From: Octopus vulgaris
Taxonomy: Eukaryota
Direction: 5' to 3'
Assembly (NCBI GenBank): GCA_951406725.2
Contig: OX597817.1
Location: 149,854,001-149,918,000 of the forward strand
Length of the DNA stretch: 64,000 bases
Below the pieces are notes generated by a model. That model was not told the DNA's origin. It made no database searches and was given only the letters and a program-made list of their open reading frames with translations. This document shows, one piece after another, positions 1-64,000 of the stretch (its first letter is position 1; the number at the start of each line of letters is the position of its first letter). The position numbers and the translations under genes are program-made.

Positions 1-414
1 CTGCTGCATGGCACCTTGGGTAGGTATCGCTTAATACAATGTCAGATTGACCAATGCCTTAAGAGCGGAATTTGATAAATGGAAAGTAGGCAGAAGGCCA
101 TCATATATATGTATACATTTCACAGATGTATACTGACAAAGATAGGTTTAAAAAACACGAAAAGTGCAGCTTATCCAATGAGGTCCCTGGTGATATTTGC
201 TCTGCACCTAGTTACACAGACACTCCCAAGTCACACTCAACTTTGGAAATACTGTGAACCAGCTACTGCCTCATCAGAAACCTTTGCCAATGAACTTATT
301 GTTCACCAAGTGTGATATAAAATTAAATTTTAAAAAGTGGCAAATATTAATAGCATAAAAAAAATATTTTAAAAATAATAAATTTGAAACAGTATTATCG
401 TTAATTTTACATAC

Positions 415-500
415 CTGTGCTAATGGGACAAGAAAGTTGCGAAAGGGTTTCACTTGGTTGCGTTTCATATACTCCATTAGTTCGTTGCCAGCAAGCGTAG
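415..500 (-). CDS. OXA1L: OXA1L exon 5 (gene continues beyond left edge)
   Basis: cattag| and |gtatgt; 86 nt phase 1/0; ATLAGNELMEYMKRNQVKPFRNFLVPLAQ matches the Oxa1 region leading to the PxxQ motif. Confidence 0.92.
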
Positions 501-1066
501 CTAATGGGTAAAATAAATAGTACAAGAATTTTAGAAAGAATGTGCCTTGCAATTATCAAGCAATATTCATCATCATCATCATCATTTAACATCCGTTTTC
601 CATGCAGGCATGGGTTGGACAATTTGACTGAGAACTGGTAACCAGGTTTCAATCTGACTTGGTATGGTTTCTACAGCTAGATGCCCTTCCCTATCACCAA
701 CCATTCCAAGAGTGTAACAGGTGCATTTTATGTGCCACCGGCACATGTGCCAATTACGTCACACCAGCATCAGCCATGACTGCTATCTCACTTGGCTTGA
801 CAGGTCTTCTCAAAAAAGGTGTATTGCCAAAGGTCTCGGTCACCTGTCATCACCTCCATGAGGTCCAACGTTCAAACGATACTTTTTACATACCAGTTAC
901 ACATCACTGGCATAAGCCTCTACCACATAACAGATACTGCATCAATAAAGCTATACATAAAGTATATTGATTGCACATACATTGTGTATGTGTTTATTTA
1001 TGTACCTATTTGCTGCACAACAACATTTGAAAAAGCTCACTACAAGATGCTGAAAGTTAAAGAATA

Positions 1067-1569
1067 CCGTAAATCCTTGAGTATAATCCACATTTTTTTC
1101 CCAAAATTTAAAGGTCAAAATCCCTAGTGTGTACTATATATGTGGTTAAAAATGAAAAATATTTTCTAAGCAATGTCCGAGTCTCTATTTGCTGTCTGGC
1201 AATGTTTATTCAGACACATTTTGTGATGCCGGGTATGAAAATACCTTAAGCTAAGCCTGAAAGCAATGAAGTCATAAAAGAATCATCCATAACTTGCAGT
1301 AAGCAACATTTATTAAAATAAAAGTATTCAGAACACAGAATAACATGTAACAAAAACAATTTGCAAACATATTTACATTCCCATATAACAGTTAAGAACA
1401 TCACCATTATTGTATTACGCATGCGCGAAAGTGTTTGTTCAACTAGGTGCTGCTGGCTTAATTACGCACGACTCAAGTTAGAGAAGGGTTTAGGTTTTTC
1501 AGAGACACAGCCCCCTAAAAATCCAATGCATAATATACTCAAGAGTGGACTATACTCGAGGATTTACGG
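1067..1569. mobile_element. pogo/Tigger-like MITE
   Basis: TIR CCGTAAATCCTTGAGTATA / TATACTCGAGGATTTACGG flanked by TA. Confidence 0.85.
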
Positions 1570-1962
1570 TAACCAAATGTCCCAGATCAGGTGAGACAAC
1601 TTGCTTCAAATGACCTCAGCCATTGACACTTAGTGCCATGTAGGAGAGCTTTCCCCAGATACTATCCCACAGCAAATGGAAATGTAAATAAAACTCAAAC
1701 ACTTATGTATGTGCACCCAATGTTTACATTACTGGAACTGCTTTTAATTCATAATTTAATTTTCAACTCTACATGTCATCATATCACATTTGCATAGCTT
1801 TGTAGTTACAAACAGGTATAGACATTTGTATTTTTAATCAACAGAAATAATGATGCTCAAGTTAATTGAAACCTTATGGCAATACAACATATCAGGAAGA
1901 CATGTTAAATAAGGGTTGGAATTATGGGTTCAATCACTAATAGTGATCTGGGAAGAGCTTAC

Positions 1963-2106
1963 CTTCAACAGGGTTGCCACTCAAGCGAGCATCAGAGAAG
2001 TTCTGTTGTAGACGCATAATAGTAGGCATGTGGTTGCTCATGTTGGTAGAATTCCTCTGAGCCATGACCACAATAGGGAACATACACATTCGAACAATAA
2101 TTGTAC
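1963..2106 (-). CDS. OXA1L: OXA1L exon 4
   Basis: tttag| and |gtaagc; 144 nt phase 1/1; GTIIVRMCMFPIVVMAQRN... includes the conserved Arg and Pro of the Oxa1/YidC core. Confidence 0.95.
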
Positions 2107-2422
2107 CTAAAGAAAATAAACAAATGAAAAAGATTGCAACAGGAATTAGTTTCAAATGAAGAATATGGAACATAAAAGTTCCTCATTTAGAGAATGCAAG
2201 GGAAAATAAATCTTGAAATGTTTAACGAGAATAAAATCATTTTACTGAAGACTGGGTCTTTGGATTTACCTGTGCTACATTCATGGTATTAATATATGTT
2301 AGTTTCTTAGAGGTCTCCCTACATTTGCTGTAATTAGGTCCCAAAGCATAAAAACTATGAAGAGAGGTCTGATGAGTTCTGTAAAAACATTGCAGATGTC
2401 AACTATCTCAGCTAATTGAAAT

Positions 2423-2750
2423 ACAGGGTGGACCAAAATGATCTGACACATTTGGAAGTTTAATAAAATAAGAAATAATGAAAAGAAAAATTTTATTTTC
2501 TGAATGAACATATAATGCCATTTTATTTCATTAAATTTTAAAAATTAAATCAGCTAAATGCTTCCCATCATTGTCAACATACTGTTGGAGACGTTCATGA
2601 AAGTTATCAATAACTCTATGGATCATTTCTTCTGGAATGGTGAAATGTGATTTCTTCTTGTGGGGATATTTAAAATCAAAAAGTATCTGGTCATCGCCCT
2701 CGATCTATTGATGAATTAAAACGTGCAATTTGTGTAGAAATAGCGACCAT
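2423..2750 (-). mobile_element. Tc1/mariner transposase 3' fragment with TIR
   Basis: minus reads RVIDNFHERLQQYVDNDGKHLADLIFKI*; terminus TA-CAGGGTGG. Confidence 0.7.
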
Positions 2751-3009
2751 TTCATTACTTCATCCATCATTGATCGACAGGCTCACATTTCATTACTTCA
2801 TCCATCGTAGTCAATGATGACAAAGGACATCAGATGGGAAAAGGGAGGCTAACAATTATGCATCCACTGAATCATTGGCCTTCAACATTCAATATCTTTT
2901 ATCTCACTGAACCAAGCGTCACCAGACTCCTTACGCACTTCTCATGCTGTTCACTTGCCACACAAGGAAAGAAATATTTCTGTTGCTAAAGAAAGAGACA
3001 AGGATTTAC

Positions 3010-3217
3010 CTAGAACAATTGATCCCCACCATGGCAGACCAACACTGACATGAAGCGTTTCCAAAGCACTTTGTACCAAACCACTTGGTGTCCAGGAGGC
3101 CAGGCCCAGGCTAGTGAAGGTAGGTTCTCCTAATGCATTCAATGTTTCTACTGGTGGTAATGGTAGAGGCGGTGGTTCTGGAATGTACCCTGCAGGTAAG
3201 CTGCTTGTTAAACTGTC
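3010..3217 (-). CDS. OXA1L: OXA1L exon 3
   Basis: ttccag| and |gtaaat; 208 nt; encodes GEPTFTSLGLASWTPSGLVQSALETLHVSVGLPWWGSIV, the Oxa1/YidC TM1 signature. Confidence 0.95.
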
Positions 3218-4651
3218 CTGGAAAGAAATATTATTATATATTAATAAGAGGTAAGAGTTATATTGAAGTAATTCTGACCAACAAGTATTGAGTTCAAGCA
3301 TTAAATATTCTGAGGCATGGTTGTGTGGTAAGAAGTTTGCTTCCCAATCACATGGTTCCGGGTTCAGTCCCACTGTGTGGAACTTTGAAGTGTCCTCTTC
3401 TATAGTCTTAGACTGACCAAAGCCTTGTGAATGGATTTGGTAGACAGAAACTGAAAGCCCTTTGTGTGTGTCTGTGTTTGTCCTCAACCATCACTTGGCA
3501 ACTGGTTCAGCACAAAAGACTGATAGAATAATAATTGATTCATTCAACTAAAAAAACTCTACAAGGTGGTGCCCCAGCATGGTCGCAGTCCAATGACTGA
3601 AAAAAGTATATAAAGTAAAAGACATATCAACCTCTCTGGAAAAACAGTTCTATTTTCCAGATAGAGTTTACTTTGAATGTTACAGAATCTCAAGAATAAG
3701 AATTTGTAACAGTCTGTGGAAAAACATTATTGAACAGAGTAATGGGAAAAGAAGCTTGCAGCTATATCAGCATGGCCGATGCCAGTACCCACTGATTGGC
3801 TCTTGTGCTGGTGGCACATAAAAAGCACTATCCAAACATGGTCAATGCCAGTGCCCCCTGACTGGCTCTTGTGTTAGTGGCACGTAAAAAGCTCTATCCA
3901 AATGTGATTGATGCCAGGCCCACCCGACTGGCTCCTGTACCCATGGCACATAAAAAGCACCCACTATATTCACAGAGTGGTTGGCGTTAGGAAGGGTATC
4001 CAGCTGTAGAAACCTTACCAAATCAGATTGGAGCCTGGTGCAGCCGCTGGCTCTCCAGACCTCAGTCAAACTGTCCAACTCATGCCAGCATGGAAAACAG
4101 ACGTATAATGATGAAAGTTAATCAAAATTACTGACTACCTTTTGCTACCATTTCTTTTCTAATTACGTTGCTTTTGTTTGAATTCATTTTGAAAATAATG
4201 AAAAATTTAGTTAAATAATTTTGTTGATATTAAATTGTTAGTTAGAACATAAACTGGTTTCAAATTTTCAACGCCAGGTCAGCAAGTTCAGGGAAACTGG
4301 CTAAGTCAATTGCATTGACCCCTGGGCTCAACTGGTGCTTATTTTATCAATCCTGAAAGGATGAAAAGCAAAGTCGACATTGGTAGAATTTGAACTCAGA
4401 ATGTAAAGACAAACAAAAGTCACTAAGCATTTTGTCTGGTGTGTTAATGGTTCTACCAGCTCGAAGCCCTTATTTGGAATGTAAGTTAACTTTGAAGATT
4501 TGATGTAAGATTTTGTTTAGCTCACTTCAAAACAAGAAGTTTGTAGCACAGGATGGTTTCAGGTGGGTATCAAAAGGGTTTAAAATACGTATAACCATAT
4601 GATAATAACTAAATACAAACTGGAAAATATACAAACAAAAGAACAGCTTAC

Positions 4652-4825
4652 TGTTGTTGCTGGAGCAGCCTGGTTCACAGCATCTGTAGAATTAAATAAA
4701 GAAGGTGATGCAAGAGCAATATGTGGTCTCCGAAGACTGAATTTATTCAATGAAGAGCGTCCTATGCAGAGATGGTTGAGAGAAGCTACTGTGTATTCCC
4801 TTGAAGCTAACATTGATATGTTCAT
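4652..4825 (-). CDS. OXA1L: OXA1L exon 2
   Basis: tttgtag| acceptor, |gtaagc donor, 174 nt open, phase 0/0: MNISMLASREY...AAPATT. Confidence 0.8.
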
Positions 4826-5239
4826 CTACAAAATATAAAGAATTTTACAAACAAAATTAATACAGCAATAAAGTAAAGATGGATTTATTTTTTAATTTAT
4901 GAACTTGTATGGTATTTATGGTCAAACCCTAACAGAGTTAGATCAGACTAATTACTAACCAACCACAGTTTTCTTCAGTTTTTTTTATTATTTATCTTAC
5001 CTTCCTTACACTGTCTCCACTTACTCATAAAGAACATATCACTTTTTCAGACATATTTAAAAGGAAAATGGAATGTAGTAATTAATGCAGGATCAGGAGA
5101 GAGGGTACCAATACTAAATAGGATTAGGTACCTGAGTTAAGAGAGCCTGCAGAGAGGCAACACAAAACTGACTGATAATCCAAAGTAAAAAAATAAAAAA
5201 GGCAGAGCAAAAACACAGTATATATGGGGCCATAAGCTG

Positions 5240-5600
5240 AAGTGTTACTGAGCATCCATGTCTTTTCAGGGGATGAATCAGAAAGATGCGGATGCTGCAC
5301 ACACTGGAGCATTACTTGAACCTTTTAGAGAATTAGCAACTAAAGCATTTTCTAGCCCTAAAGAGGAAAGACCAATCTTTGGAAATACAGTTCTGGAGAG
5401 ATCATCAGAGACAGTGAGGTTTAGCATTTGTAGCAACTTAGGGTTTAGTTGTGTGTTATTTATGACTAGAAAGAAGCTAAATGAGTGTTTCCTTGATAAG
5501 GGCAGTGATAGTGCTTTTTAACTATTGACCGAAACAAGATTGATATGACCCCCATTGGAGACCGCTTCTGAAATCTATGTTCATGGAGGTAGAGTAGATT
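5240..5600 (-). mobile_element. Degenerate CR1/L2-type LINE ORF2 C-terminal fragment
   Basis: frameshifted remnants LTVSDDLS and LFRARKCFS resemble the post-RT region of CR1/L2/Jockey-group LINEs. Confidence 0.5.
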
Positions 5601-5750
5601 TGATGTAAGAGGCCCAGCACATGGATAATCCTGCTTGAATATAGAACATTAAAAAGTAATGAAGAGTGGCATCACATGCACAGTATTAGATGTTGTTGGC
5701 AGTGGTGATAAATAGATTGTCGATGTTTACGAAGAAAAACATGGGTAATA

Positions 5751-5952
5751 CAGTTCTATATTTAAGAGATGGGGAATTATGTACATTATTTACATTTGAT
5801 GGATAGTTGTCCTCATCTTGTTTGTTGTTAACACAACATTTAGGCTGATATACCCTCCAGTCTTCATCAGGTGTCTTGGGGAAATTTCGAACCTGGGTTC
5901 TCATTCCTAAGGTATATAGCTTAGTGGTTAATAATAATAATATCGAAAAATA
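5751..5952 (-). mobile_element. Hammerhead-bearing element (same family as 30157-30432) with inverted 5' piece
   Basis: minus: gacac-CTGATGA-agactg..cagcc-TAAA-tgtt-gtgtt; followed by plus-strand fragment tagcttagtggtta-ataataataatatcgaaaaata. Confidence 0.75.
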
Positions 5953-6000
5953 TCGATGCAGCTCTGAACCAGTCAGACATGAATAAGAACAAAACCAAGA

Positions 6001-6660
6001 CTAAAGAAAAACTGTGCTGTTGTCCATCAACAACCCATCTATGGATCCCCTTTCCAAGAACACAGCATTCAGCACTTCTGCAACTTCAGCAGCAGTCTCC
6101 ACCCTGATTTCTTTCCATGTAGCCATTTGCTGTCCATAGTCAACCGTTGAAAGGTACACATTTCCCCGACAGTGTGTCACGTCAACAGCAAGCCTCTTCC
6201 AGAGTCCTTCCACTTGAATTATTCCGGTTTCGTGTGTACACAGGGCAGGATCGATGGATTAGCACCTGTTGCAATTCCCCACTATCCTCCAAACGCTATC
6301 CCCGGTGACATTGGGGTCAACTGTCCTAGCCAAAAACAACATCCTGTCAACTCCCCTATGTGGTGCATGTTGTGCAGCCTCCTCAGTTCTGTGTCCTCCA
6401 GCCAACAAACCGCTGCTACTCCACTTGGAACATCCTCTACTCTTTCCAACCAGTGTTTTTTCACTCTAGTTGAAACGTCCGCCTTATTCTTTTCCAAGGG
6501 CACGTAATTCACATACAACTCCAGGCCAAATTCGGCAGCTAGCTCCCTTAGGATTCCCAGGCGACGCTTAATCACCATTTCCGCAGCCCCTTGCGCGTGA
6601 ATATTATTCCGATTGGTGATCACTGATTCCACTCCACCTACCCTTGCACCGTGGCAGACC
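6001..6660 (-). mobile_element. LTR retrotransposon pol fragment (RNase H end + integrase core), frameshifted
   Basis: YVPLEKNKADVSTR (RNase H C-term) then WKRLAVDVTH..YLSTVDYG..LLMDNST (rve D,D); RH-before-IN order fits Gypsy/BEL. Confidence 0.8.
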
Positions 6661-7405
6661 TCGACGTCTTATTTCGCCCACAAATATCGTAAGAAAGACT
6701 TGACCTATTGCTGGCCGACGTGACCTCATCTCGTCCCCTTCCGGTCTTCTTGCGAAGGTCCCTCTTTTTCCTTTCGGGTCAATTACTCTTCTACCACATA
6801 CAATTAATTAAGAAAAAAACTTCCAATTTCTTATATTAACATTTATTATCACGCTTTAATAGATATTTAAAATAAATGCTAAGACGTCATTGATGCAACC
6901 AACGAACAAACTTCTTCGTTTCAATAACTTTGCAATAATTAAGGAATCGCTATGAATAACAAGAGTATATTTGCAACAATTTGTATCAATGAACTGCAAA
7001 TATACCTAATATTTATATTTGAAGTGTGTTAGCGAGACATTGTAAACAAAACAGTTTAACAATTGTATTAGCGTCATATGATGACAGACGGTGCGCTGAA
7101 GGTCAACAGGAAGGGTAACGAACCCAACAAGTGAATAAACAACGGTTTTTTCTACCCTAAAATAATATAAACTAATATTTTATAGAAGATATAAATGATA
7201 TATTACAAGAGATCAGTATTCTGAAGATAATTACTCAGAAATCTTTTTACCGTTAGATAAGCAATACAGTAACGATAAGAGATTACCGGTTGTGATAGCA
7301 GCAAAGTCATATATAAAGTTAAAAGAAAAAAAAGACGACATTCTTTCATTTAAAATCATAGCTTTTCCAGAAGTAGGAATCATCAATTTTGTAACAGATA
7401 ATTAC

Positions 7406-7480
7406 CTTCTGAGTCCATACTGTTCGAGAAATTCTTCTCGTTATATCAAATAAACGCACATGCCCCATGCAGGTAGCCAT
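7406..7480 (-). CDS. OXA1L: OXA1L exon 1 (start of mitochondrial targeting peptide)
   Basis: ATG in good context (aacatcATGG on minus); 25 codons MATCMGHVRLFDITRRISRTVWTQK, Arg/Ser/Thr-rich like a presequence; donor AAG|gtaat, phase 0 matches exon 2. Confidence 0.75.
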
Positions 7481-8349
7481 GATGTTGTATAACAGGTCAC
7501 ATCTAAAATATGGAACAGAAAATTAAAATGAAACGATCCTAAAAAAACTTGGAATTAGAATTACGAAGACTGGTGAGCGAAACTATGGATTGTATAAAAT
7601 TTCGTTTCACGTGAAGGATTGTGAGTGCAGATGGTTTACATCTGATGAGTTAAAAAAACTGATTTTGTTTCTTACTTACAGTCTCGTGTTGTTGTTAAGC
7701 CGCAGGTCAGCTCTGATTGAACAAACCTATGAAGACATCTCAATCTTCATCATGTTTTTTTCCGTTTCCAGGGAACCCAAAACATTATCTAACAAGTCTT
7801 TTTTTAATTCGATAGGGCGAGATTCGAAGATTTGACGACTATTTCCAGCAGATCGAACGACCATGTTGGGGTTCTTTCATTGACTCAAACGGTCTCATAT
7901 AAATAATAAAGAATTTGTTGAAGCCATATTATACACAAAAATATTATTAAATATTCATAAGTTCATAAAATTCTAATAATGGATTGCTTTCCCATTCTTT
8001 CTCATCCGAAGAAACAACTAAAAGTTACATCAGTTTCGGAACACGTCCTGGAAAGCATTTTCTAGCATTAGTGCGCAGTTCTCAACGAATTAAAACAATG
8101 AATAAACATGCGTTTCACCACGAACGAAGTCAGTATATAGCATTCATAAATTGTAGATTAAATTACAACTTTATTGCAAGTTTTATTCATTTGTTGCTTA
8201 CTTACGCCTCATTCTGCGTTCGGGTACCACTTTCAACACTCTCCTTGATCAATTTTCAAGGTGTCGCCTACTTTCAGCTAGTACAAAATTCTCAGGGGAC
8301 TGGATTGATACTCTGCCTGTTGCCAACATTAGAGGTGTACTCAGTCTAC

Positions 8350-8876
8350 CGAGGTCTACCGAGCTAAACCTAATCGTTAAGCGGGTCCTGGCTCGAATAA
8401 ATGAATAAATATCTCCTCAGTTCTGGAACCGTTGGGATTATCCAGAAGTGATGGAAAGAGACCAGATGGTCTTACCCTCTGCCCCTCGGTTAGAGGTAGG
8501 TGCCTCATTTGGGACACCAGTCTGCGACTCCTTTGCTCCATCCCACATCCCGGATGCTGCAGTTAATGTAAAGGGTCACTGCTCCCGTAGCCGAACGGAA
8601 GAAAACCCTGAAGTATCGGGACCAGACAGTGAATTATCTTTTCCAGCTTGTGACGTTTGAGCCGTTCGGAGGGACTGGGTCACTAACCGCGAAGCTCTTG
8701 TCAACGTTGGCAGCTCGCCTCAGCGAGGTATCAGGTGATGCCCGTGGGGGCGCTTGGCTTTTCCAACGCCTTAGCCTCGCCATCGCCCGTGGTAATGCTG
8801 CTAGCGTCCTGGCTTGCTTCAGTAGGTTCCTTTAAACCTTCTGGCGTGCGACCAGTCGCTGTAATAAAAAAAAAAA
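8350..8876 (+). mobile_element. 5'-truncated CRE-like non-LTR retrotransposon (restriction-like endonuclease domain) with poly(A)
   Basis: [29 protein letters not shown] and WLFQRLSLAIARGNAASVL across frameshifts; AATAAA merged with A-tail at 8863-8876. Confidence 0.85.
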
Positions 8877-9039
8877 TTCCCCACAAATCGTTTCAATAGT
8901 TTTAACTGAAAGATTTGGGAGAATTAGATGAAAGTTCTCCTGTAATTTTCTTTTATGTAAATGAACGTTTATGTTAATTTAAAAAATTGCCAGCAAAATC
9001 TTATAAAATGACAATGTTCTAAAAGATGTACACCTTCCT

Positions 9040-9278
9040 GGTACTACTTGAGAACAGTGGTCTCAGTGCGCGCACTCGCGTAGTCGCGCATCAGCGCTAG
9101 CTAGTTGATCCTACAACGACTACCAAGCAAAGTAAATAAAACACAAAAACCCACAAAGTGAATAATTTTTTAAACAAAGTAAATAACACTCAAAAACACA
9201 AAGTAATGATCAACTAGTCGTGACTAGCTAGCGAGTATGCGAGTGCGCGCACCGGGACCACTGTTCTCAAGTAGTACC
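9040..9278. mobile_element. MITE with long TIRs and 9-bp TSD (Merlin- or Mutator-like)
   Basis: TIR GGTACTACTTGAGAACAGTGGTC...GTGCGCGCACTCGC; TSD caccttcct (9031-9039) / cacgttcct (9279-9287). Confidence 0.85.
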
Positions 9279-9377
9279 CACGTTCCTATGTTATAAATGA
9301 AAATCTACGCGTCCATGTGATGGGAAGAAATTGAAGTTATCTCCCTTCCTGAATTCTCGGAATTCAAATTTAGAATC

Positions 9378-9536
9378 ATGGCGGCGATTATTCGTGTGAA
9401 ACGTCGTATTTCCGATGGACCTTTGGAAAATATTGTTGTTTCTTGTAAAAAGAATCGCTTGATTGAGAATGTGAATACACCTAATGAGGATATTGTTACT
9501 ACAGAGTTAAAGTTTGCCGGAACTGTTGTTGATAAG
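9378..9536 (+). CDS. SLC7A6OS: SLC7A6OS (Iwr1 homolog, RNA polymerase II nuclear localization protein) exon 1
   Basis: atcATGG; MAAIIRVKRR...IVVSCKKNR...LKFAGTV resembles the Iwr1/SLC7A6OS N-terminal RVKRK motif; donor AAG|gtaaga; 159 nt. Confidence 0.9.
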
Positions 9537-9778
9537 GTAAGATCTTTCGAATAAAACTTGTAACCATGTGATTTTCTTGTGAGGCCTAAACACAAACATC
9601 GATGTTGGCAGGTTTTGTTGTTATTATTTTGTCGCTGGTCAGCCCCCAACTTAGGTTGGCTATGGACCCTTCTTCGTTTCTAGGTCTCCGTGAAAGTAAA
9701 AGGCATAATTTACTTGTCCTTGTTATGGTGAAGAAATAAAGCTCACTGAAGATTCGCATCACACTGATGGATCTGTTT

Positions 9779-10463
9779 GGGTAACATAGCCCTAGATTCA
9801 AAATACCATGTTAACATGCAGTTTACCGATGTATGTATAAACATACATTTTCGCAAAGAAAACAAACTTCTTTCTGCATTTCATTGATCTCCTATATTAT
9901 TTGCGTGTTGTTCAAAATCTAATTCAAACCACTGCTATCACTATTGAAATAGATCAGATCGTGTTTGAACAATTATTTAAAAGTATTTGATCCGTTTAAG
10001 GCGGCGAGCTGGCAGAATCGTTAGCACGCCGGGCGAAATACTTAGCGGCATTTCGTCTGCCGCTACGTTCTAAGTTCAAATTCCGCCGAGGTCAACTTTG
10101 CCTTTCATCCTTTCGGGCTCGATTAAAAAAGTACCAGTTACGCACTGGGATCGATATAATCGACTTAATCCGTCTGTCTGTCTGTCCTTGTTTGTCTCCT
10201 CTGTGTTTAGCCCCTTGTGGGTAGTAAAGGAATAGGTATTTGGTCCGTTTATCATTTGCATTTATTATCTTAATAAAACTCTAACTTTTCACTCATGGAA
10301 ACTATTTCCGTTTTTGTGCTGGAAAACAGCGACTTCTCACAATACTTTCACTTTCATGGAGACATGGAAACGAAGAAGCGCCGATCCAGGATCAAAGTTA
10401 TTCAAAGCGTAACTATCTTGCCCTTCTTTTGAAGGGTATTTTGAATCTAGGGCTATGTTACCC
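9779..10463. mobile_element. MITE with 29-bp perfect TIRs, interrupted by a SINE
   Basis: GGGTAACATAGCCCTAGATTCAAAATACC at both ends in inverted orientation; degenerate flanks atctgtt/atgtgtt. Confidence 0.85.
10000..10233 (+). mobile_element. SINE family B (tRNA-like head, Nin/Deu-like central domain)
   Basis: ggcggcgagctggcagaa head, gttcaaattcc B-box, gcctttcatcctttcggg core; TSD gtatttg(a/g)tccgttta; other copies approx 4270-4470(-), 12045-12260, 17933-18370 (tandem), 36740-36940(-), 36995-37447(-, tandem), 40988-41224(-), 44471-44680, 63101-63335. Confidence 0.85.
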
Positions 10464-10794
10464 AATGTGTTCCATTTCAATACGGTAAGGTGTACCTTAA
10501 AGGTGGTTTAGCTCTATTTCTCACAGGTTTTAATCCAAAACTTACAGTTCTGAACTGGGGTACTTTTTACGGTTAATATACGATGCCTTACAACTGTTAC
10601 ACATTTCGTTTCCATTTTTCCCACCGGGTGCGGATCTAGATATTAACCCTTTTTACATATCATAACTTCAAAGTTAGAAAATCCCTCCACTTTGGTGAGT
10701 ATTATTCTGATTCCTCTTATATTTATTGGCACTAAGTAAGCAAAACACCAAGTACAGTGTACAATGAGTGAATAAATGTATATATATATATATA

Positions 10795-10955
10795 CCATAT
10801 TTTAACGTGTATAAGTAACCCTTTTTTGTCAAAAATTAGGTTAAAAAATATGGGAGTTTCTTATAAATGGATAATATTATAATCCCTTACAAAACCTTTT
10901 TTCAAAATTTTAAGCCTAAAAAATTTAGGGGTTCCTTATACCCGTTAAAATACGG
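10795..10955. mobile_element. Short pogo/Tc-like MITE
   Basis: CC(G/A)TATTTTAAC...GTTAAAATAC(G/A)G TIRs with TA flanks; further copies 26111-26274 and approx 42570-42725. Confidence 0.8.
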
Positions 10956-10981
10956 TATATCTGTGTGTGTATATGTATATC

Positions 10982-11020
<39 letters not shown>

Positions 11021-11032
11021 CCTTTCTTTTAG

Positions 11033-11350
11033 ACAGATGCTATTTCACAGCACATTCGTAAAGCAATCAAGAAGGAAAAACTAGAGAAAGAATATAAACG
11101 TCATGCTTGCCAGGATCCTACTGTTAGAAGCCGCACCATTTCCCAGGCATCATCAAAGAACAAACGATATTTTGTTGTTTCAAAACACAGGAGCCCAGAA
11201 TTGGATACAATTGATTCTGTAAATGTTGACGATGAAACTACTTCACAAAAAACGCAAGATGCTACCAAAGAAACTGAGACTGACCCTGTCAGTGACAAAT
11301 TATATGTTCTGTATGATATTGAACAGGATGTGGTCCCCATTGCTGCAAAT
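11033..11350 (+). CDS. SLC7A6OS: SLC7A6OS exon 2
   Basis: pyrimidine tract + tag| acceptor, |gtgagt donor, 318 nt open, phase 0/0. Confidence 0.88.
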
Positions 11351-13010
11351 GTGAGTTTTCCATTAGTCTTTTTTTTTTTCTTTCTTTCATCATGGTTTAA
11401 CAAATGTTACATAAAATGTCACTTTGCACCATTGAATTTTCATCCTTTTTATGTTTCCAAATCAAACTTCATTACGATCCACTTTGCTTTTCATCCTTCC
11501 AGGCTCAATAAAATTAAGTATATAGAATTTGATTTAATCAATTAAGCCTGTACCAGTGGCATGTAGAAGGGACCGTTTGAGTGTGGAAATGCCAGTTCTG
11601 CCTGACTGGCATGTAAAATACACCATTCAAGTGTGACTGATGCCAATGCCACCTGACTGGCACCCATGCCAGTGGTATGTAAAAAGCACCATTCTAGTGT
11701 GACTGATGCCAATGCTACCTGACTGGCACCCATACCAGTGGTATGTAAAAAGCACCATTTGAGCATGGCCTATGCCAGTTCTGACTGACTGGTTCCCATG
11801 CTGGTAGCACATATAAGGCACTCACTATGCTCTTGAAGAGTTTGGCGTGAGGAAGGGTATCAAACTGTAGAGACCTTGCCAAATCAGACTGGAGCCTAGA
11901 GCAGCTTTCTGGCTTGCTAATCCTCGGTCAAACCATCCAACCCATGCCAGCATGGAAAACAGATGTTAAACGACGACAATGAACAGTACCCACGAAATTT
12001 GTGGCTCTGTAACTATATTATAAATTAATATTTGGGGAATAGAAGGCAGTAAACCGACAGAGTCGTTAGCACACCAAGTGAAATGCTTGGCGGCATTTTG
12101 TCCATTTTCACATTCTAAGTTTAAATTCTACCAAGGTTGACTTTGCCTTCCATCCTTTCAGGGTTGATAAAATAAGTACTTATTGAGCACAGGGATAGAT
12201 ATGAGTGACTTACCCACTCCACAAAAATTGCAGGCCTTGTGCCAAAATTTGAAATCAATATTTTGGGTTTGTTAAAATTGATAGCCTATTGGGCAAAATG
12301 GTTTGTATTATTTCACTAAGACTCTTTAGTTTGTGGCTTCAAATCCTGCTATGGTCAGCTCTGCCTGTCAGTTTTTTAGAGTTGATAAACTAAGTACCAG
12401 TCAAATACTGGTGGCAATCTATCATTCGACTTGAACTAAGCACTGGAAATTAATGAAACATTTGTTCTCTACATATTTAGTGCATTTATATCAATCCCAA
12501 TGTTGGACTCAGTTTAGTGAGTGATTGAGTTAATCTTCTTTCAGAGTTACCTACCTTTAATTTTGTAAACAGCACCTGTGCTGGTGCCCTGTAAAATACT
12601 CCAGTAAATTCCTGTTAAGTGGTTGGTATTAGGAAGGGCATCCATCCATAGAAACCATACTAAAACAGACAATTGGAGCCTAGTGTAGCTCTCCAGCTTG
12701 CTAGCTGCTGTCAAATAGTCCAGCATGGATAACAGACATTAAATGATGATGATGGTGATGTTCTGCATTCAAGAGCTGTGCCCTCCTATGGCTGTGGTTC
12801 CCAACCTTTTCATTACCAAAGACCCCTTTCATTTAAATGAGTTTCCCCATGGACCCCTTTTAATATGCTTATCCTTGTTAGGAAGGGCATCCAGCTATAG
12901 AAACACTGCCAAATCATACTAGAGCCTGGTGCAGCCTCCTTGGCTTACCAGACCGCAGTCGAACCGTCCAACTCATGCTAACTTGGAAAATGGACGTTAA
13001 ATGATGATGA

Positions 13011-13048
<38 letters not shown>

Positions 13049-13487
13049 CTACACAGCCTTGCTTTTTTATCACATTACAAAAAAACATTTATATGTATAT
13101 ATATATAAATGGCGGTGCCCCAGCATGGCCACAGCTCATAAGCTGAAACTAGAATCAATCAATCAATCAATATATATATATATATATATCCCTCCACTTT
13201 TGTGAGTTTTAATGTAGATTAACTCAACCATACATAAAAGTCCAATCCTGGGGGTTTTATATATGCACTAAAACCCTTGAACATTGTGCCCCAGCATGAC
13301 CACAATTTAATGAGTAAAAATAGTAAAAGAACAAAATAATAAATATCTTAATTTGTATAACATTCTAGTATTTCCATATTAAAGCTTTATTGAAAATTCC
13401 ATTTGATTAGTAAAGCATTGTCAAAGTTTGTATTTGATCATTTGATGAGTTTTCGAGTCATTAGTAGTTTTCTTGCTTATCTTTCAG

Positions 13488-13794
13488 CCCCAGCAGAAGG
13501 ATGTTGTCACCTGCAATTCAGTCCCCATGGAAAGGGAAAAGGTACATTACACCACAAACGGAGAATATGTGTATGATTTGTATTATATAAACCGTTCGGG
13601 ATTTGATTATCGCTGGCTTGAGAGCACCTCGTCCATTGAACTGTATGAGCAGATTTTGATGGATGACAGATTGTCTGATTCTGATGAATATGTCGAGGAA
13701 GATTCAGACAGCAATGACGAAAACAACTGGAGAAATGACTATCCTGACGAAGATCCCCACTTCTACGACCCTAATGAAAAAAACAGTGATGAGG
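13488..13794 (+). CDS. SLC7A6OS: SLC7A6OS exon 3 (Iwr1 domain)
   Basis: tttcag| and |gtaagc; TCNSVPM, YVYDLYY and EDSDSNDENNWRNDYPDED are diagnostic Iwr1 motifs; 307 nt phase 0/1. Confidence 0.95.
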
Positions 13795-14574
13795 GTAAGC
13801 TGGAAAAATCTCAACTAGCCTATTATCATCTTAGCTTTTTAAACCCCAACTAGCCTATTATCATTTTAGCTTTTTAAACCGAATATTATACCTGCTTTGT
13901 GTTTAAACTAGCCAGATTTGGCCTCTCTTACAGTGTCGTTCTAAAAATAAGCATCATTTTCATCATCCTTTAACATCCATTTTCCATGCTGGCAAGGATT
14001 GAATGGTTTGACCAGAACAGGCTGCCGGAGAGCTGCACCAGGTTCAGGTCTGATTTGGCTTGGTTACTATAGCTGGATGTCCTTCCTAACACCAACCACT
14101 CCTAGAGTGTAAGTGGGAGCTTTTTACATGCCACTGGCATGGGGGCCAGTCAGGTGGCACTGGCATTGACCACATTCAAATGGTGCTTTTTACATGGGGG
14201 CCAGTCAGACAGCACTGGCATTGACCACACTCGAATGGTTCATGAGAGCCAGTCAGGCGGCACTGGCATTGACCACACTCAAGTGGTACTTTTTATGTTG
14301 GGGACAGTTAGGCAGCACTGGCATTGACCATGCTTGAATGGTGCTTTTTTACATGTCATCGGCACAAGGGCCAGTCACACAGCACTGGCATTGACCATAC
14401 TTGAATGGTGCTTTTTACGTGCCTCTGGCACTGGCGTTGACCATGCTCAAATGGTGCCTTTTATGTGCCACCAGCACAGGTGCTAGTCCGGCAGCACTGG
14501 CATCGGCCACAACTACAATTTCACTTGACTCAACAGTTCCAGTCTGCTCAGCTAGCAAAAATTAGTAGTACATG

Positions 14575-14857
14575 TCATCATTGTTTAACGTCTGCTTTCC
14601 ATGCTAGCATGGGTTGGACGATTTGACTGAGGACTGGCGAACCAGATGGCTGCACCAGGCTCCAATCTGATCTGGCAGAGTTTCTACAGCTGGATGCCCT
14701 TCCTAACGCCAACCACTCCGAGAGTGTAGTGGGTGCTTTTATTTGCCACCGGCACGAGGGCCAGTCAGGCGGTACTGGCAACGGCCACGCTCAAATGGTG
14801 TTTTTTACGTGCCACCTGCACAGGAGCCAGTCCAGCGGCACTGGCAATGACCTCACT
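14575..14857 (-). mobile_element. SINE/LINE-tail family C ((GAT)n tail, internal approx 60-bp repeats)
   Basis: shared aggaagggcatccagc..ccaacccatgctagcatggaa..(gat)n; copies approx 568-820(-), 3730-4113, 11545-11983, 12575-12760, 12878-13012, 13958-14535(-), 19636-19980(-), 23238-23425, 23800-24178, 28720-28950, 35870-36247, 44850-45172, 50700-51293, 62069-62485. Confidence 0.85.
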
Positions 14858-15195
14858 GTCACATTCTGTGTCATGCTGAAACTCCTTGAGAACTATGTTA
14901 TGGGTATGCATGTCTATGGAGGGCTCAGTCAAGTGAAATCATAGTTAATTTTGCAAGCAAGCTGTTCCATTGATCAGATCAACTGGAGCCCTCGTTGTCA
15001 TAACCAACAAGGGGCCAGTTATCAATTCATCGTTCCTTTTTAAAATAATTTGATGTGATTTCAGGTAATTCTCTGCCATTTGTAACCAATGTAATGACCA
15101 CAAAAGATGCTTCCCCATTTTTATTGTGTTGATAGAATCATCCAGATATGTTTCCATGTATTATTAATTTTGTTCCCTCTGTTTTGTATTTTTAG

Positions 15196-15288
15196 ATGAT
15201 TATGACGACTATGAAAACTTTGGTCTTTGTTCTGATGACGAAAAACAAGCGGATATGTTGGCACACCGAATTGAAAGATGTTTTCTGG
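15196..15288 (+). CDS. SLC7A6OS: SLC7A6OS exon 4
   Basis: ttttag| and |gtaagt; 93 nt phase 1/1, acidic DDYDDYENFGLCSDDE. Confidence 0.8.
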
Positions 15289-15412
15289 GTAAGTTATTAA
15301 GTGTTTTAAATTGTTTAGTTTAACACAGCAGATCTCAGTCACCTTTTTTATCTGTCAACCTCTTTGGTTTCTATTTTATTCTACTGGACTCTCATAGACA
15401 TTTGATGCTTAA

Positions 15413-15973
15413 CCCTTTCATTATTGTATTTATTTTGAGATGCTCTGTGCTTCTTTCAATCAATTTTAAATATAACAAAGAATTTAGTAAAATAACTTAT
15501 CTTTTGTTTTTGGATTTGGTTTGCAAGATTCTTTATGAGTTCGTGTGTGGAAGCATATTCTGTTGTGTCTGGGGAAAGTCATTTTCTTTTTGTGCCTTAT
15601 AATTTAACACCCTCACCAGTAAAATTCACACTTATTTCTTATTACTATTTTCCTAAAATTTTTGTTGCATCTTACAACCTTTTCAATAGTCTTGACTATT
15701 GAAAAGGTTGCAAGACACAACGAAAATTTTCGGAAAATAAAAATAAAAAATAAGAAATAAGTGTGAATTTTACTGGTGAGGGTGTTAAATTATAAGGCAC
15801 AAAAAGAAAATGACTCTCCCCAGACACAACAGAACTTAGTTATCATTAAGCTAGTATTAGGAACGTAAATTGTGACTAAGGTTTGGTGGAAGTTTTTAAT
15901 TCAAAACTTATGAAAACAAGACATTTGTACTACAGAGCCAGAGGCACTTTCAGCTGGGTTGGTATCAAAAGGG
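15413..15973. mobile_element. piggyBac-like MITE carrying a nested palindromic insertion
   Basis: TTAA-CCCTTT...AAAGGG-TTAA; truncated second copy from 15994; related degenerate copies near 4138-4580 and 63600-63808. Confidence 0.8.
15501..15834. mobile_element. Fold-back element (ttctgttgtgtctgggg family), Penelope pLTR-like
   Basis: approx 135-140 bp imperfect arms 15558-15691 / 15694-15834; other copies 16086-16270, 31395-32241, 42327-42535. Confidence 0.7.
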
Positions 15974-16544
15974 TTAATTTAATCATTTGTTAACCCTTTT
16001 GTTACCATATTTATTTTGAGATGCTCTGTGTTTCTTTCAATCAGTTTTAAATATAACAAAGAATTTAGTAAAATAACTTAGTTATCTTTCGTTTTTGGAT
16101 TTGGTTTGCAAGATTCTTTATGTGAATTCATGTGTTGAAGCATATTCTGTTGTGTCTGGGGAGAGTCATTTTCTTTTTGTGCCTTATAATTTAACACACT
16201 CACCGGTAAAATTTCCACTTATTTCTTATTTTTATTTTCTTAAAATTTTTGCAAGATGCAACGAAAATTTTATTATAATCCTAGGTTAGTTGTCCAGCAT
16301 TTTTATCATTTAATGCCACTCTACCTTTAAACTGATATTAACTAAAATTAATTAGAGACTGAAACATTATCTTCATGATAGATGCATAGACAGTATTGGT
16401 GAATAACCCTAGTTTTGAAGCTGAATTTTTAGTAAACCAAAGAGAACTAAGCTTTGTTAGAATTACTAGAAATAGTGATAACCTCTTACTAAGAACTTGA
16501 TTTTTGCTTTATTTGTCTTCAATATTAAGTATTATTCATTGCAG

Positions 16545-16726
16545 ATGAAGAAGACAAAGAAGAAGAAGAACGGGAATATTACAAGCATCTGGATAGTCGT
16601 GGTGGTGGTGGTGGTGGTGATAGTGATGATGATGATGAATATTCAGTGGGTAAAGGACAAAATATTGGTGGACGATCCTATGAACAATACAAGAAAGACA
16701 TGTTAAAACAAATGAACAACACGTAG
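16545..16726 (+). CDS. SLC7A6OS: SLC7A6OS exon 5 (terminal)
   Basis: ttgcag| acceptor, phase 1, acidic and Gly6 tail ending YEQYKKDMLKQMNNT-TAG; total CDS 1059 nt. Confidence 0.82.
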
Positions 16727-19700
16727 ACCAACGACGGAATGAACTTTTAATAGCGTTGTTTCTATTATTAATGTCAGCAACTACTTGATATCGAGAGAGG
16801 ACGAAGTTGTATATTGGTTAACTTTGACTTTCCTTTCTCTTGGGTCAGTAAAGTATATATTTAAATATTGATGGGGCTGTTCAGCATGATTTTCATTTCA
16901 CTAAAAATTATTGTACATCTTTGAGAAAATATTAACAGTCCATCTGGAAAATTCCATTATACAGAGAATATTTCTATTGTTGTTTAGCCTCAGAGCAATC
17001 AAGGCATTACTTTATCAAATGTATTCTTTCGTTTTTCAAGGCAGTAGTGGTGTGAAATGAAAGATTTCACTGCTATTTCTGGCATATAGAATGACTGCTG
17101 AGAGGCTCCTTCATTGGCCATACTGAATAATTGCATTTAAAATGAATACCAGTTATGGTAGATTAATGATTGTCCTGTTCATGTACATAATTCTAAAAGC
17201 AATGTCATTTATATAACTCCTTTATAGTCAGAAGAAATCTGAAGAATTTCATTTGTCAATATTGTTAGTAGAAATACTATTATTTCTCTTCAGAAAACAG
17301 AGAGGGAGAGTAAAACATGCATTATTGAATGTGAATCACACTTGAGTGAGTGAATAAGGTGTAACTAGCAAACAGTCATTGATTCACAGCTCAACACTGG
17401 TTTAATGTACAGTTGGCAAAGACCCTAACTCTCTACAAAAACCACGGATAGATACTGTTCACTTGGTAACGTGTATTAACATTCTTTCATAAAGCTGGAT
17501 ATTGTATAAATTTCTGAGGGGTCTGTCATGAGTTCTAGAGCTCATACAGCTGTAGTTTAACCCAGATTTCATTATGCTTAAGTACTGAGATTACAACACA
17601 TTCTTCTGAATGAGACACCAAGTTGACTTCAGCTGTCACCGGAATTCTTTTATGGCTGAGTGGCTTGTTTTGCATTGCTTAAGAACACAATACACTCCCT
17701 GGTCCAGGAAGCAAAACTATGATCATAAGATGTGAGGACAACATATTAACCACTGGACCACACACCTGTACAGAGTTTTAAAAAAACAAAAAAAAAACTA
17801 CATATTTTTATTTGAATTATGTGACTCTAACAATCAAGGGTATTGACAAATGCTATTAAATACTATGTAATTAAAAACTGGGAAGATACTCATTTGAACC
17901 ATTGGTCACCCCTCAATCCTATAGTTATGTTAAGGCGGTGAGCTGGCAGAAACATTAGCACACCACTTTATGGTATTTCGTCTGTCTTTATGTTCTGAGT
18001 TCAAATTCAGCCAGGGTCGACTTTGCCTTTCATCCTTTCAGGGTTGATGAATTAAGTACCAGTTGCATACTGAGGTCAATCTAATCGACTGGACTCCTCC
18101 CCAAAAATTTTGGGCCTCGTGCCTAGAGTAGAAAAGAATATACAAACGTAATAAGGTGGGGAGCTGGCAGAAACATTAGCACACTAGGCGAAATGCTTAG
18201 AAGTATTTCGTCTGTCTTTACACTCTGAGTTCAAATTCCACCAAGGTCAACTTTGCCTTTCATCCTTTTGGGGTCAATAAATTAAATACCAGTTGCATAT
18301 TGGGGTCGATCTAATCGAATGACCCCTTCTCCCAAAATTTCGGGCCTTTTGCTTAGAGTAAAAAAGAATATTTACAGTTATCTCCTGTTCTGCCTTATAT
18401 TTACCACACACTTGCAACTTTTACTCATTCCTTAGGAATTTAGAATTTATTTAATCGTCATATAATGTAAGGGAGGCAAATATTGGTGATGCTGCATTTC
18501 ACAAAAAAAAACAAACAGTACAATGAACTGGTTGAACTCTGCAAAAATACTTGAGGTAGGTGTTAGAGGGTTTATTGGAACCAGGATTCACTAATTCCTC
18601 AGATGTCTTGGACAAGTTGCAAAGGAAAGAAAATATTTTTTGAGGAAATAATCAAAAGTCTTAGAGAAAGTGAGCCACTACATATGGTTCAAGGGTGAAG
18701 ACAAGCGGTGTGTTGAATACAGTAAGGAACTTCAGTTCTGTATGAACAAGCATTGACTGATACATCTGGCTTAGATCAGAATATCTGACTCAAATTTTGT
18801 GCTCTTGTGTCAGGAATCATGTCACCTACATCAGTGGGTAGCTCTAGTCTCATGATGGAAGCAGTCAAAACACTTATAAAGCTGTTTTCATTGCTTGATG
18901 ACACACTGACTCTAGCATTTGAAGACACCCTCAGCACATAAGTGTTTACCTCCAACTAAGCACAACGTCAGTTACAGCATAGGTGTGTCTTCTCCAGCAC
19001 CACAATTCACCTCGCATCCTTTATATAAGGAGAACACGACTCTAAGTTTACTTCACCCGTTCACATTCTGATTCTGTCTTTCACACAGATGTGCATGTAC
19101 TCATCTCCAGAAGCATGAAATATTATTTTTACCTTTTCCCTTATCAGTGAGCATCACATGACTTGTATGTACAGATATAGCAGACAACTCTATAAACAAG
19201 TCATGTGACTGGGGGTTAATTTTCAACCAATCAATCATTTTTAAATGCCTTTTTGAAGATTATGAAGAGAGCCATTTTTATATTTCTACCTGCTTGGTTC
19301 CATAATGAAAATATTCTTGCTTTTTCTCAAATACACTGCATTTTTGTGCATCTTTTTATATGCAAATACTGTTTATCTTTAACTGGCTGTGTTCTTAAGC
19401 ATTGTAATTTATACTCCTATTGAAATATTACGAAAAATAAAAATGATATTTAAAACTAGAAGAATTTACCCTATTCTATATTCATCATCAACATATCCAT
19501 GCTGCTTCTCTCTTGCACAGAACTTCTGATTCTTCTTATATCTGTTTTCTCTCAGTTCATTTGTCCTCTACCATTCATGTACACTAACATCCAGTGGAGC
19601 ATGCTTGCTTCGTATGTTTCTGGATTTTCTAAGTTCATCATCATCATCATCGTTTGACATCCACTTTCCATGCTAGCATGGGTTGGACGATTTGATTGAG

Positions 19701-21355
19701 GGCTGGCGAACCAAATGGCTGCACCAGGCTCCAATCAGATCTGGCAGAGTTTCTACTGCTGGATGCCCTTCCTAACGCCAACCACTCCAAGAGTATAGTG
19801 GATGCTTTTACATGCCACCGGCATGAGGGCCAGTCAGGCGGTACTGGCAACAACCTCACTCAAATCTTTTTACACATGTCACTGGCACAGGTGCCAGTAA
19901 GGCAACGCTGGTAACGATCACGCTCGAATGGTGCCTTTTACGTGCCACCGGCACGGAAGCCAGTTAGCCGCTCTGGCAACTCTTAGCACCCTACTAGCAT
20001 GGGGCTCAAGTGCCAGTAAGGTGATGCTAGGCCCAAGTTTCACTGACATGCAGGAACACACTTCATGTATAAGCATCATACAACCTTCCCTTCATTCTGA
20101 TGGAGAAACCCTTTATTAAGAACAGACTTAATATCTCCTTGAACTTTTTTGCCCCATTTTTATTCTGTATTCTATGCATTCAAAGCACTTATATTGACCA
20201 CTAATTAGATCACCAAGGTAATTAAAGCTACCAACTATATCTGGGCATTTAGAAATATCTTTTTTAAAAAATAATAATGATAAGATTATTACGAACCACA
20301 TGGTTCTGGGTTCAGTCCCTCTGCGTGGCACTTTGGGCAAGTGTCTTCTACTATAGCCTTGGGCCAACCAAAGCCTTGTGAGTGGCTTTGGTAGACGGAA
20401 ACTGAAAGAAGCCCATCGTATATATGTGTATATGTATGTGTGTGTGTATATATATATGTATGTGTATGTATATGTTTGTGTGTCTGTGTTTGTCCCCCAC
20501 CAACATCGCTTGGTGTGTTTACGTCCCCGTAACTTAGCGGTTCGGCAAAAGAGACCGATAGAATAAGTACTAGGCTTACAAAGAATAAGTCCTGGGGTCA
20601 ATTTGCTCGATCAACTAAAGGCGGTGCTCCAGCATGGCCACAGTCAAATAACTGAAACAAGTAAAAGAGTATATACATTGTTCAGGTACACTTTTACTGT
20701 TGTCTTCACCTGTGAATCTCTACCAGCAAGACTGTCATCCCACTCCACCACAGAAATTTCTACATATTTCATTGGTGACAATAAGGTCTTGCTTTCTTCC
20801 TGTTTTATTAAACTTTTAGTCTTTGCAAAGTTTATTTTGAGACATTTCAGTTCCTGGTTTTGTTTACATGTCTGGAAGATCTTCAGATTCATTTGTAGCA
20901 AATACATCTTAAAACTTAAGTAATTCCATGGAGAGCTGGTCTTAAATTCTTCTGTCTTAACACCCTCCCATTTATTATAGTTCTGGAGGGCTTTAATAAA
21001 TGGGAGTGGGTTAAGATATTAGTTCGGATTAAACCTGACCTGCATGCTAAATTTGTCATTAAACTCATTGCTAACTCTTACCTTGCTATACCTGGCTTGT
21101 ATGACCCCTCACACACACACATATATTCATTTATTCTTTTACTCGTTTCAGTCATTTGACTATCGCCATGCTGGAGCACTGCCTTTAGTCAAATAAATCG
21201 ACCCCAGGACTTATTCTTTGTTAGCCTAATACTTATTCTGTCAGTCTCTTTTACCGAACCACTAAGTTATGGGGACATAAACACACCGACATTGGTTGTC
21301 AAGCGATGGGGAAGGGACAGATGCACAAACATATACACACACATACATATATATA

Positions 21356-22262
21356 CTAGCTGACGTACTAGGTAATTCCCAGGAAAGCGAGGCTTATCCC
21401 TTGGTTCTTCTGTTCTCATAATTGTTTCGCTAATCTAATAACAACAATACAAAGTATGTAGCCCTTAAAATGGTTTTTGTGCATTTACAGAGAATACTGA
21501 ACTGTCTTACACAGGATCATGTTTTTAGGAATTCCCCATAAGTTATGAATACTCAAATTGTGAAGTCAAATATGTAATCACATGAAATTAGTTACACGAT
21601 AGTAAGAATTCAAATAAAGTAACCCTGAAAAGGGCTTTAATGCATTCCCAGAGTATATAGAGCTTAGGAGGAAATACCAATACAGTACGTATACGAAAAT
21701 CATGAAGCATGTTACAGGATAACAAGCTAATTAGGTATGAGATAATAACAATTCAAAGTAAATAACTCTGAGAAGGGCTTTTGTGTGTTCCCAGAGAATA
21801 TTACCCTCAGGGGCACTAGTGTTGGTACATATGTGAATAAGTCACTTACCGAAATAAGTGGATCTATTGTTTAGGAAAATACTATTTACTTGTTTGTTTA
21901 AGGGTTGTACTGGATAAATTGCAAAAATAACTCTAACAGTTCAAATACTAAGAAATAAGCATTCTCAATTTCATTTTTAGTAAATAATTTAGGAAAATCA
22001 ATGGGTTATTTCCCTTGGCTATATATAAGGATTTCTTCCAAGGGCGAATAGGTTATTTCCCTTGGTTTTTAAAATAAAATATATTAGATATATATAAGGA
22101 TCCCTTCCAGGGGATGTATTATCTTTTTTTTTTCAACAATCTGAGTATGCCCTGAGGTTTTCAGGCATGAGTTCTACTCATGTATCAAGTTTCATCAAAA
22201 TCGATAAAACGATGTAGGAGTTAGCGAACAACTCCACAAACACACCCACAGACAGAATTTCC
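21356..22262 (-). mobile_element. Non-autonomous Helitron-like element
   Basis: minus 3' end CTAG followed by T, preceded approx 8 nt upstream by imperfect hairpin ctgggaattacctag; internal repeated subunits; no TSD. Confidence 0.55.
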
Positions 22263-22923
22263 AACATATTTTTACTCTTTTACTTGTTTCAGTCATTTGA
22301 CTGCGGCCATGCTGGAGCACCGCCTTTAGTCGAGCAAATCGACCCCGGGACTTATTCTTTGTAGGCCCAGTACTTATTCTATCGGTCTCTTTTGCCGAAC
22401 CGCTAAGTGATGGGGACGTAAACACACCAGCATCGGTTGTCAAGCAATGTTAGACGGATAAACACAGACACACAAACATATACACACATAAACATATATA
22501 TATACATATATACGACAGGCTTCTTTCAGTTTCCATCTACCAAATCCACTCACAAGGCATTGGTCGGCCCGAGGCTATAGCAGAAGACACTTGCCGAAGA
22601 TGCCACGCAGTGGGACTGAACCATGTGGTTGATAAGCAAGCTACTTACCACACAGCCACTCCTGTGCCTATATATGTATATATATATACATATGTATATA
22701 TATAAATATATACATGTATACAAATCCAGAAGATGCTCTTGTTTAAATTTGCTAGCTCCTTGCTGGAGCCACCTTTTAGTTGAGCAAATCGACCCCAGGA
22801 CTAATCTTTTGTAAGCCTAGTACTTATTCTATCAGTATCTTTTGCCAAACCACTAAATTATGGGGATGTAAACACACCAGCATCGGTTGTCAAGCGATGT
22901 TGGGGAGACAAACACAGACACAA

Positions 22924-22968
<45 letters not shown>

Positions 22969-23450
22969 CACGACGGGCTTCTTTCAGTTTCTGTCTACCA
23001 AATCCACTCACAAGGCTTTGCTCAGACCGAGGCTATAGTAGAAGACACCCAAGGTGCCAGCTGAGAGACTGAACCCGGAACCATATGGTTTGGAAGCAAG
23101 CTATATACCACACAGCCACTCATATATATATACATATATTATATCAAAGTTGATAGTCTTTTCTGTGTTTCACCTTTAGCTAGTCTATCCAGCTGAAGGT
23201 AAAAGTCAGAGTAGACTGTTAATATCTACAGTTGTTACGGGTGGCACGTAAAAAGCACCTACTACACTCACGGAGTGGTTGGCGTTAGGAAGGGCATCCA
23301 GCCGTAGAAACACTGCCAGATCTGACTAGGCCTGATGAAGCCTTCTGGCTTCACAGACCCCAGTTGAACCGTCTAACCCATGCTAGCATGGAAAACGGAC
23401 GCTAAACGATGATGATGATGATGATATATATATATGTGTGTGTGTGTGTA

Positions 23451-23668
23451 CAATGAGGTGCTGAAAAATTCCTGGTTTTAAGGGTATTATCAAAGGCCTG
23501 GTTGAAGGCCCAACCATCCGAGTTCTTTTGTAGGGCTTAGAAAAACTGAAGGACCTCTGCAATAAGTGTGTGAATCTGAGAGGGAAATACGTTGAATAAA
23601 ATCATAATTAACTGATCCTCCTGTATTTTCTTTTACCCGAAGTCAGGAACTTTTCAGCACCCACTTGT
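23451..23668 (+). mobile_element. mariner-derived MITE
   Basis: TIR gtgctgaaaa(a/g)ttcctg; internal KLKDLCNKCVNLRGKYVE* resembles a mariner transposase C-terminus; TA flanks. Confidence 0.75.
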
Positions 23669-24434
23669 ATATTTGATAGTGTCTGTCAAATATGTGGCTG
23701 TATGGTAAGAAACTTACTTTCCAACCACATGGTTCTAGGTTCAGTCCCACTTCATGGCACCTAGGGCATCATCTATAGCCTCAGGCCAACCACTTGCGAA
23801 GACATGTTGGGACAAGCGAAATCGAAATCGAATTGAACCAGCCAGGATCCCTGGTCTGGTGGTACGTAAAAAGCACTATCCGACTCGTGGCCGATGCCAG
23901 TGCCGCCTCGACTGGCTCCGTGCCGGTGGCACATAAAATACACCAATCCAACCATGGCCGTTGCCAGCCTCGCCTGGCACCTGTGCAGGTGGCACGTAAA
24001 ATGCACCCACTACACTCACAGAGTGGTTGGCGTTAGGAAGGGCATCCAGCTGTAGAAACATTGCCAGATAAGACTGGAGCCTGGTGCAGCCTTCTGGCTT
24101 CCCAGATCCCCGGTCGAACCGTCCAACCCATGCTAGCATGGCGAACAGACGTTAAACGATGATGATGATGATGATGATATATGTGTGTGTGTGTGTATAT
24201 ATGTATGTATTTGTGTGTTTGTATTTTGCCTCCCACCCTCCACCATCGTTTGACAACTGTTGATGGTGTGTTTGCATTACCATAACTTAGCTATTTGGCA
24301 AAAGAGCCCAATAGAATAACTACTAAGCTTACAAAGAATAAGTCCTAGGGCCAATTTGTTCAACTAAAGGCGGTGCCACAGCATGGCCGCAGTCAAATGA
24401 CTGAAACAAATAAATGAATATATATATATATATA

Positions 24435-24520
24435 TATATACCAATTAAGGACCGACACGAAAAGTGGACAATCAACAGTTGACTGTCCACTTTTCGTGTT
24501 CAGTCCTTAATTGGTATATA
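24435..24520. repeat. Short palindrome (approx 40-bp arms)
   Basis: taccaattaagggaccgacacgaaaagtggacaatcaac / gttgactgtccacttttcgtgttcagtccttaattggta. Confidence 0.85.
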
Positions 24521-24643
24521 TAAATATTTTAATCTTCGGATTCTTTTTAATATGCTAGACCACTGGTTTTAATTGATAAATATCAATTTCTACCCTTAAT
24601 TAATTTTATATATATATATATTTTATATATAGAGATATATATA

Positions 24644-25400
24644 TCATCATCATCATCATCGTTTAGCGTCCGCTTTCCATGCTAGCATGGGTTGGACGGG
24701 TCAACTGGGGTCTGTGAAGCTGGAAGGCTTCGTCAGGCCCAGTCAGATCTGGCAGTGTTTCTACGGCTGGATGCCCTTCCTAACGCCAACCACTCCGCGA
24801 GTGTAGTGGGTGTTTTTTACGTGCCACCTGCACAGGTGCCAGACAGAGCTGGCAAACGGCCATGAACGGATGGTGCTTTTACGTGTCACCAGCACGGGGC
24901 CAGGCGATGCTGGCAACGGACACGAACGGATGGTGCTTTTACGTGCCACCGACACGGGGCCAGACAGAGCTGGCAACCGGCCACGAACGGACGGTGCTTT
25001 TACGTGTCACCGGCACGGGGGCCAGCCGAGGCTGGCAACGGACGCGAACAGATGGTGCTTTTACGTGCCACCGACACGGTTGCCAGACAGAGCTGGCAAA
25101 CGGCCACGAGCGGACGGTGCTTTTACGTGTCTCCGGCACGGGGGCCAGCCGAGGCTGGCAACGGACACGAACGGATGGTACTTTTACGTGCCACCAACAC
25201 GGGGCCAGACAGAGCTGGCAAACGGCCACGAACGGACGGTGCTTTTATGTGTCACCGGCACGGGGCCAGGCGAGGCTGGCAACGAACACAAACGGATGGT
25301 GCTTTTACGTGCCACCGACACGGGGCCAGGCAGAGCTGGCAAACTGCCACGAGCGAATGGTGCCTTTACGTATCACCGGCACGGGTGCCAGACGAGGCTG
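24644..25400 (-). repeat. Family C element with expanded approx 61-bp tandem array (about 10 units)
   Basis: unit ggtgcttttacgtg(c/t)caccggcacggggccag...; alternating cagacagagctggcaaacggccacg and gccgaggctggcaacggacacg variants. Confidence 0.9.
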
Positions 25401-26852
25401 ATATAATAATGTAACAGAAATTTCTCTTAATGAAAAGAAAAACATTTAATGCACGGAAACGTGGATCTAACAGCTATCTTTCAGTTTCATTGAAGAGAAA
25501 TTTTCAAAGACTGGACTTCTTTTGTCTTTCACTAGTTTCAGTTATTAGACTGCAGCCATGCTAGGGTACCACCTTGGAAGAAATTTTTAGTCGAATAAAT
25601 CAATCCCAGTACTTTTTTTTAAGCCTGGAACTCATTCTATCAGCCTCTTTTACTATCTTGGGGGATGTAAACACCCCAACAGTGGAAGCAGGGGACAAAC
25701 ATAGGCACAAATCACACACACGCATATATGTATTCTATCAGTTTCCATCTACTCACAAGGCTTTGGTAAACCCAGGGCAATAGTAGAAGGCACTTGCCCA
25801 ATATACCATGCAGTGAGACTGGACTAGGAGCCATGTGGTTGCGAAACAAACTTATCACACAGCCACACCTGCACCTTGGCATGCGGTGGGGCTGAACCCA
25901 GAACCATATGGACTAATTATGATTAGTTTTAGAATATATAGTTAATAGACAAAAGGATCTTATGAAAATCATTTGGGAACAAGATACAAGATACAAAAAA
26001 TAGTGGAATATGGACAGAAAGCAGAATAGAAAAATTGCATTTATCAAATAAAGTGGAAATTGGGGATTGGAAATAATTTTGAGAAAAGAACGGTTTACGT
26101 TTGGTAGTTACCGTATTTTAACATGTATAAGGAACCCTTTTTTTGTCAAAAATTAGGTTAAAAAACATGGGAGTTTCTTATACATGGATAGTATTATAAT
26201 CCCTTACAAAACCGTTTTTTCCAAATTTAAGCCCCCAAAATTAGGATGGGGTCCTTATACATGTTAAAATACAGTATATGATTTAAATGTATAGTGTAAG
26301 GGACATAACTAGTAAATATTTTTGTAAAATGCAAGAACATAATGTATAATATACGAAATTTAATGAATAACATTACGTAGCATTATATCCAAGTGTGAAG
26401 GAAAATGATAAGAGGATTAAGTATTTTACTAATTTCTAAGTGTTAAATGTGGGGAATCATATTATATATGAGATAACATTGAAATTGAGAGAATATGATA
26501 AATTAAATTAGTATATCTAATATAATGATTAGAAAATATTGATTACATAAGTATAATGGAACTGTGAAAAAGAAAAACAGTATTGATTAATTTAAAGAGT
26601 ATATTGTATAGCAGAGACTGTAAGGGCTTGGGAAATTAGACTAAATATTGTGTAACAATATGATGATAAGTTGCAGTTGATAAAATGATTAGGAGATGAA
26701 ATTAGTTCTTCAATATATATTTATTGTTATTTTAGAAAGAAATGCTAGATATGATGGTTTGATAAAGTTCATTCCACAAAAAACATGTAGTTGGGGTGCA
26801 TAAGTGTTTTTCCGTGTAGCATGAGAATGGTCAGCAAGTGTTTGCATAGATA

Positions 26853-27390
26853 TTGGGTTGTCCAGAAAGTTCATGCCGATTTATAGTAGCTTACTATTTT
26901 AGAACATGGATTTGACTACACCTCCATTTAGAGCATAGTTTAAGCTATCTTTTCGTGGAAGAAGATTTATGTTCCTATAACCTGTTAATTCTGTAACCCT
27001 TTAAAATAGAAGATAAGAAAGTTCATTTTCGGCACTTGATGTTTTGAGAACCAGACAAGAATTGCTGCAGCTCGGCTGAGATGTGTTACCCCCACCCTCC
27101 ATATTCACCAGATATTGCCCCTTTGGATTTCCACTTATTCAGGTCTTTGCAGAATAGTCTTAATGGTAAAAATTTCAATTCTTTGGATGACGTAAAAAGA
27201 TACTTTGATGAATTCTTTGCCATGAAACCACCTCAATTCTGGGAAGAGGGTATTTTCAAGTTAAAAGAAAGATGGAAATGCATTGTGCAACAAAATGGTT
27301 CATATTTGGTTGGTTAAAAATGTAATGGCAAGTATTTATTGACGTTTTTCTTTCCTTTAAAGATCGGCACAAACTTTCTGGACAACCCAA
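26853..27390 (+). mobile_element. Internally deleted mariner element
   Basis: TIR TTGGGTTGTCCAGAAAGTT, TA TSD; HPPYSPDIAPLDFHLFRSLQNSL..ERWKCIVQQNGSY (YSPDLAPxD motif). Confidence 0.95.
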
Positions 27391-28189
27391 TATATTCCCA
27401 GACAAATTAGGTTGTCAAAAAAGAACCAATTGAATATCCTGCACATGGCAAAAATTCTGTTGGTCTTTCAGTTACAATATCAGTTAGAGAAAGTATTTCA
27501 TTTGCAATCATGCTTTGTCACTCACAACTACCTTTTCATTCCTATGGTCTTTATTTGTCAATAGCATCTTGTCTCATAGACTTCACACTGATCATCTTGT
27601 TTTACTTCAGTTTCATCTGCTATATGTTACCAATTGTCAGTTGCCAATGACAAGACTGATTGGTCAGATTTATGCTGATGTCATCACATCTGCAAGCTGT
27701 TTTGACCAAATTCCTTTTTGTTTATGACAAAATACTGGTTATTGTTTGCAACTGCTCATGTCTGGAAACTGAAGTGTTCCATGCTTCAATCATAGTATAA
27801 GGTCTGCCCCAAGCTATTATATGGCATTGTTTAATTTCAATGAAAAAGAGATTGATTAGCAAGGAGTCATAAATGAATATGAACAAGGGAGGTCACTAGC
27901 ATCTGGGAAAAAATAATAGGAAAACTATTAAATGGAGATTACAATTTTGCCACCTAATTAGTGTCTGATAAGGTTGTTCACTTTGTGTTGCAGTGTTCTT
28001 TAAGGGTTTTATTGGAAAGAAATTTCTAAGAGTTATACTTCATCAAAAGTTTCAGCTCAAATTGTAAACACCCCAACCTCATCTAAGCATGTAATACAAT
28101 ATTGTTATATTTACATTCTTGAATTTTGTTACGTATTTTTATACAAAAAAAATCAGAATTCTACATACAAATTCCAAAAACTTGTATTA

Positions 28190-28412
28190 CAGTAATTCCT
28201 CGCCATATCGCAGTTCACCTATCATGGTTTATTATTTAAGCTTACGTCAATTCCTCTGTGGTGTTGTTTTGCATTTATAATAACATAAATATATACAAAT
28301 TATAAAAATAATTTTTAAAACTATACAGTTCAGTATTGTTCCTACTTGGCAGATTTCCACTTATTGCAGGGGGTTTGGGAATGTAACACCCATGATAGTC
28401 AAGGGATTACTA
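28190..28412. mobile_element. Tigger-like MITE
   Basis: TA-CAGTAATTCCTCG ... CAAGGGATTACTA-TA imperfect TIRs. Confidence 0.65.
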
Positions 28413-30156
28413 TAATTGTTGAGCATGATGAACACTTATCAAAGGGTTTCCAGTTGTGAACACCAACAATTTGTTCTTAAAGCTGTGGAGTGACATTTAA
28501 CAGCCATTTTTAGCAGAGCATGTGATATTTGCATTAAAGGATCCATTGTGATATGTAAAGTTCCGCTCTTCTGTAGCCATATTCCTGCAACAACACAGAC
28601 AACATTTAGGTTTGCACCACACTTATATGTGTTCAATTACACTCAGTTACTTTATTTCCAATTAAACACAGGAATAAGAAAAAAGATTATACACATTATA
28701 CCCATCAAGCTGAGCAAAATCACAGTGGTGGCAGATATTGGTGTCACGCAAGTGGCACCCATGCCAATGGCACATAAAAGCACCCATTACACTCTCAGAG
28801 TGGTTGGCATTAGCAAGGGCATCCAGCCATAAAAAAACATACCAAATCTGACTAGAGTCAGGTGCAGCCTTCCAGCTTACCAGCCCTGATCAAACCATCC
28901 AACCCATGCCAGCATGGACAACGGGCGTTAAATGATGATGATGATGATGACGAAGAAGAAGTACATTATATGGGTACCATATTTTAACTTCTTTCAGATC
29001 AACTCTATGGTTGTTTATATTTTGGTCAAGAGAATTACCATATGAGACATAAAACTTGTCCATTTGGCTCTAATGTTTCTGTGTTATTAAAAGTGGCACA
29101 CCACGGCTATGGCTTTGTTGTTGTCCACTCATTGCAAACTGTTGACACGTGGGTGAAAGTTTAATATTTCTCTCATACTTCAAGGAGAGTTTTCATTTAG
29201 ATAATTAAAAAAAAAGAACGATTTTTCTTAAGGGACAATGTTGAGAGTGCATAATGACTGGCAAAGGAAGTGGTTCCAAGGTGAGGATAACTTGTAGCAC
29301 AAAAGTGGAGATGGAATATGTGCAGTTTTGCTATTATATAATTACAGCAGCTGAATGGATAGTTATAAAGAGGAAGGAGGGATAGATCTGTAGTGGATGC
29401 TTAGTGAAATTCTTTCTCTCTCTCTGACATATATAACATAAATATGGATGTAGCAGATAACAGCTAACCTTCGGATGCTTGAAACCCTTTTGTGTCCACT
29501 ACTCTGATTGGTTGGTATTGGCGCAGTTTGTCTCTTGCTGTATTACACGCCAATATGCAACCCAACCAATCGCAACCTTCTGATAAGGTCCCATGACACA
29601 GTCTTCTAAATGCTCTGTTTGAGCCTATAATTTGCTATAAAAGCTTCAGCGATTCACCGTATTTTGTCTTTGGTTCTAGACCACTGAACACAAAGCACTC
29701 ATCTTAGTTCCAGCAACACAGCCAGTTCCAGCGATAGACAACATCAATTCTGGACCTCCGCCGCCTTCGCCTTCATCTTATTGACGTCAACAACAAATCT
29801 ACTTACACAGTAACTTCGCCAAGGTTTAACTTTACGCTGTTTGTGAATACTTCACCAAGGTTAACAGCCAGACCTACCTGCGAGAATTTCCTGTACCAAG
29901 TAACCTGGCACAGCATAGGAGCCACAACCTCTACACAACATGTGTAGTAACCGGTTCTGCCATTTTCACCTCAACTTCTTTGTTACAGAACTTCAACTAT
30001 TGTGTATCTAACTACGAACTGGTATTTAAATCCATCTTGTGTCTGAACATTCATTTTGCATCCTATTGTAAACACTTTCTATGCTCTGTACTCTATGCTC
30101 TATCCTAGATAGAGAAAAATATTAGATTTATAAGCCCTAAAATTCATTCCATAATT

Positions 30157-30432
30157 GCCCGTGGGCTTATGGCATGGTGGTTAAGAGCACAGGCTACTAA
30201 CCCCAAGATTCCAAGTTCGATTCCAAGCACTAACAATAATAATTATCATAACATCAAAAAATACCTTCAGAATGAGAACCCAGGTTCGAAATTTCCCCAA
30301 GACACCTGATGAAGGCTGGAGGGTATATCAGCTGAAATGTTGTGTTAACAACATACAAGTTGAGGACAAATATCCATCAAATGTAAATAATGTAAATAAA
30401 GCTCATAATACCTCATGTCTTAAATATAGAAC
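30157..30432 (+). mobile_element. tRNA-headed element containing a type I hammerhead motif
   Basis: A-box tggcatggtggttaagag, B-box gttcgattcc (30215-30224); hammerhead 30301-30346. Confidence 0.75.
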
Positions 30433-31394
30433 AATAAGAGCAGTGTTCTCAGAAGCCAAACATGGTGAGACGACCATGGAAGTTAAATAAAATAAACTAA
30501 CAATCACACTAATGGTTGTGCCCGAGCATGGCCATTCATTCTGGCTTGAAACAAGTATAAATAAATCAAAAGCAAAACAAAATCATAAAATATTTTTCTG
30601 CAATATTTTTATTGATTTGTAATATTTTCTGTTTACAGTAAATATTTTGGCTGTTTTCTTTCATTTCTTTTGCTTCTAAATCAGTTTGATGTATTTTCTT
30701 TTTTCCATAAAACATTGTTGGGTCACTGACATTAAATATCTTACAATGGAACAAGCGTCTTAGTCTGTATAGAGACAATCTCTGAAATTGTGTATGAATA
30801 TGTGTGTATGAGTAGTTTATAGTGTACACATGTATATATTTATATAATGTATGAGAGTATCTTTATATTATAAAGGATATATTTATTCATTTCATTGATT
30901 TTTTTTTAATGGAAATTAATATCAAATGTATATATATATAAATAATTACAATTAAACAAAAACACAAGATTTGGTAACTCCTGAAGCCAGTTTAGTTTAA
31001 AATGCATGAATCGTGTCCCATCACTAGCTATGAAACATTTGTCTTCCAATTTTACCTGTTTACATGCACAAAATCGCATGCGCAGACACACACTGCATCT
31101 TACACTGTCCCATCTCTCTTCCCTCTTATATACAAACAAACACAATAATTTCTGACGTAGGAACACAAAGAAGTTGACTACCTTTGTAAATCTTTTAGAA
31201 TGGTTTTCCAATTTCGAGTGGCAACAGCGTTGGTTGGCCAAGGGATGAAAAATGCATGATAATGTGATGCAATGGCTTCTCAAGAAACTTAATTTTTCTT
31301 GTGCTTCTCTTTAGAGAGAGAGAAACTATGGTTGCTTAGATTTTGTCAGTATACATAGAGTAATTTCTCTTCAATATAAATATTAAGTTCTATA

Positions 31395-32241
31395 TTCTGT
31401 TGTGTCTGGGGAGAGTCATTTTCTTTTTGTGCCTTATAATTTAACACACTCACTGGTAAAATTTCCACTTATTTCTATTTTCCGAAAATTTTCGTTGCAT
31501 CTTGCAACTTTTTCAATAGTCTTGACTCTGCCCGTTATTTACACTGCATTCCTTTTTGTTTGTTTGTGTGCATGTGTGTGGGTAAGTGTGTGTACCTATG
31601 CATACATACATGTATGTATGTATGTTTGCATGTGTGTGTATGTATATATGTGTGTCTATGCATATGTATATATGTATGTATGTGTGTGCATCTGTATGCA
31701 TGTATTCTGCATATTCATGCGCTTGCATGTCCGTGTTTGTGTATTTTTTATGTATGTGTGTGTGTGAGCGTGTGTTTGTATATGTATGCACCCGTCTCCT
31801 TTTGTGTGCATGTGTGTGTGTGTGTGTTATGCAACTATGTACCATGTTTGTATGCATGGATGTGCATCTTCATATGTGTGGACATGTGTCTCCATATGTG
31901 TCCTTGCGTGAAGTAAAGTATGTGTGTATATATGATTATGTGTTTCAGTCTCCATTTGCGTATGTGTGCTTGTCTGTTCATATAACCTATGTACCTATCC
32001 GTCTGTATGTTGATGTTTATTTTCATATCCATATGCTTACATGCATGTGCATACACACACACTCACACCCACACATACATACATCAATCTACATAACAGC
32101 CCACTAACTATTCTACTCTACCAGTGTAAACTGTGTTAAATTATAAGGCACAAAAAGAAAATGACTCTCCCTAGACACAACAGAATATGCTTCAACACAC
32201 AAACTCATATAAAGAATCTTGCAAACCAAATCCAAAAACGA
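31395..32241. mobile_element. Inverted pair of ttctgttgtgtctgggg-family ends enclosing approx 600 bp of simple-repeat DNA
   Basis: 16-bp TSD aatattaagttctata at 31379-31394 and 32242-32257. Confidence 0.75.
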
Positions 32242-32407
32242 AATATTAAGTTCTATAGTTTGGGGATAATTTTAGTGACTTGAATACTGCAGTGGGTATA
32301 TAGGTGCATATATGTGCATCTGTGTTTTGTCTGTACATACACACACATATATATATATATATATAACATTTGTAGAAAACATAAATCCGGAGAAGAAACA
32401 CACTCTA

Positions 32408-32595
32408 AGAAAATGGAGATGGCCTGTTTATGGGGTTACCTTAGATTTCCCATCCATAAAGTGTTTAACTTTATGGGGTGTTGTCAGACCCCAAAACCTG
32501 TAGGCCAACAGGTTTTGGGATCTGATGATGCACCATAAAGCTAAACCCTTTATGGACAGGAAATCTAAGGTAACCCAATAAACCACCCTTCTCCA

Positions 32596-32600
<5 letters not shown>
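32408..32600. repeat. Imperfect approx 190-bp fold-back (MITE-like hairpin)
   Basis: arms aaatggaga..ttaccttagatttcc..cccaaaacctgt / acaggttttggg..ggaaatctaaggtaac..tctccattt. Confidence 0.85.
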
Positions 32601-32639
<39 letters not shown>

Positions 32640-32670
32640 ACATACATATACATATGTATAAATATATATA

Positions 32671-32947
32671 GTGTGCTCCTGTAATCCAGCAACTCGGAGG
32701 CTTCGTTGGTTGGTCAGTTTGAGGATGGGAGTCCTGGTAATCAGTCATCTATGGTCATAAGGTGTTCACGCATCAATATGGTGCTGGCAAAGGAGTTCAT
32801 CAGGACCAGGTTGTCTAAGGAGGGTCGATTCAACCCAGGGCAGAAACACAGTAGACAAAAGACCCCATGTTGGGCAGTAGTGGGAACAAGTCTGTGAACA
32901 ATCATAGGCTGGCAGCCTGTTCAATATAATTGAACTAACACCTTTTT
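32671..32947 (+). pseudogene. 7SL (SRP RNA) pseudogene
   Basis: colinear with metazoan 7SL: cctgtaatccagcaactcggaggct, gcatcaatatggtg, accaggttgtctaaggaggg, cagtagtggga, cagcctg; ends in T5; 5' end missing and internal deletion. Confidence 0.85.
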
Positions 32948-33200
32948 ATTGTAAAGGCAGTGCCCCAGCATGGCCACAGATCTGGTTGAAGCCATTAAAA
33001 GCATGAAAGAACACGCATATATACAGGTACAGGCGTGGCTGTGTGGTAAGATGTTTGCTTCCCAACCACATGGTTCCGGGTTCAGTCCCACTGTAAGGCA
33101 ATTTGGGCAAGTGTCTTCTACTATTGCCTTTGGCCTTGTGAGTGGATTTGGTACATGGAATCTGAAAGAAACCCATCGTATATATATATATATATATATA

Positions 33201-34141
33201 TACTCAAAGAAATTCCAACTATGTTTCATTTTCACATTTTATTTACAATCTTGTAATAATATAATATAATGAAATAATAGAATATTAAAAATGTTCATTC
33301 TGATTGAAATAGTACTTTCATGCATTAAACTATGGAATCTTCAGGGTCATGCAGTAGTGGTGACAGTTGTGTTTTACAATTTACAACTGTAGTGAGACGT
33401 CTAAACTTTGTGCCTTAAATACATTTGTATAGGCTCCAGAATGTTAATTTTTGCAAACTGTATTCTGACCAACCAGTGTGTAATTTTACTAAATTACTTA
33501 AGTTGATTGGTGTTTGGTTTAGGCATCACAGTTTGTTGAACATGTCATAAGACCTGTATTTTGACCCTAGCCAAAGCAGTAATTGTTGGGCTACTTTTAG
33601 AAATGTTGTAAACGACATCTGCCAGGGTGTTTAGAGCAGTGGTTTTTCAACCAGGGTTCTGCGGAACCTTAGGGTTCCGCCAGTACAGTGCAGGGGTTCC
33701 GCAAGCAGTTACAAAACTGCTAAAATTGGCAGTAATTTTTAATTCTCCCATGCAGATATGTGTGCATAAGACTATTAAATTATTGCACAGGGGTTCCTCG
33801 AGCCAGTGGAATGTTTCCTTGGGGTTCCGCTCCCGCAAAAAGTTTGAAAAGCACTGGTTTAGAGATTCTATCCAGATTATGAAACAATTGTCAAGGTATC
33901 TCTTCCAAGCCCTTTGAAAATAATTTCTAAATCCAGTGCTATAGTTTTCCTCTACCTCTTGTGAAACATAACTGTCACCACTACTATAGGAACCTGAAGA
34001 CTACATAGTTTAATGCATAAAAGTACTAGTTCAATCAGAATGGACATTTAATATTCTATCATTTCATTATATTATATTATATTATATTATATTATATTAT
34101 TAAAATGTGAAAATCAGACAAAGTTGAAATTCATTTGAGTA
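33201..34141. mobile_element. Old DNA transposon with approx 180-bp diverged TIRs
   Basis: tactcaaa...atgcattaaactatg...gtagtggtgacagtt versus aactgtcaccactac...catagtttaatgcat...tttgagta. Confidence 0.75.
33637..33856. mobile_element. hAT (Charlie-like) MITE
   Basis: CAGTGGTTTTTCAA...TTGAAAAGCACTG with perfect 8-bp TSD GTTTAGAG. Confidence 0.92.
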
Positions 34142-34173
34142 ATATATTTTTCCATATGCAATCATACACATCC

Positions 34174-34209
<36 letters not shown>

Positions 34210-34372
34210 TTTATTTTAAGCAGCAGAAAATTCAACAAAATCTGTTACTCTGAGTTTCTCGTTGCCGTTCATCAGACAGTTTTTGCTAGATTCTAGCAAA
34301 AACTGTCTGATGAACGGCAACGAGAAACTCAGAGTAACAGATTTTGTTGAATTTTCTGCTGCTTAAAATAAA
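34210..34372. repeat. Perfect palindrome (81-bp arms, 1-nt spacer) containing a hammerhead motif on each strand
   Basis: arms 34210-34290 / 34292-34372; plus hammerhead core CTGATGA 34307-34313, GAAA 34324-34327, GTA 34334-34336. Confidence 0.9.
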
Positions 34373-34442
34373 GCATATTACTCTACCACTGGTATTTGAG
34401 TACTCTTTTTTCCACCTTGTTTCACATTTATGTGTTTACTCC

Positions 34443-34532
<90 letters not shown>

Positions 34533-34814
34533 TAAATTGTAGGTGCAGGGATGGCTGTGTGGTTAGGAAGCTTTGCTTCCCAGCTACATGGTTTCGGGTT
34601 CAGTCCCACCACATAGCACTTTGGGCAAGTGTCTTCTGCTATAGCCCCGGGCCGACTGAAGCTTTGTGATTGAATTTGGTAGGCGGAAATTACTGCCGCA
34701 TGTGTATATGTGTGTGTAGGTGCTTGTGCCTCTCCAAGAAACAGAGAGAGGGAATGAATATATATATATATATGGTAGTGTGTTTGTGTGTGTGTGCATG
34801 ATTGTGTCAGTGTG

Positions 34815-35290
34815 TGTGTATGTGGTCTGTGTTGGGGTATATATGTGTACTTTGTAAATATATAAATGTAAATGTGTGAGTGTGTGTGTGTATGTATGGT
34901 TTGTGTTGGGGTATATATGTGTGTTTTTTGTGTTGGGGTATATATGTGTATAAATGTGAGTGTGTGTGTGTATAGTTTGTATGGGGTGTATATGTGTACT
35001 TTATGAATAAAAAAATATGTGTATGTGTATGTGGTCTGTGTTGGGGTATATATGTGTACTTTGTAAATATATAAATATAAATGTGTGAGTGTGTGTGTGT
35101 GTGGTTTGTGTTGGGGTATATATGTGTACTTTAAAATATATAACTATAAATGTGTGTGTGTGTGTGTGGTTTGTGTTGGGGTATATATGTGTATTTTGTA
35201 AATATATGAATATGTGTGTGTGGTCTGTGTTGGGGTATATATGTGTAATTTAAAATATATAACTATAAATGTGTGTATGTGTGTGTCTGT
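34815..35290. repeat. Compound minisatellite (tgtgttggggtatatatgtg core, about 8 units)
   Basis: repeated gtttgtgttggggtatatatgtgtac separated by TA/TG runs. Confidence 0.85.
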
Positions 35291-38288
35291 ACATGTATGT
35301 ATGTGTTTGTAAAATATTACACAAAAGTTCTTTTATTTTTTTTCTTCTTTTGCTCCAAAAGTTCCGTAGTTAAAAATATTGTTCCAGACAAGACATTTCA
35401 ATAAAATATCTAATAAGAACAATAACACAATATGGAGGTAATAAAAATAGAGATAAATTTGATATTACAGTCTGCAAAGCCGACAAGAGAATTGAAGTTG
35501 TGTGCAAAAGTATTTAGTGTTTATCGGTTAGAACCACTCAGAACCAATAGAGCATAATCACCATTTTTTTTTTCTTTTCTGTCAGTCTTGATAAAATCTC
35601 TCTGTTGCTATTTGGTGTTAAGTTTAATATGATAACCAAGGTGTGATTGTGGGTTCGATTTACACTTAACTGCACCATAAGCAAATAAGTGTTAAGTTTA
35701 AAAACGTGTAGCCAGAGATAATGAATAATGTAGATTGGTTTGAATGATATTTGAACAATGCCAGGATGGTAATAGGTCTCAGGGAATTGCTACCGTGTGA
35801 TCTTGTATAAACAGGACAGATGGCAATGTGGATAATATTTTGCTACCCCATCATTTGCCCCTTTTTTATATGGCTTTTCAAGCATCCTAGAAACACCAGC
35901 CAAATTTCACACCACTTAAAAGCACCCAGTCCACACTGTAAAGTAGTTGGTGTTTGGAAGGGCATCCAGCTGTAAAAACCTTGGCAAAACTGACCTCGCC
36001 TGTGCTTGTGCCACATAAAAAGCACTACTCACCTCGCCTGTGCTTGAGCCATGTAAAAAGCACTAAGTCCATTCAGCTGAGTGGTTGGTGTTAGGAAGGG
36101 CATCCAACAGCAAAAATCCTGCCGAAACAGTCACAGAAGTCTGGTACAGGCATCAGCCTGGAAGGCTCTTGCAGTACCGTCCCACCCATGGCTCGCATGC
36201 AAGGCGGATGTTAAACAATGATGATGATGGTGATGATGATGATGATGCAATGTTTTTCCATCATTGTTTTTTTTACCTGTATACCCCTTTGACTCCTATT
36301 TTAGTCAGCTGGACCTCATAACCATTCAATGCTTTAAAAATCCTCTTATATTTTTATAATTAACTATTATTAAGAATTGTATTTTTTTAAAAATTGTCAA
36401 AATGTTTTGTGTATTGTAAAAGGATAATCATTCATTTCTCTTCAATGAAGAATTCTATCCAAAATATTAGATTCTTTTCTTTCTCATGGCAAAATATATT
36501 ATTCCATTCAGTGAATTTATTTATTAAGTTTACCCTGTCAAGAATTTAAATAACAAAATTTTGTATGGACCTTCAAGGGACATATGGACCCTAAGTGAGA
36601 ATGACTTCTTTACTGTCTTAAAAAAAAACAAAAGACCATATTGAATAATGTAGTCCAATGCCTAGAAAAAAGTGTTTGTGGCTTGAATGAAATTTTTTCA
36701 TTGGCCCGTTTGAGTAGAACTAACCAGGGTTAAAAACTCTTTCTAATTTTGGCACAAGGCCAGCAGTTTTGAGGGAAGGGAAAAATTGTTTACATCAACC
36801 CCGTTATTTATTTTATTGATTCTGAAAGGAAAAAATGCAAAGACGACCTTGGTGGAATTTGAACTCAGAATGTTAAGCCAGAAGAAATGTCACAAAGCAT
36901 TTTGTTTGACATGCTAACAATTCTGCCAGCTCACCACTTTCCTAGGGTTAAATAACAACTAGATAATGTAGGTTGATTGGAACATAATTAAACAATTCTT
37001 ATTTCTTTATTGCCCACAAGGGTCTCCACACAGAGATGACAAACAAGGACAAACAGATTAAGTCGATTATATCAACCCCCAGTGCGTAACTGGTACTTAT
37101 TTAATTGACCCCAAAAGGATAAAAAGCAAAGTCGACCTCAGCGGAATTTGAACTCAGATTGTAGCAGCAGACGAAATACCGCTAAGCATTTTGCCTGGCA
37201 TGCTAACGTTTCTTATTTCTTTACTGCCCACAAGGGACTACACACAGAGATGACAAACAAGGACAGACAAATGGATTAAGTCGATTATATTGACTCCAGT
37301 GCGTAACTGGTACTTATTTAATCGAGCCTGAAAGGATGAAAGGCAAAGTCGACCTCGGCAGAATTTGAACTCAGAACATAGCGGCAGATGAAATATCGCT
37401 AAGCATTTCACCCAGCGAGCTAACGTTTCTGCCAGCTTGCCGCCTTACATAATTGAACGATTCTTGTACATCAACAGCTTTTGGGGAATGGTTACTTTGT
37501 GGTTGGATGTAGCAAAAAAAAAAAACGGGTAAATATGACACTACCAACCACTAGCTTCAGCTGTATGGTTACTTGACCTATTAGAAACTGCAGCCAGATT
37601 TTACTCTACAACTTAAAAAATAAGAACATATTGAATGTAGTCCTGGATACACAATGCCAACCCCACCACCAAAGACAAGATGTTCATGGCTTGAATATTT
37701 TTTATCATTGGTCTATTTAATCAGAGCTGTCTGTGACTAAATAACAACAATCTTCAGGTGATCCAAATATATCCTCCAAAAATATAAGTTTTGTCAAAGT
37801 TAGTGGGTATAAAGAGCAGATTGATGATGACTGAAGTAAGAAATGTGAAAACAGAGCAACGTTTGTAGAAAGGCAGCAAACATGGAGCAAAATCTAGGGT
37901 GGACAAAATGAAAAATTTGATATCCTTCTTAACTCCGAATTTATAAACTATGCCAGTATGGAACAAAGAGGTTAAATGATGACAATGATGATGACTGTTA
38001 CTACAAAACATGTGATTTCTCTTCAATTAAGAATTTTATCCAAAATATTAGATTCTCAACTTTCTTATGGCAAAATATATCATTCTATTCTGTGAACTTA
38101 TTTATTAAGTTTGCCTTGTCAAGAATATGGATATGTGGGAACAAAGATATGTTATATAATATACAAACATGGAATCTAAGAATCATTGGAAGAAATATTG
38201 GTCTTGGATTCTGGCACAAGGCCAAAAGTTTCAGGAGAGGAGCCTAGTTGATTATATTAACCCCAGTTCTCAGTTGGTATTTATTTTA

Positions 38289-38534
38289 TCAACACTCGTT
38301 GACACTACATTGAAGAGGCTAGGGAACAAAAGAAAGAAGAAGAAAGAAGACATGCACCCAACACTAGAGCTGAAGACACCTCCGAAAGGGGGGGGGGGCT
38401 GCCACGTCAAAACTGTAGAGGAGTAGGGGCCGAAACCGGACGTGGTTCCTCTTGATGATGTCTTGAGCTAACTGGATCCTATAAAGGAGCTGTTGCGGTA
38501 GCAGACCACAAAACACGGTTGAAATTCCTTCCTT
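38289..38534 (+). mobile_element. Hammerhead-like insertion inside a SINE B copy
   Basis: 32-bp target duplication 38257-38288 / 38535-38566; CTGAAGA 38370-38376, GAAACC-ggacgt-GGT 38432-38446. Confidence 0.65.
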
Positions 38535-41500
38535 TTAACCTCAGTTCTCAGTTGGTATTTATTTTAACGACCCCCAAAAGGATGGAAGGCAAAATCGATC
38601 TTAAAAGAATTTGAACCCAGAACATAAAGACAAACGAAATTCTGTTAAACATTTTGCCTGGTGTGCTAACAAATTCAGCCAGAATTGGAAGAAATTACAC
38701 AACCTTTTAATAAATGGTTATGATGCCATTGGAAGCCTGTTTTGTGAGTGAGCTTTATCTGCCTCTTGGTTTAACACCTGGCTGTCATTAGCAGAACCCT
38801 CTCAGATGCAAGCATTCAAGTCAGGTCTTTGATCTGAGGATAACTTCCTTCCTCTCACTAGTCTTGGGAAAAGGTCACTGCATTTCCTTGTCTGACATAA
38901 ATCTTTAAAAAAAATTCAACATTGAATAACTTTCAGTTTCAGAAAGTTTAGAATTAAGGTTAAGAATATAGTTAGTATTTAAATTTAAATAGAAAACAGA
39001 TGTAGGAGTTCAAGAAGGTTCTTCACTGAAGAATTAATCAAAAGTCAAACATCTACTATAAAAATAATTCAAATATTTATCATATATCAACATCTGCAAT
39101 TTATAAGAACTTTTATCAAATTCTGTAATAAGTAATTCAATTTCATCAAAAATTGTTGGACACCACTAAAACAAACAGTGCTAATACCAAGTAAACAAAA
39201 TCTCAACATTCATTGACAATTCACAAATTAAAAATTTTCTTTTTTTTTCTAATCTCTTGAAATTTTATGTCAGAATCAAAATGGTCTGAATAGATATTAG
39301 AATTTTTAGAATCAGATCCAAACTTTTACATCTGGTTCCAGTTAAGAACCTTTTGGAACTTTTGAGGTGCAGACATGGTTGTATGGTAAAGAAGCTCACT
39401 TTACAACCACATGGTTTCGGGTTCAATCCCACTACATGGCACCTTGGGCATGTGTCTTCTACTATAACCTTGTACTGATCAATACCTTGAGTGAATCTGG
39501 TAGATGGAAACAGTTTGAAAATCAGTCACATATACAAGTTTATCTTTGTGGTGTTGGTTTGTTTATATCCCCATAACATTGCAGTTCAGAAGCCAATTGA
39601 ATAAGTACCTGACTTTAAATAAATAAATAAATAAAAAAAAAAACAAGACATAAGTACTAGGGTCAGTTTGTTTGACTAAAAGGCCCTCAAGGTGGTGCTC
39701 CAGCATGGCTCCAGTTCAGTGACTGAAACAAGTAAAATAAAGATCCATTTCCTCTTTATGACTCAAGTAAACCCCCTTTAAAAGTTCTGATTTCTTGCTT
39801 TACAACAATTGCATCCAAGACTCAGGAACCCACATGGAAGATGAACATTTTCTTAGAAATACCATTGAACACTTTGTCATTCCCCCCACCCTTATTACAT
39901 GTTTTGTTTGTTTTGAGTCAACCCAGTTCAAACACATTCTACCATCCTATCCTTATATTCTCACTATCTTTTGTCCTACCAAACACTTATAATAATTTTA
40001 CCACTCGAGAACCCCCTATCTTCAATAATTCCCATACAATTTCAACTTCTTACTATAATTCAAAAGGAGTGAAGTTGGTAGAATCTTTAGCATGTCACAC
40101 AAAATGCTTAGTGGTGTTTCCTCCAACTTTTTACATTCTGGTTTCAAATCTTGCAGAGATCAACTTTGCTTTCAATCCCTTCGGAGTCAGTAAACTAAAA
40201 TACCAGTGAAATACTGGGATCAATTTAATTAATTTGTTTCCTTCCCTCAATATTGTTAACCTTGAACTCTGCAACAGACTGGCACCCCATTCAGGGGGAA
40301 TGTTGTGATCTCGGTCTCTTATAGGATGTGGAAACCAGGAAACAAGCCAAATATATACATATGCAACCGTTCCTACATATGCACATATGATACTTGTTTA
40401 TACAGCTAGTGCAAACAAAACTCAGAGAGTATTCAAGAAATTAGAGCAAACATATATTTCAAGATGAAACAAATTGACATAACTTACTTAAACATTGGGA
40501 AGGGATTATTTTTATTTTATTTATAAATTTGCAAACAAGGTTTCTGGTTGGCCAATAACTGGTTCACTGCAATTTTAGTTTTTAGTTGTGAAAGTGAAGA
40601 GTGACAATGGAGTGTCTTTGTGACTCAATGCAGAACAAATATCAAAAGGGACTTCATTCAAGAAGTACCAGTCTTTTGGTTTTTTAATGGATGTTTACAT
40701 CTTTTGTTGAGGCTCCTCAATGAAGAATAATACACACACATAAATAAATACAGATGCATATATATATGTGTGTAGACACATCCATTCTTACACATTATAG
40801 AACCACTATGCCTTGCCAAGTTCCAGTTGCTATAATTGATGCCATTATGTAAGAGACTGACATAATCTACAAAGCAAACAATAAGACCTGAAGCTACAAC
40901 TATAGTCACTAACAGAATTTGACAACAATATTTGAGGGTGATAATCTGTCTCTAATACTTTATATCCAAGCAGTGACTCTTTGTCAGTCTTATTTCTTTA
41001 TTGCCCACAAGGAGCTAAACATAGAGGGGACAAACAAGGACAAACAAAGGATTAAGTCGATTACATCGACCCCAGTGCATAACTGGTACTTAATTTATTG
41101 ACCCCGAAAGGATGAAAGGCAAAGTCAACCTCGGCGGAATTTGAACTCAGAATGTAACGGCAGATGAAATACCGCTAAGCGTTTCGACCAGCGTGCTAAC
41201 GATTCTGCCAGCTTGCCGCCCTTACTCTGTGTCAGTCTTGTTAGGCAAATGCAAAGGGCAACGCTATAGGATCTGCATATGAAAGAAAAATTCATGTCAC
41301 CTACATGTTTTTTGTTGATGGCCTTAAGATGTACTTGAGTGAGTGGAATTAGGTCAAGAGAAGTGTTCATATAATATTCCAAACTGACCTACCATTGAGG
41401 TTCTTAATGCTGCAAAGTCTTGGAATAAAAGTACCATCTGTATAAAATTTCATTTTGCCAGGTAAGCATATAGCTGGCATCAGAACATGAATTTCATCCC

Positions 41501-41909
41501 AACAAATAAAAATAACAAGGAGAGGATAATTTTTAGCCAGAGAACAGGCATCTCCTTCCGGTAGCATGCTGGCAGAATTCTTACTTTAAAAGCTTTTAGA
41601 TAGAAAAACATGCTACTGCAATGCTAAAGTGGTTGCAGACAAAAGAGGAAAAAATTCTTGTACATTGAACATAATTTTCATTACATGCCAGACAGATGTT
41701 GAATATGTAATAATAACCTCTCTGTACTTTAACATAACAGCTTTTCTTGTGGTATATTTGTTGACATCCTGTGAAATGGCCTATGTTTAATTAAACACAG
41801 CAGTTTTTATCATCCTGTGGTCATTCCAGAAGAGAATAAGGGTCAAAAGGAGAATCAGTGGACTGCATCCTGATAAAACATCGGTGGCCAAAGCATATAT
41901 ATAAATTAT

Positions 41910-42305
41910 AGTGGAGGCGCAATGGCCCAGTGGTTAGGGCAGCGGACTTGCGGTCATAGGATCGCGGTTTCAATTCCCAGACCGGGCGTTGTGAGTGTTT
42001 ATTGAGCGAAAACACCTAAAAGGCTCCACGAGGCTCCGGCACAGGATGGTGGTGATCCCTGCTGTACTCTTTCACCACGACTTTCTCTCACTCTTACTTC
42101 CTGTTTCTGTTGTACCTGTACTTCAAAAGGGCCGGCCTTGTCACTCTCTGTGTCACGCTGAATATCCCCGAGAACTACGTTAAGGGTACACGTGTCTGTG
42201 GAGTGCTCAGCCACTTACACGTTAATTTCACGAGCAGGCTGTTCCATTGATTCGGATCAACCGGAACCCTCGTCGTCGTAACTGACGGAGTGCTTCCATC
42301 CATCC
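41910..42305 (+). mobile_element. Full-length tRNA-derived SINE family D
   Basis: tggcccagtggttagggc A-box, ggtttcaattccc B-box, (tcca)n tail, TSD atataaattat; partial copies approx 14865-15020 and 17590-17770(-). Confidence 0.88.
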
Positions 42306-43273
42306 ATATAAATTATGTTTTGATAATCTGTTGTGTCTGGGGAGAATCATTTTCTTTTTGTGCCTTATAATATAACACACTCACTGGTGAGTTATATATA
42401 TATATCATATATATATATCATATATTATATATATCATAGGGCACAAAAAGAAAATGACTCTCCCCAGACACAACAGAATATGCTTCAACACACAAACTCA
42501 TATAAAGAATCTTGCAAACCAAATCCAAAAACGAAATGTTTTGTTAAATGATCTCAAATTTACACATTAAAATAGTATATAAAGAACCCTTTGTTTGTCA
42601 AAAATTAGGTTAAATAAATATGGGAGTTTCTTATACATGGATAATATTATAATCCTTTACAAAACCATTTTTCCAAAATTTAAACCCCCAAAATTAGGGG
42701 GTTCCTTATACACATTAGAATACAGTAATTCTTAAAAAACAGAAGTTCTGGTCCAATGGATGGCAACATGGAACAAGGGCATTAAATAAAGATGATGTGT
42801 TAATGGTCTTCTGCCTGCATCTTCTTACATTACCAATAAGTCTTCTTTCTTCATATCAAACTTCACTTCAGAAGCCAATCTCTTATGATAATTTTCAGAT
42901 AAATGTATTACCAATAAGAATATACATGACTGGCTCAAAGAGAACATATTTTTTCACTGCGAGATTAGATTTTGTCTAACAGTAATTTTCCACTCTTAAA
43001 TTTATATATAAGCTGTGGACCGGCTACAGCCACTATCTGGTGAGGTCTGCTTTCACATGAAGTGTTCTTTGATGTATGTTGAAAATGGACTCCAGAAGGA
43101 CTGTATGCTTCTAATGAAGATGATGCAAAGAACTGCAAAATCATTGGAAAATTATCACCAGCTCTAGGAGTTCAGTCAAGTTATTCAGATGTTGGTTTTG
43201 TTATGTGTACAGAAGAGTCTAATTCTAAATAATGTATTTCTAGTCTTGTTTTTAAATAATTTTGGGAATGAGT

Positions 43274-43478
43274 GAGAGAGGGGGAGGGGGAGGGAGGGAG
43301 AGAGAAGGAGAGAGGGGGAGAGAAGGAGGGATAGAGAGGAAGAGAAGTGGGGAAGGAGGGAAGGAGGGAGAGAGGAGAGAGGGGGAGAGAAGGAGGGAGG
43401 TGAGGGAGGGATAGAGAGAGAAAGAGAGTGGGAGAGAGGTGGGGAAGAAGGGAAGGAGGGAGAGAGAGGGGGGAGAAA

Positions 43479-43539
<61 letters not shown>
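43274..43539. repeat. approx 265-bp polypurine (G/A) tract ending in (GA)n
   Basis: almost exclusively G/A on plus strand. Confidence 0.95.
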
Positions 43540-43542
<3 letters not shown>

Positions 43543-43828
43543 CACATAGGTTCTGCAAGTGAAGAATTGAAATTTCAGTCTAGTTAACTATCTTCAAGCT
43601 TCAATGTAGTTTGTTATCGTGCATGCTGCCTCTCAATCAGATTGTTTATGTAAGCAGTTCAGACGTGAAATAAAATGATTTGCTAAAAGTAAGAGAAGTG
43701 TAGCAATTCAGGCAATACACTTTGCTGGAGAGGAATGTTTTGCAGTGGTGAGAGAAGTGCAGGGGGGAGAAAGAGAGAGAGAGAGAGAGAGGTTAAACTA
43801 GTGAAGTATAAAGAAAAGTCACAAGGTA

Positions 43829-44250
43829 GGCGCAGGAGTGGCTGTGTGGTAAGTAGCTTGCTAACCAACCACATGGTTCCGGGTTCAGTCCCACTGCGTG
43901 GCATCTTGGGCAAGTGTCTTCTGCTATAGCCCCGGGCCGACCAATGCCCTGTGAGTGGATTTGGTAGACGGGAACTGAAAGAAGCCTGTCGTATATATGT
44001 ATATATATATATGTGTGTATGTGTGTGTGTTTGTGTGTGTGTGTTTGTCCCCCTAGCTTTGCTTGACAACCGATGCTGGTGTGTTTACGTCCCTGTCACT
44101 TAGCGGTTCGGCAAAAAGAGACCGATAGAATAAGTACTGGGCTTACAAAGAATAAGTCCCGGGGTCGATTTGTTCGACTAAAGGCGGTGCTCCAGCATGG
44201 CCGCAGTCAAATGACTGAAACAAGTAAAAGAGTAAAAGAGAGTAAAGAGA
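43829..44250 (+). mobile_element. SINE family A (tRNA-like head, CORE-like domain, internal TA/TG microsatellite)
   Basis: ggcgcaggagtggctgtgtggtaag..gggttcagtccc..cttgggcaagtgtctt..gaaacaagtaaaagag; copies approx 3313-3622, 20292-20670, 21130-21350(-), 22270-22670(-), 22760-23120(-), 25520-25875(-), 39365-39745, 45848-46290, 46370-46765, 48336-48734, 49861-50275, 53655-54010(-), 60412-60868. Confidence 0.9.
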
Positions 44251-46013
44251 GGTAAGAGATGTTGGACAGTAAAGAAGGGAGATAATCAACAAGAACATAG
44301 GTAAAATATAAGAAAATGAAGAGGAGACAGCTAGAACATGGGTCAATAACAATGCTAACAACTGCCAGAAACAGGAAGGGTTGGTAACAAATTAGAAAAC
44401 TAAGGAAAAAATGGGAGTAAGGGTCTGGAATAATATTCAGAATAAATTCCCAAACTAGTATTAGAGTAAAAGGCGGCGAGCTGGTTTGTAGCATTTCGTC
44501 CGCCATTACATTGTGAGTTCAAATTCCGCCGGGGTCGACTTTGCCTTTCGTCTTTTCAGGGTCGATAAATTAAGTACCAGTGACGCACTGAGGTCGATGT
44601 AATCGACTTAATCCGTTTCTCTGTCCTTGTTTGTCCCCTCTGCGTTTAGCCCCTTGTGGGTAGTAAAGAAATAGGTATTAGAGTATGAGAAAAATTATGT
44701 AAAAGTAATGTGCATGCATGCATACACACACAAGTTCTCTCTCACACACTTATAGAATCCACTACACCACACAAATTCCCATCCACACACACACAGAGGA
44801 AAGTGCATATATTCACGAACACATACTCACACACATGTTACTAGCCTTACTAGCACTTGTGGCTGGTGGCACATGAAAAAACATTCAAGTGAGGTCGTTG
44901 CCAGTGCCGCTGGACTGGCTCCTGTGGAGGTGGCACATAAAAAGCACCATTTGAGCGTGGGCATTGCCAGTACCACCTGACTGGCCCTCATGCCAGTGGC
45001 ACATAAAAGCACCCACTACACTCCTGGAGTGGTTGGCATTAGGAAGGGCATCCAGCTGTAGAAACTCTGCCAGATTAGACTGGAGCTTGGTGCAGCTATC
45101 TGGTTCACCAGTCCTCAGTCAAATCGTCCAACCCATGCCAGCATGGAAAGCGGACGTTAAACGATGATGATGTTCTCTTTTCACCTCCCCTTCTCACTCA
45201 CATACATATAAAAATATAAATACAGAACCTATAAACTAGGAGACAGACAGACCTGAAGCAGACTTTGAGTAGGAGAGGGCATGTCATTGATGATGTCATG
45301 ACTGGCAACAAAAGGACTTTGACAAACTTAGCTGATAGGGTGACTAACTGACTGAATGATTAATCAAACAATTGATTGGTTAAATGATTAAATAGTCAAC
45401 CAAATGACAAATAAAGAAGTAAAATAGAACCAGTGTGTGTTTATTATTGGCATAATGACCCTCCTAAGATACAACAAAGAATGCATAAATTTTACTCAGA
45501 TTTCTTTGTCAGATATATTGCTTATTTATTCACATAGTTTTGAATGAATCATGAAATCTTGTAGCTTCAAGATTTTAATGGTGTGTTTGTATATTTTTAC
45601 AATGACATTGTAGGGAAGGTGTGAGAGGCTGGATCAGGTCGGTTTTGACATAAAACATGTAGAATGTTTGGGTCAAATACAGTCAGTTAAAACGCTAAAA
45701 GGTTGAACTAAATGAAATCTAATCAGGCCAAAATAATGGTCTTTTAGATGCTGGATCTATATATTTTCCCAGAGTTAAAATTTTCAAAGTTATTTTAACT
45801 TAAGGTTAGAAATATCATGATCATCATGACTTTTTTTTTTCTTATATAGGTGCTGGAGTGGCTGTGTGGTAAGTAGCTTGCTTACCAACCACATGGTTCC
45901 AGGTTCAGTCCCACTGCATGGCACCTTGGGCAAGTGTCTTCTACTATAGCCTCGGGCCGACCAAAGCCTTGTGAGTGGATTTGGTAGACGGAAACTGAAA
46001 GAAGCCCATCGTA

Positions 46014-46066
<53 letters not shown>

Positions 46067-47029
46067 GTCTATATGTTTGTGTGTCAGTGTTTGTCCCCCC
46101 AACATCGCTTGACAACCAATGCTGGTGTGTTTATGCCCCTGTAACTTAGCAGTTTGGCAAAAGAGACTGATAGAATAAGTACTAGGCTTACGAAGAATAA
46201 GTCCTGGGATCGATTTGTGTGACTAAAGGCGGTGCTCAAGCATGGCCGCAGTCAAATGACAGAAACGAATAAAAGAGAAAAGAGAAAGAGAATTATTTGA
46301 TTCAGAAACATTGTGATATGTTGTATAACTTTCCTTTTTCAGGAAATTTTGTATAGACACAGACAAGACTGAGTGGTTAAGAAGCTTGCTTTGCAACCAT
46401 GTGGTTCTGGGTTCAGTCCGACTGTACCACATCTTGGGCAAGTGTCCTCTACAATAGCCCTGAGCCAACCAATGACTTGTGAGTGAATACAGTAAACAGA
46501 AACAGCAAGGAAGCCTCGTTGTGTGTGTGTGTGTGTGTGCTTATGTTTGTCCCCATCACCGCCACAGCTTGACAATCAGTGTTGGTTTATTTATGTCCCC
46601 ATAACTTAGTGGTTCAGCAAAAGAGACTGGTAGGGTAAGTACCAGCCTTAAAAAAGTAAGTACTAGAGGGTAGGGTGGGGACAATTTGTTTGACTAAATC
46701 TTTGAAGGTAGTGCCCCAGCATGGCTGCAGTCCAATTACTGAAACAAGCAAAAAAGATAAAAGATGCTCTTTTATATTAGAGAACTCACATGGCAGATGG
46801 AAAAAAAAAATATATATAGTAACACACAAAGCACGACAGGCCACGATTGTGGCCCATATAGATGCATTTAATTTATGGGCATTCATTGGAGTCTAATGTT
46901 ACTCAAATGCTTGAATATCCCATACCCTCAGAATGCAAGAGGACTAATAGTTCAACTAATGACTTTTCAGATGATGTAAAACTTGCCACCAATATAGACT
47001 AAGAAGATATTTTAGCTACAATTGCAGCA

Positions 47030-47233
47030 TGGAAGGTGTTTATAAGCCATTTAAAAACGCACAAAAACCGTTAGATTCAACATTTAAATTTAATTTGCCA
47101 AAATATTTTCATCGCTTTGAGACTGCAATCTGTTCACTGACAAAATTCCGTGCTGCATCTTAAATTAAATTTCAATGTTGAAGTGAATCTAACGGCTTTT
47201 GTGTGTTTTTAAATGGCTTATAAACACCTTCCA
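47030..47233. repeat. Fold-back element, Penelope pLTR-like
   Basis: tggaaggtgtttataagccatttaaaaac..ccgttagattc / gaatctaacgg..gtttttaaatggcttataaacaccttcca. Confidence 0.75.
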
Positions 47234-47516
47234 GACTGCAATTGTTTTTGTTTCAGCACACGATCTAAGATCAGGTCACTTGCTAGGCAAGTACATCTCC
47301 AATATTTTAACTATTTTTTTGTTTTTTATAGTCTCATTTTCACAAAATGTGCTCAGCAATCCATGCTATGTAAGTGCAAATCCCAGCGCTTTATAGGTTA
47401 AAGAAACCAATTCTTTAAATAAGCATGGAATTAACTAATGTTCCGGGTGGTAAAGAAGGTTTAAGAATTTAGGCCTATGAAGGTAAAGCAAATTATCATA
47501 CAACAACTGTACCTTA

Positions 47517-47644
47517 CAGGGGGTGAGCAAAAGTAGGTACACAGTTGCTTAGTTGAATCGCTGAGGTTTAAAAATGAAGAAGGATTGAAAAAGAACATTC
47601 CACCCATATTAAGCAACTGTATGTCTACTTTTGCCCACCCCCAG
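47517..47644. mobile_element. Tc1-like MITE
   Basis: TA-CAGGGGGTGAGCAAAAGTAG..CAGTTGCTT / AAGCAACTG..CTACTTTTGCCCACCCCCAG-TA. Confidence 0.8.
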
Positions 47645-48799
47645 TATATTCATATTTGAAGAATTTTCCAACTTATATTAGCATAAATCTAAAAACAAAT
47701 GCAAAAGATATTTTAAAATGTTAAAATAATAAAAGGAAATTGTTATCCCAGATTCCATAATTTTTATCCTGTTCCATACTTAAAGAATGAAAAGCTTGTT
47801 CTCTCACCTTTGCAACACATCTTCATAATTATCTTTGATATATATGAAACCTGATCTTTTCCACTATTGTACACTTTCCAACATCCTGAGTTTTTGTTTG
47901 TTTGTTTGGTTTTTGCTGGGTTTTTTTTCTATTCACCAATTCTAAACTATGCCATTTTCACACAACTATTCATAATTTATATGCCTTACACAACAATACT
48001 TTTGTGCACACACACACACTCAAATATATACACACACATACACAAACCCATAGACTCAGATGATTCACACATCCAGTGGCTACCATGGGTTTAAAACATT
48101 CAGCAAATTTTTAGAATTTGCATAATTTTATGACCTATGAGATAAATGAATTAACTAAACCTGCGTTATCTAATTCTCTATCCTCAAACCCCCACCAAAA
48201 AAAAAGACAAAGATTTAATCATATGTTAAACTATATTTCTGTTATAGAATTCATGGAATCACATATTTAGAACCAAAAGTGGGCCACAGCTCATGAGCTG
48301 AAACTAGATAAAATAAAATAAAATAAAATAAATAGACAGGAGTGGCTGTGTGGTAAGTAGTTTGCTTACCAACCACATGAATCCAGGTTCAGTCCCACTG
48401 CGTGGCACCTTGGGTGAGTGTCTTCTACTATATCCTTGGACTGACCAAAGCCTTATGAGTGGATTTGGTAGACGGAAACTGAAAGAATCCCGTCGTATAT
48501 ATGTATATATATATATATGTATGTGTGTGTCAGTGTTTGTCTCCCTAACATCGCTTGACAACTGATGCTGGTGTGCTTACATCCCCGTAACTTGCCGGTT
48601 CGGCAAAAGAGACCGATAGAACAAGTACTAGGCTTACAAAGAATAAGTCCTGGGATCGATTTGCTTGACTAATGGTGGTGCTCCAGCATGGCTGCAGTTA
48701 AATGATTGAAACAAGTAAAAGAGAAAGGGAAAGAGATATTAAGCAAAGTTTAGGAAAGTTAAAATATGTTTGACATATTTTAAATGCTAAGAAGCAAAT

Positions 48800-49850
48800 A
48801 CTTCTCTTATGGTAAAATGGTATGGAGACACCCTATTTGAATACATTACAAATACAAAAGTTTCTTGTTGAGCAAAATATTATATTCACATGTCAATATC
48901 TCATGTGATATCATTTTTCTCCCAATGATTTTGTGCGTAACATTTGTGAAGCACTGGCAATGAGAAATGGGAATTTGTTCACAGAATTCTTCGAACAGAT
49001 TCAATGGTTTCTAAGCTTTGATGTTACGATCAGCTTCATTCCAGAGATTGCTTAGTTGATTAAGTAGAGGTAGAACATTGGTTGGGGCTTTTTTTTTTTT
49101 TTTTCAAATTTTATCAGAACAAAACTGCTTGACCGAATGCACAAATATGCTTGGAGCTCATTGTCCTGCATCAGTATCCATTTGAATAGCAAAATATTCA
49201 TCGGAATAGAATAAAAGAATATCTCTCAAGATGTCAGTGATGTGATAAATAGGACCAAGTTTTTCATCTGAAAAACATTTCCAGAACATGATATTGACTC
49301 ACTTCATGGTTCTCTGGAGACAGTCGAAATTCAATTTGTTGCTGAAACAATGTCTCATAAACATCCTGCAATCAGATCTAAACTAACTGAACCTTGAATT
49401 ATTTATTCATTCCACACGGCTTCACTTGATAAAGGTCCAGTTTTTAAGCCATGACAAATCAAAAGCATGCTCTCTGGTTCTTCAAGAAAATGAATGACTT
49501 TTTGCAAGTGACACTTACATATAAATCCCACTCAGTTGAGCTGAATGGGATTATGGCTGTATCCCATTGTAATGAGAATGGCTGATATCAGGTGTCTAAG
49601 CCTCCTGCAGATGTCTAGACACTACTTCATGGTCAACTGCAGTCATTTAGTGATTAAAATCTGACAGCCTGTGACTAAACCAGTCTTCTTGAGGACATTT
49701 TCATGAGTCTGTTATTTCTATAGCAGCCACCAGTCTATGCGAAAGTGGCAGCAAAATTCACACAGGAAGAATGACTGTAATACAAATGCAAAAGCAGTGT
49801 CCCTGTGGCAAACACCAATCACTAAATAACCACAGTTAATATCAAAACAT
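48800..49850 (-). mobile_element. Highly degenerate hAT-type transposase remnant
   Basis: frameshifted remnants resembling AFxxxGFKNW (TTF zinc finger) and DEYFAIQMD-TD (first catalytic Asp motif); many stops. Confidence 0.35.
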
Positions 49851-52066
49851 ATACAACATAGGCGTAGGAGTGGCTGTGTGGTAAGTAGCTTGCTTACAAA
49901 CTACATGGTTCTGGGTTCAGTCCCACTGGATGGCACCTTGGGCAAGTGTCTTCTACAATAGCCTCGGGCCAACCAAAGCCTTGTGAGTGGATTTGGTAGA
50001 CGGAAACTGAAAGAAGCCCATCGTATATATATATATATATATGTATGCATGTGTATATGTTTGTGTGTCTGTGTTTGTCACCCCAACATCGCTTGACAAC
50101 CGATGGTGGTGTGTTTACATCCCTGTAACTTAGCGGTTCGGCAAAAGGGACTGATAGAATAAGTACTAGGCTTACAAAGAATAAGTCCTGGGGTTGATTT
50201 GCTCGACTAAACGCGGTGCTCCAGCATGGCCACAGTCACATGACTGAAACAAGTAAAAGAGAGAGAGTAAAGAGTAACAAACACATACAATCAGTTACAA
50301 CCAGGGATGTGCAACCTGGGTAGGCATGGTGGGCAGTGCCTACCCTGAATAAAATAGATTGAGAGTAACATTTTCCTTTTATGGCAAAATATACAATAAA
50401 ATTATGAAGGTTACTCTGATTATTATGCATAAAATGCAAAATATTTTATTTTTTTGTAGATTAGGTAGGCATAATTCACTCCTGCTTTTCAATCTCAGTA
50501 TTAAAACTACACATGATACTGCTTGCTGTAGTACACGTGCTGCATACATTCCAACAAAATTTTCTTTACATGTTATAAAGGCAGAAGTAAATCTACCTTC
50601 AACTTAGTCGCACACCTGTGTTTCACTTATTTTTTTTTATTGCATTTTACTACATAAACATCACCAACTGCCTGTCACATAACCAGCCCATTTAAAAAGT
50701 ACCTTTAAATCGTCGGACATGCCATGCTTGAGGAAACCTGTTGAGGCAATCAAAGCCAAAATCAAATCAGATCAAATGGAAATTGTAGTTGTGGCCAATG
50801 CCAGTTCCGCCTGACTGGCTCCCGTGCTAGTGGCACGCCATAAGCACCATTCATGCATGGGTCATTGCCAGTGCCACCTGACTGGCTCCCATGCTGGTGA
50901 CATGCAATAAACACCATTCATGTTATGGGCCATTGCCAGTGCCACCTGACTGGCTCCCCGTGCCAGTGGAATATAAAAACACCATCCGAACGGGGTTCAA
51001 TGCCAGCCCCCCCCCCCCCAACTGGTTCCTGTGCTGGTAGCATGTAAAAAAGCACCATCCGAACATGGCCGATGCCAGTACCGCCTGACTGGCTCCTGTG
51101 CCGGTGACAAATAAAAAGCACCCACTAGACTCTCGGAGTGGTTGGCATTAGGAAGGGCATCCAGCTGTAAAAAACATTGCCAGATCAGACTGGAGCCTGG
51201 TGCAGCCTCCTGGTTTGCCAGTCCTCAGCCAAACCAACCAACCCATGCCAGCATGAAAAACAGACATTATGCGATGATGATGATGATGATGACGTGCCTG
51301 GTTACAACTGTTTACAGACAGCTAAACTGATAGAAACTGAATGGGAGTGTCACTGAGCAATGTGTGCCAGCCTCTCATGCTTTCCCATCTATAGCATCCT
51401 GACCAGTCTAAAACTATGGAAAATATTATGGACTCATAAATTTGAACAAATTTTGCAGTTCTTTATTTATGTGTCCAGAGTTTATAGAGTGGTGAAATTT
51501 AAAACCAAGGAAGACTTTTGTGAAAATATTTTTCAATAAAGATATTATCAAACAAGTCTTTATCATCTATTTTGAGCGCTTGTTTATAGTAATATAAGAA
51601 AATTAATATTTATTGATTATTGATTATCAATTTTATTTGAAAATTAAAAAAAAAAACGTTAAAACATCTGCTCAATGGTTTTAACTTTTGGCTGCCACTA
51701 TGTCACTATACATGAATGTGCATACACACATACAGAGTAATTTCTAACTTGTTTCAGAAGCAAAAACAAAAAGTACTCAATATATTGTGTTTAGCGACTA
51801 TATTTATTATGATACAGTAGATAAATATGATTAATCTTCCTTGACTTTAAGTTTCATGCTAAACAGAGCATACCTCTTGTAGATGTGATCTGAGAGACAA
51901 TCTCCATCCACATCTCATCGAACAGAGCAATGCTCTATTGAGCAAGAAAATTAAATTCCTAAGAAAGTAGTCATATCTATTTACTATTTTTATAATAAAT
52001 ATATACACACATGTATACGTGTGTTTCTGTGCATGTATATATATACATATATATATATATATTATA

Positions 52067-52136
<70 letters not shown>

Positions 52137-52523
52137 TTATATATATACATTATATATAATGTACACCTGAAAATTAAAATGTCAGCAATATCAAATCAAT
52201 TAAATAAAGATAGTCTGTTAGCAAAAATTTATGAAAGGGAATCAAATCTCTTGACTCAAAATAGGGTGAACAAACATAATTTTTTGTTGCCCATCTTACA
52301 GCTTTCACAGAAATTATATCGAGTATTCAAAAGGGAAAATGAATTTAAACAAGTGTAAATAGAAGCAAATAATGATTTTATATATGTTTATATGAATAAT
52401 TTTGTACACACGAGCTAATGAAGTTGATTACATTGCCTTGTTCCATTGTTGTTCATTAATTTATATATATACACATGCTAGAAACACTGCTTCAATATGA
52501 CAACACACTCTCACATACACTCA

Positions 52524-52572
<49 letters not shown>

Positions 52573-52619
52573 TCTCACACACACACACACAAACAAACAT
52601 ACATATATATATATGTATA

Positions 52620-52927
52620 CAGTTGTGGACTGGCCAGGTTGCCAGCTTGCCTGATGGCAAGTGGGCCCCTGTGCCATTAGAATCCGTATATGGGGGCCCA
52701 TCCCCTCAAGTTTGAGAATTTTTTATTCACTCCTGGAAGAAAGCATTAATTATTTCAACCTGGCTGTTTTTGCAGACAGTTGAAAAGAATACTTTCAAAA
52801 AAAAAAAAAAATTAAATGATAACATTGTAGTTGCGGGTGGGTCTCCCTTGTAGTTGTGAGTGCGCCTAAGGGAGTGGGCTCCCTTAGTCTCCTGGCAACC
52901 AATACTTTTAGACCCAGTCTACCACTG
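52620..52927. mobile_element. MITE with CAGT...ACTG termini
   Basis: cagttgtggactgg / ccagtctaccactg in a TA-rich site. Confidence 0.6.
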
Positions 52928-53068
52928 TATATATGTCATTTACACACAGCGATAGTAAGAACCAGTTGTTAAAACTCAATATGGATGTGTAGTAAAGCAT
53001 TAGGCAGGTACAAAACATGATATTAATTAATGAATTACAAAGGAACAGGAGTCACATAACCAAGATCA

Positions 53069-53153
53069 TTAGCTTACAGGCGTTTCTGTTATAAGAAGTA
53101 TTGCATTCATAACTGACTGCTTGTACAACATCCCACAGCTTCTTCAGAGCTAA
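53069..53153 (-). ncRNA. Type I hammerhead ribozyme motif
   Basis: minus: ttagct-CTGAAGA-agctgt..(long loop)..aca-GAAAC-gcct-GTA-agctaa; perfect 6-bp stem I. Confidence 0.7.
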
Positions 53154-54036
53154 ATAAGAGCTCAACTCTGAGTGCCCTGCATATTATAGTAGAAACACCT
53201 GTAACCTAAAGGTGATTACATTACCCTGTTCCATTGTCATTCATTAATTTATATATACATATGCTGGAAACACTGCTTCAATATCATGACAACACACATA
53301 CACACACACACATACATATAAGTCTCCCAATGAGGGTAGTGCACTATGTGCCGAACCTTGAGCCTGGCACTAAATTGGCCTTGCCCCTCGTAAAGAAGAG
53401 CAGAGCAAGACTAACTCACATTGAGACACTCATTGGTGGCTGTACTATGTTGGTATCAATTACTGCTCTAACACAAGATTAAAAATGATTCGAGAGAGAG
53501 GGAGAAGGAGGAGTCAAGACTGATAGTGTATACTCCTTGTATATGTGTGTGATTATATGTATGCATATGCACATTATATACAATATATATGTATGCATAT
53601 GTGTATATACAACATAAATGTATGCACACATTATTATAATACATATATATATTATTTTACTTGTTTCAGGCATTTGACTGCAGCCATGCTGGAGCACCGC
53701 CTTTAGTCAAACAAATTGACCCCAGGACTTATTCTTCGTAAGCCTAGTACTTATCCTATCGGTCTTTTGCCAAACTGCTAAGTTACGGGGACGTAAACAC
53801 AGTTGTCAAGCGATGGAGGGGGAACAAACACACACACAAACATATACATATATGACGGGCTTCTCTCAATCTACCAAATCCACTCACAAGGCTTTAGTTG
53901 CCCCAAGGCTACAGTAGAAGACATTTACCCAAGGTGCCATGCTGTGGGAGCGAACCCAGAACCATGTGGTTGGTAAGCAAGTTACTTACCACAGAGCCAC
54001 TCCTGCACCTAATAATGCACACATTATTATTATTGC

Positions 54037-54076
<40 letters not shown>

Positions 54077-54141
54077 GTATGTATATATGCCTGCACATTG
54101 TATATGTATGTATGCATGAATATCTGAACTCTCTCTGTATG

Positions 54142-54188
<47 letters not shown>

Positions 54189-54634
54189 ATGTATATATAT
54201 ATATATATATACACATACATATTTGCACATACATATATATATACAAGCACATTATATGTATGCACATGTGTGTGGCTATGTGTAGTGTGCATGTATGCGA
54301 TTGTGCATTGGGTGTGTCATGCAACAAAAATATTGGAAATCACGGAAGGAGGAGGAGAGGAGGGTTAATTTCAAACTGAAGTGGCTATAAATTAAGATAA
54401 AATAACATATCATTCGTTTAACAAAAGAAACATACACACATATACACAAACGAAAAAATTATTGTCTATATCAATGAAATAGCAGCAGAAATCACAGGAA
54501 ATTTACTTTATATTTCATCAAAAACATATTAAAAAAAAATAAAGAAAACACAGGGCTTGAAATTTACAGACATTGACAAAAAAAAAATACAATTTCCGTA
54601 GTTTCATCTTGTCTACAAAATAAAGAAAAATACA

Positions 54635-54668
<34 letters not shown>

Positions 54669-55288
54669 TAGTGTTAACAAACTAGTAAAAGATTTTGTAT
54701 ATATTTTAAATATCAAAATGAACTTTTAAATTTTTCTCAAGTTTTTTTTTTGTTGAAAAGGAAAGTTTTAAAATTTTCTTTTTCTTTTTATTTATTAGAA
54801 ATGCATCAGGAAAATATTTCATTTTTCATCATTGTTTTTTGGGTTTTTTTTACATTGTTCTTGGCAATATTGAATGAAATTTTGAAAATGAAATTTTCTT
54901 TTTCTTTTTTTTTTTTATCTTGTTCAATGTATAAAGTAGAGAGCATCATGGTGCTTTTTAAATGTTCGCATTCGGAGAACTCATTGTATCCATGAAATTA
55001 TCTTCAGTAAAGGATAATAATTAAATTATTATGACAAATGGAGATCCGGAGTAAATGGATTTGAGCAATGTTATTGGCTATTAAGCGAATAACTTATCTG
55101 TCACAGCAGCTCACAGAGACAAAGGTTAGACAGGCAAAGAACCAGATATAAGAAATTAAGGATTAAGTTTGGCTTATAATCCTGATCAATGAATCTTCAT
55201 ACACAGATTTATAATTAACACTGAAAGGAAAAAATGACAAGTCATGATGTGAAATATTTGCAATGAATATATATATATATATATATAT

Positions 55289-55331
<43 letters not shown>

Positions 55332-55409
55332 GAGAGAGAAAGAGAGAGCTGTCTAAGAAACCATATATCAGAAAAAAATATGCACTCCTATGTTTGTGAA
55401 TACAGAGTT

Positions 55410-55615
55410 AATCAAAGTATACAGTATTATAGATCTATTTCAACCAATGTCACCAATTAGTTTCACACTGGGTATTAGACTACCAGATATTAGATAACAG
55501 CATGGTTAACCGACAACAACGTGCTCTGAAGAGCATATAGCGATGGTTAACCATGCTGTTATCTAGTACCCAGTAAAATTGGCTGAAATGGATCTATAGT
55601 ACTATATACTTGATT
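55410..55615. repeat. Fold-back element with truncated hammerhead core in its loop
   Basis: tagataacagcatggttaacc / ggttaaccatgctgttatcta arms; loop holds CTGAAGA-gc-atata-gc-GA (55526-55543). Confidence 0.7.
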
Positions 55616-56144
55616 CATATATATTTGGTGGAACAAACCGGAGAAAGACAACTTAATACATAAGAATATATTTTATTCAGCGGTACAGTTACATAAGTGA
55701 GCCAAGAGACGAAAGGTTTGTGCATTGCCTTTATCAAACTCTGACTAGTGAGATAAATGTAATGCATGAAGCCCACAATTCTTGAATCACTTATGTAACT
55801 CTGTAACCCAATAATTTATGGATGTCTGTCTCATTAAATACATATATGTATGTATGTATATATAATATATAAATATATGCATATATACATATGTATATAT
55901 GTATATATACATGCATAAATGGGTACAGGACATCAAAAAATGTTGAACATAATGAGAAATGAAAACATAAAAACAAAAACATAGAAAACGAACTATTTTT
56001 TCGAACAACGAAAAAAATAAACAAGAAACGAGACATGCAACATAAAGAATATTCCCCTTCATCAGTTGTCCCTGTTTCATCTACTTCGTGTTTCAAAGTT
56101 AAGGACAATATATATATATAAACAAAAATTTTATAATTATGAGT

Positions 56145-56336
56145 ATAATTATAATTAGGGTTCATCAAAAATTTGTTTCACCACATACCGAAATTTAGAA
56201 ATAGCAGTTAAAATCAACTATTTCACTACCATAAGAAAAATCCGAGACATGGTAGTGAAATAGTTAGTTTTAACTGCTATTTCTAAATTTCAGTATGTGG
56301 TGAAGCAAATTTTTGCTGAACCCTAATTATAATTAT
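56145..56336. repeat. approx 88-bp-arm fold-back immediately upstream of a hammerhead
   Basis: ataattagggttca..tatttcactaccat / atggtagtgaaata..tgaaccctaattat, 16-nt spacer. Confidence 0.9.
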
Positions 56337-56379
56337 GTTTTTTACTTGTCTTTTACCTTGCCAAGTTAAATATTTAAAC

Positions 56380-56442
56380 CACCTGAAGAATGACTGTAAC
56401 TCGAAATTTTAAGAATTGGACAGCCATGAAACGATCGTAGTG
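56380..56442 (+). ncRNA. Type I hammerhead ribozyme motif with palindromic stem III
   Basis: cac-CTGAAGA-atgactgt..acagccat-GAA-ACGATCGT-A-gtg; predicted cleavage after GTA at 56439. Confidence 0.8.
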
Positions 56443-56907
56443 TTATACTAATTATCTTTTTTAATAATTTTGATATATATTTAAATAATATAAATTAATT
56501 AATCTTATGTATTGGCTTAAGTTTTTCATTGTATGATTTGCCTAATAGTGGTTTTATCTCTAATTTAATATAATTATATATATATATAACTTGACAGACA
56601 GACTGAGACACACAGAGAAGCAGAGAGAGAGGGAAAAGACAAAGTAAACAGATAGGTAGCTTGATGGTTAGATATACATGTTTTTGTTTAATAAAAGAGA
56701 GAAAGAGTACTCAATGTCAGTGATAGAGTAGATGTAGAAAGCTGGTGATTCACTCTGCTTCTATCTGGAGTTTACCATTTGATGCAATCCTCCAAGCTTC
56801 AATATAAATTACTTGTTGGTGTCATCTCTTCAAGGATTGTAACGTGCAAGAAGCTTTAAGTTTAGATGGAGTGAATCCTCAGCTTCATACATTACATATC
56901 TATATAA

Positions 56908-56964
<57 letters not shown>

Positions 56965-57023
56965 TATACACACATATACATACAACACGTGTGTATATTA
57001 CACATATGCATACACAGGTACAC

Positions 57024-57082
<59 letters not shown>

Positions 57083-57255
57083 AAATATGAATTAGAGATA
57101 AAACCACTATTAGGTAAATCAAACAGTGATAGACATAATATATAGTGGTTTTATCTCTAATTCATATTTTATGTATTCATACTGTGAAATTTGATTTAAT
57201 ACTAAATCTAATTTTTCCCTGTAAGTTTGGAGCCATACTCCCTAATATTATTATT

Positions 57256-57301
<46 letters not shown>

Positions 57302-58419
57302 CTTATTTCAGCTATGAAGGTTAAGGGAACACACACTTAATATAGATAACTACATATTTATATAATCACATATTACACACACACACACACACACACACAA
57401 TATAAAATCAGATGTGTGTGTGTGTGTATTCAGGAACTGAACATAAGAGAGTGAGGCAAAATAAGGAGGGGTTTCCCAACTACAGCAAGAGAATTAGATA
57501 GATGAAGTGCGGCGAGAGAAAGCAAGAACCAGATAGACAGAGAGAGAGAGAGAAATAGAGAGAAATGACAAATGTTGTTGCTGAAAGTGAGAGACAGAGG
57601 TGGTTGAGAAAAATTTGATACACCAACAACAGAAGTAGATGATACACTAAGCGTATGACACATATTATCACCTGACCAAAGAGAAAGTGCATACTACATT
57701 TCACGTGACCAACAGACCAGTTTAGAAAACACCATGTTATTTTTGTCTGTTTCTTTTGTTTTTATGGTATGTCAAAGCTATAATTATAGTCTGATGTTGT
57801 TTATATACATTAAAGAAATGTAAGAAAAATATTGGGAAAGAAAAAGAAAATAGTATTGGTCCAGTGTTGATAAGGGCCTCCTAGTGACCCCATAAATCTT
57901 GTAAATAATATATATTTCCTTTTCTTTGATGATTGCTTTTTTTTTTCTGTTTGTTTTTAAAGAAATTTGAGAGCCAAAGAAAAACAAATATAAAAATAAA
58001 TTATGTACGTGTATACATGTCACTTGTATTTGTGTTTGTCAGGATTTCCAGATACTCAATGTTCTTGCATGTGCACGTACACGCACGTGTGTGCATGCAC
58101 GATGCACATGCATGTGTGTATGTGTGTGCATGTGCATGTGTGTGTGTGTGTGTGTGTGTACAGAATTTGTGCATGTTGAATGACAGAAGAAGGAGAAAGA
58201 AGACAGAATTGTTGAAATGAATTTCCAAAAAAAAATTTTTCTTTGGATAGAGTTGAGAGTGAAGCTTAAATTTCTATAGGTCAAAAGGCCAGGATATTTT
58301 AAAATATCAATGACGTATTTGAAAGACTTGGCACATTTTGGAGAGTTAAGAGTAGTTTGTCTTGAAGGCAATGTTCCCATCCTGCTCTCAGCAGTTTAAC
58401 AGTGTTCAGAGTGTGGTAG

Positions 58420-58832
58420 TTAGCTATCAAACAAACTGTGAGACAGATTTGGAGGCAACAGCTGTGCTTCTGTCGATGTTGCTGTGGTTGTTGCTGTTGC
58501 TGCTGTCGCTGCTGCTGCTGTTGAATTAGTTGCTGCTGTAGATGATGATGATGCCTCTTCCTCCTCTTCTGCTTCTTCCACTTCTTCTGCTAATGCTCTT
58601 TCTGTTGCATTTCTTGTCTTAGCTGTGGGAGTATTTTTTTGATTTCTGGAGGGTAACTGACTGGGCATTGATATAGCTTCTTCGTATGATGGAGGTGGGT
58701 AATCAAGTTCTGAGTGAGGGCCTGCCTCGGCCCCTCCATTCATACCTTGCAAAATAATGTGCACTCTGGGTTCGGCATCCTCCCCAAAGGTAGTCTGCGA
58801 AGATGAATTTATCCGGCCGTTTTGAACTTCTC
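58420..58832 (-). CDS. Terminal coding exon of unidentified protein with PPxY motif (DYPPPSYEEA) and low-complexity E/S/T/A tail
   Basis: strong poly-T tract + ttttag| acceptor, phase 1, 413 nt open to TAA, higher GC than flanks; upstream exons not found in window. Confidence 0.8.
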
Positions 58833-59787
58833 CTAAAACAGCAATAAACAAAATAAAATTTTTTTTTTTTTTTTCAAATAAATTGGAAAATGCAAATGCT
58901 GTAAAAAATAAAAAAAAAAATTTTTAATTATTGCCTCAACATAATATTAGGATTATGGCTTGGATTATAGAAGGGAGCAGGAGTTGGGGGAGGGAAAGAA
59001 TGTGAAGAAGATATAAAAGAAGAAAAAGAAGTAAAGAAAAAAAATAAAGAAAAACTGAAAAGAGTGACAGCAGTTAAAGAGAAAGGAAAAGGAAAACTAA
59101 CACAAAAAAAACATAAAGAGAAAATTAAAACATGTCCCAAAAAATTGAGGAACATAGACTTGAACAGAAATAGAATGGGAAAGAGTGGAGAGAGAGATAT
59201 ATATATAGAGAGAGAGGGAGAGAGGGGGAGAAATAGAGAGAAAAAGTAAAAAGGGAAAACAAGAGGAGAGAAATAATAACTTAGAACTGGTTCAGTTGCT
59301 AGCAACGTTTTTTATGGATTACACGTGTTGAGGTTGACTGGGCTATGCATTAAAAATAACGTTTATATGAAACTGAAGAAGCCAGTATGAGGAGATGGAG
59401 CTAAATGGAAAAGCAAGAACAAGCTAGAAACTCAGAAAGAAATGAAAGAAAATGTATTCAAAATGAACAGTTCTAAAACTGAATCTAAATTGCTTAAATG
59501 TATTCACACATTGAGAGGAATCCATCTGGAAAACATCTGCACCAAATATAAATATTTAACTAGGTACCTTGTAGAGTTCCTTCTGTCTACATGTATTTGG
59601 AATATTTCAGGTAACCAAATCTATGTTGTATTATACTGTAGTATAGCCTGTTGTCTTCAGATTATATATACAAGTTTGTGTTGGCCTTGTAGACTATACT
59701 TCAGAAATTAGTGACTTCTGACCTTCATGGTTAACTACACGTAACAAAAACTGGTGCTATACAACAATAAAAGAATTGCATAATTTC

Positions 59788-60440
59788 AGGTGCAGGTATG
59801 TGTTGTGTGGTTAAGAATCAGGTATAGCAGTGTGGTGCAGGCATGGCTGTGTGGTGCAGGCATTGGCTGTGGGGTGCAGGTATAGTTGAGTGATGCATGT
59901 ATGGCTGTGGGGTACATGCATGGCTGTGGGGTGCAGGCATGGCTGTGGGGTGCTGGCATGGCCATGTGGTGTAGGCATGGCCATGTGGGGTACTGGCATG
60001 GATGTGGGGTACTGGCATGGATGTGGGGTGCTGGCACGGCTGTGGGTTGCAGGTATGGCTGTGGAGTGCAGGCATGGCTGTGGAGTGCAGGCATGGCTGT
60101 GTGGTGCAGGCATGGCCATGTGGTGCAGGCATGGCTGTGGGTTGCAGGCATGGCCATGTGGTGCAGGCATGGCTGTGGGTTGCAGGCATGGCTGTGGGTT
60201 GCAGGCATGGCTGTGTGGTGCAGGCATGGCCGTGAGGTGCAGGCATGGCCATGTGGTGCCTGCATGGCTGTGGGGTACTGGCATGGCTGTGGGGTGCTGG
60301 CATGGCCGTGTGGTGCAAGCATGGCTGTGGGGTGCAGGCATGGCTGTGGGGTGCTGGCATGGCTGTGGGGTGCAGGTATGGCTGTGGGGTGCAGGCATGG
60401 CTGTAGGGTGTAGGCATGGCTGTGTGGTGCAGGCATGGCT
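59788..60440 (+). repeat. approx 19-bp minisatellite (ggcatggctgtggggtgca, about 30+ units) continuous with SINE A head
   Basis: last unit runs directly into ggctgtgtggttaagaagcttgct of a full SINE A body. Confidence 0.92.
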
Positions 60441-61090
60441 GTGTGGTTAAGAAGCTTGCTTTGTAACAACATGGTTCCAGGTTAAGTCCAAACACACAGC
60501 ACCTTGGGCAAGTGTCTTCTATTATAATAGCCCCAAGCTGACCAACACATTGTGAGTGAATTTGGTAGATGGAAACTGTGTGAAAGCCCATCATATACAA
60601 TGCATATGTGTGTGTGTCTTTGTGTCTGTGCTTGTCACCTCCACCCACTGCTTGACAACCAGTGTTGGTTTGTTTATCTCCCTACAACTTAGTTCAGCAA
60701 AAGGGATCAACAGAATAAGTACCAGACTTAAAATAAACCCAACACCACCACAAAATTTTTTTTTAAAAACCCTAGATACTGGGGTCAATTTATTCAACTA
60801 AAAGCCTTTAAGATAGTGCCCCAGCATGGTCCCAATCCAATGCCTGAAACAAGTAAAAGATAAAAGACAATTCTGCTGTCCAACAAGAATTCATGATTAA
60901 TTTAAAAGCACTTTTGTTTTCATTCTTCTTAGAAAACGGTCAAAACATTCCCTGTCTTCAGGACTTTGATGTGAATTCAACAGAAATGTAATAATTTTCA
61001 ATCAGCATCAAGTTGTTGTTGTTGTTGCTATTAGTTTTTATTAGCATCTTTTCTGTGGATTCTGTCATTAGAAGCCTAATATGTGCCTGC

Positions 61091-61157
61091 CATTTTTCAT
61101 TTCAAAATCCTACATTTTTCATTTCAAAATCCTACTTTTTTCATTTCAAAATCCTAC
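61091..61157. repeat. Three tandem 22-bp units
   Basis: catttttcatttcaaaatccta x3. Confidence 0.9.
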
Positions 61158-62452
61158 TGAGCATTTCTGTCGTATCTTAATAACAAATTTCATCCATTTT
61201 ATCATCACAGTTTTCTCTTAGGATCAGAAGAACCTGGACATACAATCTTTCACTTTATCATTTCTCATCTCACATATTACCCCATACCAAACAAAGACCT
61301 AGTTTCTTTATTTCACCAATTTTATACTAAAAGACAAAAAAAAAAAAAAAATGCTTCGATTCTAAAACCCGTTACAGAGAAAGAAATAGATGTCAAAATC
61401 TAAATAAACTCTTCAGCATTTAATCTGGTAATATCCAAGCCAAATATTCTACCTGTTTTATGTTCAAACTGACCAAATCCAGCCTCTCACATCTACCCTA
61501 CAATGTCCTTCTAAAAATATACAAACACACCATAGAAATCTTGAAGCTACAAGATTATGTGTGATTAATTCAAAACAATGTGAATAAATAAGTGATACGT
61601 TTGACAAAGAAATCTGAATGCTACAGGGTTAAACCAAGCAGTTTAGAGTTCAAACCTTAACCAATTTGTTCTTGCATCCTTCTGTAAATAACAGTTTCTG
61701 ATTTAAGTACAAGATCAGCAATTTTGAGGAGTAGGAGTAGTTGGTATCATCAACTACAGTACTAGACTAGTAATTTATTTTAATGATCCAGATGATGAGG
61801 AGAGATCATCTCCTAATGTTGAAGAGGAAAGATGAAAGGAAAATTCAAATTACATGTAATTTTTATTTTGTTTTTGATTGGTTTTACAAAAGATAAAAAA
61901 TAAACCTAAAATATTTAAAATAATATACATACATCATAATATACATATATAGACAAATTCACATACGTCCAGTGCAGTCATGACTGTGTAACTAAGAAGT
62001 TCGTTTCCCAACCATGAGGTTTTGAGTTCAGTCTCAGTGTATCACACTTTGGGCAAATGTCATATATGTGTTCGTTGCCAGCCTCGCCTGGCCCCCGTGC
62101 CAGTGACACGTAAAAGCACCATCCGTTTTGTGGCCGTTTGCCAGCTCTGTCTGGCCCCCGTGTTAGTGGCACGTAAAAGCACCATCCGTTCGTGTCCGTT
62201 GCCAGCCTCGCCTGGCCCCGTGCCGGTGACACGTAAAAGCACCATCCGTTCGTGGCCGTTTGCCCGCTCTGTCTGGCACCTGTGCGGGTGGCACGTAAAA
62301 AGCACCCACTACAGTCACGGAGTGGTTGGCGTTAGGAAGGGCATCCAGCCGTAGAAACACTGCCAGATCTGACTGGGCCTGATGAAGCCTTCCAGCTTCA
62401 CAGACCCCAGTTGAACCGTCCAACCCATGCTAGCATGGAGAACGGATGCTAA

Positions 62453-62485
<33 letters not shown>

Positions 62486-64000
62486 TGTTGTGCATGTGAG
62501 AGACAAGGTGTCGCATTTTGACATCACAGGATAGTTGTAAATGAGTGTCACTGACATGCCAGTAGTGTCACATATTTCCAATTGTCCATGGAAACATATC
62601 CAGCTGGGAGATAAGTGAGGATTGGTGACAGGAAAATATACATTAATAAACTCCATCCAACTGATGTGAGTTAGGAAAAGTGGATGTTAAGGTAAAAACA
62701 ATAATAAGACCTTGTAGACAATCTGAAAATTAATATGTAAGTAACTAGGCTAAATAACATTTAAAGACAGTGTAGGAGGGAGCTGGAATAAGTAAGGTCA
62801 GGATTGGCAATGAAGGGAGTGTGAATACTGATATGGGGTATGGCTGTGAGGCATGGAATTTGAATGAAGAACATCAATTGAAGTCGAAAAAAAAATGTGT
62901 TATGCATTGAATGTCCAACAGCAACATTCATAAAAGGAGAAATGCAAGTTAGCTGAGTGATGAGGCATTAAAGACATCAGCTGGTGCATCTACAAGAGGC
63001 AAGGGCATTGGTATGGACATAGGATGTAAATGGATGACGACACCTTTAGTGCGAAAAAGAACCATATACAGACAGAGGAGGATACAGGTAATAGAGAGGA
63101 AGGCGGCAAGCTGGCAGAAACATTAGCATGCCAGGCAAAATGCTTAGAGGTATTTTGTCAGCCGCTACATTCTGAGTTCAAATTCCACTGAGGTCGACTT
63201 TGCCTTTCATCCTTTCGGGGTTGATTAAATAAGTACCAGTTACACACTGGAGGTCGATATAATCGACTTAATCCATGTCTGTCCTTGTTTGTCCCCTCTG
63301 TGTGTAGCCCCTTGTGGGCAGTAAAGAAATAAGAGAGGAAGATCAAAGATGGAGACTGTTCAGGCAGCTGGGCCTTCGGCAATAAACTGAAGAGCAACTG
63401 ATTGATGTACTACACATTTTTACAAGCCATGCAAACACAGAAAATTGATATAAACATGATGGTTATGATATGATGAATGTCCATTAGGGTTTCACATAAT
63501 TAGCCCTTCATCTCATGCCCCCATTCCAACGGTACTCAAAATTAGACACTCGTGAAATTTTTTTTTTTTTGTGTGCATAAACGACTTTTTTAATGATTTT
63601 CTACTGACATACACTGCTTTTACTGCAATTAATTTTGAAAATAATGAAGCATTTTGTAAAATAATTTTTGTCATTGATAAATTGATGTTTGAAACATAAA
63701 TTTAATCATGATTTTCATGGAAGTTTTTTATTCAGATCATTTTAAAAGAGGAAGTTTGTATCAAAGAACCAGGTGTTATCTTGAGAATGCTGGTATAAAA
63801 ATGGTTAAAAATAAAAGAATTTAACCAGAAGCTGCAAAGAAGTCTGAATGAGTAGAGCTTATGCCAAACATTCTAAAGAAGATTACAATCAAGACTAAGA
63901 TGTCACTTTGTAGAAGGAACGACCAGATCCCAACTGCATCAGGGGAAAAGCAAAATACCCATCATTATACAGACTCAGTGAGCAAAATGTTTTAAGCTAG

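Follow-up and report, generated by a model that had tools for sequence, protein, structure and literature searches.

The window, as we call the whole 64,000-nucleotide stretch of Octopus vulgaris DNA analysed here, carries seven CTGA(T/A)GA strings, all at the positions named in a first-pass annotation that took them for hammerhead cores sharing one type I grammar. The repeats that hold them are designated A to F. The shared grammar stands for A, B, E and the decayed D, and fails at 38364-38454 (C) and at 55526 (F). The family majorities of A, B, D and E retain the full core, as had been proposed, with stem I, CUGANGA, stem II, GAAA, a palindromic stem III and NUH all present; to fit the minimal type I form, B and D have to be allowed an A.A where stem II begins. 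A descriptor relaxed to permit this A.A after B had been seen matches the window four times (30306+, 34307+, 34275- and 56383+, where 34275- is the mirror of 34307+). The mean per block-wise Markov shuffle is 0.25 matches, and none of 100 shuffles reached four. At the strictest setting there is one match against 0.02 expected, a level reached by 2/100 shuffles. Across loci of each family the type I descriptor is matched in 20/25 (A), 25/25 (B), 7/25 (D) and 28/30 (E). An Rfam scan of the window gave no hammerhead match at E<=1.

Tails of Penelope-like elements

Family A is present twice. The first copy (5746..5915, minus strand) is the truncated 3' end of a Penelope/Poseidon-like element (PLE), and its hammerhead (5830-5875) has decayed, with G12 lost (TAAA instead of GAAA). 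The second (30113..30432, plus strand) is also a PLE 3' end and carries a minimal type I hammerhead with CpG decay at 30301-30346. It begins with the last codons of a GIY-YIG ORF (stop at about 30131-30133), followed at about 30163-30233 by a tRNA-like head and then (AAT)n. The tRNA signal in this head consists of A/B-box-like motifs recognized by eye; ARAGORN called a tRNA in 0/30 loci, and the Rfam tRNA model gave no match at E<=5. Upstream of A lie a reverse transcriptase (RT; RVT_1, E 3e-11) and a GIY-YIG-type ORF, both in pieces. The resemblance to the Penelope/Poseidon clade was judged by eye against the accessible part of Craig et al. (2021, bioRxiv 10.1101/2021.04.23.441226). The tRNA-like head between ORF and hammerhead differs from published PLE hammerheads.

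Family B (34210..34445, plus strand) is the 3' pLTR of an intact Hydra-like PLE, inserted within (TA)n, with a hammerhead at 34303-34340; an inverted 81-nt copy brings a second hammerhead on the minus strand (core at 34275). A pattern search with an exact 33-mer of B returned 3,509 matches. The ORF upstream of the motif, with RT and, at its C-terminus, GIY-YIG, is intact: it runs uninterrupted for 727-762 aa in three of the eight regions examined, and at two loci (L131 and L132) it is flanked by same-strand pLTRs 3.35 kb apart. Pfam GIY-YIG (PF01541) was detected in a homologue; a Pfam search with the B protein itself gave no match. As far as the accessible part of Craig et al. (2021, bioRxiv 10.1101/2021.04.23.441226) describes it, the Hydra clade is marked by a C-terminal EN, a CxCX5C linker and (TA)n targets. 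B and the parent of E share these features with it.

Family E (56356..56588, plus strand) derives from a Hydra-like PLE: it is a retrocopy of the spliced pLTR and has an intact minimal type I hammerhead at 56380-56442. An 885-nt GT-AG intron was removed at about 56369/56370; a pLTR intron is also found in Penelope, according to the same partly accessible source (Craig et al., 2021, bioRxiv 10.1101/2021.04.23.441226). The parent is represented by a GIY-YIG fragment 29% identical to the B C-terminus. This C-terminal piece comes from one locus (L170/L451), joined through a 2.3-kb UTR that is common to L159, L160, L173 and L174.

Family D is an old PLE-like short repeat (approximately 52950..53165, minus strand) whose hammerhead at 53069-53153 has decayed in stems II and III; an inverted partial copy extends to about 53254. 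In 47 D loci with about 1.5 kb of flanks, tblastn gave no match to the A or B proteins. D is nonetheless likely a PLE tail like the others. Locus F (55488..55568), proposed earlier as a truncated hammerhead core, is a fold-back in which CTGAAGA occurs by chance at 55526; it has no GAAA, and the genome matches it at <=1 mismatch nowhere but at the locus itself. Fold-backs, which had been noticed in or beside several of the loci, are real in B (34210-34372) and likewise in D, E and F.

A, B, D and E resemble known PLE hammerheads in their short stem I, palindromic stem III and extra base after A9, and known PLEs in that most copies are solo truncated or inverted and full elements measure about 3 kb. 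B and D differ in that A.A replaces G10.1-C11.1 beside the core. Inverted partners occur at 16/25 loci of A, 8/22 of B and 8/45 of D, and partial pLTR tandems with inverted 5'-truncated copies of the PLE type were found for the group of A, B and E. A, B and E are thus 5'-truncated tails of protein-coding PLEs with minimal type I hammerheads, of a kind already published. The suggested Penelope link therefore holds for these three, through RT and/or GIY-YIG ORFs upstream of their motifs, and likely for D, and fails for C and F; of the autonomous partners that it called for, that of B is intact.

Could all the loci instead be retrozyme-like elements that are non-autonomous and processed by ribozymes of the minimal type I form, as the first-pass annotation inferred? 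Non-LTR retrozymes, in the available portions of PMC7229834 and bioRxiv 10.64898/2026.07.22.740005, form tandem arrays of 150-450-bp units, carry canonical type I hammerheads and are expressed as circles. The likeness lies in ORF-less hammerhead repeats, long target duplications and a relationship to PLEs; short ORF-less copies dominate here too, D is without a parent in its 47 loci, and two ORF-less families with partial tandems (G and G2, below) occur, though outside the window. The copies in the window, however, are pieces of coding elements, either solo or inverted, and none forms a tandem array of 150-450-bp ORF-less units. Inside the window no ORF accompanies the motifs, as had been observed, yet at the family level A, B, C and E run on into ORFs. 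The 5' ends of these four are also placed upstream of the cut; C does not have the type I form, and F is no hammerhead. A retrozyme-like population is therefore scarcely credible, and is refuted for A, B, C, E and F; the assignment of each repeat given here is very probably correct.

A rewired fold in a HERO-like 3' UTR

Locus C (38292..38533, plus strand) is a 3' UTR fragment of a different retroelement. It is flanked by the long target duplication noticed earlier, 32 nt at 97% identity (38257..38288, within a SINE-like repeat, and 38535-38566). The UTR lies downstream of an ORF in 29/30 loci chosen by their restriction-like endonuclease (RLE) protein. The parent has a single ORF with RT and a C-terminal RLE (motif recognized by eye), and the best PDB matches of a sister-family ORF are R2 proteins (E 7e-18). 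Inverted partners, present in A, B and D, were seen in 0/30 loci of C and 0/30 of its relative HERO-2. C thus belongs to an R2-superfamily (HERO-like) LINE and not to a PLE. The parent and its relatives are putative members of the HERO clade and are called HERO-like here. In a tree, C, HERO-2 and L239 group apart from fish and amphioxus homologues. Viral contigs yielded no HERO relative; GTDB contigs yielded seven distant RLE loci, some without UTR, and the motif in none.

As a type I, type III or classic SGC hammerhead, C (38364-38454) is rejected because no stem II forms, neither after 38370 (type I) nor with the downstream GAAAC (type III) nor in the classic SGC arrangement. The CTGAAGA first read as its core belongs to a helix strand, P0 (38368-38378), that pairs with 38459-38469. 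What, then, is the fold? On the plus strand, P0 is followed by a hairpin Pa (38379-38392), the stem II 5' arm, which starts with G (about 38397-38400, within 38393..38423, and degenerate in the window copy), a stem III extension (38402-38408), the stem III 5' arm (38413-38416, with one mismatch), NUH with the predicted cut after A38417, and the stem I 5' arm (38418-38423). After a short linker come the stem II 3' arm (38426-38431), which ends with C, then GAAA (38432-38435), the stem III 3' arms, the stem I 3' arm (38446-38451), CUGAUGA (38452-38458, C3 being T in the window copy) and, directly after it, the P0 3' strand to 38469. The order of cleavage site, GAAA and CUGAUGA is that of type SGC, with the full core letters. 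Because stem II is completed by an upstream strand, there is a break in the chain between A9 and G10.1, and a four-way junction results, in which P0, Pa and stem II abut.

Type-SGC hammerheads are represented by HRIMA-1 and its variants (Eckert et al., 2023, PMC10085705). As far as the accessible text of that paper goes, C shares with them the S-G-C order, three mutually crossing helices, a short linker between stems I and II and the full core, and differs in drawing stem II from an upstream arm and in the insertion of P0 and Pa at A9/G10.1. The same text assumes that block C is uninterrupted, an assumption that the break between A9 and G10.1 contradicts; the break may also abolish activity. 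The host of C is animal retroelement DNA; in the available sections of PMC10085705 no eukaryotic host is named for type SGC. The type I loci of the window are known PLE debris, and the C fold, as a hammerhead, would be a topology beyond the six permutations thought possible. None of the papers searched describes it, as judged by title or abstract start.

Recurrence of the fold

The fold recurs, with changed but still-paired helices, in four HERO-like families, in two repeat families that have no ORF and on one contig from a metagenome; just two of the families account for 1,057 and 917 exact matches. In five sequences from three lineages, pairing is kept in 96.8% of cells; of the 31 pairs, 15 are changed on both sides, and these changes reach all six helices. 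No shuffle (0/500) reached this level of pairing and covariation, and slid controls gave 44-59%; the count comes from three lineages scored on a structure drawn from them, with HERO-3, HERO-4, G and G2 left out. A complete parse, with helices of different sequence, is obtained for the HERO-3 majority, the G majority and one HERO-4 copy (L279). Taken singly, copies satisfy the full descriptor in 7/54 cases for C, 21/30 for HERO-2, 0/20 for HERO-3 and 1/5 for HERO-4. The descriptor had 0 matches in 9,000 dinucleotide shuffles and a single one in a 1.13 Mb background scanned on both strands, and that one was a further true family, G. A classic stem II, with its strand after CUGANGA, would have 0-1 bp in all five lineages (C, HERO-2, HERO-3, L239 and G). 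In nested minimum free energy folding, other pairings that compete with it are preferred (z -0.55 to -3.4). Taken together, we hold it as nearly certain that the C-type fold is real.

A metagenome scan provided one usable lineage with the fold. Rfam has no hammerhead family at L239 or L229, and the layout is missed by Rfam and standard descriptors alike. The units of G and G2 contain no ORF and occur in partial tandems, spaced 704, 791 and 1,094 nt in G, and no coding parent was found for either; the Hydra ORF that lies close to one copy of G2 was inserted separately. In G2, P0 begins with two U.U mismatches (by eye).

Is the fold catalytic? R2-type LINEs keep a protein-binding structure in the 3' UTR. 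The fold sits at this position, the continuity of its core is broken and the copy ends bear no cleavage footprint, all of which would suit a non-catalytic pseudoknotted element, hammerhead-derived or look-alike, recognized by the LINE protein. Yet CUGANGA, GAAA, A15.1-U16.1, NUH and the G-C pair beside G12 are kept while the helices change, and the fold is present in ORF-less repeats unlike HERO. A purely structural element is thus improbable. The C-type fold would probably cleave in vitro; the window copy is probably dead, because of its C3 to U change and the stem III mismatch. That the window combines A, B and E tails with a C 3' UTR carrying a predicted self-cleaving rewired hammerhead is, as one explanation, the reading that we favour with some reserve.

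Copy ends, tandems and a possible RNA circle

HERO-2 is a young family, with copies 99% identical and an intact 1,175-aa ORF. Each full-length copy follows, without any seam, a stretch of its own 3' end that varies in length: among 18 loci, all seven copies that reach unit position 1 are preceded by such a piece, of 248-1,981 nt (four of these loci were chosen as tandems, three were not). A cycle can be envisaged in which read-through RNA of a partial HERO-2 tandem would be cut at both motifs and the unit-length RNA ligated into a circle. Reverse transcription might then start from an internal priming site in a fixed position, about 120 nt downstream of the cut, and could exceed one turn of the circle. 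Such a circular template for HERO-like LINEs is a serious candidate, with the balance slightly against it. The broader proposal, that a split-core, non-circularly permuted hammerhead would be active across animal HERO LINEs and ORF-less repeats and give circular-RNA replication as proposed for Penelope, is more tentative still.

Copy 5' ends at the cut site number 0/30 in HERO-2 and 0/30 in C; all 60 copies run through the cut, which fits a circle and equally fits an uncut template. In G, 2/30 ends lie within 5 nt of the cut, at an offset set by hand to 35 nt as the reference copy is mutated. The 5' ends of C seem to accumulate 295 nt upstream of the cut, but this is an artefact of an indel in the reference copy. 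A 1.28-kb cyclic contig over the HERO-2 motif, from a putative RNA run, could arise from tandem DNA and was not counted.

The fold might cleave and yet serve only to trim or turn over RNA, as suggested for PLEs, with uncut read-through RNA of tandems acting as template or with tandems that come from template jumping. In HERO-2 and C, every one of the 60 copies extends across the cut. Short A and E copies begin upstream of theirs, at a probable transcription start, and so were copied from uncut RNA. For one PLE, insertion in vitro was found not to require cleavage (PMC11167929). But the upstream repeats of HERO-2 vary widely in length at an identical seamless junction, for which a fixed upstream promoter offers no simple explanation. 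Cleavage that only trims or turns over the RNA is, on this evidence, rather unlikely, though less so than a non-catalytic fold.

Set beside R2 elements with HDV-like 5' ribozymes, as the accessible part of PMC7650587 presents them, the C parent is likewise an RLE LINE whose RNA is, by our prediction, released by a self-cleaving ribozyme; it differs in its hammerhead-type core, the 3' UTR position and the PLE-like partial tandems. If the proposed activity is real, an entire helical junction can be accommodated by the hammerhead core between A9 and G10.1, and non-circular permutations move from metatranscriptome agents into >2,000 animal genomic copies. The fold also offers a direct test of a PLE-like tandem/circular RNA cycle in a LINE clade, for which HERO-2 is well suited.

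Hammerhead motifs of the window

The window, part of a 2.8-Gb animal genome, has 37% GC and is dense in SINEs and microsatellites. The first-pass annotation saw in it several unrelated families of mobile elements with minimal type I hammerheads, and all seven cores that it listed, at 5830 (-), 30301, 34303, 38364, 53069 (-), 55526 and 56380, are indeed present. A type I descriptor, at a relaxed setting whose loosening was made after the family at 34303 (B) had been inspected, finds 4 matches in the window where 0.25 are expected (100 shuffles). Single copies that pass are confined to 30301, 34303 (together with its mirror) and 56380. The minimal type I form is complete in the family majorities for 5830 and 53069, but not in the copies themselves, as G12 is lost at 5830 and 53069 is decayed. 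The sequence at 55526 is without GAAA, occurs once in the whole genome and does not qualify as a hammerhead core. An Rfam search of the window recognised none of these loci. For Octopus vulgaris, a survey of repeats reports 31 Penelope-like families with recent activity and two Hero families (PMC13282606), and the portions of its main text consulted do not mention ribozymes. Families A (5830 and 30301), B, D (53069) and E (56380) match the published picture of minimal hammerheads in Penelope-like elements (PLEs) (PMC4209133). As stated, the earlier finding is mostly known already, and partly wrong.

A rewired fold in HERO-like LINEs

Locus C, at 38364, is a different construct. Parsed as type I it has no stem II, and the CTGAAGA at 38370 belongs to a closing helix, P0, of which it forms one side. 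Longer copies continue upstream into a restriction-like endonuclease (RLE) ORF, and the C sequence lies downstream of the RLE protein in 29/30 loci (picked by that protein), as the 3' end of a HERO-like LINE. Its sister family HERO-2 has a 1,175-aa ORF, with R2 proteins as the best solved relatives. The genome holds 1,057 exact matches to C and 917 to HERO-2; inverted partners were found in 0/30 loci of either. RLE retrotransposon sequence with eukaryote-like flanks also occurs in GTDB bacterial contigs (L264, L266, L267 and L268), which is probably contamination.

Setting C beside HERO-2 and a contig from a metagenome, whose protein is 52% identical to that of C, gave a common layout. Its parts are, in order, P0, a hairpin (Pa), the stem II 5' arm (first base G), stem III, NUH, stem I, a linker of a few bases, the stem II 3' arm (last base C), GAAA, stem III, stem I, CUGANGA and P0. 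Across five sequences from these lineages, three in number, pairing holds in 96.8% of cells, and two-sided change is seen at 15 of the 31 pairs, every helix being involved; the count is biased towards the fold, since the structure was drawn from the same five sequences. Two more families of the clade, found via a distant protein, have the same layout with different helices; the HERO-3 majority and a HERO-4 copy, L279, parse in full. A descriptor of the fold has no match in 9,000 shuffles, and its one match in 1.13 Mb of background proved to be genuine: it belongs to a further family, G, whose ORF-less units measure 0.7-1.1 kb and form partial tandems, and which has a relative, G2. Decay affects most single copies: the descriptor is passed by 7/54 for C, 21/30 for HERO-2, 0/20 for HERO-3 and 1/5 for HERO-4, and the window copy of C has C3 changed to U plus a stem III mismatch. 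Locus C is a predicted variant form of an established ribozyme, strongly supported by comparison, and no paper on the rewired fold appeared in the literature searched. The repeats G and G2 (L003:930-1260 (-), L300-L332 and L393-L447), abundant and ORF-less, lie in (TA)n; they include partial tandems and inverted copies and carry the same rewired predicted hammerhead.

How does this fold relate to type-SGC hammerheads? The order of blocks (cleavage site strand, GAAA, CUGANGA) is identical (PMC10085705), but that paper assumes that the strand after CUGANGA makes stem II, and in the C fold the pairing between this strand and the GAAA arm amounts to 0-1 bp for 5/5 lineages parsed. The fold therefore does not qualify as type SGC. 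The G-C pair adjoining G12 comes from an upstream strand. Since the upstream strand replaces the post-CUGANGA strand in stem II, the fold reads, by its layout, as an SGC hammerhead with a break at A9/G10.1, a spot at which one extra base is tolerated in PLE hammerheads. No spacer separates P0, Pa and stem II in a subfamily C copy (L181), HERO-2, L279, the metagenome contig L239 and G; HERO-3 has a 3-nt gap. A term search of one supplement of PMC10085705 returned neither 'Eukaryota' nor 'Metazoa'.

Copying of HERO-2

Of 18 HERO-2 loci, seven extend as far as the first position of the unit, which is 3,738 nt long (4 picked as tandems, 3 not), and all seven are preceded seamlessly by 248-1,981 nt of their own 3' end. 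A full element therefore carries the motif at both ends, as does a PLE pLTR. Might its RNA be processed? On the favoured reading it would be cut at both motifs and ligated to a circle; priming would take place at an internal site, about 120 nt downstream of the cut, and copying would continue for more than one round. No copy starts at the cut in 30 HERO-2 or 30 C loci, which speaks against a linear cut template. An uncut RNA template accommodates these starts equally well, and cleavage is dispensable in vitro for one PLE (PMC11167929). In G, too, copy starts form no sharp peak at the cut. A 1.28-kb contig of run X1 (on L244:3800-4300) has the HERO-2 motif at its start and at its end, which implies a derivative that has lost internal sequence and is bounded by the motif on either side.

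Penelope-like families and other features

Family A has a GIY-YIG-type ORF and an RT upstream. Between stop codon and hammerhead lies a stretch with A-box/B-box-like motifs and an (AAT)n run, and in the window this tRNA-like head of the Penelope pLTR is at 30163-30233; as a tRNA it was recognised by ARAGORN in 0/30 loci, and Rfam also gave none. Among 25 copies chosen by their downstream tail and counted by hand, 15 start at -10 to +17 of the head, which suggests that it is a putative promoter; four extend further upstream, and six start downstream or are ambiguous.

Family B, with 3,509 exact matches in the genome, is represented in the window only by a pLTR end plus an inverted 81-nt piece. 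Three of eight regions fetched around paired copies have an uninterrupted ORF of 727-762 aa; in L131 and L132 it is flanked by two pLTRs on the same strand, spaced 3.35 kb. Pfam finds no match in the protein itself and a GIY-YIG domain in a homologue. A CxCX5C linker, an endonuclease at the C-terminus and insertion in (TA)n all agree with the Hydra clade as described by Craig et al. A third Hydra-like PLE family (L448:4700-4850) has, by eye, a hammerhead-like motif that shares the palindromic stem III of family B and differs in stems I and II. At about 80% identity, family D is old, with inverted partners in 8/45 loci and no ORF in the 47 loci examined.

Family E, for which there are 249 exact matches, represents one end of a PLE whose AT-rich UTR measures 2.3 kb; one locus links it to a Hydra-like GIY-YIG fragment. 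A GT-AG intron of 885 nt, kept by long copies, is absent from the window copy; 18 pattern-picked copies comprise 3 spliced, 11 unspliced and 4 truncated. At 27 spliced junctions (similarity-picked loci, with 6 duplicate loci left out), 18 have the 5' end inside a 10-nt interval just upstream, likely the transcription start. As these ends lie upstream of the cut, the short copies came from uncut RNA. Spliced and unspliced pLTR retrocopies coexist (window 56356-56380; L159).

Elsewhere in the window, a metazoan SRP (7SL) RNA match at 32675-32945 (94.5 bits, above the gathering score) is probably a pseudogene or derived repeat. A host gene exon with an Iwr1 domain (PF08574, E 2e-7) is at 13449-13853, an LTR-retrotransposon pol ORF-like fragment (by eye) at 6151-6668 (-), and tandem arrays with 19-bp and 61-bp units are at 59889-60534 and 24835-25400.
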